Below are positions 1 through 35,433 of a stretch of DNA of 35,433 nt, one piece after another. The notes under the pieces are model-generated. The model had not been told where the DNA came from. It ran no database searches and worked only from the letters and a program-made list of their open reading frames with translations. The first letter of the stretch is position 1. Every line of letters starts with the position of its first letter. The DNA is taken from the IMG/VR virus record IMGVR_UViG_3300012007_000007, positions 1 through 35,433 of that record; one strand, 5' to 3'. The stretch is from a virus. Its lineage: Duplodnaviria; Heunggongvirae; Uroviricota; Caudoviricetes. The translations under genes were made by a program, and so were the position numbers.

Positions 1-2
1 GC

Positions 3-248
3 TATCGCCAGGTAGTCGACGACAAGGGATTCCCGTACATGATGTTCGAAAGCGCGGAAAATCTCTGGCTGGCCGACACATCCGGCTGCATCACTATAAA
101 GTACGTGACGGGAGACTCCGGCAAGTTCCGCCGCATGTACAAGTTCGAGGAAGTCGACAGCATGGACACGGAGCTGGGGCTAATCGAGCAATGCCGGGAA
201 TTGAACCGTATCAAAGAATTCATAGACAAGGATAACTATGCCGACTAA
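3..248 (+). CDS. hypothetical protein (5'-truncated by window edge)
   Basis: Frame is open from the window start to TAA at 248 and overlaps the start of the ligase gene. Confidence 0.7.
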   Translation, partial: YRQVVDDKGFPYMMFESAENLWLADTSGCITIKYVTGDSGKFRRMYKFEEVDSMDTELGLIEQCRELNRIKEFIDKDNYAD

Positions 249-1425
249 GCTGCCTTCACTATCCGAATACATGGCAAGGGCCGAGGGGCCTGAGCTCATC
301 AAGGCGACCTCGCCGGACGGCAGGTACGTCAAGTTCAAGTACAGTGACCACGCTATCTACAACTGCAAGTGGGACGTTGTTACCCTGAACGCCAGGGGCC
401 ATGTGTTTCGCGTATCTGACGGGGAATGCGTTCTCCGTCCATGGTCGAAATTCTTCAACTATTCTGAACTATACAGCGAGACTGGACAGCCAACCGGAGT
501 CAACAAGATTCTGGAGTCTATTCCTGGACTGGAACCAGACTTCCATTTCGACGACCCCCATCTGGCAACCGACAAGCTGGACGGTTCCCTGTTGATTGTC
601 GGCATTGTCGATGACGAGCTGCTGGCAACCACGTCCGGCTCGTTCACTGCATGGCAGGGCGACTGGGCTCGTGCCTGGCTGATAGAGAACAAGGTACAGA
701 CCCACATGGTGCCGGGACTTACCTACATGTTCGAGATTATCGCTGACGAGGACCTGCATCCAATACGCTACGAGTACGAAGGGTGCGTCCTTACAGGAAT
801 CATCGAGACGGCTACCGGTGTAGAGAAACCGTACGCCGAACTGCAGAGATTCGCCACGGAAGCCGGCATCAGGGTCACCCAGAGCGTGGAACTTTCCAGT
901 TTTGGCGAGACAGTCAAGTACGTGCAGTCCCTCCCGGCATCCAAGGAGGGTCTCGTGCTCACTTACCCGAACGGGTTCAAGATGAAGCTGAAGGGGCCCG
1001 AGTTCCTCGCCGTGCAGAAGCTCTTCCACGGTCTTTCCCAGAAGAGCCTCATGGGCGTGTTCGACCCGGAACTTATGTCATTCCCGGAGGAAACCAGGAA
1101 GACCGTCCCGGAGGAATTCAAGGAGCTTACCGACTTCATGGACAGCTTCGAGCGCCGTTTCCGTTCAACCTACTACAAGGCTCTCGGATTCTGTACCGAC
1201 TGCTACCTCCGGGCCCTCCCGGAGAAGTCCAGGGCTATTTACGAGCTTGCCCGGGAGACCTTCGGTGACATCCCGGCAATAATCGGGACAGTATGCTCGT
1301 ACGCAAGGAAAATGCCACGCATACTCGCCGAACAGAAAATAGGGGAAAGCCTGGTAGTCCTCCGTAGGGACATTGCCGATTCGCTCATAAAGACCATTCT
1401 CAACGAGAACAAGAACAAGGAATAG
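238..1425 (+). CDS. T4 Rnl1-family ATP-dependent RNA ligase
   Basis: Nucleotidyltransferase motifs: RPWSKFFN, TDKLDGS (KxDG), TYMFEII, KEGLVL, KMKLKG. Confidence 0.9.
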   Translation: MPTKLPSLSEYMARAEGPELIKATSPDGRYVKFKYSDHAIYNCKWDVVTLNARGHVFRVSDGECVLRPWSKFFNYSELYSETGQPTGVNKILESIPGLEPDFHFDDPHLATDKLDGSLLIVGIVDDELLATTSGSFTAWQGDWARAWLIENKVQTHMVPGLTYMFEIIADEDLHPIRYEYEGCVLTGIIETATGVEKPYAELQRFATEAGIRVTQSVELSSFGETVKYVQSLPASKEGLVLTYPNGFKMKLKGPEFLAVQKLFHGLSQKSLMGVFDPELMSFPEETRKTVPEEFKELTDFMDSFERRFRSTYYKALGFCTDCYLRALPEKSRAIYELARETFGDIPAIIGTVCSYARKMPRILAEQKIGESLVVLRRDIADSLIKTILNENKNKE

Positions 1426-1429
1426 ACGA

Positions 1430-2284
1430 ATGCAGAAGTTTCTAATCGGTACGGGTATCGGCGGAGCCGCGCTTTCGTTCGGCGCCCTGTGCTACCTAAT
1501 CAAGACTTGTGGAGAGGGGCTTGACCCCATCTACCGGGTGTTGAGCAGAAACCCCGCTCTCCAGAACCAGATACTCGCCACCAAGGATGGCATGGTAGGT
1601 TTCCTCGGAGATTGCTACAGCCCTCTATTGACCGCATGGTGGAAGCACTACCGCGAGATGCACCACTCCGAGAAGGACTTCAAGTTCGAGGGCAACGTGT
1701 TCCCCGAGTCGGAAATATCGTTTCTCCGCGGTGACGCCGGCGAGCTGCGGGACATGGCGATTCCTTTCATCGAGCGGTTGGAAGGCGTATATGCCGAGTT
1801 CGACGAAGCAAACAACGGCACTCCAATGAGGGTGGTCGAGGTACCTGACGGGTACTTCTGCGGAATCATGGAAGACCCGGAGACCGGAATAGAGTGCGTG
1901 GAAGAATACCCGCAGACCTGGCAGTCCATGAGCGACGAGGAATACCGCTGCCTTGCCGCGATACGAAAGTTCACCGGCCGCGAAGCGGACGACGGCTCCT
2001 GGTACAAGGACGACACCGTGTACGAAATCGGGCGTGCCGTCAGGATTGCATTCCATGGCAACGTGGCGCTGGCCTACTGCTCGGACATGGGTGACGACGA
2101 GCCCAAGTACGTGTTCCTCAGGAAGAACGAGTACTATATCGCCACCAAAGACCATCCGAAGGTCGTGTTCGAAGTCCAGGGCATACAGCGCAACAAACTG
2201 ATTTTCAACACCGTATTCCATGACGCATCCGACTTCGAGGGATACGCCTATCTCATGCCAGTCGTAAAGAAGGAATCAACGTAG
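1430..2284 (+). CDS. hypothetical phage protein
   Basis: 284-aa ORF packed in operon; typical codon usage. Confidence 0.75.
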   Translation: MQKFLIGTGIGGAALSFGALCYLIKTCGEGLDPIYRVLSRNPALQNQILATKDGMVGFLGDCYSPLLTAWWKHYREMHHSEKDFKFEGNVFPESEISFLRGDAGELRDMAIPFIERLEGVYAEFDEANNGTPMRVVEVPDGYFCGIMEDPETGIECVEEYPQTWQSMSDEEYRCLAAIRKFTGREADDGSWYKDDTVYEIGRAVRIAFHGNVALAYCSDMGDDEPKYVFLRKNEYYIATKDHPKVVFEVQGIQRNKLIFNTVFHDASDFEGYAYLMPVVKKEST

Positions 2285-2285
2285 A

Positions 2286-2480
2286 ATGTCATCGGTATTT
2301 TTCCTACCAATCATAGTGTTCGTATTCTGCGGAATCGACCTGCTCATACTTGCTACCGGGGACACCAGGGTGGAAGTCCACGGGGCATCCCGCAAGACCG
2401 CCATGGCGGTCGACATCGTCCTCATGTGCATATCGCTTACCGTAACCGCATATCCGTACATATCCGGGGGGAACGCATGA
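2286..2480 (+). CDS. small two-TM membrane protein
   Basis: Two hydrophobic segments; ATGA overlap with the next gene. Confidence 0.7.
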   Translation: MSSVFFLPIIVFVFCGIDLLILATGDTRVEVHGASRKTAMAVDIVLMCISLTVTAYPYISGGNA

Positions 2481-3091
2481 GACACAAGCCGTTGATAGTG
2501 TTCGAGGGCGTGGATAACTCCGGGAAGACCACGATTTCCAAGATAATCGCCAAGCGTTATCCCGAGTTCAAGTGGTCCAAGGAACCCATATTCACCACTG
2601 AAGAAGCCGACCGTCTGAACTCCGACGAGTTCAAGGGGAAAGACGCGAAACGCGAGGTGTTCTTCCTGGAAGGGAGGTTGGCGCAGCAGAAGTTCTACCG
2701 GGAGAACATGGTCCTGCTCGACAGGTACCTGTGGAGCGGGCTGGCATACGCCAAGGCGTTCTCTCCGAGCATTTACCCGTTCTGCCAGGAGCTGTACCAG
2801 GACTACAAGATTTTCAAGCGTCCCGACCTTGTAATTTTCATGGACACCCCGCTGGAAAGCTGCTATGACCGTGAGCCGAAACTCAAGGAGACTCCCGGGA
2901 GGCTCGAGAACCTACGCGCTGCGTACATGGAAACCAAGGAATTCATGCACTGTCCGATAGAAGCGATTGACGGCTCCAAGACGGTCGAGGAATGCGTAGC
3001 TGCATGTATCCGGGCAATCAACAGGCACATCCCGGAGCTTTCCCTGGACAGGGGCAAGTTAACCAGGTGGTTCAACCGGCATTTCCTGTAG
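2477..3091 (+). CDS. tmk: thymidylate (dTMP) kinase
   Basis: LIVFEGVDNSGKTT P-loop, KEP, LLDRY, PDLVIFMD; start at ATG 2477 (MRHKP). Confidence 0.88.
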   Translation: MRHKPLIVFEGVDNSGKTTISKIIAKRYPEFKWSKEPIFTTEEADRLNSDEFKGKDAKREVFFLEGRLAQQKFYRENMVLLDRYLWSGLAYAKAFSPSIYPFCQELYQDYKIFKRPDLVIFMDTPLESCYDREPKLKETPGRLENLRAAYMETKEFMHCPIEAIDGSKTVEECVAACIRAINRHIPELSLDRGKLTRWFNRHFL

Positions 3092-3098
3092 AGGTATC

Positions 3099-3308
3099 AT
3101 GAGCCTGAGCACAATCATAATCATCCTTGTAGTTATAATCACGCTGACCGTGATTGGCTTCCTGGACACCCACCGGTGCAGGCATGAGTGGGAGGACATC
3201 TGGACGGACGTCGAGGTGTCGGATAACGGCAAGAAGATAACTGTAGCCCAGCGCTGCGAGAAGTGCGGCCTGGTAAGAGCAAAATCAAAAAGGAATTCGA
3301 AATGCTAG
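3099..3308 (+). CDS. small membrane-anchored protein with CxH/CxxC motif
   Basis: N-terminal TM helix, CRHEW...RCEKCG; GAGG RBS. Confidence 0.7.
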   Translation: MSLSTIIIILVVIITLTVIGFLDTHRCRHEWEDIWTDVEVSDNGKKITVAQRCEKCGLVRAKSKRNSKC

Positions 3309-3817
3309 ACGTAACCGACAAGCACATATTCTTCTACAAGGAATGGCCTTCCAACTTCTACAAGTCGCTGTTCAAGTACACCAGCATGTACGACGGCGTG
3401 GAAAGAATGTTCTTCTGCAGCGAGCAGGCCTTCATGCACGAGAAGGCGGTATTCTTCGGCGACCACGAGATTGCCGGGAAGATACTGGAGGCCCAGTCCC
3501 CGATGACCGCCAAGGAACTCGGGAGACAGGTGCGCAACTTCGACACCGATGCCTGGGAGCAGGAACGGTACAAGGTCATGGTAGAGGTCAACTACGCCAA
3601 GTACAGCCAGAACATGGAACTCCGTACACGCCTTCTCGACCCGGAATTCGACGGGAAGACGTTCGTCGAGGCATCTCCCGTGGACGGCATCTGGGGAATC
3701 CTGATGCCACATGGAACGGATGGAATCGACGACGAGGCCAACTGGCGCGGAAGGAATCTTCTCGGCAAGGCGATTACAGAAGTACGGGACCGCCTGATGA
3801 CAGAGGACCCGGAATAA
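3302..3817 (+). CDS. NADAR (YbiA-like) family hydrolase
   Basis: SEQAFMHEKAVFFGD, AKELGRQVRNF, FVEASPVDGIWGI, WRGRNLLGKAITEVR; AAGGA RBS. Confidence 0.92.
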   Translation: MLDVTDKHIFFYKEWPSNFYKSLFKYTSMYDGVERMFFCSEQAFMHEKAVFFGDHEIAGKILEAQSPMTAKELGRQVRNFDTDAWEQERYKVMVEVNYAKYSQNMELRTRLLDPEFDGKTFVEASPVDGIWGILMPHGTDGIDDEANWRGRNLLGKAITEVRDRLMTEDPE

Positions 3818-3818
3818 T

Positions 3819-3831
3819 TTTTGCTAAATTT
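3819..3831 (+). promoter_or_regulatory. class I promoter motif variant (TTTTGCTAAATTT)
   Basis: Variant of the recurring TTTTGCTATATTT motif, upstream of 3852. Confidence 0.6.
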
Positions 3832-3851
3832 CCATAAAAGAGGAAAATGAC

Positions 3852-5744
3852 ATGACAAAGGAATTTGCTTCGGAAAACGAGTACCTGATGCCACTGGAAC
3901 TGGTGAAGATGTTCCACCAGGTCGTGCCTGAGGACTGCGGCAGTACCCGCAGCTTCGCAGAGATTAACGAGGCCGCAGCCAAGCGGGGTTTCCTGGTAGT
4001 TCCCGAGGCATGCAACCAGCTAGTCGAACTGTTCCTAACCGACGTACGGCTTGACCCCAACGCCACCTTCTACAAGGAGTGGGAGGACATCAGGAAACGT
4101 ACCTCGATTGAACTGTTCATGGACCAGATTATCCACTACATGTCCACCTACGGGACGAATTTCTCGCATGGAAACGGATACGTGCCCAACGACAACGAGA
4201 CTCCTCTCATGTCGTACGGCGAGCTTACCGTCATTACGGCGGTCACTGCCGACGAGATGAAGGCCAGATGCGTCGACATGCTGAAGTCAGGAATAGCCAT
4301 GAAGCCTGATACCGTGAACGCACTCGTTGGCTTCGTCCTGCACCACGGAGGCTGCGACATCTCGGAGGTAAAGAACAAGGAGGCGGCATGCATTATGTAT
4401 GCCCGTACGGGCAAGAGGCCTTCTGACCCTGTCGAGTACGTCAGGCTGCTCGTGTACATGTATACGAATGAGACGCTCCTCATTAAGAGTAGGGATGTCC
4501 TCAAGTCCATACGAAACATGTATGGTACTCCCGGGGCAGACGCATTCGCCAGCATGTCCGACCGGGACATCGACCTGCTCGCCAGGGTATTCTACCGGTT
4601 CAAGCCTTTATTCCTGGCAATGAAGCACCAGGCAAAGGAAAGGGAGGGAAACTACGACTATGACGAGTCTAAACGAATTTCCCATGTAATCAACCGAATC
4701 CGGTCCAGGGCACGAAAGCTGAAGACCCCGTTCAAGCCGGGTGTGCTAGACACCGTATGCATCCCGGGAGATACCGGGAAACTCGAGAAGATATCAGATG
4801 AAATCGAGACCGTGCCGATGTTCCGTAGGCTACGCCTTCTCCAGTGCGTAGAGGACAGGCTCAACTTCCATCCGGGACAATGGGCCGTGTACGTGATACG
4901 CAACGGGAAAACCTTCATAAGGGAGGGCTACTCCCCCAAGATAGACATCGGGTGGCTTGAATATGTCAAGTCCATACTAACGGAAAGCATCAGGAAGTTC
5001 GTCGAGTCCAGGAAGAAGACCGGCAAGGTAAGGCTACCGGATAACTGCGAGCTCGCCATGCCTACGTCCGAGAAGAACTTCATCGGCGACTACCCGATGG
5101 GAACTACGGTCCCTCTACACGACCACAACGTGGTCGGCGTGTACTGGCGCAACGAGTGGGGCACCAGGGACTTCGACCTGTCCATGGCCGACACCGAAGG
5201 CAACATGGTGTCCTGGACTTCCGGGTTCAGTTCCGGGGACTTCATGCATTCCGGAGACATGACCAACGCCGAGCCCGAGGCATCCGAGTGCGTCTACTTC
5301 CCGAAGGGTGTATCCGACGGCATGATGGTAAACCTCAACCAGTTCAACGGTTCCGACCCTGCCGGGAAATACCGTTTCTTCTTCGGTTCCTACGACGGCA
5401 AGCCGAAGTTCACGACAGGATTTATGGTGGAGCCGAAGGACCTCGTGTTCTCCCTTGATGGCAACCTCCCGTGCAAGCAGGTCACTCTCGCCGTCATGGG
5501 CAGGGCAAGCGCCGTCCTGCTCGGTCTCGGTACCGGTAACAAGAGAGTATCCCTCGCAAACGGCATGGCATCGACCATCGAAATGCTGTCAGACAAGTTC
5601 GCCAGGGTAATCAGGCTGCGGGCCATACTGCTCATGGCCGGCTACGAAATTGTGCCTGCAGACTACGAAGGGGAGGTCGACCTGGACCTCCGCGAGATGT
5701 CCCGGGATTCCCTTGTAAAGTTCTTCAGCCAGGGGGAAGCATAG
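3852..5744 (+). CDS. large protein with C-terminal TerD-like domain
   Basis: RDFDLSM, HSGDMTNA, ASECVYF, VNLNQFNG resemble TerD motifs; AGAGGA RBS. Confidence 0.65.
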   Translation: MTKEFASENEYLMPLELVKMFHQVVPEDCGSTRSFAEINEAAAKRGFLVVPEACNQLVELFLTDVRLDPNATFYKEWEDIRKRTSIELFMDQIIHYMSTYGTNFSHGNGYVPNDNETPLMSYGELTVITAVTADEMKARCVDMLKSGIAMKPDTVNALVGFVLHHGGCDISEVKNKEAACIMYARTGKRPSDPVEYVRLLVYMYTNETLLIKSRDVLKSIRNMYGTPGADAFASMSDRDIDLLARVFYRFKPLFLAMKHQAKEREGNYDYDESKRISHVINRIRSRARKLKTPFKPGVLDTVCIPGDTGKLEKISDEIETVPMFRRLRLLQCVEDRLNFHPGQWAVYVIRNGKTFIREGYSPKIDIGWLEYVKSILTESIRKFVESRKKTGKVRLPDNCELAMPTSEKNFIGDYPMGTTVPLHDHNVVGVYWRNEWGTRDFDLSMADTEGNMVSWTSGFSSGDFMHSGDMTNAEPEASECVYFPKGVSDGMMVNLNQFNGSDPAGKYRFFFGSYDGKPKFTTGFMVEPKDLVFSLDGNLPCKQVTLAVMGRASAVLLGLGTGNKRVSLANGMASTIEMLSDKFARVIRLRAILLMAGYEIVPADYEGEVDLDLREMSRDSLVKFFSQGEA

Positions 5745-5745
5745 C

Positions 5746-6867
5746 ATGGGGAAATACTATGACGCCCTCATGGTCGGTGCCGGACTGTTCAACGCCGTAC
5801 TCACGGCAAAGCTGGTTGAACGCGGGAAGTCCGTCCTGGTGATTGACCGGCGGAAGGAAATCGGCGGCAACTGCGCCACATACGAGGAGGACGGCATAAC
5901 AGTCCACAAGTACGGTGCACACATATTCCATACGAGCAAGCCGGCCATCTGGAACTTCGCCAACAGGTATGCCCTGTTCTACCCTTTCGTCAATTCCCCC
6001 ATAGCCAAGGTATGGCGGGACGGGAAACCCGAGGCGTACAACCTCCCGTTCAACATGAACACCTTCTCCAAGCTGTGGGGCTGCAATACGCCGGAACAGG
6101 CTATGGAGCTTATCTACACGAAAAGGGAGCCATACCAGAAGGAAACTTATTCCAACCTGGAGGAGAAAGCCCTGTCTTTAGTCGGAGAGGAAATATACGA
6201 GCTGTTCATCAAGCACTATACCGAGAAGCAGTGGGGCTGCAAGTGCACCGAGCTGTCGCCCGACATCATAAAGCGTATACCGCTCAGGTTCACGTACGAC
6301 AACAACTACTTCGATGACATATGGCAGGGAATACCGGAGGGCGGATATACAAGGTGGATTGAGAAGATGCTGTCCGGCGCAACCGTGTTGCTCGGTGCCG
6401 ACTACATACCTTCCCGCGAGAAATGGGACTCGATGGCGGATAAGGTGTTCTACTCTGGCATGCTCGACGAGCTGTTCGACTACGAACTGGGTGAGCTGCC
6501 GTACAGGAGCCTAGAGTTTTCAATCACCAAGCCGGATGTCCATGATTTCCAGGGCGTTGCGGTGGTCAACCATACAACCGACAAGAGCCCGTTCACCCGC
6601 ACCATAGAGCACAAGCACTTCATGACGTGGAACAAACGGATACTCGACGACTGCCGTACCATAATCACTTACGAGTACCCAAAGGAATTCAGCCGGGGAG
6701 GGGAGGCGTACTACCCGGTGGTCAACGAGGACAGCAAGAAGCTGTATACCGAATACTACAAGATGCTCCCGTCGAAGGTGTATGCCACCGGGCGACTCGG
6801 GAGGTTCGAGTACAACGACATGGACGTGACCATCACCAAGGCGCTGGCAATGGTCGCGCAGATATAA
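5746..6867 (+). CDS. glf: UDP-galactopyranose mutase
   Basis: VGAGLF FAD motif, IGGNC, VHKYGAHIFHT, YTEKQWG, RFTYDNNYF, EAYYPV, GRLGRFEYNDMD. Confidence 0.95.
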   Translation: MGKYYDALMVGAGLFNAVLTAKLVERGKSVLVIDRRKEIGGNCATYEEDGITVHKYGAHIFHTSKPAIWNFANRYALFYPFVNSPIAKVWRDGKPEAYNLPFNMNTFSKLWGCNTPEQAMELIYTKREPYQKETYSNLEEKALSLVGEEIYELFIKHYTEKQWGCKCTELSPDIIKRIPLRFTYDNNYFDDIWQGIPEGGYTRWIEKMLSGATVLLGADYIPSREKWDSMADKVFYSGMLDELFDYELGELPYRSLEFSITKPDVHDFQGVAVVNHTTDKSPFTRTIEHKHFMTWNKRILDDCRTIITYEYPKEFSRGGEAYYPVVNEDSKKLYTEYYKMLPSKVYATGRLGRFEYNDMDVTITKALAMVAQI

Positions 6868-6895
6868 CTATGATTGGAACCGAGGGAAGAAGGAA

Positions 6896-7963
6896 ATGAC
6901 TGACAACAAGTACAAGCTGGTCAAGGTCAGCGAAAACGGTACCGTAGTCACCAGGATAAAGGCGCTCAAAGATGGCCGCTTCTTCAAGAAGGGAGAGCTG
7001 GGAGCCATTATCCGTGACTTTGCCGAGCTCGACCAGGTAGGTGACTGCTGGGCAAACTACAATTCCATTCTCACGGGGGATACCCATATCGGCGGCAATA
7101 CCTCGGTTGTCGACAGCAGCATCGACAGCTGCATACTAAAGGGTTCCGGGACAGTGTACAGGTCCATACTCCATGCGGTGAACAACCAGTGGGTCGAACT
7201 TTATATAGAACATTGCGGAAATACCGGCCACATACAAATTTATGGCGATGACCGCACTCGCACCAGGATTAAAAAGTCGGTGCTTGTTGGTGAAATTGAG
7301 ATTTATGGAAACACAACCTTGGATGATTCCAAATTGGGAAAGGCCACGGTTTCGGCACAGGCTACGCATGACAAGTTCCGGCTAAGCGATGCCACGTTGA
7401 CTCATGCGACGCTCGACGGAAATATCGACATCGACAACAGTGAACTGTTCCGTACTTCCGTAACAGGCGACATTTGGATACAGAACTCGATTCTTGTGAA
7501 TGACGACATACAGTCAATCAAACGGAAATCAGTGTATGAGACGGCACAGGTCGAAAATACATGGATGACCGGCTCCAAGTTGAAATTTCCTGCGATATGT
7601 ACTTTGAGCCTGACCAAGACGGTGAACGTCAACGACGTGTCCGTATGCGAGCCGGGAAAGATACGCCTGTCCTGGGGTTGCGACTCTACCATTGTCCGCG
7701 TTCCCGGACTGAAATGGTACATACGGTTCATTGGCGGGTATGGAATCGACAATGCCGACGAGCAGAAGGATTACAGCACCAATGAGCTGATGAACAAGCT
7801 AAAGAAGATAGATACCCAGTACTGGTCATCGGCTTCTTCATTATTGGCCAGGTGCACCGAGCTGATGCGTTACGAAAGATGGTCAGCTGAAAAGATACGT
7901 CTCAGCATATTCAAGTGGACTTACGGAATCCGCATGCTCATGCGGAAACTTTCGGAAATTTAG
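6896..7963 (+). CDS. phage protein with beta-helix-like repeats
   Basis: N-terminal RIKALKD..KKGELG..LDQVGDCW typical of a phage family, followed by beta-rich repeats. Confidence 0.55.
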   Translation: MTDNKYKLVKVSENGTVVTRIKALKDGRFFKKGELGAIIRDFAELDQVGDCWANYNSILTGDTHIGGNTSVVDSSIDSCILKGSGTVYRSILHAVNNQWVELYIEHCGNTGHIQIYGDDRTRTRIKKSVLVGEIEIYGNTTLDDSKLGKATVSAQATHDKFRLSDATLTHATLDGNIDIDNSELFRTSVTGDIWIQNSILVNDDIQSIKRKSVYETAQVENTWMTGSKLKFPAICTLSLTKTVNVNDVSVCEPGKIRLSWGCDSTIVRVPGLKWYIRFIGGYGIDNADEQKDYSTNELMNKLKKIDTQYWSSASSLLARCTELMRYERWSAEKIRLSIFKWTYGIRMLMRKLSEI

Positions 7964-7972
7964 GAGAAATTT

Positions 7973-8509
7973 ATGAAAAGGTCGATAAAGGTTCTGAAGG
8001 AACTAGCAAAGTCTGACAAGAAGCTCCCGGAAAAACGTAGCAAGGCCGCGTCGAAGACCGTGGCCATCGAGGTGAAGGTCGCCAAACAGGATGGACAGAT
8101 AGATTGGAACTTCTGGCACAAGCCGATGGTGGACTCCGTCCTGGCGTTCTGTTTCGACGAGGCCGTTGCGATTGCCGAGCGTTTCCACCTCAGGGAACTC
8201 GATTCCGAGAGGGAGCCGGTAACGGCGGATACAATCAAGTTTACCCTGTTCGAGGTCTGCGAGAAGCTCATCGAACTGCATCTTACCGGGTGGAAGTACA
8301 AGATGGGCGACGAACGTCCTTTGCGGTCGGCGAACATTTACAGGGACGATACCAGCAACCTCGTGGCCGAGATAGCTTTCACCCAGGATTCAGACGACTC
8401 GGATAGCCACCTGTTCTTCGAACCGAAGCTGGTCATAACCCTATATACCACAGGCGAGGGTGGCCCGTGGTTCAGCATAGTATTCCAGATGGTGTCACAG
8501 GTGTTCTGA
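7973..8509 (+). CDS. hypothetical protein
   Basis: AGGAG RBS; 178-aa ORF. Confidence 0.75.
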   Translation: MKRSIKVLKELAKSDKKLPEKRSKAASKTVAIEVKVAKQDGQIDWNFWHKPMVDSVLAFCFDEAVAIAERFHLRELDSEREPVTADTIKFTLFEVCEKLIELHLTGWKYKMGDERPLRSANIYRDDTSNLVAEIAFTQDSDDSDSHLFFEPKLVITLYTTGEGGPWFSIVFQMVSQVF

Positions 8510-8568
8510 TGATAGCAGTTATACTTTTCGTCACGACGGTCGTCATAATCGAAGTCGTGACGCACTGA

Positions 8569-8581
8569 TTTTGCTATATTT
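8569..8581 (+). promoter_or_regulatory. class I promoter motif TTTTGCTATATTT
   Basis: Exact match to the recurring motif in an intergenic gap. Confidence 0.75.
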
Positions 8582-8617
8582 GCTGTAGCTTTAATTTATT
8601 TCCAAGAGGTTAATACT

Positions 8618-8788
8618 ATGAAACTACCAAAGTTCCTGAAGTTCAAGAAGCCCTCGCTTCCCAAGTTTACCGTGGATAGCGTGCTGAAGTACGCCCAGTA
8701 CGCGACCTACGCGTTCATCGTAATCCGCATCCTGATGTACGTATGGCAGCAGCTGTCCAAGCTCCGCCTGAAAGCACCCAAGTACTAA
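8618..8788 (+). CDS. 56-aa basic membrane protein (not in ORF track)
   Basis: AAGAGG RBS; MKLPKFLKFKKP...YAQYATYAFIVIRILMYVWQQLSKLRLKAPKY. Confidence 0.7.
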   Translation: MKLPKFLKFKKPSLPKFTVDSVLKYAQYATYAFIVIRILMYVWQQLSKLRLKAPKY

Positions 8789-8864
8789 TGAGGGATTATC
8801 CGGGAAACAACCATGATGCCGGCGGGATGGCCTGCCGGCACTTTCTATAGGATTACCGAACGCC

Positions 8865-10769
8865 ATGAGCAACGACAAGCAAAAACCGGGTTTCTGGGCA
8901 CAGAGCATCATGCACCCAGAACTCCCACCGACACCCGTGGACATCCCGCAGGGTCCAACCGAGTCCATATTCACCCCAAAGTTCATCAGGGCCCTCCAGA
9001 CTCTTACCGGCGCCATGCCGGCTCTCAACGTGGAAGCAAAGAACACCACGCTGGCCGACCTGATTTTCCGCCGCAAGGCCTTCCGGGAGGACATGTTCAG
9101 GTTGGCGTTACTCCTTTGCTCCACGGTAGCAGAGATGGTGGACAGGGAACGTAACCCAAGGCTGTTCGGGTTCATGCGGTTCACCAGGAACGTCCTGGCC
9201 CTGGAACAGCTCAGGCAGCATATAATATCGCACTTCTCCGTAAAGGGCGGCACCAACCTGGAAACATGGAACCAAATTGTGAAGGCCGTATGTGGCGACG
9301 ACAAGGTGGACATCGACTACGTTCCTCCCGGACTTGACCGTCTGGATACGCTGGTGATGCCGCTAGACTGCGTATCCATATCCGGCGACATCATGTACGC
9401 GATGTACGAATGCGACAGGGAAGGGAAGACCCTGGACATAACGGCGGGTATAATGGGAGGTACATTCATTCCCCCCGACATGGGATATACCGCCAAGTCG
9501 GTATTCAGGTACAGCCCGGAAATACAGATTGTCGAGGAGGAGAATCAGCCGCTGCAGGCAATCCGTGGAGACGATGGGAAGGACTGGTACTGGCTCCAGG
9601 TATTCGAGATAAAGGGAAAGGACCTGGTCAGGTCGGATGTCAAGGGTTACCTGGTATTCAAACTCCTCCGTCTAAAGAACGAGGAGTCCAGCAAGAAGAT
9701 TACACCGTTGTTCATGACGGTCGACTTGATTGTCCAGAATCCGGTCAAGGATAGCTCTCCTACCGACGGCTATATGGCCCCGAAGTACATTAACCCGTCA
9801 TTATTCGACAGCAACTCGCTTAACCCGTCATTCGACAGCAACTCACTCACCGTGGAATGGCGTCCAATATCGAACGCCCTGCAGAAGACACTGAAGTACA
9901 GCATGTTCGACCCGAGGCACAGCATCATTAACGCCACTTTAACTTACGGCGGTAATGACGGGATGTTCTTCCGCCGTCCGATGAAGTTTTCGGGTCAGGA
10001 CTGCGTCCATGCGATGCGGGAATACGACACGATACGTGACGGAATCAAGAAGTGCATGGACAAGGGAATCAACCGCGGATACGCCTTCGTCGGCGCTCCG
10101 GGTACCGGCAAGACAATAATGATGAACCAGCTCGTCAACGAGTTCCTGGACTACCCGGTAATTCATTTCAGAATAACGGCACTGATGGACAGCGTCACGC
10201 CACAATTCAACGCAGCTTCATCCGAACCCGTCATGAGCATGACGGAAAGAATAGTCGGAATCATGTCATCACTGAAGGGTGCAGGGTTCAACAAGGTATT
10301 CCTGTGCTGCGACGACATCGACTCCACAGACCTGTCCGAGAAGAACAGCAGTGTGGAGAAAATCATTTCCCTGATGGACACTCTGCACTACATGACCGCT
10401 TTGCCCACCGTAATCTTCATGACCACCATCAACGACCCGGCTTCGATACATTCAACGATAATCAAGCGCGGACAACGGATAGACGAGGTCATCGAGGTAC
10501 CGTACCCTGATGCCGGCACAATTAAGCGTCTTATAAACAAGGTCAAACTTGCCGATGACCCGACCGACTACGAGGACTTGAAATACAAGGAAGCCATCGA
10601 TAAGATGGTCGAGCACAACTTTACGCTCGCCGACCTATCAACTCTGATGGCCAACATGCAGATTTACTGCACTCCTGAAGAGGACGGCACTTACTGCCCG
10701 GCAGACCTGGGCAAGGCCCTCGACAAGATTCTCTCCAGCAGGGAGAACGCGTCGAAGACCTACGAGTAG
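8865..10769 (+). CDS. AAA+ ATPase with long N-terminal region
   Basis: Walker A GAPGTGKT, Walker B LCCDDID, sensor TTIND, Arg-finger region KRGQRID. Confidence 0.88.
   Translation: MSNDKQKPGFWAQSIMHPELPPTPVDIPQGPTESIFTPKFIRALQTLTGAMPALNVEAKNTTLADLIFRRKAFREDMFRLALLLCSTVAEMVDRERNPRLFGFMRFTRNVLALEQLRQHIISHFSVKGGTNLETWNQIVKAVCGDDKVDIDYVPPGLDRLDTLVMPLDCVSISGDIMYAMYECDREGKTLDITAGIMGGTFIPPDMGYTAKSVFRYSPEIQIVEEENQPLQAIRGDDGKDWYWLQVFEIKGKDLVRSDVKGYLVFKLLRLKNEESSKKITPLFMTVDLIVQNPVKDSSPTDGYMAPKYINPSLFDSNSLNPSFDSNSLTVEWRPISNALQKTLKYSMFDPRHSIINATLTYGGNDGMFFRRPMKFSGQDCVHAMREYDTIRDGIKKCMDKGINRGYAFVGAPGTGKTIMMNQLVNEFLDYPVIHFRITALMDSVTPQFNAASSEPVMSMTERIVGIMSSLKGAGFNKVFLCCDDIDSTDLSEKNSSVEKIISLMDTLHYMTALPTVIFMTTINDPASIHSTIIKRGQRIDEVIEVPYPDAGTIKRLINKVKLADDPTDYEDLKYKEAIDKMVEHNFTLADLSTLMANMQIYCTPEEDGTYCPADLGKALDKILSSRENASKTYE
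9791..9848 (+). repeat. in-frame imperfect tandem duplication (NPSLFDSNSL/NPSFDSNSL)
   Basis: taacccgtcattattcgacagcaactcgct followed by taacccgtcattcgacagcaactcact. Confidence 0.85.
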
Positions 10770-10791
10770 CCTACATCATCTAGAATAAACT

Positions 10792-10818
10792 AATCCACCG
10801 GGAGGTTCCCGGTGGATT
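10792..10818. terminator. 12-bp hairpin, probable bidirectional terminator or RBS-sequestering stem
   Basis: aatccaccggga-ggt-tcccggtggatt between convergent genes. Confidence 0.75.
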
Positions 10819-10976
10819 TCTTCGTTGTATATGTAGAATCCGGCAAGACCGGCACGTGCACGGTATGTAACGAGCGTTACGATATCCTGGAAATTTCCCG
10901 GGAAGTACGCAGGGAGCACCCGGGAATAGACGTAAGGTGCATTATCCCCACGACACAGTCACCATCGCCTCGGTGA
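10812..10976 (+). CDS. candidate 54-aa CxxC protein (not in ORF track)
   Basis: GGAGG RBS, GTG start, MDFFVVYVESGKTGTCTVCNERY...; ATAAACT at 10785. Confidence 0.4.
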   Translation: MDFFVVYVESGKTGTCTVCNERYDILEISREVRREHPGIDVRCIIPTTQSPSPR

Positions 10977-11451
10977 ACCGCTTCGTCTGTTCGACAAGCT
11001 GCCGTGTCTGCGCGTCCATGTTGATGTCGAGGGTGGACGGCAGTTCGAGCTCGGTGTATTCAATCTTGAATCCTTCCTTCGCCATCAGCGCATACGACTC
11101 CTTCTGTGCAAGGTACAGCTTCTCCAGGTACTCGTCAGCATCCTCGCCCTGGGGGATGGACATTGCCTGTTTGTTTGCCTTGAAGAACTCCCGGGTGAAA
11201 ATCTTGTCCTGGTAGGACAGGTGGCCTGACTCGGCCATTTCCTTGGCCCGTTCCATTGCGTCGTGTGCATAACGTTCGGCAAGGGAACGGTTCCTTACGC
11301 TCATAGCCAGCTCCCTGAGCCTGTCCGCCATGGTAGGCATCGCCGCGCTAAGAAGCATGCCCTCATTTCCTGGCGCATTCATCTTTCCTTCAACCATCCT
11401 GGAAACGATTGGCTTCCCGGACAAATCCAGTATGTTGCTCTTTTCTGACAT
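10942..11451 (-). CDS. hypothetical protein
   Basis: AAGGAG RBS; 169-aa ORF. Confidence 0.75.
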   Translation of the reverse strand: MSEKSNILDLSGKPIVSRMVEGKMNAPGNEGMLLSAAMPTMADRLRELAMSVRNRSLAERYAHDAMERAKEMAESGHLSYQDKIFTREFFKANKQAMSIPQGEDADEYLEKLYLAQKESYALMAKEGFKIEYTELELPSTLDINMDAQTRQLVEQTKRFTEAMVTVSWG

Positions 11452-11471
11452 GTTGTCTCCTTGTCTTTTGT

Positions 11472-11487
11472 ATAAACTATAGAAAAA
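11472..11487. promoter_or_regulatory. overlapping divergent motifs: ATAAACT (+) and TTTTTCTATAGTT (-)
   Basis: Both promoter classes interlocked in a 54-nt divergent gap. Confidence 0.55.
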
Positions 11488-11505
11488 TATCCGAGCGGGG
11501 TCAAT

Positions 11506-11784
11506 ATGCCGAAGATTACCAACAGGGTGCTCACCGCGCCCAACCAGGGCCTGGACGATACCAGGAAGACGAACGCCCGCGCCAACATCGACGCGCTGAA
11601 GAAGATTTCCGGCCAGGAGAACAACATCGTTATAATCGGCAAGAACGGCGAAGCGAAGGATTCCGGCCGCACCATCAGCACGTACATACCGGACGTCCCG
11701 GACAACAAGCAGTACGTGCTGGCCGCCGACAACGGGGCATCCAAGTGGAGCAAGATGACATTCGTGGATGACCCGGTGCCGTAG
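11506..11784 (+). CDS. small putative structural protein
   Basis: ATAAACT upstream; NARANIDA resembles the ARxNIG repeat of phage tail/fibre proteins. Confidence 0.55.
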   Translation: MPKITNRVLTAPNQGLDDTRKTNARANIDALKKISGQENNIVIIGKNGEAKDSGRTISTYIPDVPDNKQYVLAADNGASKWSKMTFVDDPVP

Positions 11785-11792
11785 TGGATTTT

Positions 11793-11805
11793 CTTTGCTA
11801 TATTA
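11793..11805 (+). promoter_or_regulatory. class I promoter motif (CTTTGCTATATTA)
   Basis: Motif variant followed by the hairpin ggcacggg-gaat-cccgtgtc. Confidence 0.65.
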
Positions 11806-11859
11806 CAGGCACGGGGAATCCCGTGTCTTTTCTAATTTGCAAAGGAGGCAAACACACTC

Positions 11860-12138
11860 ATGAATACAGAAACTATCAGCAAGCTGGAGAAAGAACTCCG
11901 CGACGCATACGACAAGGCCAACCGGGCGGAGAACGAATACAGGCAGGCAAAGGCCCAGTTGTTCCTCGACCTGTCCATGCCCAAGGACGGCACCAAGAAG
12001 CCGACCGAGGCAGTCATCCTATCGACGATAGACGTGGACCAGAAGGTTTCCGAACTGCGTGTTGCCAACGCAGCTGCGCAGGCCGACCTCGACGTACGGA
12101 AGATGGTGTTCAAGGCCCTCACTTTCGCCAATGACTAA
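11860..12138 (+). CDS. coiled-coil protein, possibly UvsY-like recombination mediator
   Basis: AAGGAGG RBS; helical with KPTEAVILSTIDVD; family call is weak. Confidence 0.45.
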   Translation: MNTETISKLEKELRDAYDKANRAENEYRQAKAQLFLDLSMPKDGTKKPTEAVILSTIDVDQKVSELRVANAAAQADLDVRKMVFKALTFAND

Positions 12139-12898
12139 GTACATCAGTTCCGATACTACCGTGTTCGGCTACCTGCTCCCGGAAGGAGTCCGCACCTCCC
12201 GTGTCGAGCTGTACGCTAGGTTCCTTTCGTCAGACCCTTCGGCCACTATAGTCCCGCTGCATGCCAGGGAAACCTGCCTGGAGTCCGCCATCCACAACGT
12301 GAGGACCGGGCTCGTCAGGGGATACTGCATCGACCCCGCGTTCTACATGATGGTCGAACCCTATGTCGATGTCATATCGCAGGAAGCCGCGGTGGCCAAC
12401 GTGGTCGATACGGTGTCGGTCGACCCGAAGACAGGGGCGGTTGTCGGCGACTGCATGGGCGTAGCGGCATTCCGCTCGGTTACTAGCCGGTTCCTATCCG
12501 GCGTGAAGGACCCGATAGCTCTCCTGTACGGAAGCGACTGGGAAGCGAGGATAGGAATGACCGCCATGTCCGGAATGGTGACCCTGATGAAGGTCAATTC
12601 GCCCGGTAACCCGGAGCTTGATTCCATCGGTACCGGCTGCGTTGTCGAGTACAACGAGTCGGGCGAAGCAATCGACTCCGGGCCGTTCGACATCCTGGTG
12701 AATCCGCCGGATAGAGTCGGTACGCTCGGCCACCAGTTCTCGATTGGCATGTCGTGTGGTAAGGACACCAGCGTCGGGCCTGCCGGGTTCGAGGCGCTCC
12801 GCCTCGCCTACACCGTCGGCAAGTTCATGGGGCTTCCCGGTGGCGACGAGGGGAAGGTCGCGGCGGAATACGCCAAAAAATTGAACGACAGCATATAA
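12131..12898 (+). CDS. degenerate shikimate-dehydrogenase-like fold protein
   Basis: DTTVFGYL, AAVANVVDTV, ALLYG layout resembles AroE; catalytic and GxGG motifs absent. Confidence 0.45.
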   Translation: MTKYISSDTTVFGYLLPEGVRTSRVELYARFLSSDPSATIVPLHARETCLESAIHNVRTGLVRGYCIDPAFYMMVEPYVDVISQEAAVANVVDTVSVDPKTGAVVGDCMGVAAFRSVTSRFLSGVKDPIALLYGSDWEARIGMTAMSGMVTLMKVNSPGNPELDSIGTGCVVEYNESGEAIDSGPFDILVNPPDRVGTLGHQFSIGMSCGKDTSVGPAGFEALRLAYTVGKFMGLPGGDEGKVAAEYAKKLNDSI

Positions 12899-12990
12899 AC
12901 ACGACTATCGGAACGGACACGCCTCTACCCTGCGTATTGACGAGGGCACGCGCACCAGGTCCGTTTCTTTTTTTATATAGCGCCAGCTAG

Positions 12991-12997
12991 ATAAACT
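12991..12997 (+). promoter_or_regulatory. class II (late-like) promoter ATAAACT
   Basis: 7 nt before ATG 13005; same spacing at 17345 and 25532. Confidence 0.65.
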
Positions 12998-13004
12998 CCC
13001 GTAC

Positions 13005-14345
13005 ATGAACGGGAACATTCCATCTGATTCGGAAACAATCGCCGCACTGTACAGGGGATACCGGGTTCTCACCGAGGGGGCCGGGGAGGTCGATGCCGCC
13101 AAGTACGTATACGACCACGTGGTCCGTCCCGTAGGAGAATTCCTTTCGGACCCGGCGAACAAGGAACAGATTTACCAGATGATGAGTGACCCGGAAGACC
13201 GGGCGGTTGTCCACGACTTCACCGACGCTGACGGCAACCGGGAATGGACAGTCCGTTTCGTAAAGCTCGGAAACGGGGAATACAGGTACAGCCCCCGCTA
13301 CTACCAGGCGCAGAAGGTTATAAGCATCCCGCTGTACCCGTTCCTGGCAGGTACGTACCGGGCGACGCCAGGCATGAGCGAGCAGGCCAGGGAAAATGCA
13401 CGCCTGACACTGCTGTTCAAGGATGGCGTGCTCGCCGACAGCAGGAGAAACTTCAACCTTGCCCTGCTCAGGGCCTGGAACTTCCCGGGAGGTCCAGCCA
13501 ACGGGACCACCCTCAGGGACACCCTGCTGCACGAGGGAATCCACCTGTTCGACGACAGGTTCGCCCCTGACATGCAGATGGACGAGGAACACAAGTACCT
13601 TTCAAAGGAAGACCGCGAAGCCCAGGCCAGGATAGACAAGGCCGGTACTCTGTATGCACAGAACCAGCTCAAGAAGGACGAGGATACCAGGAAGCGCATG
13701 TTCCCTGCCTGGTACAGCCGTACCCGGTACGGGAAGAACGACATCAAGAAGATGTCGGAGTTCCGCCGGTCGTTCCCGGTCGAGGACCTCAAGCGGTATT
13801 CTGGCGAGACGGCCATTTCCAGGAATACCAACATGCCGACAAAGTGGGAAGGATATGACAATATCCGCAAGGCCGGCAACAAGTACCAATACTGGCTCAC
13901 AAACCACAGCAACATGGAGACAAGGGCATACCTGATGGAGCAGCTCCCTGTCCTGCTGGGAAAGAAGAAGCACGGTGTCCCGTACGACATCAATGCCGTA
14001 TCGCAGGAAATTGTCGACCATGTTTTCAATGTCCCCGAGCCAAAGGTCAAGCAGCCCCCTACCGACGAGTTCGGACACCATTCCGAGCAGGCATTCGAGT
14101 ATACCGACCCTATTGACCAGGATGCATGGCGGAAGAGGGTACAGGATGCCATCCTTCCCGATGCGAAGAGGAGCGTCGAGCGTCGTGCGAGGAACCTGGT
14201 GGCAGCTATAAACGCAATCGACCCTCCCGACGACATGACCATATCCGACAAGATGTCCCTGTTGAAGGACTACATGGACAGGATACACTCTGAATCGCAC
14301 CAGAAAAAACCACTTCATCCGCGCAATAATCGAGAAATGGAATAG
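13005..14345 (+). CDS. HExxH zinc-metallopeptidase-like protein, putative virion cargo
   Basis: LLHEGIHLFD and downstream NMETRAY; N-terminal leader AALYRGYRVLTEG. Confidence 0.6.
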   Translation: MNGNIPSDSETIAALYRGYRVLTEGAGEVDAAKYVYDHVVRPVGEFLSDPANKEQIYQMMSDPEDRAVVHDFTDADGNREWTVRFVKLGNGEYRYSPRYYQAQKVISIPLYPFLAGTYRATPGMSEQARENARLTLLFKDGVLADSRRNFNLALLRAWNFPGGPANGTTLRDTLLHEGIHLFDDRFAPDMQMDEEHKYLSKEDREAQARIDKAGTLYAQNQLKKDEDTRKRMFPAWYSRTRYGKNDIKKMSEFRRSFPVEDLKRYSGETAISRNTNMPTKWEGYDNIRKAGNKYQYWLTNHSNMETRAYLMEQLPVLLGKKKHGVPYDINAVSQEIVDHVFNVPEPKVKQPPTDEFGHHSEQAFEYTDPIDQDAWRKRVQDAILPDAKRSVERRARNLVAAINAIDPPDDMTISDKMSLLKDYMDRIHSESHQKKPLHPRNNREME

Positions 14346-14390
14346 TTTACTCCCTGTAAGGGCAACATAGCGCCCGCAAGGAGACTATTC

Positions 14391-14756
14391 ATGACACGCG
14401 TCCTGCCGCACATATACAAGGCGATGTACCTGTCCATCTTCATCGCCTTCGCACGCAAGATTATAGATAAGGTCAGCCTGCTGTTCGACGAGTGCGTCCC
14501 CATCGTAAACGAGGATGACGAGGACTGGTACGCAATCAGGCTATACCACAAGTTCTTCATATACAGCAACATATCCAAGCAGGCCGCGAGGAACCTGGCC
14601 ATGCAGATTTACAGGGAAGTCCCGGCACTCCGCGGGCATATCGAGGTTGTACAGCACGAGGACCCGTTGGAAACCCCGGTTTCCGAGGTCGGCGGTCTGT
14701 CCAAGGAAGAGCTCGACACCATCTACGACATTTTCTCCACGTTCGAGGAAGATTAG
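14391..14756 (+). CDS. N-terminal tag family protein
   Basis: IYKAMYLSIFIAFARKIIDKV; AAGGAG RBS. Confidence 0.8.
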   Translation: MTRVLPHIYKAMYLSIFIAFARKIIDKVSLLFDECVPIVNEDDEDWYAIRLYHKFFIYSNISKQAARNLAMQIYREVPALRGHIEVVQHEDPLETPVSEVGGLSKEELDTIYDIFSTFEED

Positions 14757-14773
14757 TTCAGCAGCGGAAACGG

Positions 14774-14800
14774 GAAAGGGCGGCCTCCGGCCGCCCTTTC
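14774..14800. terminator. bidirectional terminator hairpin
   Basis: gaaagggcggcc-tcc-ggccgccctttc between convergent genes. Confidence 0.8.
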
Positions 14801-14818
14801 TGTACATATGGAACGAGA

Positions 14819-15574
14819 CTAGATGCCGCTCCCTTCCTTCGCTCCGGAAATCCAGTCCAGTACCGGAAATTCCGGGAGGTCCCTGATGGTGCCGTCAATA
14901 TCCACCATCACGCGGGTTGTCAGGCCGTGAACCAGGTCGTCGAGTTCCACGGATACCTCGCTCCCGTCGTCGAGAAACACCGTACCGTTGAATCCGTACG
15001 GATACAGGTTGCGGTCCTGCATGAAGTTCAGTTCGGACAGATACGACGAGTGTTCCCTCTCGTCGCAGATTATCTTCATCCGGACACGTTCAGCGCCGCG
15101 GCAGCCCTCCACTATGCATACCGGCCTTTCCAGGAGTGCCCGGGAAACCTCCGCATTGACGTGCGGCTGCAGGTTCTTGAAGAACCGCCTCGTGTCCGCC
15201 GTAAGTACGTACCCGTCCACTTCCGGCTTCTCGTTGCCGAAACTGTCAGTGAACATGCTCCGGCAATACAGCCTGTCGACCTTGTACATGAGCCCCGGGA
15301 TGGCGACGGAGAACAGGTACAGCGATTTCTGTTTCTGGTACGGTACCATGCCAATCTCGTGGATTGGGTATTCGCGCGGGTTGAGTTCTATCCCGGTTTC
15401 CTCCCGGAGTTCCCGGAGTGCAGCAACCAGCGGAGTCTCCCCATCTTCCAGGTGGCCCTTGGGAATGTCGTACGACATCTCCGGGCCTCCCGGGCGGTCC
15501 GTGGGGTGGCATGCCAGTATTCCCCCGTTTTCCCGGTCAAATACGATAAATCCGCATGACAGTTCCTTAGGCAT
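14819..15574 (-). CDS. Nudix hydrolase with C-terminal extension
   Basis: Nudix box GHLEDGETPLVAALRELREETGI. Confidence 0.92.
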   Translation of the reverse strand: MPKELSCGFIVFDRENGGILACHPTDRPGGPEMSYDIPKGHLEDGETPLVAALRELREETGIELNPREYPIHEIGMVPYQKQKSLYLFSVAIPGLMYKVDRLYCRSMFTDSFGNEKPEVDGYVLTADTRRFFKNLQPHVNAEVSRALLERPVCIVEGCRGAERVRMKIICDEREHSSYLSELNFMQDRNLYPYGFNGTVFLDDGSEVSVELDDLVHGLTTRVMVDIDGTIRDLPEFPVLDWISGAKEGSGI

Positions 15575-15981
15575 CAGAACCCCATTTCCTTTGCCTCGTC
15601 CCTTGCCCGGCTAACGAGGTCAACATTTGCCTCGTAGCCGCGCATCGCCATGTCGAGCGCCTGCTGGTGAGGAAGGGTGATTTCCTTCACGGCATCCTCC
15701 CGGTCCATTCCAGGTACCTTCGCCTGCGCCCCGTTGATGACGTTCTCGGCGAGCTTCCTGCGGATGTAGGACGGGTCGCAGTCCGCCAGGCTCGCCTTGC
15801 GGATAGGAACGTTCATGTACGGGTTTCCTTTCGATGGGGTGGACTCGAACAGCGGCTTTGCCTTCCCGCACTTGCACTTGCAAGGCGTTGAGCGGACCTT
15901 GTCCCGAATCCTGACGATTGCCAGGACGATGATTCCGACGTATGCCGTAACATACAGTACCTTGAAGAACTTATCCTTCAT
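15574..15981 (-). CDS. membrane-anchored hypothetical protein
   Basis: GAGGAGG RBS; N-terminal TM helix then CKCKC. Confidence 0.7.
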   Translation of the reverse strand: MKDKFFKVLYVTAYVGIIVLAIVRIRDKVRSTPCKCKCGKAKPLFESTPSKGNPYMNVPIRKASLADCDPSYIRRKLAENVINGAQAKVPGMDREDAVKEITLPHQQALDMAMRGYEANVDLVSRARDEAKEMGF

Positions 15982-16837
15982 TTTTGCATTCCTCCTCGCC
16001 AAAGAGTTCCCTCATGGCTGGTTCAGTTTTAAAAATCGGGCCGACCCCGTCGAAGATGACCTGGTCCAGGTTTGCGATATCCCTGAACGGCGGCAGTTCC
16101 GGGTACTCGGTGACCGAGCGGACGCACGTGCCGCCCTCCCCGAAAATCTTCTCGATTACGTCAGGAGGGACGTTGCGGGACTTCATGTACTCCACGTCAA
16201 GCTGCACCTCTCGCACCTTGCGGAACGCGGTGAGTCCGTACTTGTCGCCGTAGGCGCACTTGTTCCAGTCAACTCCACGCTCCAGCATCATGGCCAGGCG
16301 CTCGTCGCTGTTCTTTCCCGCGAGTTCCCTGTTGGAGAACACGGTCCTAGCGACGTTGGAGATGGAGTTCTTTATCGCGTCCTTCTGGCGCCAGATAAGC
16401 ACCTTCAGTACGTCATCCTTGGTAACCCCGTAAGAGCGGGCGTCGAACGTGGCCAGCCTGTCTTCACGGTGCCTGCCGCTCGCCCGCAGGCTTTCGTTGA
16501 ATGCAGCGGTAGCAACGGACGCCGCTATCGAATCCAGCTTGTGGCACTTCCTGCCGAAAGGAACCTTGCGCGGGGCGATGACGACCGTTATCTCGTCGGA
16601 CTGTGTATAGACGACTACCGGGCAGAACTCCCCGATAAGAGCCTCCACGGCAGCCTTCATCGCATTCACTATGTCTTCGCAGAACGGCTTGTCCTTGCGC
16701 TTGTACGGCCTGGTGAACGTGTGGAAGGCACGCCCGTCGACACGGATGATGCAGTACTCGTCCTCCGGTATCACCATGTTGTAGGTATACGGGATTTCCA
16801 GCTTCTTGCAGTAATCACCCAAAGTCTCGCTGCTCAT
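15971..16837 (-). CDS. thg1: tRNA(His) guanylyltransferase Thg1 / Thg1-like 3'-5' polymerase
   Basis: IIRVDGRAFHTFT, YTQSDEIT, FDAR, WRQKDAIKNS; start ATG 16837 with GAGG RBS. Confidence 0.93.
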   Translation of the reverse strand: MSSETLGDYCKKLEIPYTYNMVIPEDEYCIIRVDGRAFHTFTRPYKRKDKPFCEDIVNAMKAAVEALIGEFCPVVVYTQSDEITVVIAPRKVPFGRKCHKLDSIAASVATAAFNESLRASGRHREDRLATFDARSYGVTKDDVLKVLIWRQKDAIKNSISNVARTVFSNRELAGKNSDERLAMMLERGVDWNKCAYGDKYGLTAFRKVREVQLDVEYMKSRNVPPDVIEKIFGEGGTCVRSVTEYPELPPFRDIANLDQVIFDGVGPIFKTEPAMRELFGEEECKNEG

Positions 16838-17007
16838 AGAATTACCTCGCGATTTCCTTTCCCGGTATACACCACTGGCTCCACGTCCCGTCGCATTTCC
16901 TTGCTCGCTGCAATCGACGCCTTCAGCCATGCTATGGTGCGGTCGATTCCGTACTCCGCCGCCAGCTCCAGGAGCTGGTCGATTTCCGATGTTGTTTCTA
17001 TTGGCAT
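16834..17007 (-). CDS. 57-aa helical protein (not in ORF track)
   Basis: AAGAGG RBS; MPIETTSEIDQLLELAAEYG...; ATGA overlap with thg1. Confidence 0.6.
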   Translation of the reverse strand: MPIETTSEIDQLLELAAEYGIDRTIAWLKASIAASKEMRRDVEPVVYTGKGNREVIL

Positions 17008-17071
17008 TTGTACCTCTTCTTGTAGAATTCCCGGTATATTCCGCCGGTTTTGGGGTCACGATATACTTCCA

Positions 17072-17308
17072 TCAGAATCCCTCCCTGAAATCGGGGGTGT
17101 CCGGAAGGTAGATTCCCGGGGCCGGTTCGTACAACGGCATGTTTTTCTTGTGGAATTCCCGTTCGATGTCCAGTCGCTTCCTGGCGTCGACTGCGCTCTG
17201 AAGGAGCTGCTTGGATGTCGTAAAGCCTAGCTCACGCACAAGCCCCATGATTTCTTCCATCGGTTCGTTACATGTTGGCGCCATATCATTCTCCAGTGCA
17301 GTGGACAT
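17072..17308 (-). CDS. hypothetical protein (leaderless)
   Basis: ATG 5 nt after class I motif. Confidence 0.7.
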   Translation of the reverse strand: MSTALENDMAPTCNEPMEEIMGLVRELGFTTSKQLLQSAVDARKRLDIEREFHKKNMPLYEPAPGIYLPDTPDFREGF

Positions 17309-17313
17309 GCCCC

Positions 17314-17326
17314 AAATATAGCAATT
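17314..17326 (-). promoter_or_regulatory. class I promoter motif
   Basis: AATTGCTATATTT-GGGGC-ATG on the minus strand. Confidence 0.75.
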
Positions 17327-17344
17327 TCCTTCCCATTCGACTGT

Positions 17345-17351
17345 ATAAACT
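17345..17351 (+). promoter_or_regulatory. class II promoter ATAAACT
   Basis: 7 nt before ATG 17359. Confidence 0.65.
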
Positions 17352-17358
17352 GGGTTTT

Positions 17359-18405
17359 ATGACCGGATTTCCCGACATAACGCCACTTTTCCTGGAAATC
17401 GCCGCCTGCCCTGACCCGATGCGCAGGGCGATTACCGAGGCGTGCGGGAAGCTCCTCGAGGGGATAGGTCCTTCTTTCACAGAACTGAGCAGGTACCTCA
17501 GGGAAATCAACGAGCCTTCCCCGGCATATCCGGAAAGGTTCGCCGATGAATGGAACTCCCGTAACGAGACGGGGAGGGTCGAGGGCGTACTGCACTTCCT
17601 TTCCGCCGGTACCCCGGAAGCCGTCGAGTCCTTCACCGACATACTGAACCTGGCGCTAGGAAAGCGCGTACCGCTGGCCGAACCGCTGTCGGACAGGGCA
17701 AGGGATGAAATAGACGGGCTTACCGGAAAGGAGCTGTTCAGGCTGAAGGATATCCTGCTTTCCGGGGACACCTCCCGGGAAACCGTGTCCGATGTCCTGG
17801 ACATGGTCCCGCAGACGGCCATGGAAGTGCTCGGGATAAGCATGGGTAACTGGGAGAACTCCGACGAGAGGAACCTGACCCTCCCGGATACCCCCGGGGA
17901 GTCCAGGGTAATCAACGGGTGGCTCGTCCACAACTCCGACAGGGCCAATAGGATTTACGAGGAAGGGTTCCGCAATGGGAACCCGGTAGGATACCTGGCA
18001 TACGGGAAGGATGGCAGGAACGACGATGACGTGTATGCATTCGCGTATCTACTGAAGGACGCTCCAGCACCGGGAGAAAGAACCAGCGGGAACGGGCTGA
18101 AGTACACCTTCGACGGTCCCGGGGCGAGCATCGTGTTCAGGGGGAGCGGCAACGTGGTCCGCCACGCCGGGGATGCCGAGAGGCAAGTCATTTTCGACAA
18201 GAACGAGCCTACCGGGTGCTTCCTGGTGGCTTTCACCGGGAAACCGGGAACCGGCGGGTCTTACGACGAGCCGGGCTGGGGAGGATACGGGAAGAACCCG
18301 GGAAGGGCCTTGGTTTCCGGGAGGTACTACCGGGAATGCCTGGACTGGATTGGGAGGAACGGCGACGCATACGAGAGCCAGATGAAAAAATGGAACGCCG
18401 CATAA
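17359..18405 (+). CDS. putative ADP-ribosyltransferase-fold virion protein (paralog of 28928..29515)
   Basis: WLVHNSD..IYEEGF..YLAY..YAFAY..RHAGDAERQVIF; leader ends KLLEG. Confidence 0.5.
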   Translation: MTGFPDITPLFLEIAACPDPMRRAITEACGKLLEGIGPSFTELSRYLREINEPSPAYPERFADEWNSRNETGRVEGVLHFLSAGTPEAVESFTDILNLALGKRVPLAEPLSDRARDEIDGLTGKELFRLKDILLSGDTSRETVSDVLDMVPQTAMEVLGISMGNWENSDERNLTLPDTPGESRVINGWLVHNSDRANRIYEEGFRNGNPVGYLAYGKDGRNDDDVYAFAYLLKDAPAPGERTSGNGLKYTFDGPGASIVFRGSGNVVRHAGDAERQVIFDKNEPTGCFLVAFTGKPGTGGSYDEPGWGGYGKNPGRALVSGRYYRECLDWIGRNGDAYESQMKKWNAA

Positions 18406-18426
18406 ACATTGTACGAGGATAGACAA

Positions 18427-19428
18427 ATGACTGCATGTTGCGAGGGAATATCCGACAAATCACTTTCGACTGCCCTGCTCGAGGGATACCATGCACTCCT
18501 TGAGGCAAAGGTATGCAAGGAACTCCAGCCAATATTCAACTGGTTGCTACAGACCGGCGACTGGGTATACAAATCCGGCGGCACCCATTCCAACAAGCTC
18601 CAGATTAACGTAGAGCCGAAACTGCTGCCACTGGTCGACCAGCTGATGCGGGATGGGAAAATCAACCCGAAGGATGAAAAGGCATTCAAGCTCGGCATAA
18701 TTTTCACGTCGACCCCGCTGTCATTCAGGCGGGCGATTGATGGAATCCTGAGCGAAATCCGCGGGTGCTACCAGATAGCCGCGGCCCTGGAGCACGCGTA
18801 TTACGGGCACAACGGACAGGAAAACGCTTGGCTGAAAAAGGGAACCGAATTCATGGAAAAGTTCATGGACGGGCGTCCGCTAGACACCACCGGTTCCGAA
18901 TACACCATCAATGCCGTCACTGGAACGGAATCTCCCGAAGAACCAGACATGATTACCGTTACCGGAGAGGACGGCCAGACATGGCAAGTACCCAACTGGA
19001 AGAAGCACCAGGCGTTAGAAAAAAAGAAGAAACTGATGCAGTCCAGCTACAGTATCCCGGGAACCCCGATGATGGAAGGAATATTCAGCGATTTCGGCAA
19101 GAGGCTGGCCAGGGGAATAGTGGCCGCCGCGATGATAGGCGGGTTCATGGCCGGAAACGCCAGTGCGGCCGACACCGCCAAGCAAGCTAGCCCCGGGTCC
19201 GGAAAGGCAAAACCAGAGGTGAACGTAAAGACAATGAATACGAAGTCGGGCACGTTCACATCGGCGGACCTTAGCAACCTGTACATGAGCGAGGCGTACA
19301 ACAAACGTGTCCGTCAGCTGGTTGATGAGGAGTTGAAACGGAAACCCAATGGCGACATACAGTTCATTTACGATTTCGCATGCCTGCAGGCAATGGAGGA
19401 AATCGTTTCCGGCAAGCTGAAACCTTGA
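18427..19428 (+). CDS. putative virion protein with LLEG/LLEA leader and internal signal-peptide-like segment
   Basis: ATAAACA at 18402; GAGGA RBS; ALLEGYHALLEA. Confidence 0.65.
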   Translation: MTACCEGISDKSLSTALLEGYHALLEAKVCKELQPIFNWLLQTGDWVYKSGGTHSNKLQINVEPKLLPLVDQLMRDGKINPKDEKAFKLGIIFTSTPLSFRRAIDGILSEIRGCYQIAAALEHAYYGHNGQENAWLKKGTEFMEKFMDGRPLDTTGSEYTINAVTGTESPEEPDMITVTGEDGQTWQVPNWKKHQALEKKKKLMQSSYSIPGTPMMEGIFSDFGKRLARGIVAAAMIGGFMAGNASAADTAKQASPGSGKAKPEVNVKTMNTKSGTFTSADLSNLYMSEAYNKRVRQLVDEELKRKPNGDIQFIYDFACLQAMEEIVSGKLKP

Positions 19429-19440
19429 TTGTTTCAGCTG

Positions 19441-19453
19441 AATTGCTATATTT
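19441..19453 (+). promoter_or_regulatory. class I promoter motif
   Basis: AATTGCTATATTT followed by the hairpin aggtgtcgggaa-g-ttcccggcacct. Confidence 0.7.
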
Positions 19454-19499
19454 GAGGTGTCGGGAAGTTCCCGGCACCTTTCTTATTGGAAATGGAAAT

Positions 19500-19697
19500 A
19501 TGCAGAGAATCGACGTTGTATTCTGGATTATTATATTTTTGTGGGCATGTTCCAACATCGGAACTTACCTTCTATTCGGCGAGGCGGCGATAATCCCTTC
19601 CGACCTGGTATTCGTCGGATTCCTTCTCCTGCTCATCGTTGTATCCAAGATTTCCAAAAAAATCAACAGATGGCTAGGAACGAAGATATGGGAATAG
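19500..19697 (+). CDS. small two-TM membrane protein
   Basis: MQRIDVVFWIIIFLW...; two hydrophobic helices and a basic tail. Confidence 0.7.
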   Translation: MQRIDVVFWIIIFLWACSNIGTYLLFGEAAIIPSDLVFVGFLLLLIVVSKISKKINRWLGTKIWE

Positions 19698-20119
19698 GGC
19701 GGCTACTCGGGTCCATATACGGGGGACTCTACGTTCTCCTGGTCATCCACTATATACGTCTTCTGTACCACAAGCTGTTCCCCAAAATGCACTACGACTA
19801 CGACCGCGCATCGAAGTACATACTGGCCTATTTTCCTCCCGGAAGCCCCGGGATGCCACTGCTCGCGACCACGATGACCAACAAGAAAACGCTCGCCTGG
19901 CTCGAGAAGGCCCGGGCGACAATGCAGGCATACCTAATCAAGGGAACGATGCGTGTGGTTACCGACGAGGTACCGGAACTGGAAATCAATTATAGATGCG
20001 GTGGTCATGTCATAGCAATGCGCATGCTTACAGACGGTGTGCGTGGTTCCAAGTCCGAATTTGCCCAGGTAATAGCTGATATTTTTACCGAAGCAAAAGA
20101 GCTAGCCGCTAAAGGCTAG
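19688..20119 (+). CDS. N-terminal tag family protein (divergent)
   Basis: IYGGLYVLLVIHYIRLLYHKLFP. Confidence 0.7.
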   Translation: MGIGRLLGSIYGGLYVLLVIHYIRLLYHKLFPKMHYDYDRASKYILAYFPPGSPGMPLLATTMTNKKTLAWLEKARATMQAYLIKGTMRVVTDEVPELEINYRCGGHVIAMRMLTDGVRGSKSEFAQVIADIFTEAKELAAKG

Positions 20120-20126
20120 CCCAATT

Positions 20127-20318
20127 TCAAGCATATATCTCTTCTTCCTCGACTCCATACAAGGTATAGTTGGCGGAGTCTTCCATGGCTTTGTCGAACG
20201 CCTCCATGCATTTGTCGCACAGGTACCATGGGGTGGTTTCCACCGCGTTATACCAGAAGCAGTTGAGCATAGAGTAGGTCTTGCACTGCTCGCACCTACC
20301 GTATGACTTCAGGCTCAT
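20127..20318 (-). CDS. small zinc-finger protein
   Basis: CEQC...LCDKC; GGAGGA RBS. Confidence 0.65.
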   Translation of the reverse strand: MSLKSYGRCEQCKTYSMLNCFWYNAVETTPWYLCDKCMEAFDKAMEDSANYTLYGVEEEEIYA

Positions 20319-20709
20319 TCTGTTTCCTCCTTGCCAGCCATTCTTCCATTATGGCCGAATATCTTTCCGGTACGTCAGCAGGCTGGCACCTCCCGGCAAG
20401 CAGCTTTCTACGCCAGTAGTCCCAGGAACCGAAGGTCACCCCGAACTTCTCCAGAAACGCCTTCTTGTACTTCACGACGTACTGCTGGCACTGTTCCCGG
20501 TGGTTCTCGAAGTATCGCCGGCACTGCCTGGCGTTGGCGATTCTCCCCTTCTCGGAGTGCCTGTACTTCTTGTTGGCCACCTGGTTCCTGCGACGCCGCT
20601 CGGCTATTACCTGCTCGTGTATCGATGTTGTTGGCTTGTTAACTTTTCCTGGCATTTGGGCTGCCAGTGCCCTTTGCCACATGTCTTCCACAGACCCGTT
20701 CATCGGCAT
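20296..20709 (-). CDS. basic helical hypothetical protein
   Basis: AAGAGGA RBS; class I motif at 20769..20781. Confidence 0.7.
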   Translation of the reverse strand: MPMNGSVEDMWQRALAAQMPGKVNKPTTSIHEQVIAERRRRNQVANKKYRHSEKGRIANARQCRRYFENHREQCQQYVVKYKKAFLEKFGVTFGSWDYWRRKLLAGRCQPADVPERYSAIMEEWLARRKQNEPEVIR

Positions 20710-20768
20710 TGTTGCTTCCTCTTGATGTAATGTAGTTAGACCACGAGAAAAATATATTCCCTCTACAT

Positions 20769-20781
20769 AAATATAGCAAAA
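20769..20781 (-). promoter_or_regulatory. class I promoter motif
   Basis: TTTTGCTATATTT on the minus strand. Confidence 0.72.
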
Positions 20782-20847
20782 AAAACTTATTTCGCGATAG
20801 CGAATATATGATTTTTCTGCTTGTTTTTTGTGACTACATACAAATTT

Positions 20848-20870
20848 AAAAAGCCGTGCTGATGCACGGC
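20848..20870 (-). terminator. intrinsic terminator
   Basis: gccgtgc-atca-gcacggc-ttttt on the minus strand. Confidence 0.75.
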
Positions 20871-20897
20871 ATTCCAATGTCCTGTACTGGACCGTTC

Positions 20898-21470
20898 CTA
20901 CCATATCGTTTTCAACTCGGAAAGCATTGCCATGCGCACCCGGTTAATCACCTGCTCAAGCCGCTTGTCGGTAAGCATTCTGTCGACCTTGTCGATTCGG
21001 AACGTCCCCTTGCCGGCACCCAGCTCGAAGTTTTTCCCGAAACGTATGAGGCCTCGAGGATTCTTCGCGCGTACGGCCAGTTGCTTTCCCTGGACTTCTA
21101 TGTAGTTTTCCCCGAACGACACCACCTTGCTGATATTAACAATCCTGAAATTATCCTTGATGATTGGACCGTCGCCAATCATCCTGCTCTCACGCTCGTA
21201 TGTAAGAACGACCTTTCCCTTGTAATAGGCGTTCAGCTTCTTGAGTGTAGCCTTCTCCTCCGAACGGCTCACCTCCCGGTACTTGTCCTCGGCAACCCTC
21301 AGGGCATCCCTGGCCTTATCCCGGGCATCCCGGGCTTCCTGCAGTTTCTTGCTCGGAGTTGGAGTCACCTTGGCCATTTTCTCTGGTGTACTTGTAAACA
21401 GCATTTCCTCAATTACCGAAAAGTTAGGCTTGTGGTCGTTTCTTTTCTCGGTTTTAGTAGTATTTGTCAT
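20898..21470 (-). CDS. hypothetical protein
   Basis: AGGAG RBS; own promoter and terminator. Confidence 0.8.
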   Translation of the reverse strand: MTNTTKTEKRNDHKPNFSVIEEMLFTSTPEKMAKVTPTPSKKLQEARDARDKARDALRVAEDKYREVSRSEEKATLKKLNAYYKGKVVLTYERESRMIGDGPIIKDNFRIVNISKVVSFGENYIEVQGKQLAVRAKNPRGLIRFGKNFELGAGKGTFRIDKVDRMLTDKRLEQVINRVRMAMLSELKTIW

Positions 21471-21557
21471 GATTGCTCCTATCTAACAAGGCTTTGCCCA
21501 CCCAAGATGTTGCTCGGGCATTTTTCGCTACGAAATGAACGGGATTCAGCCTAGTTC

Positions 21558-21570
21558 AAATATAGCAAAA
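21558..21570 (-). promoter_or_regulatory. class I promoter motif
   Basis: TTTTGCTATATTT on the minus strand. Confidence 0.75.
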
Positions 21571-21607
21571 TCGCGTCTATTTGGCAATAGCAACACTTTG
21601 GGTGTAC

Positions 21608-22060
21608 TTAGCCTTTCAATACAAAGTTTGTCATCCGGGCTAAACCGACGTCTTTCAAGGAATCCTGCAGGCTGTCCAGGTATGATTCGGTGCCGTGTAT
21701 AGCCTGCTCGTACAGCTGGATTATGACGGACCTCGTCACATCGACATCAAGTCCGCTTTCCAGGTCGGCACTCTTGATTGCCGACGAGATGAACTTTTTG
21801 TATCCGGATTCTCCAAGAACTGACTTGACTTTCCTGAGAAGACCTATCTGTACCTTGAACACATGCTGCCCGTGGTCGTCGACCGTATGGCCTTGCTTGG
21901 CGAATTTGTCATAGTCGAATTCCAGCATGTACATTGTCCGCCCATGGCCGACATTCTTCTTGCGCCGTTTCTCTACAGCGACGTTACACATGGAAAGGAC
22001 CTGGCCGTCATGTGCGGATATGATTGCCTTGAACTTTGATAGTCTAATGTTCTTGCTCAT
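21608..22060 (-). CDS. hypothetical protein
   Basis: MSKNIRLSK start; motif variant AATTACTATATTT at 22113..22125. Confidence 0.72.
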   Translation of the reverse strand: MSKNIRLSKFKAIISAHDGQVLSMCNVAVEKRRKKNVGHGRTMYMLEFDYDKFAKQGHTVDDHGQHVFKVQIGLLRKVKSVLGESGYKKFISSAIKSADLESGLDVDVTRSVIIQLYEQAIHGTESYLDSLQDSLKDVGLARMTNFVLKG

Positions 22061-22138
22061 TTTTGGATATCCTAAGTACATATGCACGTCATTTTCCTTT
22101 ATGATGTACTACAAATATAGTAATTTTCCCATATGATA

Positions 22139-22166
22139 GAAAAATCGGGCCCGGCTGGGCCCGATT
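22139..22166 (-). terminator. intrinsic terminator
   Basis: aatcgggccc-agcc-gggcccgatt followed by T-run on the minus strand. Confidence 0.8.
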
Positions 22167-22188
22167 CAATAACTTGCCAAATGCCGGG

Positions 22189-25100
22189 TTATTTCAGCTT
22201 CAGCTCTGGCTCATCCTTGGACTGGACGTACTTCTGCTTGGTTTCCCCGAGAGTTTCCAGCTTTGTGAGCATGCTCTTCAATTCCTCCGACCAGTCCTTG
22301 CTGTTATCCCACCAGCCCGGCACATTGAATCCATACTTTGCAGAATCAGTCAACTGCAACTTGTTGTGTTCCCCATACCGATTCGCCACGATGCGGAAAG
22401 CATCCAGTATGCCGTTCTGCCGCATGAGCTTGGCGGCAGCCACCACGTACTTGTTCTTGGCATTGCGCAGCATGAAGTCGGTCAAGTTGTAGAACCGCTT
22501 GAGCAGGGTCGTTTCGGCCTCCGCCCTGGCGACATCGGTCCACTTCCTGGTGTTCGAGTATATGCTGTCGTACGCATCGAGGATTACCCTGTATATCGAC
22601 ACGACATACTCCGGGAAGTTCATAGACTTCATGTACTTCTTCAGCTGTGTCTCGTTAATCATGCCGTTCACGGTACGGTCCGTAATATCCATGTCGTCCA
22701 CCGGCGTCTCGTCGAACTGACGGACCATTTCGGTATCGAGGAACTCCTTGTTTACCAATCCCTGCTTATTCAACACGACGGCGGTTTCATACGGTATGTG
22801 CCGTCCGGAATGTATCGCATCGGAAATTGCCTTCTTGACGGCATTCAAAACCGGGCGCTTGCGGAATGCCTTACTCGTGGTGACATAAGTTATGTCAGAA
22901 CCTTGTTCGGCCGAGAGCAAGTAGTCCACTACGTAGTCTACATATTCCTGGTCGTTTACCTTGCCATTGGAACTCATTGCCGGCACGATATACGTGTCTA
23001 TGAACTGCTTCTTTCCCTTTCGTTCAGCAGCTGCGGGCCAACCTTCCACCGGTATGTTGACATAGAACTTTCTCCATGACTGGAATGGCGGACATAGCAG
23101 TTCGGTCGCTGCCTGACTATTGCTGTCAAAATACAGTTCAGTAAATATCGGGTCACCGGCATCCAGCGCCCCTGTCCTTTCCAATTCGACAAATACAAGT
23201 GTGCAGGAGAATATGCCCCAGTCATTGCGCCGGGTTTCAAGGTCTGCCGACCGGTATCCTTCCTTCAGAATGTCGGCCAGGTTCTTGGACAGGTACGACG
23301 TATCCCTCGAATATGTGTGCTCAATCATAGCGGCTTGCGGAAAGACGTAGTTGCATACCTGAATCGGTGTTACGTGCTCCATTATCTCGGGGAACTTCCC
23401 GATTGCCATCATGGTCGCCGCGCCCATGGCGCTCAGCATGGCGTTCTTGTTCGACGGGATGCTCTCGCCCTTCTCTATCTGCTTCAGTGCCAGGGAAACC
23501 GCTGCTGTTCTATCCACATGGTTATCCGGGGCGACGCAGTAATACGCGAGCTTCAACGATGGGCGAAGGTTCTTTTCCATCCCTTCCAGCCCGGGCACTA
23601 TCTTCGTCACCTCGGCCAGGTTATGCACGCTGGTCAGGAGGTTCCTGGCATCCAGCTTTAGGTGGCTGGACGTATCCAGGCACAGGTTGGCAACTTCTTT
23701 AGCGCTCCTGCCTTCGAACAGTCTAGCTATGCGGTCACGTCCCAGGGCAAGCACGTTCATCACTATATCGTTGCTACGGGTTGCGCCATCTTCCGAGAAC
23801 AGCAAATGTTTCAGTAATTCGGTGGCGTTTTCCGGTAGCGGTATTTCCGGGAAGCGTCCATACGCCTGCAGTATCTTGTTTATAATATAAGTAGCACCTC
23901 CCCATCTTCCCCCGGGATTCCTCATTACCAATCCACTGAATATCCCGGAGGCGACCCGGTCATTCCCTAGGATTCGCTCGGCTATCGGCTTCGCCTTCTC
24001 GGGCGGGTTGGTATTCACTATGTACTCGATTACCTGTGACAGTGAACTGTCGTACGCATTGGCCTTTTTGTTGTATTCCTGGATTCGGGGATTGTCATAG
24101 TCCCTGTAAATGTCCAGCCCTTCCGGTTTCACCGGGCGTCCGGCAATAACATTGTCGATAAGCGGGTCAAGGATTTCCGGGTCCACCTCGAACGAGGCCA
24201 CCTCGGCCGCAATGCTCATCAGCCTCTCCAGGTTGGACGGCTCCGTCCGGACGAAAGCCTTCTGCATTTCCGGCGTCAGGAGGTGAATGTCGTAATTGGC
24301 GAACTCCTCGAGCGAAATCTTGCGTGAAGCAATCAGTTCCTTCAATTCCTCTTCATTGAAGGGGCATTCGCCGCATGCCGCGCATATGACATCGAACGGA
24401 TTTCGACCAAACGCATTGTCTGAATTGCCGTAATAGCTGCGTTCTTCTCCCCAGTTGCTGAACCTGGACGAATTCTTGTATGTCGGCATGCCAGTGAAGT
24501 TAATCAGCACCTGGCTTATCGACCAACCATTCTTATATATGCGCTTCAGGTCGTCTACAGTAAGGATGCCTTCCTGCACTGCACCCTGCCAGAACAGAAT
24601 CCTCTTCTCCGTGTTACCGAACAGCTCCGGCTTGTTCTCGCTCACATACTCGATGAACTCCGGGTCGTCTCCCATGAAGTCCTTCACGCCGAAGTTGTTG
24701 TGCGTAGCGTAACCGTAGTCGTACCTGTAGCCGACACCGGTAACCTTGTTCTTCAGGAGCCACTTGACGTACGGCTGTATCATCTTCCTGTACTTGTTCG
24801 GCTGGTTGCCCCAGGACTTGGATTCCTCAATCTTCCCGTCCGGGGACAGGATAACCGTAAGGTAAGCCTTTCCCTTGGCATCTCGTAATTCCCAGTACTG
24901 GTTATCGGAATTCCTATCCGGCGTATTGCCGCAGTGGTGCATTGTCTTCGCGGTGATATAGGATGGCATGTATGATGAAATCGCCCCGTTCTCGTTGACC
25001 GCATAGACCCACTTGAACCCGTCGGGAAACTCGTGGAACACCTTGACACGGTTCCAAATCTTCTCCTCCTCGGGAGTCAGGTTCGGATACGGCTTGTCGG

Positions 25101-25524
25101 ACTGTACCTTGTGCTCGACTGCCTGGGAAAGAAGTTCGGCTGCCTGGTTTGGCAAGGTGTCGCTGTTCACCTTGGAAAGGAACTTAGTGTCTAGCAGGTT
25201 GTGTATGAACAGGTCATGGATGGCATGAAGGCGTTCCTCGGTGGTGAAACCTGGCTGGCGGATTTCCATCAGGTATAGGAAGTTCAATACCTTCTGGGAG
25301 TTCTTCTCGCCAATCTGGTTGGTCATGTCCTCCTGGGACCACAGCGCCTGCACCGACTGCTTCGCCGCCTGGAACCTACCGGGGTCGCCGGTGTTGTCCG
25401 CCTCGCGCTTGAGGAAGTCCTTGTTGATGTTCTGTGCCTCGAGAAGACCCAGGCCCGAGCGTACCGCCTCGGCGAAGGCCGTGGGGAACGAAGATTTTTC
25501 CAGGAATGTATCTAGCGATTTCAT
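22189..25524 (-). CDS. 1111-aa protein with PcfJ-like domain, putative virion cargo
   Basis: TMHHCGN..WELRD..YLTVIL..KSWGN resembles PcfJ-like domains; leader ends GLLEA; class II promoter. Confidence 0.6.
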   Translation of the reverse strand: MKSLDTFLEKSSFPTAFAEAVRSGLGLLEAQNINKDFLKREADNTGDPGRFQAAKQSVQALWSQEDMTNQIGEKNSQKVLNFLYLMEIRQPGFTTEERLHAIHDLFIHNLLDTKFLSKVNSDTLPNQAAELLSQAVEHKVQSDKPYPNLTPEEEKIWNRVKVFHEFPDGFKWVYAVNENGAISSYMPSYITAKTMHHCGNTPDRNSDNQYWELRDAKGKAYLTVILSPDGKIEESKSWGNQPNKYRKMIQPYVKWLLKNKVTGVGYRYDYGYATHNNFGVKDFMGDDPEFIEYVSENKPELFGNTEKRILFWQGAVQEGILTVDDLKRIYKNGWSISQVLINFTGMPTYKNSSRFSNWGEERSYYGNSDNAFGRNPFDVICAACGECPFNEEELKELIASRKISLEEFANYDIHLLTPEMQKAFVRTEPSNLERLMSIAAEVASFEVDPEILDPLIDNVIAGRPVKPEGLDIYRDYDNPRIQEYNKKANAYDSSLSQVIEYIVNTNPPEKAKPIAERILGNDRVASGIFSGLVMRNPGGRWGGATYIINKILQAYGRFPEIPLPENATELLKHLLFSEDGATRSNDIVMNVLALGRDRIARLFEGRSAKEVANLCLDTSSHLKLDARNLLTSVHNLAEVTKIVPGLEGMEKNLRPSLKLAYYCVAPDNHVDRTAAVSLALKQIEKGESIPSNKNAMLSAMGAATMMAIGKFPEIMEHVTPIQVCNYVFPQAAMIEHTYSRDTSYLSKNLADILKEGYRSADLETRRNDWGIFSCTLVFVELERTGALDAGDPIFTELYFDSNSQAATELLCPPFQSWRKFYVNIPVEGWPAAAERKGKKQFIDTYIVPAMSSNGKVNDQEYVDYVVDYLLSAEQGSDITYVTTSKAFRKRPVLNAVKKAISDAIHSGRHIPYETAVVLNKQGLVNKEFLDTEMVRQFDETPVDDMDITDRTVNGMINETQLKKYMKSMNFPEYVVSIYRVILDAYDSIYSNTRKWTDVARAEAETTLLKRFYNLTDFMLRNAKNKYVVAAAKLMRQNGILDAFRIVANRYGEHNKLQLTDSAKYGFNVPGWWDNSKDWSEELKSMLTKLETLGETKQKYVQSKDEPELKLK

Positions 25525-25531
25525 ATTTGCC

Positions 25532-25538
25532 AGTTTAT
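25532..25538 (-). promoter_or_regulatory. class II promoter ATAAACT
   Basis: ATAAACT-GGCAAAT-ATG (7-nt gap). Confidence 0.65.
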
Positions 25539-25542
25539 ATAC

Positions 25543-26028
25543 CTACGCAGTCCATACCACGCCGTAATCTTTGCATAATTCCCGTACCTCGGAATATATC
25601 CGCCGGTAGACATCCTCCCGGAGATACCGGAATCCGTCCGGGGAATGCCTTCCATTGCACATCTCAGTACCTAGGTAAGTATGGATACACCCTGGATAGT
25701 TGCTCGATAGCGGGCGTCCTATCTTCATGCTGAACTCGCCCCGCTCGTGGACAATTGTCATCTGCAACTCAAGGGGCTTGGCTGCGGCGGCAACCCGGTT
25801 GAAGATGTCTGCCAGCCAGGTCGCGTCGCACTTCTCTACCAGGGCCAGTGCGATGTACACGTTCATCAGGGTCATCGAGTCTATCGTGGTCACGTACAGG
25901 ACAGTGTAGTATTCAGGATTACTGGTGATATTCCGGAAGCCCTTTCTCCCAGTAGGTGACAGGAGCTTCCTAAGCAGCCTCCGCAGGAAGTGCAGGGCGA
26001 TGGCAAGGTATACCGCAACCCGAATCAT
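25543..26028 (-). CDS. N-terminal tag family protein
   Basis: MIRVAVYLAIALHFLRRLLRKLLSP. Confidence 0.78.
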   Translation of the reverse strand: MIRVAVYLAIALHFLRRLLRKLLSPTGRKGFRNITSNPEYYTVLYVTTIDSMTLMNVYIALALVEKCDATWLADIFNRVAAAAKPLELQMTIVHERGEFSMKIGRPLSSNYPGCIHTYLGTEMCNGRHSPDGFRYLREDVYRRIYSEVRELCKDYGVVWTA

Positions 26029-26465
26029 GGCAGCACCTTCCTGACAATGCTCAAAATGTAGTCGAGACTCGGCTGTATGTCCGGGATTGTCCTTACGAAC
26101 GCTCCGGGGCGGTTTCCGTCCTCGTTGTTGCCCCTCTTGTAGTAGAATCCGATGTAGACGTACTCGTTGTTTTTCCAGAAGTAGGAGACGCCCGTCTTCA
26201 GACCGTACCGCGCGGCAATATCGTCGAGTTCTCCGTCGCTGGTAAAAGTGCCGCAGTTCGGCACCTGCTTGAGCGGTATGTACAGACGCTTGTTCCTTGC
26301 CATCGAGCCGAGTACCAGCTCGAACCCCAGGCACAGGGCCGTGCCCTCGAACGGTATCGGGCAAGTGCACATGAACGCCGGCGGCCTCGAGGACGGGAGG
26401 AGCTTCCATAAAAACCTCCGGAGGAACGACAGGAATATCAACAAGTAGCAAGCATTCCTCAGCAT
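26025..26465 (-). CDS. N-terminal tag family protein
   Basis: MLRNACYLLIFLSFLRRFLWKLLP. Confidence 0.78.
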   Translation of the reverse strand: MLRNACYLLIFLSFLRRFLWKLLPSSRPPAFMCTCPIPFEGTALCLGFELVLGSMARNKRLYIPLKQVPNCGTFTSDGELDDIAARYGLKTGVSYFWKNNEYVYIGFYYKRGNNEDGNRPGAFVRTIPDIQPSLDYILSIVRKVLP

Positions 26466-26890
26466 ATCTTCAGTCCATTTATTTGACGTTCGAGAACCTG
26501 CAAGTCACGATATAGTCGTTGTCTCTCAATCGGATTCAGTATACATGTAAACCCATGATATTCTCCACTAAGCAGGTATATCGGCCCCACGCCTACTATC
26601 TGCGACTCACCACGCTCCAATGTACTGTTTGGTTGCACATATATCAAGTCCTTCGTGTGGGCCCTCAATGCCTCGTACAGGTACTCCCGGTCCTGGGATG
26701 ATATGTCATTGGGCACGGAGCATAGATACATTATATGGCCTTCGTCAGTCCGGATAAACCATATGTTCTTGTCGTCATCCATCTTCATCTTGACAGGTTG
26801 CACCGGGATAATCCTGTCGACTACCTTCCTGAGGAAGGACAGGCAAATCAGCGCGTAGACCGGTGTCCTTATCGTTCTCAGGAGTTCCAT
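26459..26890 (-). CDS. N-terminal tag family protein
   Basis: TPVYALICLSFLRKVVDRIIP. Confidence 0.78.
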   Translation of the reverse strand: MELLRTIRTPVYALICLSFLRKVVDRIIPVQPVKMKMDDDKNIWFIRTDEGHIMYLCSVPNDISSQDREYLYEALRAHTKDLIYVQPNSTLERGESQIVGVGPIYLLSGEYHGFTCILNPIERQRLYRDLQVLERQINGLKIC

Positions 26891-27300
26891 AGAATCTCCG
26901 ATGCCTTTCCGGCCACGTTCCTCGCGATTTTCCTGCGTTCCCCCTCGCTCAGGTTCGGGAACTTAATTAACCCACTGACTACAGCGAGCGCACTTCCCTT
27001 CAGGAACTTCATCTCCGAAAGGTTGTTGGGCGCACCGTACACCTTCGACCTGTTGTCCGCGGCATACTTCGCCAGTGCGTCGGCACCCATGTTGACTATG
27101 CGGAACCCCTCGAACTGGGTGACTCCGTAGTGGACGCCAGTCTTTACTTTCCTGCAAACTATAATCGGGCCATTCGCCAGGTGGACCGAATGGTACATGT
27201 CCCGGTCCCCAGAATACGACAGCTTCCCTACCATCCGGCGTACGAACCATATGGCTATTGCGATGTACAGTGCGTTGTAGATGCTGCGGGATAGTCTCAC
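26878..27300 (-). CDS. N-terminal tag family protein (leaderless GTG)
   Basis: IYNALYIAIAIWFVRRMVGKL; GTG 5 nt after class I motif. Confidence 0.78.
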   Translation of the reverse strand: MRLSRSIYNALYIAIAIWFVRRMVGKLSYSGDRDMYHSVHLANGPIIVCRKVKTGVHYGVTQFEGFRIVNMGADALAKYAADNRSKVYGAPNNLSEMKFLKGSALAVVSGLIKFPNLSEGERRKIARNVAGKASEILWNS

Positions 27301-27305
27301 GGCTC

Positions 27306-27318
27306 AAATATAGCAATT
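27306..27318 (-). promoter_or_regulatory. class I promoter motif
   Basis: AATTGCTATATTT-GAGCC-GTG. Confidence 0.75.
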
Positions 27319-27320
27319 TT

Positions 27321-27527
27321 CTACATGGCGACGAATATCCGCATGACTTCCTCCCGGACTTTCCCGGTCTCCTCCCGGGAAGCCGCCAGCTTGTGCTGGA
27401 GTTCCGCGATGATTCCGACCAGTTCCGCCCGGGACATGGTGGACAGCTGCTCCTCGGTGAGCTCGTCCACGTTCCTCGTCAGCTTGTCGCCGAGCCACTC
27501 GCCCAGCTTTGATATGTTGAATTGCAT
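27321..27527 (-). CDS. small coiled-coil protein
   Basis: 68-aa helical ORF filling the gap. Confidence 0.6.
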   Translation of the reverse strand: MQFNISKLGEWLGDKLTRNVDELTEEQLSTMSRAELVGIIAELQHKLAASREETGKVREEVMRIFVAM

Positions 27528-27578
27528 AGCGTGCAGTATGTTTATTCCGGGAAGAATTCCCGGTTTCTTACATTTTTC

Positions 27579-27929
27579 TTACAGATTGTTCTTCACTATC
27601 TGCATGAGCTCTTCCATGATGTCTTCGTCGTATATCATGCGTACAGTGTCCGACATCAGCTCGTAGACCCTGAACTTTGGTCTCTCCGACATTATGGTTA
27701 GAAACTCCGGGTTCCAGTCATGGTCCTCCATTTCGGACATGACCTTCCTGGCCTTCCTGTAGGAAGTGCTCCGGTATACGCGCACGGCTTCCTTATTCTC
27801 CACTCCAAGGAACACATAAACGGAATACTCGCGTCCTACCGGAACCAGTATCCTGTCCAGGAACCTCCGCAGGAACCCCAGGAATATCCCGAGGTAGCCG
27901 GCCAGGTATATCTGCCTGCTAGGTCCCAT
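27579..27929 (-). CDS. N-terminal tag family protein
   Basis: MGPSRQIYLAGYLGIFLGFLRRFLDRILVP. Confidence 0.75.
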   Translation of the reverse strand: MGPSRQIYLAGYLGIFLGFLRRFLDRILVPVGREYSVYVFLGVENKEAVRVYRSTSYRKARKVMSEMEDHDWNPEFLTIMSERPKFRVYELMSDTVRMIYDEDIMEELMQIVKNNL

Positions 27930-28653
27930 CGGCCTTCCCGGGTCTCTTCCTGAATTTCCTCTGTGCCGGCCTGTCCATCGAGGTCGCCATCCTGGACAGT
28001 GCATCGACTATGGGAACTACCGAGCGGAAGTCCTCCGACGCCTCCCGGGAATCCACGGACATGCCCGGGATTACCCGGGATGGTTTCCGGCCTATCCCCC
28101 GGAGCACCCGGGAACGGTCTATCGCCACCTCGTCCGGGGCAACCCTTATCGTGCGCAGGCTTACCGCCCACTCGGCAATCCTGTTCCTGCGGAAGATGTG
28201 CACGGTGGACAGCTCGACGTTACCCTCGCGCTGCCCGACGTCGAGCACGTAGTCATGGTCCACGCCGACACCGTTGTCCCTGGTGAGGAAGTGCCCCTTG
28301 AGGGGCATGCAGGCAGCCACCGCGTCATACAGCGCGGCCTGCCCGGCGACCTTCCCGTACGGGAACAGCTTCTCCATGGCCGCCTGCACCAGGCGGTTTC
28401 CGGCCTCCAGCACGGCGTGGTCTGACGACGGCTCCCAGTCCGCCAGCTTGCGGAGCATGGATACGAGCTCCGGGTCCGCCGAGGAGGTTGTCTTGACGGG
28501 TATCTTGGGGGGCGACTTGGGGGGCGACTTGGTGGGCGACTCGGGGGGCGACTCGGGGGGTTCCTCGGATTTCCCCGGGAGTTCCCGGGGCTTAGCCGGT
28601 TTCCTGCGGAGCCTGATGACTCCGAACTTCTTAACTGCCGTTTCTTTCTTCAT
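27919..28653 (-). CDS. hypothetical protein with Pro/Ser/Lys repeat linker (leaderless)
   Basis: ATG 5 nt after class I motif. Confidence 0.7.
   Translation of the reverse strand: MKKETAVKKFGVIRLRRKPAKPRELPGKSEEPPESPPESPTKSPPKSPPKIPVKTTSSADPELVSMLRKLADWEPSSDHAVLEAGNRLVQAAMEKLFPYGKVAGQAALYDAVAACMPLKGHFLTRDNGVGVDHDYVLDVGQREGNVELSTVHIFRRNRIAEWAVSLRTIRVAPDEVAIDRSRVLRGIGRKPSRVIPGMSVDSREASEDFRSVVPIVDALSRMATSMDRPAQRKFRKRPGKADGT
28505..28560 (-). repeat. 12-bp tandem repeat encoding PPES/PPES/PTKS/PPKS/PPK
   Basis: (gggggcgactyg)n, about 4.5 copies. Confidence 0.85.
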
Positions 28654-28856
28654 GCCACAAATATAGCAAAGTTGCTGAATGATTGCCATAGAAAAGCGAA
28701 ATCCATCGCCTCGGCGATGGACTTGTTCAGGTGCTTGATTTTTCTCGTGTACTTCTTCCTGTCCCGGACTATCCTGGTCCGGAGCGTGGCGCCGTTGCCG
28801 GTGCCGGCAATCCGTTCCTCCCGGAGTCTCCGGGATTCTTTCGCTTTCTTGGCCAT
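28650..28856 (-). CDS. ArfA/BrfA-like alternative ribosome rescue factor
   Basis: AGGAGG RBS; MAKKAK...LRTRIVRDRKKYTRKIKH then a hydrophobic tail; terminator inside the ORF. Confidence 0.6.
   Translation of the reverse strand: MAKKAKESRRLREERIAGTGNGATLRTRIVRDRKKYTRKIKHLNKSIAEAMDFAFLWQSFSNFAIFVA
28659..28670 (-). promoter_or_regulatory. class I promoter motif
   Basis: TTTGCTATATTT-GTGGC-ATG. Confidence 0.75.
28692..28721 (-). terminator. intrinsic terminator inside the ArfA-like ORF
   Basis: TCCATCGC-CGAG-GCGATGGA-TTTCGCTTTT on the minus strand. Confidence 0.75.
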
Positions 28857-28889
28857 TGGTTTTCCTCCTGTTCGGTGAAAGTTTATAAT

Positions 28890-28905
28890 AAATATAGCAT
28901 AAACT
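28890..28905. promoter_or_regulatory. interlocked divergent promoters: TGCTATATTT (-) and ATAAACT (+)
   Basis: aaatatagcataaact. Confidence 0.65.
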
Positions 28906-28927
28906 GTCTGAAAGAAGGAGAACCCCG

Positions 28928-29515
28928 ATGGAACCAAGACTGATAGAGGCGCTGATGACCGGGTACCGGGCGATACTGGAAGCCCAGGATGCCGGTATGA
29001 GGAAGCTCGAGTCCTACCTGAACAGGAAACCCGACGCGGACATCAAGGACGATGACGGGTACATCACCACCGCGAAGAAGGCGTACAACTACTTCAAGGA
29101 TGCCAGGATGGTAGAGGACCACTGGGCCGTGCACTTCACGAGCGAGGAAGTCTACCCGAAGATAAAGAAGTCCGGGTTCTCCCACGGAACGTCCGTGCTG
29201 GACCACCTGGCATACACCTCGCAGTATCCTGGGAACCGCACCAAGCAGGGGTGGCTGTTCGCCGTTCCCGTTGACACGGCCTACCTGAAGCACTACGACA
29301 TGGGATACGGCGACTGCGCCTTCCTCATAAAGACCGACGGCGTGATAGCGAAGCACGTCGGGGAAAGGGACCTGGAACTCCTGTTCCGCCGCAAGGACGT
29401 GAAGGAGACCATCCCGTTCTACTACGACCGTGAAGAGAAGAAATGGGTAGTCGACGACGATAAGAAGGAGTCCTTCGACACCATAGGCGAGATTGTCGAC
29501 AAGTACGCTGTCTAG
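28928..29515 (+). CDS. putative ADP-ribosyltransferase-fold virion protein
   Basis: WAVHFTS..IKKSGF..HLAY..GWLFA..YGD..KHVGERDLELLF; leader TGYRAILEA; AAGGAG RBS. Confidence 0.55.
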   Translation: MEPRLIEALMTGYRAILEAQDAGMRKLESYLNRKPDADIKDDDGYITTAKKAYNYFKDARMVEDHWAVHFTSEEVYPKIKKSGFSHGTSVLDHLAYTSQYPGNRTKQGWLFAVPVDTAYLKHYDMGYGDCAFLIKTDGVIAKHVGERDLELLFRRKDVKETIPFYYDREEKKWVVDDDKKESFDTIGEIVDKYAV

Positions 29516-29694
29516 CCGGTTACAAAGAACACAATGATTGAAACAGGTATGCCGGACAACAGGCTGACCATCAGGGAATGCCGTCTCCACCACCTGCTGG
29601 CGAACAAGCTCGGCAGGTAGCAGCAGACGGCCATGCACAGGCAGTAGGCGACTACGGCCAGGCGGAGCCTGACTGAAAGGTCCAGCGTCACCAT
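29512..29694 (-). CDS. small hydrophobic protein
   Basis: 60-aa ORF adjacent to the upstream stop. Confidence 0.45.
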   Translation of the reverse strand: MVTLDLSVRLRLAVVAYCLCMAVCCYLPSLFASRWWRRHSLMVSLLSGIPVSIIVFFVTG

Positions 29695-29695
29695 G

Positions 29696-30130
29696 CTAGT
29701 TATTCTCGCGGTATGCCTGGCGGAGCCTGTTGGCCAGCATCGGGATGAGGCGGTGCTTTTCCGGGGGGAGAAGCTTTGTCAGCGGCACGTTCCACACGAC
29801 ATTCTCGGACGGTGGATTCCCGGCATCCGCCGAAGCGATACGCTTCCATCCCCTCACACCAGACATGATGTCGGCAAGCACGCTCATGGCATCCTCGGTC
29901 TGACTCCCGCGGGTCGTTGTCGCCACGTGGTAGTACGTACCGTCCCTGTGGACCAGGAACACCTTGACGTCGCCGTTCTTCCTGGGCAGCCTGAGCAGGT
30001 AATCGTTCGCGTCGTCCATGGTAATCGGGCGAATCTTCCTGAAGATACGGCGGGCGCCGTAGAGGAAGATGGACAGGTACATGGCGTTGAACATGTGGGT
30101 CTTGAAATTGTATGGTAGCTCGCTAAACAT
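29696..30130 (-). CDS. N-terminal tag family protein
   Basis: MFNAMYLSIFLYGARRIFRKIRP. Confidence 0.78.
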   Translation of the reverse strand: MFSELPYNFKTHMFNAMYLSIFLYGARRIFRKIRPITMDDANDYLLRLPRKNGDVKVFLVHRDGTYYHVATTTRGSQTEDAMSVLADIMSGVRGWKRIASADAGNPPSENVVWNVPLTKLLPPEKHRLIPMLANRLRQAYRENN

Positions 30131-30557
30131 CGAACTCTATTTCCTTGGTGTGGATTGTGAATGGTATGTCGCCAGTCTCTATGCGGCTGACCAGCTCGGC
30201 GACAGTCTCTATCGGAATGAGCGTCGTCTCGGTGTAGGTGGAAGTCCCTCCCTTCAGGGGCATGTTCACCTCGGTGGAGTAGGCCACGTTCAGTGCCGGC
30301 CTGCCGTCGACGAGGAGCTCCTTGGTGTCCCGGACGGCCATCACCGTCCTGGCGGCCCCGTTCGCCTTGCGCTCCAGTATGAGCTGGGAGGCCACGACTA
30401 TCGCTGCATACTTGCGGATGCTCTCCCGTATTCCCGGGAAGTCCGGGAAGGACAGCCCGTGCTCCCTGTATGTGTCGAGGTTGACCTGTCCGTCACCCGG
30501 GAGGGGGACGATTCTCGCTGTCGTCTTTCCGTTATCTTGTTGCATACTATCTGCCAT
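30123..30557 (-). CDS. hypothetical protein
   Basis: 144-aa ORF in operon. Confidence 0.7.
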   Translation of the reverse strand: MADSMQQDNGKTTARIVPLPGDGQVNLDTYREHGLSFPDFPGIRESIRKYAAIVVASQLILERKANGAARTVMAVRDTKELLVDGRPALNVAYSTEVNMPLKGGTSTYTETTLIPIETVAELVSRIETGDIPFTIHTKEIEFDV

Positions 30558-30602
30558 TGAAATTTAAGTTCATCGAAAGTTGGTGATTCTTCTGCCGGGA
30601 AT

Positions 30603-30944
30603 TCACTTTCCCGGGGTTCCCTGTGTCTCATCTCGTGTTCTTTCCTGTATTAGTCGCTCGCGGTTCCTCGTCAGGATTCCGCGGATTTCCATCTTCTCGT
30701 ACTCCGGCATCTTGGAGGAATACTTCTTCAGACCGGCGGTAAAGAACCGGCGAAGCAGCGTGAAGAACTGGGAGTTCCTCCGCTTCTCGTCGTCATATCC
30801 CGTCTTGGACGTGATTTCCGCCGCGCCAGCCTTGGCGTAGTCGTACATCTTCTCGACCCTAGGTACGGGCATTCCGTAGACGATTGCCTGGTCGACAATC
30901 ATCCTGGCCACCCTTTCCGGATATTTGTTGTTCTGTTCGCTCAT
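30603..30944 (-). CDS. hypothetical protein (leaderless)
   Basis: ATG 5 nt after class I motif. Confidence 0.75.
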   Translation of the reverse strand: MSEQNNKYPERVARMIVDQAIVYGMPVPRVEKMYDYAKAGAAEITSKTGYDDEKRRNSQFFTLLRRFFTAGLKKYSSKMPEYEKMEIRGILTRNRERLIQERTRDETQGTPGK

Positions 30945-30949
30945 GCCAC

Positions 30950-30962
30950 AAATATAGCAAAA
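30950..30962 (-). promoter_or_regulatory. class I promoter motif
   Basis: TTTTGCTATATTT-GTGGC-ATG. Confidence 0.78.
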
Positions 30963-31016
30963 ATCGTAGATTATAAACGTAGTGCGGGTTGAAAAATTCT
31001 TAAAAAGACGGAAAAG

Positions 31017-32180
31017 ATGGAAAACTTACAAAAAACTTACAATAAGCTCCCGAACAAGTGGCTGAACTGCGCCATACCGGGAGTCGCGCTGACAACCTGC
31101 ATAGGCTCGGTCTACTGCTGGAGCCAGTTCTCGGCCAACCTGATGGAGGCCTTCGGGATATCCCGGTTCGCCACGGACATCGGGTTCACGCTCATCATAT
31201 TCTTCCTCGGGATGTTCGCCGCCCTGTTCGGGAGCACCATAGAGAGGAACCCCCGGGTGGGCGCCTGGATTTCCACCGCGGTATTCATCACCGGCTTCAT
31301 CCTGCTCGGGGTAGCCGTAATGACCGGTACGCTCCCGCTGTTCTACGTGGCTACCGCCACCATCGGGGCAGGAACCGGAATCGGCTACGTAACTCCCGTA
31401 AAGACCCTGATGGCGTTCTTCGCGGGCCACAAGGGGATGGCCTCCGGTCTCGCCATAACGGGATTCGGCCTGGCAAAGTTCATCGCCTCCCCTGTTATCG
31501 AGTGGCTATTGGCCACGGTGCCGCTCCATACCATGTTCTTCATGATGGGCGGAATCTATGCCGCGGTCATGACCGCATCCGCCATGCTCCTCAGGAAGCA
31601 CCCCGACTGCACCGGGACGTGCAGCAGGTACGACATGTTCAGCTACAGGTACATGCTGAAGATGAAGGAGTGGTGGGCGATATGGTTCATGTTCATGGTG
31701 AACATATCCTGCGGACTCGCCATCATATCCCAGGAGAAGTCCCTGCTTCTCGCACTGGGCATCGCCAGCGTGGCGGCAATCCTTTCGGGGACCGCCCTGG
31801 CCAATGCCGGGGGAAGGATTGGGTTCTCCACCCTGTCCGACAAGATAGGCCGGAAGGCCTCCTACCACTTCGTATGCAGCTTCGGCATAATGGGCGCCCT
31901 GTTCTGCATTACCGGGAATCCCGTGATGTGCGTAGTCGGAATCCTCCTGTGCGAGGCGGCATACGGCGGCAACTTCAGCGTGCTCCCCAGCCTGCTCGAG
32001 AAGAGGTACGGAATCAACAACGCTTCCCGCATACACGCGATGACCCTGACCGGGTGGAGCGTCGGCGGGATATTCGGGCCCCTCCTGGCCAACACGTTCA
32101 CCGGGACTACGCTATACATGGTGCTGGCAATACTCTACTTCATCGCCTTCACCGTGATGGAGATGAACGTCAGGAAGTAG
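31017..32180 (+). CDS. MFS transporter, oxalate/formate antiporter (OFA, YhjX-like) family
   Basis: About 12 TM; CIGSVYCWS, GIGYVTPVKTLM, GMASGLAITGFG, NAGGRIGFSTLSDKIGRK, YGGNFS. Confidence 0.9.
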   Translation: MENLQKTYNKLPNKWLNCAIPGVALTTCIGSVYCWSQFSANLMEAFGISRFATDIGFTLIIFFLGMFAALFGSTIERNPRVGAWISTAVFITGFILLGVAVMTGTLPLFYVATATIGAGTGIGYVTPVKTLMAFFAGHKGMASGLAITGFGLAKFIASPVIEWLLATVPLHTMFFMMGGIYAAVMTASAMLLRKHPDCTGTCSRYDMFSYRYMLKMKEWWAIWFMFMVNISCGLAIISQEKSLLLALGIASVAAILSGTALANAGGRIGFSTLSDKIGRKASYHFVCSFGIMGALFCITGNPVMCVVGILLCEAAYGGNFSVLPSLLEKRYGINNASRIHAMTLTGWSVGGIFGPLLANTFTGTTLYMVLAILYFIAFTVMEMNVRK

Positions 32181-32202
32181 GAATCTGCCGTAAAATACAT
32201 GG

Positions 32203-32227
32203 AATTCCCGGGAGGTTCCCGGGAATT
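32203..32227 (+). terminator. hairpin terminator (CCGGGA-GGT-TCCCGG family)
   Basis: aattcccggga-ggt-tcccgggaatt-tt. Confidence 0.72.
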
Positions 32228-32238
32228 TTGCTATATTT
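32226..32238 (+). promoter_or_regulatory. class I promoter motif
   Basis: TTTTGCTATATTT-CGGAT-ATG. Confidence 0.75.
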
Positions 32239-32243
32239 CGGAT

Positions 32244-32489
32244 ATGCAGAACGTAGAAGTTAAAACAGAAACCATCGTAACTACGACATGCGACTTATGC
32301 GGAGGCACCGTATCGCCGCGATGGGAAGGCACGACAATGGCCGGCTCGCTCGAGACGAGGAATGGCGAGGTAATCAACTATGGACTGAGCCTTGTCCTGA
32401 GCAAGTGTACCAATCTCAGCTGTCATGACGTATGCGGCTCATGCCTCAAAGATATTTTAGGCAAGATTCGGGACCGCATATGCGACTGA
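32244..32489 (+). CDS. small zinc-ribbon protein (leaderless)
   Basis: TCDLCG...HDVCGSC. Confidence 0.7.
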   Translation: MQNVEVKTETIVTTTCDLCGGTVSPRWEGTTMAGSLETRNGEVINYGLSLVLSKCTNLSCHDVCGSCLKDILGKIRDRICD

Positions 32490-32493
32490 CCAC

Positions 32494-33000
32494 ATGAATA
32501 CCGGCATATACACAGCCCTGTACCTTGCCATATTCATCAGCTTCCTGCGGAGGCTGATTGCCAGGGTCATGTCCCCGGTACGCCGTAGACGCCTGAAGCG
32601 AAGGGCAATGCCGAAAGAGAACAGCAGGCTTGCCCTGTTCCTTAGCGTAGAAATTGCAGGGACAGACACATTAGAATACTACAGGTACCACATCCAGAAT
32701 CTTCCTCCCATAATCCACCGGTATGACGCGCTTGTACTCTGTGACGTACTCAACTCGAATGCCAAGGTAAAGGCTCTCCCGGCCGCCATTACTCGCATGA
32801 TGAAACCTTATTCAGAAGAAAAGACATGCACCATGGTCAGCTTCTACTGCCGTCCCGTTCCTTATCCAGACGAAGACATCCCCAGCTCGATATTGTCAGC
32901 CATCGGATATTCAGTCGACAATATCTACGGACTGATTGGCCAGACAATAGACGATATCTATGACAACGCCATGGAGCCGGAGCTGCGTAATGCGAATTGA
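32494..33000 (+). CDS. N-terminal tag family protein
   Basis: MNTGIYTALYLAIFISFLRRLIARVMSP. Confidence 0.8.
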   Translation: MNTGIYTALYLAIFISFLRRLIARVMSPVRRRRLKRRAMPKENSRLALFLSVEIAGTDTLEYYRYHIQNLPPIIHRYDALVLCDVLNSNAKVKALPAAITRMMKPYSEEKTCTMVSFYCRPVPYPDEDIPSSILSAIGYSVDNIYGLIGQTIDDIYDNAMEPELRNAN

Positions 33001-33415
33001 GACACTGGCATACATAGCGATAGGACTTCACTTCGCCCGGAAAATCCTGCACAAGACCGCGTGCTTCACACCTGTCATAATCGACTACAAGGAAGGCGCT
33101 ACCCACTGGGTAAACGTGAAACTGAGGACCTGGGAAGGGAAAGAGAAGACATACGAGCGCATAATGCTCATACCTCCCGGGAAACTCACCAAGGACGAGA
33201 TGAAGAAAATACTCAACCGTCTTAACTTCGGAGGTTGGAAGGAGATATTCCAGCACTGGGAGACAGTAGTTCTCTCTGCATCGTTCAGCATATCGAACTC
33301 CTTCCCGGCGACACGCAATGCGGCCGGGAAGGACTACATTATTTTCCGCGTGACTTACGGCCTCGGATTATTCAACAGGCTGCGCAACGCGTTCCTCCTG
33401 CCCGCCGGGGACTAG
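32990..33415 (+). CDS. N-terminal tag family protein
   Basis: MRIETLAYIAIGLHFARKILHKT. Confidence 0.75.
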   Translation: MRIETLAYIAIGLHFARKILHKTACFTPVIIDYKEGATHWVNVKLRTWEGKEKTYERIMLIPPGKLTKDEMKKILNRLNFGGWKEIFQHWETVVLSASFSISNSFPATRNAAGKDYIIFRVTYGLGLFNRLRNAFLLPAGD

Positions 33416-33418
33416 CAT

Positions 33419-33431
33419 TTTTGCTATATTT
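33419..33431 (+). promoter_or_regulatory. class I promoter motif
   Basis: TTTTGCTATATTT-GTGGC-ATG. Confidence 0.78.
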
Positions 33432-33436
33432 GTGGC

Positions 33437-33820
33437 ATGGAAAAGGCAATAAGTTTCAACCTAGGAAGATGCGAGCAGTCGGACTGCTCCAACACTGTCC
33501 TATGGTTCGTATCCGACGGCGATACAAGGTTCGCGATAAGGGCGGTCACCGCAAGTGATATCGTGAACGGTAAATGCGTAGGGCTCGCCCCCTCCAGATG
33601 GTACCAGTCAGTCGCCCCGTCTCTCCCGGTAATCGAACTGGGCGACGTATCGTCCACATTCTCGTTCGCCTATGCAATCGTGTACGGCAAGTGCGACATC
33701 TCGCTGCGCTCACTCACGGAATACGTCCTTGAACAGAGGAAGAAGCTGGAGGAAACCGTGGATTCCCGGGAAGTCCTTGGCATCGACCGGAAGATATGCC
33801 AGCTGATGAGGATGGTGTAG
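33437..33820 (+). CDS. hypothetical protein (leaderless)
   Basis: ATG 5 nt after motif. Confidence 0.75.
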   Translation: MEKAISFNLGRCEQSDCSNTVLWFVSDGDTRFAIRAVTASDIVNGKCVGLAPSRWYQSVAPSLPVIELGDVSSTFSFAYAIVYGKCDISLRSLTEYVLEQRKKLEETVDSREVLGIDRKICQLMRMV

Positions 33821-33823
33821 GCG

Positions 33824-34567
33824 ATGGATTTCTCCATAAAGAAATGGTCAGGCCATGCCAACGGGAAGAACGGGGACCCGCGTGTGCGCGAATTCAGTCT
33901 CGATGACTTCACCAGCATGCTTCCTACCGACGTGTTCAGAACTACTTCCCACCACGGCAACGAGCTGATATACGTACCTACCGGCAACATCATAGAGGAA
34001 CATGGAATGACGCTACGTATCAGGATAGGTATGCGGCCCGTCCCCGCCTGTTCCGGCGTACACCCGTACATCGACTCCTTCCACACACCGGTCAAGAACC
34101 CGGACACGCTGGAATGGATGCGTGTGGTGTCCATATGCACCATGTCCGGAAAACACCTGTGCTCTATGATGTTCTACCTAGCCGAACGGCCGATAACCAT
34201 AGGGCTCACCGTCGGGAAGGACATAGAGACCATCCACGAGGCGTACTTCCACCCGACACCCGTCAGTTTCGGGAACCTGAAGGCACGCATGTTTGTTGGC
34301 CTGGCCACTTGCGATTCCAGCATGACGTACGAGCAATTCGTCATGACGTACCATATTGGTATCGACGTCCTCATGGAAGAAGCCGACACCTACGAACTCC
34401 GGGCCGTCCAGTCAGCCCCGTCAGCAAGGTGGTCCAAATACTCCGACGACTTCGCGGACGCGGTACATTCCGGGGAACCCACGGTATACTCCATCGACGG
34501 GAAGATTGCACTCTCCACGTGGTGGCTCAAGGAACGGTGGCTCGCCGGAGGACAGGGGACCCGCTGA
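33824..34567 (+). CDS. hypothetical protein
   Basis: 247-aa ORF in operon. Confidence 0.72.
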   Translation: MDFSIKKWSGHANGKNGDPRVREFSLDDFTSMLPTDVFRTTSHHGNELIYVPTGNIIEEHGMTLRIRIGMRPVPACSGVHPYIDSFHTPVKNPDTLEWMRVVSICTMSGKHLCSMMFYLAERPITIGLTVGKDIETIHEAYFHPTPVSFGNLKARMFVGLATCDSSMTYEQFVMTYHIGIDVLMEEADTYELRAVQSAPSARWSKYSDDFADAVHSGEPTVYSIDGKIALSTWWLKERWLAGGQGTR

Positions 34568-34569
34568 TT

Positions 34570-35253
34570 ATGCGCGCGAAGCTTTATTCCAGTCAGTACC
34601 TTGGCGACTCGAAACTCGCCAACGGGAACATCCGCACCGGCAATAACTACAAGCTCGAGTGGAATACCCCGCTCAAGGCAAGTATCGTACACAAGACCTA
34701 CGGGAGGACCATAGGCTGGTACTGCCTGTCCGCCGTACCAAACTGCGGACAGTTTTCCGACTTTCCCGTTTCTTTGACGGGCCCACTGATGAGGAAGGTA
34801 TCCATACAGGCGACAACGGGCGAAACCGTGATAGCGTACCACGAGCTAATCCGGTGGAGACGGGTAGTCCCGGTAGACGTGATGCTCGGTATAGCCAGCA
34901 TAGTCGACAAGGAAATCTCTCGCCGGCTCTCGGAAACACTCACGGAACAGGGCTCGGCCAGGGGAATCAACCTCCCGGCAATAGTCGGCCCGGACGCGGC
35001 TATGTCCATGTACACTTCCGATAACGTCTGGTTCAACCCGGTAGAGCACACCGTAACCGTCAGCGACCTACTCGCAAACCTTCTCCACACGGTTGCCGAC
35101 AGCGTAGCCAGGCAGCTCATGGCAGACATCGAGAAAGCAAATATCTCCCATGTCGAGCTACAAGGAGTGGTGAACGACTGCATAAATGCGGTCAGGAAGC
35201 CGGTTTCAGCCTTGGAACCCGGAACCATTTCCCGGCTAGGCATCGTGGTCTAG
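34570..35253 (+). CDS. hypothetical protein
   Basis: ATG 2 nt after the previous stop (MRAKLYSS). Confidence 0.72.
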   Translation: MRAKLYSSQYLGDSKLANGNIRTGNNYKLEWNTPLKASIVHKTYGRTIGWYCLSAVPNCGQFSDFPVSLTGPLMRKVSIQATTGETVIAYHELIRWRRVVPVDVMLGIASIVDKEISRRLSETLTEQGSARGINLPAIVGPDAAMSMYTSDNVWFNPVEHTVTVSDLLANLLHTVADSVARQLMADIEKANISHVELQGVVNDCINAVRKPVSALEPGTISRLGIVV

Positions 35254-35256
35254 CAT

Positions 35257-35269
35257 TTTTGCTATATTT
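35257..35269 (+). promoter_or_regulatory. class I promoter motif
   Basis: TTTTGCTATATTT. Confidence 0.75.
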
Positions 35270-35277
35270 GTGGTGTT

Positions 35278-35433
35278 ATGGGTTATTTTGATAGAATATT
35301 CGGCAGAAAGAAGGATTCTCCCGGGAAATCCCGTAAAAGGGGGCGCGGCTCCCGGAGAAGGCGCAGGGTGGAACGGGAGATACGGCACGTTCTCGACATA
35401 TGGGCAAAATGTCCAGGCGTAGAAAAGGAACTC
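35278..35433 (+). CDS. hypothetical basic protein (3'-truncated)
   Basis: MGYFDRIFGRKK... open to the window end. Confidence 0.6.
   Translation, partial: MGYFDRIFGRKKDSPGKSRKRGRGSRRRRRVEREIRHVLDIWAKCPGVEKEL

Follow-up and report, generated by a model that had tools for sequence, protein, structure and literature searches.

A short leader on unrelated late proteins of an uncultured jumbo phage as a probable analogue of the T4 capsid-targeting sequence

[quoted passage not shown] Across the T-even phages the diverse internal proteins have only the CTS in common (PMC3012670); the principle of targeting internal proteins in this manner is not new, as it is already known from these phages. Cleavage takes place after Glu, at L/I-x-E in T4, S/A-x-E in phiKZ and A-x-E in SPN3US (PMC9026906, PMC10052503). 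The propeptides of head and ejection proteins of phiKZ, 201phi2-1 and SPN3US are cut by gp175/gp245 at S/A/G-x-E (PMC10052503, PMC9026906).

The locus described here resembles the T4 system in that a short N-terminal leader ending in (L/I)-x-E is common to unrelated proteins, relatives of the source phage encode both an S77 protease resembling gp21 and a capsid protein resembling gp23, an ADP-ribosyltransferase (ART)-like enzyme is among the carriers, reminiscent of T4 Alt, and the cargo varies from phage to related phage. Unlike the T4 CTS, the leader is 2–5 times longer and unrelated in sequence, an analogue and not a homologue, and it is attached to large enzymes and an 1111-aa protein, not to small basic proteins. 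The carrier genes are scattered genome-wide, each with its own late promoter, and some are fusions with internal leaders, again unlike T4. As in phiKZ, 201phi2-1 and SPN3US, the phage is a jumbo phage, a gp21-related protease specific for cleavage after Glu is encoded (here in relatives), and the putative propeptides have multiple sites. The phiKZ-type giants package many enzymes for ejection, and enzymes among the present carriers would be packaged likewise. In the phiKZ-type phages P3 is small (A/S/G) and the propeptides, mostly 111–254 residues long, contain no shared portable module, whereas here P3 is L, I or M and one short module occurs on unrelated proteins.

The window, meaning the whole stretch of 35,433 nucleotides that was analysed, covers the initial 35 kb of an IMG/VR contig from a jumbo phage, 222 kb long and ~78% complete. 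A preliminary description had reported similar N-terminal strings on five proteins, each preceded by an ATAAAC motif. All five strings were confirmed at their ATG codons, namely AALYRGYRVLTEG (g13005), AITEACGKLLEG (g17359), ALLEGYHALLEA (g18427), AVRSGLGLLEA (g25524, minus strand) and ALMTGYRAILEA (g28928), as were the five motifs. The features are the following, with an arrow at each predicted cut site.

12991–12996, plus strand: ATAAAC late-promoter-like motif, 8 nt before the ATG of g13005
13005–14345, plus strand: g13005, 446 aa, HExxH cargo
13005–13076, plus strand: g13005 leader, aa 1–24, ending in AALYRGYRVLTE↓G, conserved in homologues
17345–17350, plus strand: ATAAAC motif, 8 nt before the ATG of g17359
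17359–18405, plus strand: g17359, 348 aa, ART-like domain at aa ~181–299, related to g28928
17359–17505, plus strand: g17359 leader region, aa 1–49, upstream LLE↓G (aa 32–35), then IGPSFTELSRYLRE↓I
18402–18407, plus strand: ATAAAC motif, 19 nt before the ATG of g18427
18427–19428, plus strand: g18427, 333 aa, N module at aa ~27–200 and C module at aa ~219–333
18427–18504, plus strand: g18427 leader, aa 1–26, CCE↓G site, then STALLEGYHALLE↓A
19069–19080, plus strand: internal MME↓G at the g18427 module boundary, then IFSDFGKRLARG, a hydrophobic segment and ASA
22189–25524, minus strand: g25524, 1111 aa, conserved on many jumbo-phage contigs
25438–25524, minus strand: g25524 leader, aa 1–29, FLE↓K site, then FPTAFAEAVRSGLGLLE↓A
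25533–25538, minus strand: ATAAAC motif, 8 nt before the ATG of g25524
28899–28904, plus strand: ATAAAC motif, 23 nt before the ATG of g28928
28928–29515, plus strand: g28928, 195 aa, ADP-ribosyltransferase-like fold
28928–28981, plus strand: g28928 leader, aa 1–18, MEPRLIEALMTGYRAILE↓A, recognised by the foreign-seed HMM and in homologues

The leader is typically ~22 residues long (range 18–49, or about 20–50, across carriers) and has the consensus of an amphipathic helix, [h-x-E-G]-[IM]-x-P-x-L-x-x-A-L-x-x-G-Y-x-x-h-x-E↓[AG]. Within it, A-L-x-x-G-Y-x-x-h-x-E-[AG] forms the core, upstream of which h-x-E-G-[IM]-x-P-x-L is often found, and two Glu sites with a spacing of 19 residues are frequent. 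The short motif h-x-E-[AGS] has by itself an appreciable chance frequency. The leader ends in the window, VLTE↓G, LLE↓A, ILE↓A, LLE↓A and YLRE↓I, fit the prohead-protease rule (L/I)-x-E. A modular leader with a gp21-type site had been proposed in the preliminary description and is borne out, except that, of the two sites in g17359, the incorrect one had been used for the alignment; LLEG in this protein is the counterpart of the upstream h-x-E-G site, and YLRE↓I is the counterpart of the leader end. The proteins had also been called otherwise different, and BLASTP among the five window proteins detected no pairwise similarity past the leader, apart from the weak ART-like domain shared by g17359 and g28928.

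An HMM based solely on the five 19-residue strings was weak in leave-one-out runs, recovering only g18427, and was replaced by an HMM derived from foreign sequences only. Applied to the 222-kb genome in 4211 six-frame pieces, this foreign-seed HMM placed g18427, g28928 and g13005 as the top three, with g18427 scoring best and g28928 ranking second although its family is absent from the seed. A strict foreign-derived pattern occurred at 3 of 63 ORF starts associated with ATAAAC and at 0 of the other 790 (p = 4e-4, Fisher test), so that lack of enrichment among ATAAAC genes, given in the preliminary description as a ground for refutation, is not what the genome shows. The remaining two, g25524 and g17359, are divergent members recognisable solely via their families. 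When homologues are compared, the leader ranks among the best-conserved regions of each carrier. Chance or compositional similarity among N-terminal helices could be argued from the shortness of the motif and the weak leave-one-out HMM; it was rejected on the rank of the unseeded family, the ATAAAC enrichment and the conservation of the leader in all families examined, and its probability is close to nil. The leader cores have 47–64% nucleotide identity with many synonymous differences, a pattern suggestive of selection at the protein level. These synonymous differences between leader codons led to the rejection of a recombination-cassette origin.

Carriers are more numerous than the five first described: at least about twelve unrelated late proteins across the genome have the leader. 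Those outside the window include g95887, a GNAT (PF00583, Acetyltransf_1; 45.4 bits versus a cut-off of 20.7), and g153617, a SprT-like protease (PF10263; 42.8 bits versus a cut-off of 25.6). The carrier families comprise an HExxH protein, two ART-like proteins, the GNAT, the SprT-like protease, the 1111-aa protein and small (hydrophobic) proteins.

The HExxH motif noted in the preliminary description is present in g13005 as HEGIH and is invariant across the g13005 family. Comparison of g13005 with Pfam and with PDB sequences produced no match, and the ESM Atlas search produced metallopeptidase leads that were all sub-threshold; a metallopeptidase-like cargo is suggested as a lead only. In homologues down to 34% identity, L15, G18–L22, E24 and G25–V29 are invariant, and a 63%-identical homologue sits on a 351-kb contig. 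The N-terminal half of the 1111-aa protein g25524 is alpha/beta and conserved, and its C-terminal half consists of helical repeats. A PDB profile search and Foldseek returned generic helical-repeat matches only, and the ESM Atlas search for this protein returned nothing usable. Its homologues are carried by contigs as long as 470 kb. E29-A30 is invariant in 28 diverse homologues, and among ~85 homologues P3 is L, I or M in 82, with E at P1 and A at P1' each found in 85, a logo that matches the published T4 L/I-x-E cleavage rule.

An ART-like effector had likewise been proposed, and for g28928 the modelled fold supports this weakly but consistently. The AF2 model has a pLDDT of 81, most of the 50 VIA matches listed are ART-fold proteins (Z at most 5.3), and Foldseek hits had E values no lower than 0.29 (PDB) and 0.018 (viral library). 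H69, Y96 and E150 are invariant and constitute a candidate H-Y-E type triad. The ART-like domains of g17359 and g28928 align weakly by hhalign (E 2.4e-4, probability 43%), and neither protein matched a Pfam family. PHROG and Pfam scans of the five window proteins yielded nothing; the PcfJ-like designation of the preliminary description is not upheld, as the five proteins matched no Pfam family at E ≤ 0.01, and even at E ≤ 5 none of the matches was to a PcfJ-like family. In four g17359 homologues, E34, G35, P38, F40, L43, Y46 and E49 are invariant. The leader is conserved within the close g28928 group, and a ~40%-identical group combines the same ART-like cargo with another leader, MKxxIxL[TN]E, in which L-x-E recurs; on this ART-like cargo the leader swaps with lineage.

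In the AF2 models of g28928 and g25524 the leader is an N-terminal helix outside the folded domain, and in both the predicted cut site is exactly where pLDDT drops below 50 (aa 14–19 of g28928, aa 26–30 of g25524). A pro-segment that the prohead protease or some other protease removes, and that keeps toxic enzymes inactive or soluble rather than targeting them, with head entry by other determinants or none, would be compatible with the cut-site-like end and the invariant E-A, with a cargo consisting mostly of enzymes potentially harmful to the producer cell, and with the additional sites at module junctions. This role seems unlikely, as an identical helix would hardly inhibit all of several structurally unrelated enzymes, AF2 puts the helix apart from the domain, the leader is also present on small non-enzymatic proteins, and T4 gp21 acts within the prohead (PMC9026906).

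The position of the leader and of its Glu site varies among homologues. P0007, P0013 and g140075 have an h-x-E-[GS] site 6–7 residues past the GY helix, which suggests that targeting helix and cut site are separable. In P0015 and P0035/36 the leader is internal or lies behind 70–100 residues; N-terminal placement is thus not obligatory. P0008 and P0017 are fusions of g17359 to a g18427-like protein, in which a second leader is internal and placed at the domain junction. In g18427 itself, whose leader is kept in its family, the stretch after MME↓G is signal-peptide-like. A Glu site directly before a Sec-type-like signal, consisting of a K/R-rich stretch, ~18 hydrophobic residues and AxA, is found in the g18427 C module, g140075, g179192, P0007, P0013, P0009 and P0022. 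It is conceivable, if doubtful, that a prohead-protease cut at these sites unmasks an export or membrane-insertion signal only after packaging; the injected proteins would then enter or cross the inner membrane of the next host, a protease-armed delivery to the envelope. The g18427 C module also occurs alone in other phages, P0018 and P0014 being plain signal-peptide proteins, and for the stand-alone module export from the producing cell fits at least as well as capsid packaging.

ATAAAC is located 8–23 nt 5' of the ATG of all five window carriers, and TATAAAC occurs 9 times in the window versus 2.3 expected. In the source genome ATAAAC also precedes the baseplate wedge gene and giant tail-module ORFs, and these tail-module ORFs have no leader. 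In the relative G005 (99% complete) it precedes the putative portal gene, the baseplate and the gene just upstream of the protease.

Alternatively, the leader could be an uncleaved docking helix for another late partner, such as a phage compartment, a chaperone, the tail or baseplate, or a membrane or export factor, and its E-[AG] end would then belong to the helix itself. P0007, P0013 and g140075 conserve AL..GY best, rather than the Glu site, several carriers have the signal-peptide-like segment straight after the leader, and the leader is at times internal, as would suit docking. However, E-A is invariant in 85 g25524 homologues whereas the helix residues vary, the Glu site recurs 6–7 residues on if missing from the helix end, the different leader of the second lineage again contains L-[TN]-E, and tail-module ORFs with the same promoter lack the leader. 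A docking role is on balance rather improbable.

The PHROG scan of 40 large ORFs of the contig identified a baseplate wedge gene, a DNA ligase, a CCA-adding enzyme, a sigma factor and similar genes, several transposases (phrog_506) and zero head genes. Searches of the 222-kb contig with PF03420 (gp21-type, Peptidase_S77 prohead protease) gave no match, nor did PF07068, PF05065 and PF17289, such that no capsid, portal or terminase gene was detectable. In the tail module the contig is collinear with G005, in which the head module comes next, where the contig stops. The contig, judged by this gene order, appears to break immediately ahead of its own head module, and since its end coincides with the expected place of that module, the protease and capsid genes of the phage would lie in the missing part. 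With no protease detectable in the contig, the protease link rests on relatives.

Related loci were recovered from viral contigs with alignment A3; none were found there with g18427, g13005 or alignment A1, and a genome-contig search with A3 returned nothing. Megablast and tblastn against GenBank phages returned nothing for the window or for g25524. Five of five related IMG/VR phages encode a PF03420 gp21-type protease (phrog_207) at 45–54 bits, above the cut-off, and its gene lies 5–8 kb from a g28928-like gene. G002 and G004 encode a PF07068 gp23-like capsid protein (216 and 214 bits, respectively), the N-terminus of which aligns with the T2 gp23 propeptide (KWKAVLES/KWKPLLEG and AVLLEN/AKIFEN). 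The N-termini of T2 gp67, gp68, gp22 and gp21 exhibit the same LIxE↓A pattern. The relatives and the source contig share 53 of 318 ORFs at a median identity of 41%.

The source genome also contains a radical-SAM gene at 59923–61209 (PF04055, 43 bits), conserved in G005, and some leaders have a Cys close to the first site, which could point to a RiPP-like recognition sequence for a modifying enzyme such as this one. That role is very improbable: the gene is separated by >10 kb from g73119, its closest leader-type neighbour, and by >30 kb from the window carriers, a SPASM domain is not reported for the protein, the Cys is not conserved across leader families, and the conserved leader features are the helix and the Glu site.

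Because a helix and a head-protease cut site are shared by unrelated late proteins, these proteins are probably loaded into the capsid for injection, as in T4. By this analogy, the leader is somewhat more probably than otherwise a T4-style capsid-targeting propeptide removed by a protease. In the best explanation the phage belongs to a clade of uncultured jumbo myoviruses whose heads are assembled in the T4 manner, from a gp23-like capsid protein bearing a cleavable propeptide and with a gp21-type S77 prohead protease, and the same moderate confidence attaches to the reading as a whole. ATAAAC promoters would drive the tail and head genes and the leader-bearing proteins late in infection. The leader helix would dock the carrier on the scaffolding core during prohead formation, and the prohead protease would then cut behind the Glu of [L/I/M]-x-E, freeing the mature protein within the head, and at internal sites such as MME↓G, splitting the modules of fused proteins. 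The cargo would exit with the DNA during the next infection.

If the capsid-targeting role is correct, the leader would mark, at sequence level, the proteins that a large clade of uncultured jumbo phages injects. It would pick out orphan genes active in the first seconds of infection, among them ART-like, metalloprotease-like and acetyltransferase proteins and small hydrophobic proteins. Capsid targeting of the T4 kind, a principle established for small basic internal proteins, would extend to large enzymes and fusion proteins, and with the leader as a new portable tag foreign proteins could be loaded into phage heads.

The five N-terminal strings of the preliminary description were confirmed at the ATG codons that it named, and the late-promoter-like motif ATAAAC precedes each of the five leader genes (g13005, g17359, g18427, g25524 on the minus strand and g28928, named by ATG coordinate) 8-23 nt upstream of the ATG. 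Against an expectation of 2.3, the window contains 9 copies of TATAAAC. Outside the leader, the five proteins have no pairwise BLASTP similarity except g17359 and g28928, which have a distant domain in common (hhalign E 2.4e-4, probability 43%, 110 columns). An HMM of the five strings, run against the six-frame translation of the whole 222-kb genome, returned the same five only; the test is circular, and its leave-one-out version was weak. An HMM seeded only with sequences of other genomes, the g28928 family being left out of the seed, ranked g18427 first, g28928 second and g13005 third among 4211 pieces. The proposed enrichment behind ATAAAC also held, since a strict pattern derived from foreign sequences was found at 3/63 associated ORF starts vs 0/790 others (p = 4e-4); a relaxed pattern gave 4/63 and 1/790, respectively. 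Tail-module ORFs behind the same promoter carry no leader. That the likeness of the leaders is due to chance is scarcely credible. The gap from ATAAAC to ATG is only 8 nt, without a Shine-Dalgarno, at window 12991-13007, 17345-17361 and 25522-25538(-); should ATAAAC act as a -10-like late element, the mRNAs of these genes would be nearly leaderless.

The homologue families show that the leader extends further than first described. The full form is [h-x-E-G]-[IM]-x-P-x-L-x-x-A-L-x-x-G-Y-x-x-h-x-E-[AG]. The LLEG originally chosen for g17359 proved to be an upstream site; the family alignment continues the module as IGPSFTELSRYLRE↓I (the arrow marks the candidate cut), with E34, G35, P38, F40, L43, Y46 and E49 invariant. 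Homologues of g13005 at 98, 63 and 34% identity keep L15, G18-L22, E24 and G25-V29 (AL..GYRVL.EGAGEV), and a fused 943-aa form in the related locus L002 retains the leader. About 20 relatives of g18427 retain [AS]-L-x-x-[GA]-Y-x-x-[LIM]-x-E-[AG] down to ~30% identity, with an indel directly after E-[AG]. Among the 24 relatives of g28928, the close group retains M-[DE]-x-x-L-x-x-[AS]-L-x-x-G-Y-x-A-I-x-E-[AS], and the ~40%-identity group has the same cargo domain behind another N-terminus, MKxxIxL[TN]E. The 86 homologues of g25524, ~1100 aa each and on contigs of up to 470 kb, have the N-terminal consensus M.ELRRFILES.F.P.FA.AVYE.L.LLEA.NINKDFL, where 85/85 have E at P1 and A at P1', and 82/85 have L/I/M at P3. 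An upstream h-L-E-S usually lies 19 residues ahead of the E-A site, the same two-site spacing as that of MLEG...LAEG in protein P0003. Two proteins, P0008 (701 aa) and P0017 (543 aa), are fusions of a g17359-like and a g18427-like protein, the counterparts of two adjacent window genes, and both place the second leader internally, at the fusion junction.

A scan of all ATAAAC sites followed by ORF-by-ORF inspection extended the set of carriers beyond the window.

Further leader carriers in the genome
g95887, 178 aa, leader MEPTLAKSLLLGYKACLEA, GNAT (PF00583, 45 bits)
g153617, 367 aa, leader LMEALRKGYMECRE, SprT-like (PF10263, 43 bits)
g73119, 427 aa, leader PLQEGFAAMCEA, without family match
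g140075, 141 aa, leader LAEGYSRIAGRPLSEG, without family match
g134280, g173795, g174758, g179192 and g215033, various sizes, weaker leader matches

The leader cores are only 47-64% identical in nucleotides, and a given residue is frequently encoded by different codons; thus the leader is conserved as protein, and a recent DNA cassette is ruled out as the source of the likeness. The related locus L001, 97% identical to the g13005 region, contains an extra 139-aa ORF that is missing from the window (L001:3358-3777(-)); it lies between g13005 and the genes of a second tag family, and its N-terminal region, ...ALSTGYDTCCES, is leader-type. The second, different N-terminal tag, a hydrophobic and then basic segment (e.g. 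YKAMYLSIFIAFARKIIDKV), occurs on about eight small window ORFs, is kept beside the g13005 homologues in L001-L004 and looks like a membrane anchor.

Window ORFs with the second N-terminal tag
14391-14756, plus strand
32494-33000, plus strand
32960-33415, plus strand
26025-26465, minus strand
26459-26890, minus strand
26878-27300, minus strand
27579-28004, minus strand
29696-30130, minus strand

The AF2 model of g28928 (pLDDT 81) places the leader within a long N-terminal helix, with pLDDT <50 at residues 14-19 (RAILEA), and structural matches mostly begin past residue 16. Most of the 50 VIA matches listed are ADP-ribosyltransferase-fold proteins, all of them weak (Scabin, Z 5.3; Tpt1, 5.1; pierisin; diphtheria and pertussis toxins; PARPs); H69, Y96 and E150 are invariant in the family. 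The g25524 model (pLDDT 83) likewise falls to pLDDT <50 across the invariant site (GLLEA, residues 26-30), and a helical repeat with generic matches only makes up its C-terminal half. The HExxH attributed to g13005 was found as HEGIH, invariant across its homologues, and is only a lead to a metallopeptidase. The label "PcfJ-like" found no support in Pfam among the five proteins. A pro-segment of the zymogen kind, with no role in targeting, is an unlikely explanation of such leaders, and an uncleaved helix that docks another partner is slightly less likely still. That a modifying enzyme recognises the leader as a tag is very improbable; the genome does contain a radical-SAM gene, but one without a SPASM domain and >10 kb away from any leader-type gene.

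Taken from the left end of a linear IMG/VR virus record of 222,157 bp with an estimated completeness of 78%, the window encodes an RNA ligase, a thymidylate kinase, a NADAR domain protein and a UDP-galactopyranose mutase; orphans make up the majority of the ORFs. At 187-218 kb of the record there are a homologue of the baseplate wedge and giant ORFs (1100-1700 aa), and no close relative was found among the GenBank phages searched. Prohead protease, capsid protein, portal and terminase were not detected in the 222-kb contig. The right end is overrun by a ~600-aa ORF without start codon (220358-222157(-)), which indicates that the contig is broken within a gene, beside the expected head module. 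At least five transposase-like genes (phrog_506; 42053-43339, 44810-46111, 48273-49502, 57722-59470 and 218872-220254), some of them 73-93% identical to copies in the related record G005, suggest that insertion elements are active in this phage clade.

A search with the g28928 alignment led to five related IMG/VR records, all five of which encode a Peptidase_S77 (T4 gp21) protease (phrog_207; 45-54 bits, above the Pfam cut-off) 5-8 kb from the g28928-like gene. This protease evidence comes from fairly distant relatives, as tblastn in G005 (completeness 99%) matched only 53/318 ORFs of this genome at a median identity of 41%. The two genomes are nonetheless collinear in their tail modules (187-218 kb here, 187-215 kb in G005), and the G005 head module follows at 220-232 kb, where this contig ends. 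A capsid protein of the Gp23 family is encoded in records G002 and G004 (216 and 214 bits); it is 24-30% identical to T4-superfamily major head proteins, and its N-terminus can be aligned to the propeptide of T2 gp23 (KWKAVLES/KWKPLLEG, AVLLEN/AKIFEN). The family is full-length in these two (L040, L041) and matched in G005 by an 82-aa fragment only (L042, 169373-172492), where the capsid gene may be very divergent or split. Downstream of the relatives' protease, an ORF starting MVLEQILTE↓AEIKALPE... resembles the T2 core proteins gp22, gp67 and gp68. In the related locus L020 the protease gene spans 15520-16260, and a putative scaffold protein of 295 aa is encoded at 16273-17160. In G005, ATAAAC precedes a 571-aa ORF where the portal gene would be expected, a 62-aa ORF immediately before the protease gene, a baseplate gene, tail-fibre-sized ORFs and leader-bearing genes. 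In the relatives the ART-like domain forms the C-terminal part of a protein of 472-475 aa with N-terminus ALLECALKEYVMLEG. Immediately before the putative portal gene they encode small leader-type proteins, to which g173795 and g174758 of this genome seem to correspond.

T4 gp21 cleaves after Glu in an L/I-x-E context, and the proteases of phiKZ and SPN3US cut at S/A-x-E and A-x-E, respectively, within propeptides with several sites (PMC9026906, PMC10052503). The T-even internal proteins are diverse and have only the capsid-targeting sequence (CTS) in common (PMC3012670). By analogy, the leader is probably a capsid-targeting propeptide: its helix would dock the cargo onto the core, the [L/I/M]-x-E↓[A/G/S] site or sites would be cut within the prohead, and the packaged cargo would be injected. 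A two-part signal is favoured because the site is separable from the helix (6-7 residues later in P0007, P0013 and g140075), the same cargo is headed in another lineage by a different L-[TN]-E leader, and leaders occur internally at fusion junctions.

The C module of g18427, which comes after MME↓G, starts IFSDFGKRLARG and continues with hydrophobic residues and ASA, resembling a signal peptide. In other contexts it stands by itself after a plain N-terminal signal peptide (P0018, P0014), follows a leader of its own (P0007, P0013, P0011) or follows the ART-like domain (P0009). The ~80-aa module past this segment (...AYN.RV...GKLKP) is a plain secreted-type small protein in other phages.

Signal-peptide-like segments directly after h-x-E-G
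window 19069-19200, g18427 aa 215-258
genome 140075-140500
genome 179192-179734

The C module may either be exported from the producing cell, which would argue against its packaging, or carry an export or insertion signal that head cleavage would unmask for the next host.

Late expression of host-modifying enzymes would make most sense if the cargo is carried to the next cell, like T4 Alt. The T4 CTS follows the same principle, with the same protease family in the clade, but is an analogue of the leader rather than a sequence homologue; the leader here is longer, has two sites and sits on much larger enzymatic cargo. The phage belongs to a divergent jumbo branch of the T4 superfamily, and what is new in it is this longer two-site leader with its larger enzymatic cargo, the CTS principle itself being already known from T4.

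Follow-up and report, generated by a model that had tools for sequence, protein, structure and literature searches.

Short terminal elements shared by otherwise dissimilar proteins are known from several systems. In phage T4, the proteins IPI, IPII, IPIII, and Alt carry a short common N-terminal peptide on otherwise dissimilar, fast-evolving small proteins whose genes are clustered. That capsid-targeting tag is about 10 residues long and ends in a Glu-containing prohead-protease site; it is cleaved off, and its genes belong to the late class. Polymorphic toxins and effectors likewise join a conserved N-terminal "address" to a diversifying C-terminal "payload." In-plane amphipathic anchors, such as the helices of MinD, FtsA, MreB, and Noc or that of hepatitis C virus (HCV) NS5A, combine a short cationic terminal helix with a flexible linker and a soluble domain, and lipid-binding helices of this kind usually conserve only their physicochemical pattern. 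Finally, ordinary single-pass signal-anchor proteins of phages start with a hydrophobic segment followed by basic residues.

The 222-kb genome of an uncultured rumen phage, from which a stretch of 35,433 nucleotides (the window) was analyzed, encodes small proteins that share features with each of these systems but also differ from them. In contrast to the T4 peptide, their tag is a helix of 22 residues that is hydrophobic and basic and lacks acidic residues, and the genes follow host-type promoter boxes. The proteins are phage encoded and far smaller than polymorphic toxins; for the tag genes there was no secretion-system context, no immunity-gene pairing was seen, and no toxin domain was detected. 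Unlike in-plane anchors, the N-terminal half of the tag has no polar face, and the identities of its key residues are nearly invariant.

A family of small tagged proteins

A tag-profile hidden Markov model (HMM), built from regular-expression seeds and scanned against six-frame open reading frames (ORFs) of the whole genome, recovered 20 clear members. Nine of these are inside the window (Table 1), with scores of 36 to 45 bits. The scan, which a sequence-only reading of the window had proposed as a check, gave a clean gap between the lowest true member (23 bits) and the next match (6.9 bits). A search of the genome with its own sequences returned the same 20 members plus gene 19688, a marginal match that the first HMM had not picked up. 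We treat gene 19688 as a probable divergent member because its Y, I, H, R, K, and P residues are in register with the consensus. The earlier reading had counted about 10 genes; all ten starts exist and nine carry the motif strongly, with gene 19688 marginal and the genome-wide number at 20. Beyond the window are 11 members (37337+, 39461-, 39678-, 39989-, 40300-, 75104-, 89473+, 89892+, 90311+, 90738+, and 95406+).

Table 1. Tag genes and associated features in the window. Genes are designated in the text by their start coordinate.
Feature	Coordinates	Strand	Score or remark
Family member, 121 aa	14391..14756	+	Tag HMM 37.9 bits
Tag helix of gene 14391	~14415-14480	+	
Probable divergent member (marginal), 143 aa	19688..20119	+	E=0.005, 15.3 bits, own-genome search
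1111-aa ORFan directly downstream of four-gene array	22189..25524	-	
Family member, 161 aa; last of four-gene tandem array	25543..26028	-	Tag HMM 41.6 bits
Family member, 146 aa; array gene 3	26025..26465	-	Tag HMM 42.5 bits
Family member, 143 aa; array gene 2	26459..26890	-	Tag HMM 36.5 bits; orthologue P0009
Family member, 140 aa, GTG start; array gene 1	26878..27300	-	Tag HMM 42.3 bits
TTGCTATATTTG promoter-like box heading four-gene array	27305..27316	-	Perfect 12-mer copy
Family member, 116 aa	27579..27929	-	Tag HMM 37.7 bits
Family member, 144 aa (132 aa from alternative ATG 30094)	29696..30130	-	Tag HMM 39.4 bits
Family member, 168 aa	32494..33000	+	Tag HMM 39.9 bits
Family member, 141 aa; start overlaps end of gene 32494	32990..33415	+	Tag HMM 39.8 bits

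When the tag profile was run against 1.84 billion proteins, it returned almost nothing but the tag family, with 177 cluster representatives at E≤1e-3. Among the 150 matches listed, 147 were family-like, that is, 43 to 176 amino acids (aa) long with the tag at the extreme N terminus, and in all but 2 of 144 nonredundant representatives (142) the tag began no later than residue 17. These proteins form a genuine and previously undescribed family that is common in giant phages of the rumen. Its carriers are probably uncultured rumen jumbo phages and megaphages, and the host probably belongs to the Bacteroidota.

The tag has the near-invariant signature A-x-Y-x-x-I-x-[LI]-x-F-x-R-[KR]-x-x-x-[KR], followed by a Pro/Arg-rich linker. 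Across the 144 nonredundant relatives, the frequencies were 96% for A(-2), 100% for Y(0), 92% for I(+3), 98% for L/I(+5), 92% for F(+7), 100% for R(+9), 87% for K/R(+10), and 100% for K/R(+14), with Pro in 33% at each of positions +17 and +18. The consensus first drawn by eye was thus essentially right, apart from its leading Y, which is conserved in only 15% of these relatives. What is kept is a set of specific residues and not merely hydrophobicity, since Y, R, and K/R are at 100% and A, I, and F are at 92% or above. Identity within the tag was 0.48, 0.62, and 0.38 at codon positions 1, 2, and 3, respectively; third positions are least conserved, and selection therefore acts on the protein rather than on the DNA.

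Conservation of the tag exceeded that of the remainder at three levels of divergence (0.91 versus 0.86, 0.84 versus 0.72, and 0.75 versus 0.37). Individual genes followed this pattern. Gene 26465 and its relative P0134 are 59% identical over their full length, with 81% for the tag and 56% for the remainder, and the corresponding values for gene 30130 against P0117 and P0156 are 40%, 71 to 81%, and 31%. Closer orthologues exist for gene 26028 (P0047, 89% identical), the start and stop of which overlap with the neighboring gene, for gene 27929 (P0056, 92%), and for gene 32494 (P0011 to P0016, 77 to 89%).

Structure prediction points to a three-part architecture. The helix with the signature starts 2 to 16 residues past the initial Met and spans 22 residues; a flexible linker, about 10 residues long and rich in Pro, Arg, and Ser, leads from it to a compact α/β domain some 100 aa in length. 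An AlphaFold2 model built on 28 sequences placed the helix at residues 3 to 24 (pLDDT of 56 to 59), unpacked against the domain, whereas the linker at residues 25 to 30 fell below 50 and the domain at residues 35 to 139 was mostly above 90. This predicted flexible linker between tag and domain agrees with the expectation of a variable domain behind a shared element. The C-terminal part is modeled as a compact α/β domain, to which no known fold was assigned.

Promoter context

Tag genes are mostly found behind one type of promoter-like box. For 19 of the 21 genes, a box of the TTGCTATATTTG type, a 12-mer with 38 perfect copies in the genome, is present on the same strand less than 2.5 kb upstream, which bears out the earlier placement of most members in one class of promoter unit. 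The box contains what we take to be a Bacteroidota-type -7 element (TAnnTTTG). The copy that heads the four-gene array ends 4 nucleotides (nt) upstream of the GTG start of gene 27300. Other boxes are located at 19443 (245 nt upstream of gene 19688), at 28669 (740 nt upstream of gene 27929), at 30960 (upstream of gene 30130), and at 32228 (upstream of gene 32494). This context suggests that the tag genes are in the same class as many nonstructural genes, and the boxes are consistent with early expression of the family.

Divergence of the C-terminal domains

The C termini of the nine window members each formed a cluster of their own, both by BLASTP and by iterated jackhmmer; the jackhmmer component of gene 14391 contained metagenomic relatives only. 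Across the 20 paralogues, there were 15 jackhmmer components, while wider sets of 176 and 201 sequences split into 80 BLAST clusters and 62 jackhmmer components, respectively; hhalign joined only a few clusters. The sequence-only reading had found no similarity between the C termini. This held for the nine window members, but not genome-wide, where the C termini of 89473, 89892, 90311, 90738, and 95406 are mutually homologous, as are those of 39989 and 40300.

We favor the view, with a probability of roughly 0.6, that these genes constitute one lineage-specific, heavily expanded, and fast-diverging family of small early proteins with a common docking helix. Genes would multiply by tandem duplication, after which the C-terminal domain would diverge rapidly until most paralogues can no longer be matched by its sequence, and strong purifying selection would preserve the helix. 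Duplication with rapid divergence fits better than domain shuffling because of the narrow range of sizes, the lack of known domains, the lack of tagless C termini, the tandem arrays, and the similar opening topology of the domains. All tag-bearing proteins found were 43 to 194 aa long (131 ± 24), compared with 215 ± 217 for all genes of the genome. When the search was limited to proteins of 80 to 2,000 aa, all 104 matches were 80 to 194 aa long, and none had a Pfam domain. The ten window members, gene 14391 included, had nothing above threshold in Pfam or PHROGs. Among the 144 representatives, there were only isolated single-member matches (Gp23 and DUF4632 in Pfam; phrog_14392 and phrog_138 in PHROGs) and no credible domain from either database. 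No tagless homologue of any C terminus was found in the 222-kb genome or the fetched loci, nor, for the 89- to 95-kb subfamily, in 5.8 billion proteins.

Tight arrays are formed by 4+1 genes at 25.5 to 27.9 kb, 4 at 39.1 to 40.3 kb, and 4 at 89.5 to 91.2 kb; elsewhere, a 472-kb contig has 12 tag genes packed into 20 kb, and a 112-kb contig has 7 in 10 kb. Speaking against the view of one family, neighbors without detectable C-terminal homology had a tag likeness of 0.46 versus 0.43 between arrays, which was not significant (p=0.09). Two sequence-unrelated clusters open alike in AlphaFold2 models, with a β-hairpin, a long helix, and a strand at nearly equal residue numbers. The second of these models (gene 32990), with a tag helix at residues 2 to 22 followed by β-β-α-β-β-α, has a low pLDDT of 55.6, which makes the common topology no more than suggestive. 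We infer that all the C termini probably have a common origin; a modular system built from unrelated domains is not supported.

In such a diverging family, the conserved helix would serve docking or localization. It would keep the various C-terminal domains at a single conserved partner or surface, which might be a groove in a protein or the inner membrane on its cytoplasmic side, and the variable domains would supply different specificities in early infection. Judging by early-type promoters and rapid divergence, the family may act against the host, where the earlier reading had proposed anti-defense, exclusion, or takeover. A narrower version, in which a single dedicated receptor reads the helix as a sorting signal, is tentative, and we consider it rather doubtful; the receptor could be a phage or host docking protein, a chaperone, an unfoldase, a translocase, or a phage-built compartment. 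If this version is true, giant phages of the rumen own a protein-addressing system that gathers at least 20 different small effector domains at one site when infection of a Bacteroidota host is still at an early stage.

Alternatively, the tag could be portable, with a mobile helix-coding module recombined onto truly unrelated effector domains. The failure of BLASTP, jackhmmer, and hhalign to connect most C termini would follow from such exchange, and the disordered linker would tolerate swapping. Yet tagged proteins never exceed 194 aa and never carry a known domain, no tagless C termini were seen, and uniform sizes and tandem arrays are not what recombination onto unrelated domains predicts. 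Furthermore, the tag DNA of one paralogue matches that of another at only about 50% of positions, and its third-position identity is alike within and between arrays (0.57 versus 0.52), so that recent recombination or gene conversion has neither a substrate nor left a trace. We therefore think portability unlikely.

Nature of the helix

It is also conceivable, although quite improbable, that the helix serves oligomerization or structure without addressing, by forming homo- or hetero-oligomeric bundles or by packing back on its own domain. Two heptad-like stripes run along opposite faces (Y0, I3, F7, K10, and K14; A-2, L1, L5, R9, L12, and L16), residues with small side chains repeat with i, i+4 spacing, and the N-terminal half, being hydrophobic all round, must be buried somewhere. 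Against packing on the domain, the low-confidence helix in the AlphaFold2 model is left free of it.

The earlier reading had offered a common membrane anchor or docking helix with a short core. As a true N-terminal transmembrane signal-anchor, oriented N-out/C-in, the tag would make all members bitopic membrane proteins. Its N-terminal position, its hydrophobicity, the three or four Arg/Lys residues that follow in keeping with the positive-inside rule, and a predicted helix of 22 residues all speak for this arrangement. Nevertheless, the longest uncharged run is 11 to 15 residues in 19 of the 20 tags, mostly 12 (m32509 has 18), compared with about 19 to 20 in ordinary signal-anchors, and it is bordered on both sides by Arg/Lys, often with His. 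Sums over 19 residues on the Hessa scale, with hand-entered values, were +3.0 to +11.5 for the tags versus -4.4 to +2.0 for the 14 N-terminal anchors of the same genome, which makes the tags much less hydrophobic. This hydrophobicity makes a membrane-spanning anchor unlikely, while the short core stands as described. Invariant Y, F, and R would also be needless in a generic anchor. The earlier reading had asked whether an HMM of the tag would match generic signal anchors equally well; the profile gave no match to the phage's own 14, which, along with the residue-level conservation, upholds its claim of a specific tag rather than a generic transmembrane helix. Overall, we hold the signal-anchor to be very doubtful.

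Two export signals were rejected. A cleavable Sec signal peptide does not fit a core that runs straight into R-[KR]-x-x-[RK]-[KR] (100%, 87%, 57%, and 100% basic), and the logo of the 144 relatives contains no A-x-A-like cleavage pattern. For a Tat signal peptide, the basic pair would have to come before the hydrophobic core, as in S/T-R-R-x-F-L-K, and not after it. For an in-plane membrane-binding helix, the picture is mixed. Amphipathicity is confined to the C-terminal half (R-K-x-x-R-K), the first 12 to 14 residues being hydrophobic all round. The hydrophobic moment averaged 0.41 versus 0.23 in shuffles, with only 8 of 20 tags exceeding 95% of their shuffles, and the net charge was +2 to +5.

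A T4-type virion-loading signal that carries proteins into the prohead for injection shares the N-terminal position of the tag but seems highly improbable. The tag has no acidic residue (Asp/Glu at about 0 to 3% at every position and 1 to 12% at linker positions +16 to +20, with no conserved Glu) and no conserved protease-type site, so that a capsid-targeting sequence with a Glu-containing site as in T4 was rejected. The genes, moreover, are found among small ORFs with host-type promoter boxes in front of them, a long way from the minus-strand block at 145 to 222 kb, a large block that, judging only by gene size and strand, is presumably structural.

A conserved neighbor

The 1111-aa ORFan next to the four-gene array had no Pfam or PHROG match. 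Its homologues adjoin tag genes in two other loci (L098, 57% identity; L100, 33%) and also occur in four IMG/VR records without the tag. The ORFan is thus a conserved neighbor of the tag genes and not their obligate partner.

Members of the tag family

The tag, a near-invariant 22-residue N-terminal helix numbered from its tyrosine (Y0), is carried by about 7% of the genes of this rumen phage (21 of about 309 called genes). A hidden Markov model (HMM) built from 14 regex-picked segments and used to search the genome's complete set of 3,115 stop-to-stop frames returned 20 matches at 23 to 45 bits, with the next best at 6.9 bits. At each of the ten starts reported by the sequence-only reading the motif was directly visible on translation, and nine of the ten were among these matches. 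The gene starting at 19688 was missed by this HMM and recovered in a second search (E=0.005); judged by its sequence, it is probably a divergent member. Another eleven members map outside the window, at 37-40 kb, 75 kb, and 89-95 kb. The tag of every member begins 1 to 13 residues past the start codon.

The last 10 nt of a small open reading frame (ORF), whose product has two hydrophobic stretches, overlap the beginning of 19688, an arrangement that suggests translational coupling (see the table for coordinates). Elsewhere, two tag genes, each with a good tag, share about 150 nt in different frames. One of them (39461-39120) begins within the 3' part of the other (39678-39310), and conserved relatives exist for the latter, upstream gene.

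Conservation of the tag and the question of a membrane anchor

The amino-acid sequence of the tag is conserved and its DNA is not: identity between tags at codon positions 1, 2, and 3 was 0.48, 0.62, and 0.38, a pattern that excludes an element acting at the DNA or RNA level as the cause of conservation. Among 144 relatives, the tyrosine and two basic positions were invariant, and A, I, L/I, and F were each present in at least 92%. Half had histidine at +6, acidic residues were virtually absent, and proline peaked directly after the helix. The C-terminal half (R-K-x-x-R-K) is amphipathic, and the N-terminal half is hydrophobic on all sides. RiPP leader peptides and double-glycine leaders were ruled out because the "core" is a folded 100-aa domain and the GG site is missing.

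The uncharged core spans 11 to 15 residues in 19 of 20 tags (mostly exactly 12) and 18 in the remaining one; it is flanked by Arg/Lys on either side and frequently contains His. On the Hessa biological hydrophobicity scale, summed over 19 residues, the tags scored +3.0 to +11.5 compared with -4.4 to +2.0 for the genome's 14 ordinary N-terminal anchors, and most helices of its major facilitator superfamily (MFS) transporter fell below +2. Furthermore, the tag profile matched none of those 14 anchors. The claim that the tag is something other than a generic anchor is thus upheld, its core being short and less hydrophobic. Specific partner recognition would be a better fit than plain lipid binding, because the tag residues are near-invariant at a depth where no similarity survives elsewhere in the protein. 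The transporter itself, a multi-pass protein of 387 aa, sits between tag genes; it has 73% identity to its counterpart in a related phage, and the homologue at L098, a related-phage locus, contains PF07690 (MFS_1).

One family or a portable tag

Our results are most consistent with a single diversifying family, to which we assign a probability of about 0.6. Members are narrow in size (131 +/- 24 aa and never above 194, compared with 215 +/- 217 aa for all genes of the genome), and none carries a credible known domain in Pfam or PHROGs. No C-terminal domain without a tag was found in the genome and fetched loci, nor was a tagless C-terminal homologue of one subfamily found in a search of 5.8 billion proteins. 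The genes form tight tandem arrays in which stops overlap the next starts, some paralogues are still recognizably related in the C terminus, and the two structure models predict the same opening topology. Finally, in the 40-60% overall-identity band of orthologue comparisons, the C-terminal part retained 37% identity versus 75% for the tag, and such faster divergence could by itself produce the loss of C-terminal similarity.

Domain shuffling, in which a real portable tag has been joined to different domains, strikes us as unlikely, even though the C termini are diverse enough to invite it: 176 sequences fell into 80 BLASTP clusters and 201 into 62 jackhmmer components, the genome's 20 paralogues were spread over 15 components, and hhalign linked few clusters. 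Yet the tags differ too much at the DNA level for recombination to be driven by them, and gene conversion between tags left no sign: third-position identity showed no excess within arrays. Tag similarity was associated with array membership overall (p=0.0004), but the association was driven by a single array with homologous C termini (p=0.09 otherwise). The proposal of a modular system with unrelated C termini is not supported: most lack detectable similarity, whereas some paralogues are related and no tagless domain was found in the genome and fetched loci.

Distribution among rumen phages

A HMMER search of 1.84 billion representative proteins with a 34-position tag profile (E<=1e-3) gave 177 matches. 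Of the 150 listed, 147 were proteins of 43 to 176 aa with the motif at the N terminus. The other three (P0023, P0141, and P0157), the sole false positives among the matches listed, are built of "VSIPLWFLRN" repeats and look like translated DNA repeat arrays. A metagenomic protein of 109 aa, P0029, has two tandem tags, the first degenerate and at the N terminus, the second good and at residue 42; either a fusion or a misplaced start may account for this pair. A separate search limited to proteins of 80 to 2000 residues gave 104 matches, all of 80 to 194 aa and none with a Pfam domain or assigned name.

Dozens of family copies occur across rumen phage contigs of 100 to 470 kb, including 12 tagged genes on a 20-kb piece of a 472-kb contig, the largest, and seven on 10 kb taken from a contig of 112 kb. 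Other tag-positive contigs measure 438, 372, 351, 327, and 205 kb. With the phage's own genome as a positive control, the tag was absent from nine other rumen phage records, four of which have the 1111-aa gene that neighbors a tag array here. The family is therefore large, yet confined to part of one rumen phage group. Among the tag-free records are five jumbo IMG/VR records found via their phrog_9677 gene; their lack of the tag says little because that gene is widespread and not lineage specific. TnpB/IS605-type (Cas12f1-like_TNB) genes and a transposase (phrog_506) occur in or near relatives' tag arrays, as well as at the end of the present genome.

Host, expression, and possible function

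The genome record is a single sequence of 222,157 bp with 54% G+C and an estimated completeness of 78% (CheckV); the window makes up its first 35,433 bases. Its recognizable genes are few and phage-like (RNA ligase, Thg1-like tRNA-His guanylyltransferase, NAD-dependent ligase, HNH endonuclease, and transposase), and most large proteins had no database match. A near-identity DNA search with 12 kb of the window against the phage collection gave zero matches. Close relatives of its proteins came from metagenome assemblies only, labeled SHIW14, WILK20, STEW19, and XIEF21, which we take to be sheep and cattle rumen studies.

The 12-mer TTGCTATATTTG has 38 perfect copies in the genome, often 2 to 6 nt ahead of ATG or GTG, a distance that suggests leaderless mRNAs. 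It contains TAnnTTTG, the Bacteroidota -7 promoter element, and Shine-Dalgarno sequences are absent upstream of genes; together these features point to a host among the Bacteroidota. In several cases a G+C-rich hairpin plus a T-run comes directly after the box; such units may represent either short RNAs or cassettes combining a terminator with a promoter.

As had been proposed, most tag genes belong to promoter units: 19 of 21 lie <2.5 kb downstream of a host-type box. Their half of the genome is rich in small ORFs, and they lie apart from the large block of minus-strand genes at 145-222 kb. Phage families that expand and diverge in this way are often engaged in conflict with the host. Given this promoter context, location, and pattern of expansion and divergence, members may be early proteins acting on host targets, and one common helix would hold all of them at a shared partner or surface. 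A search for that partner did not yield one. The 1111-aa ORFan, which has conserved HHCGN and CAACGxCPFN motifs and no family match, is syntenic with tag arrays in three tag-bearing lineages. It was rejected as an obligate co-occurring partner, since homologues (48-49% identity) occur in four tag-free IMG/VR records, one of them 91% complete. The AAA+ ATPase, another candidate, is absent from three complete tag-free records, and a further tag-free record has a weak AAA-only match. A four-copy complex prediction for 89473, a family member, gave no answer (score 0.01) and speaks neither for nor against oligomerization.

Relation to known systems

The principle of a common peptide on divergent paralogues is already known, as in the internal proteins of phage T4, where many divergent paralogues likewise share a terminal peptide. 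The present family differs from such cases in its hydrophobic and basic helix with no protease site, its small α/β body, its apparent early expression, and its range among rumen phages. It has no Pfam or PHROG model, its only name in the sources is "hypothetical protein," the ESM Atlas yielded neither a usable match nor a structure, and no description was found in the literature. The observation is a robust one, made on a large family. The near-invariant helix offers a simple experimental handle, and the site or partner of the tag could provide an initial way into the "dark" set of early proteins in rumen jumbo phages, whose inferred Bacteroidota infections are difficult to study. Should a host protein turn out to be the partner, it would mark a hub targeted by these phages. 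Apart from the family, the presence of both the Thg1-like enzyme and the RNA ligase suggests a set of tools for repairing or protecting tRNA.

Features in the window, the whole genome (G000), and loci of related phages
Feature	Sequence	Position (strand)	Detail
RNA ligase	window	238-1425 (+)	phrog_562
AAA+ ATPase	window	8865-10769	
Thg1-like tRNA-His guanylyltransferase	window	15971-17059 (-)	phrog_4717, E=2.5e-51
Small ORF before 19688	window	19380-19697 (+)	
1111-aa ORFan	window	22189-25524 (-)	directly downstream of four-gene tag array
MFS-type transporter	window	31017-32180 (+)	phrog_2034, E=4e-10
Overlapping tag genes	G000	39120-39678 (-)	L001 (piece of G000) 4120-4678
TTGCTATATTTG box, example sites	window	8571, 17324(-), 19443, 21568(-), 27316(-), 28669(-), 30960(-), 33421	
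Hairpin and T-run after box	window	11795, 19443, 21568(-)	
Hairpin and T-run after box	G000	54730(-), 91476, 130947, 150796(-), 168982(-)	
30-nt sequence downstream of box	G000	21568, 54730, 91476	repeated near-identically 3x
TnpB/IS605-type and transposase sites	L004	12006-13238	related phage
TnpB/IS605-type and transposase sites	L100	7842-9158	related phage
TnpB/IS605-type and transposase sites	G000	218872-220254

What the first reader, a model, noticed from the sequence alone, without database searches (positions are those of the whole stretch)
28650..28856. Phage ArfA/BrfA-like ribosome-rescue factor made from non-stop mRNA
The 68-aa basic ORF has RTRIVRDRKKYTRKIKH, recalling the ArfA RKGKH and BrfA KH motifs. 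Right after it a perfect 8-bp stem plus U-tract (28692-28721) lies inside the reading frame, about 40 nt before the stop, and the remaining codons give a hydrophobic tail. B. subtilis brfA (internal terminator) and E. coli arfA (RNase III site) make non-stop mRNA, so the protein accumulates only when tmRNA is overwhelmed. A phage copy with this circuit would sense and relieve ribosome stalling from host mRNase defences.
Basis: partly seen in the sequence, partly recalled or inferred. Interest (0 to 1): 0.78.

Follow-up and report, generated by a model that had tools for sequence, protein, structure and literature searches.

The report
Phage ArfA-like rescue factor, non-stop mRNA
A rumen jumbo phage, probably of Fibrobacter, carries a small basic protein related to the bacterial ribosome-rescue factor ArfA, and as in arfA its message appears built to end at a terminator before any stop codon, so the protein should build up only when the cell's main rescue system (tmRNA) is overloaded.

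Summary

**Gene layout.** ORF 28856..28650 (-) has its own promoter and a strong Shine-Dalgarno site. It contains an 11-bp hairpin plus U-tract (28724..28690) with no stop codon before it. The codons after the hairpin run over the next gene's promoter.

**Comparative evidence.**
- Across 73 distinct phage and Fibrobacter copies, 98.4% of hairpin base-pair cells pair, and one position shows CG, AU, UA and UG.
- Synonymous sites in the stem are frozen.
- Conservation and codon periodicity vanish right after the U-tract, and tails end at random (2-90 codons).

**Distribution.** The gene is chromosomal in 66 of 91 Fibrobacteraceae genomes. A published survey found no arfA in that phylum group.

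**Relationship to ArfA.** Direct searches against ArfA fail. The family links to DUF7230 at 97.8% hhalign probability. A Pseudoalteromonas phage protein that passes both the ArfA and DUF7230 Pfam models links it to E. coli ArfA. Only the C-terminal LRxRV…Y-x-R-K-x-K-H part aligns. The KGKGS insert is absent and the N-terminus is different.

**Verdict.** This is a divergent ArfA-type factor made from non-stop mRNA, probably captured from the host. Rescue activity, 3' ends and tmRNA control are inferred, not shown.

The parts
28885..28912 (-). Promoter of the small gene. It contains the phage's recurrent motif TGCTATATT (28899..28891), followed by ATAAACT.
   Evidence: Sigma-70-like scan hit TTCAGA-16-TATTAT. 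The motif occurs 13 times in the window against 0.09 expected and 54 times in the 222-kb genome, usually just upstream of a start codon.
28864..28869 (-). Shine-Dalgarno AGGAGG, 7 nt before the ATG at 28856.
   Evidence: Read directly from the sequence.
28722..28856 (-). Conserved coding part, codons 1-45. It holds the N-terminal KE..R..RIAGTxNGATL block and the basic LRTRxVRDRKKYTRKIKH motif.
   Evidence: Invariant or near-invariant columns in 35 homologues. Diversity at codon positions 1/2/3 is 0.225/0.157/0.486 over 77 loci. 128 clusters were found by profile search.
28699..28724 (-). In-frame hairpin: 11 pairs, core 8 bp, loop CGAG. It encodes S46-I-A-E-A-M-D52.
   Evidence: Terminator scan. 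Fold dG -18.5 kcal/mol, z -2.6. 73 distinct loci show 98.4% paired cells, 3 pairs with changes on both sides, and 35-57% pairing in slid controls.
28690..28701 (-). U-rich tract UUUCGCUUUUCU. The predicted transcript 3' end falls within codons 54-55, giving a product of about 53-55 aa.
   Evidence: Columns 31-38 of alignment A3 are at least 90% conserved T/C-rich. The position of termination is inferred, not mapped.
28650..28689 (-). Unconstrained tail of the ORF (LWQSFSNFAIFVA, stop TGA at 28652..28650).
   Evidence: Protein conservation collapses here. Diversity is 0.69/0.70/0.70 at the three codon positions. Tail length runs 2-90 codons, median 23, across 80 loci.
28660..28668 (-). Promoter motif TGCTATATT of the next gene. 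It lies inside the ORF tail, 6 nt before ATG 28653.
   Evidence: The same TGCTATATTtgtggcATG arrangement is seen at more than 10 other genes of this phage.
27919..28653 (-). Downstream gene (244 aa, unknown function, PESPP/KSPP repeats). It has its own promoter, and its ATG overlaps the TGA of the small ORF.
   Evidence: ORF list. No Pfam or PHROG family.

Best explanation
The gene encodes a divergent ArfA-type alternative ribosome-rescue factor, very likely captured by a Fibrobacter jumbo phage from its host together with its regulatory terminator.

Proposed sequence of events:
- Transcription starts at the promoter at 28899..28891 and ends at the hairpin plus U-tract (28724..28690). This lies inside the reading frame, with no stop codon upstream.
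- While host tmRNA-SmpB has spare capacity, the ~54-aa product is tagged and degraded.
- When trans-translation is saturated, for example when many mRNAs are cut during infection, the untagged peptide is released and accumulates.
- Its basic C-terminal segment (LRTRIVRDRKKYTRKIKH) then probes the empty mRNA channel of ribosomes stalled on truncated mRNA, as the homologous segment of ArfA does.
- The conserved N-terminal block (RIAGTxNGATL) recruits a host release factor to hydrolyse the peptidyl-tRNA.

Shown here: the anatomy of the transcription unit, selection on the RNA hairpin, loss of coding constraint after it, the family's range, and homology of the C-terminal module to ArfA.

Inferred: the 3' end, tmRNA control, ribosome binding, release-factor recruitment, and the benefit to the phage.
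For: Anatomy:
- Own promoter, Shine-Dalgarno site, in-frame hairpin plus U-tract, then the next gene's promoter inside the ORF tail.

Selection on the RNA:
- In 73 distinct loci, 98.4% of pair cells pair. Pair 13-26 occurs as CG 45, AU 13, UG 11, UA 4. Pair 9-30 occurs as AU 31, GU 30, GC 10. Slid controls give 35-57%.
- The compensatory changes force radical residue swaps (I/M to L/R, L/G, F/E).
- Synonymous sites in the stem are frozen, while the loop and upstream third positions vary.

No coding constraint after the U-tract:
- Diversity is 0.69/0.70/0.70.
- Tails are 2-90 codons, median 23, close to the ~21 expected from random sequence.

Short relatives:
- Relatives with an ordinary stop end 3-9 residues after KHK. 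This marks the functional C-terminus.

Homology:
- A1 against DUF7230 members: 97.8% probability, E 1e-12.
- A1 against the Pseudoalteromonas phage J2-1 protein: 94.7%, E 6e-8. BLASTP against the window protein: 2e-6.
- The J2-1 protein passes PF03889 (41.3 bits) and PF23876 (28.6 bits). It matches E. coli ArfA at 1e-10 and solved ArfA chains at 1e-5.
- DUF7230 member L008 against ArfA member L055: BLASTP 7e-8.

Same architecture in true ArfA:
- PF03889 members fetched here (L056, L140, L141) carry in-ORF terminators right after the basic motif, and L055 has a plain stop.

Host side:
- The gene is present in 66 of 91 Fibrobacteraceae genomes, mostly single copy, with the same hairpin.
- Those genomes have tmRNA, RF1 and RF2 and no PF03889 hit over cut-off.

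Literature:
- brfA and arfA are made from non-stop mRNA, and a Lys-His contact with 16S U534 is shared by both (PMC6881298).
Against: - No direct sequence method links the window protein to ArfA or BrfA. Pfam ArfA gives no hit at E<=10. BLASTP against E. coli ArfA gives nothing. The profile against all PDB chains, which include ArfA, gives nothing at E<=10. hhalign of A1 or A2 against a shallow ArfA alignment gives only P 0.013-0.015, probability 3%.
- Homology covers only about 21-31 residues of a lysine/arginine-rich segment.
- ArfA's KGKGS insert is missing, and the N-terminal 24 residues have no counterpart in ArfA. Release-factor recruitment is therefore unproven.
- The U-tract is interrupted by CGC/CCC, so termination efficiency is unknown.
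- Many phage relatives have a normal stop, so the non-stop circuit is not essential to the protein.
- Fibrobacter also has an ArfB-like ORF, so a second back-up factor is not strictly needed.
- The AlphaFold model is uninformative (pLDDT 66, pTM 0.22).
Confidence: 0.72

Rival explanations
1. An ordinary small basic ribosome- or nucleic-acid-binding protein with no rescue function. Its gene simply runs into its own terminator. Read-through or termination after a downstream stop gives the working protein, and the missing stop is tolerated rather than selected.
For: - No direct hit to ArfA or BrfA.
- Many relatives have a plain stop and no hairpin.
- The basic Y-x-R-K-x-K-H motif could bind any RNA.
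- Three PHROG families holding such proteins are annotated 'unknown function'.
Against: - 80 of 82 hairpin-type loci keep the frame open through the hairpin, yet have random tails with no codon periodicity.
- A stop codon would arise easily if it were harmless.
- The same arrangement is the known hallmark of arfA and brfA, and is seen in PF03889 members here (PMC6881298).
- The bridge sequences tie the motif specifically to ArfA.
Confidence: 0.13
2. A phage (and host) factor that occupies the empty mRNA channel of stalled ribosomes but blocks rather than rescues them. It could be a competitor of tmRNA-SmpB or a hibernation-like factor, with the non-stop design serving only to tune its level.
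For: - Only the channel-binding module is homologous to ArfA.
- The N-terminal block is unrelated to ArfA's release-factor-contacting region.
- The phage heavily remodels translation, with 31 tRNA genes.
Against: - The gene is a near-core, single-copy chromosomal gene of Fibrobacter. That fits a housekeeping back-up better than an inhibitor.
- Feedback through trans-translation makes sense for a substitute of tmRNA, not for its competitor.
Confidence: 0.08
3. The hairpin is mainly an RNA processing or attenuation signal (RNase III site, or a terminator controlling read-through into the 244-aa downstream gene). Its overlap with the ORF is secondary.
For: - E. coli arfA uses RNase III as well as termination (established knowledge).
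- The TGA/ATG overlap with the next gene could allow coupling on read-through transcripts.
Against: - The downstream gene has its own promoter 6 nt before its ATG.
- In Fibrobacter the downstream genes differ (folE in L136), while the hairpin stays fixed to the small ORF in the same codon phase.
- Cleavage in the hairpin would also give a non-stop mRNA, so this is a variant of the main explanation rather than a true rival.
Confidence: 0.05

Closest known systems
E. coli ArfA (Pfam PF03889) and its proteobacterial relatives
   Same: - Small size: about 55 aa mature in E. coli, about 54 aa predicted here.
- Basic C-terminal module hydrophobic-R-x-R-V ... Y-x-R-K-x-K-H at almost the same residue numbers.
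- An in-ORF hairpin or terminator right after that motif, so the mRNA has no stop. This is seen in PF03889 members L056, L140 and L141.
- An unconserved hydrophobic tail.
- Coexistence with tmRNA, RF2 and an ArfB-like gene.
   Different: - No hit to the Pfam model.
- The KGKGS insert is absent.
- The N-terminal 24 residues (KE..R..RIAGTxNGATL) are unrelated to ArfA's N-terminus.
- It is found in Fibrobacterota and their phages, not Proteobacteria. The published survey found arfA in 0 of 1,956 FCB genomes (PMC11633108).
Phage proteins annotated ArfA: Pseudoalteromonas phage J2-1 ATN93434.1, and Citromicrobium phage RXM g10
   Same: - Phage-borne.
- J2-1 shares LFRTRVERDKTKYRRKKKHK with the window's LRTRIVRDRKKYTRKIKH: BLASTP 2e-6, hhalign 94.7%.
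- J2-1 also lacks KGKGS.
   Different: - J2-1 passes Pfam ArfA and has an ArfA-like N-terminus.
- J2-1 has an ordinary stop and no in-ORF hairpin.
- RXM g10 is known only from an annotation sentence (PMC8953757). It was not examined here.
Pfam DUF7230 (PF23876), with PHROGs 2701, 6310 and 18092 (all 'unknown function')
   Same: - The window family is a sub-family at profile level: hhalign 97.8%. The window itself scores 17.6 bits.
- Bacterial members L008, L010 and L011 also carry GC-rich hairpins inside the ORF right after KHK.
   Different: - The window protein is below the Pfam cut-off (27 bits).
- It has an extra conserved N-terminal block.
- DUF7230 has no assigned function. This report argues that it overlaps ArfA.
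Bacillus subtilis BrfA
   Same: - The same logic: an intrinsic terminator inside the coding region, a product of about 62 aa from non-stop mRNA, control by trans-translation, and a Lys-His contact with 16S U534 (PMC6881298).
   Different: - No detectable sequence similarity. The profile search of the PDB chain set found nothing at E<=10. That BrfA is in that set rests on my knowledge of entry 6SZS.
- BrfA has N-terminal helices of its own.

Membership tests
ArfA (PF03889) | Match to the family's profile above the curated cut-off | tested here: not met
   No ArfA hit at E<=10 for the window protein. Fibrobacter copies hit only DUF7230, weakly. hhalign of A1 or A2 against the ArfA alignment gives P 0.013-0.015, probability 3%.
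ArfA (PF03889) | Homology of the C-terminal basic, mRNA-channel-binding segment (…R-x-R-V…Y-x-R-K-x-K-H) | tested here: met
   Shown transitively. A1 against the J2-1 protein: 94.7%, E 6e-8. J2-1 against PF03889: 41.3 bits. J2-1 against E. coli ArfA: 1e-10. J2-1 against PDB ArfA chains: 1e-5. L008 against L055: 7e-8. K41 and H42 are at least 90% conserved.
ArfA (PF03889) | KGKGS motif | tested here: not met
   A three-residue gap falls at this place in every alignment.
ArfA (PF03889) | mRNA lacks an in-frame stop because of a hairpin or terminator inside the ORF | tested here: met
   Met at the level of sequence comparison. The hairpin is conserved and covaries, the frame stays open through it in 80 of 82 loci, and there is no coding constraint beyond it. 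Actual 3' ends were not mapped.
ArfA (PF03889) | Recruits RF2 to non-stop ribosomes and triggers peptidyl-tRNA hydrolysis | not testable with these tools
   Needs biochemistry. The N-terminal region that would contact the release factor is not alignable to ArfA.
ArfA (PF03889) | Protein level repressed by tmRNA-SmpB; synthetic sickness or lethality with ssrA | not testable with these tools
   tmRNA is present in 5 of 5 Fibrobacter genomes checked. The phage has no tmRNA or SmpB.
DUF7230 (PF23876) | Match to the family profile | tested here: inconclusive
   The window scores 17.6 bits against a cut-off of 27. Profile-profile comparison to 12 members that all hit PF23876 gives 97.8%, E 1e-12. 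One close homologue carries the precomputed domain.
BrfA | Sequence similarity to B. subtilis BrfA | tested here: not met
   The profile of A1 against all PDB chain sequences gives no hit at E<=10.
BrfA | Rho-independent terminator inside the coding region upstream of the stop | tested here: met
   compared with the description in PMC6881298.

The most novel reading that the evidence does not exclude
DUF7230, together with PHROGs 2701, 6310 and 18092, may be a large unrecognised branch of ArfA-type rescue factors carried by many phages and mobile elements across phyla. On this reading, jumbo phages of Fibrobacter keep the host's non-stop 'tmRNA-overload sensor'. The factor would then be made exactly when RNA-cleaving defences or the phage's own mRNA turnover flood the cell with truncated messages. 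That would make it a counter-measure that restores ribosome supply during infection.
Probability: 0.3. Interest if true: 0.8.

Novelty: new variant of a known kind. Interest (0 to 1): 0.62.

Why it matters
RF-dependent rescue factors made from non-stop mRNA are known from Proteobacteria (ArfA), the Bacillus subtilis group (BrfA) and Francisella (ArfT). The latest survey of 15,259 genomes found no arfA in the Fibrobacterota-Chlorobiota-Bacteroidota group (PMC11633108).

This finding would matter in three ways.
- It places a divergent ArfA-type gene, with the same self-limiting circuit, in most Fibrobacter genomes and in their jumbo phages.
- It gives a function to a domain of unknown function (DUF7230) and to three 'unknown' phage protein families.
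- It shows that a regulatory RNA element and its tiny ORF can move between host and virus as one unit.

For phage biology, it suggests that ribosome rescue is a resource phages manage, alongside their tRNA sets. For rescue biology, the new N-terminal block offers a natural variant for asking how such peptides recruit release factors.

Tried and rejected
Led nowhere:
- Direct Pfam, NCBIfam and BLASTP comparison with ArfA.
- Profiles of A1 and A5 against PDB sequences.
- tblastn of the window protein and of ArfA member L055 against GenBank phages.
- The ESM Atlas search, which gave only a DUF7230 lead.
- Rfam.
- The AlphaFold model, which shows no fold (pLDDT 66). I therefore ran no fold search.
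- Attempts to widen the ArfA alignment: one query was too short, one had no shared words, tiny orders were sampled, and the genome scan returned only Enterobacteriaceae. The ArfA profile stayed shallow, which limits.

Considered and rejected:
- The hydrophobic tail as a functional peptide or type I toxin-like membrane segment. Rejected because tails are unconserved and, in this phage, encoded by promoter DNA.
- The ORF as non-coding. Rejected because the core shows clear third-position bias.
- Stop-codon recoding in the phage. There are no suppressor tRNAs among its 31 tRNAs, and long ORFs are open under table 11.
- Gene neighbourhood as a functional clue in Fibrobacter. The neighbours in L136 are a methylase and folE, which is uninformative.

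Full report
**What is there**

On the minus strand an ORF runs from ATG 28856 to TGA 28652..28650 (68 aa). AGGAGG lies 7 nt upstream of the ATG. Residues 26-42 read RTRIVRDRKKYTRKIKH.

Codons 46-52 (S-I-A-E-A-M-D) are written on a hairpin. The core stem is UCCAUCGC/GCGAUGGA, the loop is CGAG, and the stem can extend to 11 pairs at 28724..28699. It is followed by UUUCGCUUUUCU (28701..28690). The terminator scan picks it up. It folds at -18.5 kcal/mol, z = -2.6.

**The transcription unit**

The window is the first 35 kb of a 222-kb virus record. The 9-mer TGCTATATT occurs 13 times in the window against 0.09 expected. It occurs 54 times in the genome, nearly always as tttTGCTATATTTGtggcATG just before a start codon, and often just after a hairpin plus T-run. 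It resembles the TAnnTTTG box of Bacteroidota-type promoters, a point that rests on established knowledge. A similar TTCTATATTTGG sits upstream of the Fibrobacter intestinalis homologue.

- One copy (28899..28891) lies upstream of the small ORF.
- A second copy (28668..28660) lies inside the ORF's tail, 6 nt before the ATG (28653) of the next gene.

The layout is therefore promoter, Shine-Dalgarno site, 45 conserved codons, terminator, next promoter, next gene. The last residues of the ORF (FAIFVA) are promoter DNA read in frame. This also explains why close relatives share them.

**The family**

A word-indexed search found 41 homologues. A full profile search found 128 clusters at 50% identity. 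Loci were fetched from viral, metagenome and genome collections. Two forms exist.

- Short forms end with an ordinary stop 3-9 residues after KHK and have no hairpin.
- Hairpin forms continue as K-S-[ILF]-A-x-A-[MGRE]-D-F-[AP]-F, and then diverge completely in sequence and length.

Over 77 loci, nucleotide diversity at codon positions 1/2/3 behaves as follows:

| Region | Position 1 | Position 2 | Position 3 | Reading |
|---|---|---|---|---|
| Core | 0.225 | 0.157 | 0.486 | coding |
| Hairpin plus U-tract | 0.18 | 0.07 | 0.23 | constrained at all positions |
| Next ten codons | 0.69 | 0.70 | 0.70 | no coding constraint |

Tails after the hairpin are 2-90 codons, median 23, as expected if the first chance stop ends them. 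In 80 of 82 hairpin-type loci the frame stays open through the hairpin.

**The hairpin is selected as RNA**

In 73 distinct 54-nt segments (A3), 98.4% of pair cells form standard pairs. With the 3' arm slid by 1-3 columns the figure is 35-57%.

- Pair 13-26 occurs as CG 45, AU 13, UG 11, UA 4, with none unpaired.
- Pair 9-30 occurs as AU 31, GU 30, GC 10.
- No shuffle reached the observed covariation score.

These changes force paired residue swaps that make no sense for a protein but keep the stem: I/M, L/R, L/G, F/E, F/R. The loop and the synonymous site next to it vary freely. The U-rich run after the stem is conserved.

**Host and origin**

The hairpin form with RIDGSQNGATLRTR… is a chromosomal gene of Fibrobacter.

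- About 65 species-level genomes carry it in the contig scan, including F. intestinalis ATCC 43854.
- 66 of 91 Fibrobacteraceae genomes carry it, mostly as one copy.

The phage-type copies (RIAGTGNGATLRTR…) sit on viral contigs of 48-355 kb.

The phage gene core is 72-78% identical in DNA to the chromosomal copies. A neighbouring phage MFS-transporter gene (31017..32180) is 64-73% identical to Fibrobacter genes. This points to Fibrobacter as host and to capture of the gene together with its terminator. Both points are inference; the direction of transfer was not tested by a tree.

Fibrobacter genomes have tmRNA, RF1, RF2 and a short RF-1-domain ORF (ArfB-like). They have no PF03889 hit over cut-off. 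The phage has 31 tRNA genes, no tmRNA, no SmpB, no release factor, and a single copy of this gene.

**Relation to ArfA**

Direct tests fail.
- Pfam gives only a sub-threshold DUF7230 hit.
- BLASTP against E. coli ArfA gives nothing.
- The profile against PDB chains gives nothing.
- hhalign against a shallow ArfA alignment gives P 0.013-0.015. It does align exactly LRTRIVRDRK---KYTRKIKH with [21 protein letters not shown].

Bridges succeed.
- The family matches twelve DUF7230 members at 97.8%, E 1e-12.
- DUF7230 member L008 (Sedimenticola) matches PF03889 member L055 at BLASTP 7e-8.
- The Pseudoalteromonas phage J2-1 protein, annotated ArfA, passes both PF03889 (41.3 bits) and PF23876 (28.6 bits).
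- That protein matches E. coli ArfA at 1e-10 and solved ArfA chains at 1e-5.
- It matches the window protein at 2e-6, and profile A1 at 94.7%.

The homologous part is the C-terminal basic segment, which in ArfA lies in the empty mRNA channel. The Lys-His contact with 16S U534 is reported as shared by ArfA and BrfA (PMC6881298). The KGKGS insert is missing, and the N-terminal block has no ArfA counterpart.

**The same design in known factors**

PF03889 members fetched here show the same two forms. L056, L140 and L141 carry strong terminators inside the ORF right after the basic motif (encoded as PRFDPxDRGFF). L055 has a plain stop. Bacterial DUF7230 members L008, L010 and L011 also have GC-rich hairpins in frame after KHK. 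brfA has an internal rho-independent terminator, and its product accumulates only without trans-translation (PMC6881298).

**Mechanism proposed**

The transcript ends in the U-tract, within codons 54-55. Ribosomes stall at the 3' end. tmRNA tags and destroys the product while it has capacity. When tmRNA is saturated, the ~54-aa peptide accumulates and binds ribosomes whose mRNA channel is empty. With a release factor, it frees them.

Shown: the anatomy, the RNA selection, the loss of coding constraint, and the homology of the C-terminal module.

Inferred: the 3' ends, tmRNA control, ribosome binding, release-factor recruitment, and the benefit to the phage (more free ribosomes when mRNAs are being cut).

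**Novelty**

Phage genes annotated ArfA exist (J2-1; RXM g10 in PMC8953757), and the non-stop circuit is textbook for arfA and brfA. Three things are new.
- A divergent branch in Fibrobacterota, where the survey found arfA in 0 of 1,956 FCB genomes (PMC11633108).
- Its jumbo-phage copies keep the non-stop circuit.
- It links DUF7230 and three 'unknown function' PHROGs to ArfA.

No paper mentions DUF7230.

Noticed in passing
window, 13 sites (e.g. 8572, 17323, 27315, 30959, 33422); 54 in the 222-kb genome: Recurrent promoter-like motif tttTGCTATATTTGtggcATG. The ATG of many genes lies 6-7 nt after it, which implies leaderless or near-leaderless mRNAs. It is often preceded directly by a hairpin plus T-run, forming terminator-promoter modules.
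   Followed up: partly
window 28873-28899 (-): Upstream of the small ORF, the TGCTATATT motif is followed at once by ATAAACT.
   Followed up: no
genome G000:C1:154379-169318 (outside the window): A cluster of 31 tRNA genes on the minus strand. There is no tmRNA and no suppressor tRNA (aragorn).
   Followed up: partly
window 31017-32180 (+): A 387-aa MFS transporter gene (Pfam MFS_1). It is 73% identical in DNA over 1.1 kb to one Fibrobacteraceae genome and 64-69% identical to many others. It is a host-derived auxiliary gene and a clue to the host.
   Followed up: partly
window 28502-28561 (within gene 27919-28653, -): Tandem GGGGGCGACT(T/C)GG repeats encoding PESPP/KSPP repeats. Short stretches of 47-60 nt match several Fibrobacter genomes at 87-94% identity. 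This may be shared low-complexity coding sequence; it was not examined as possible CRISPR targets.
   Followed up: no
L008 (Sedimenticola MAG), L010 and L011 (Rhodospirillales MAGs), L005/L006 (Helicobacter): Bacterial DUF7230 genes with GC-rich hairpins inside the ORF immediately after KHK. In Helicobacter the hairpin spans the stop codon. This suggests that non-stop regulation is widespread in DUF7230.
   Followed up: partly
L069-L136 (Fibrobacter genomes): A near-core chromosomal small gene of Fibrobacter (66 of 91 family genomes) with the same in-frame terminator. In F. intestinalis ATCC 43854 it sits between a DNA methylase gene and folE. A few genomes carry two copies.
   Followed up: partly
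L001 and L122; L002: A phage-type copy (L001) and a chromosomal-type copy (L122) lie in the same Fibrobacter MAG, while an almost identical phage-type contig (L002) was binned into a Prevotella MAG. This is probably phage contigs mis-binned into MAGs.
   Followed up: no
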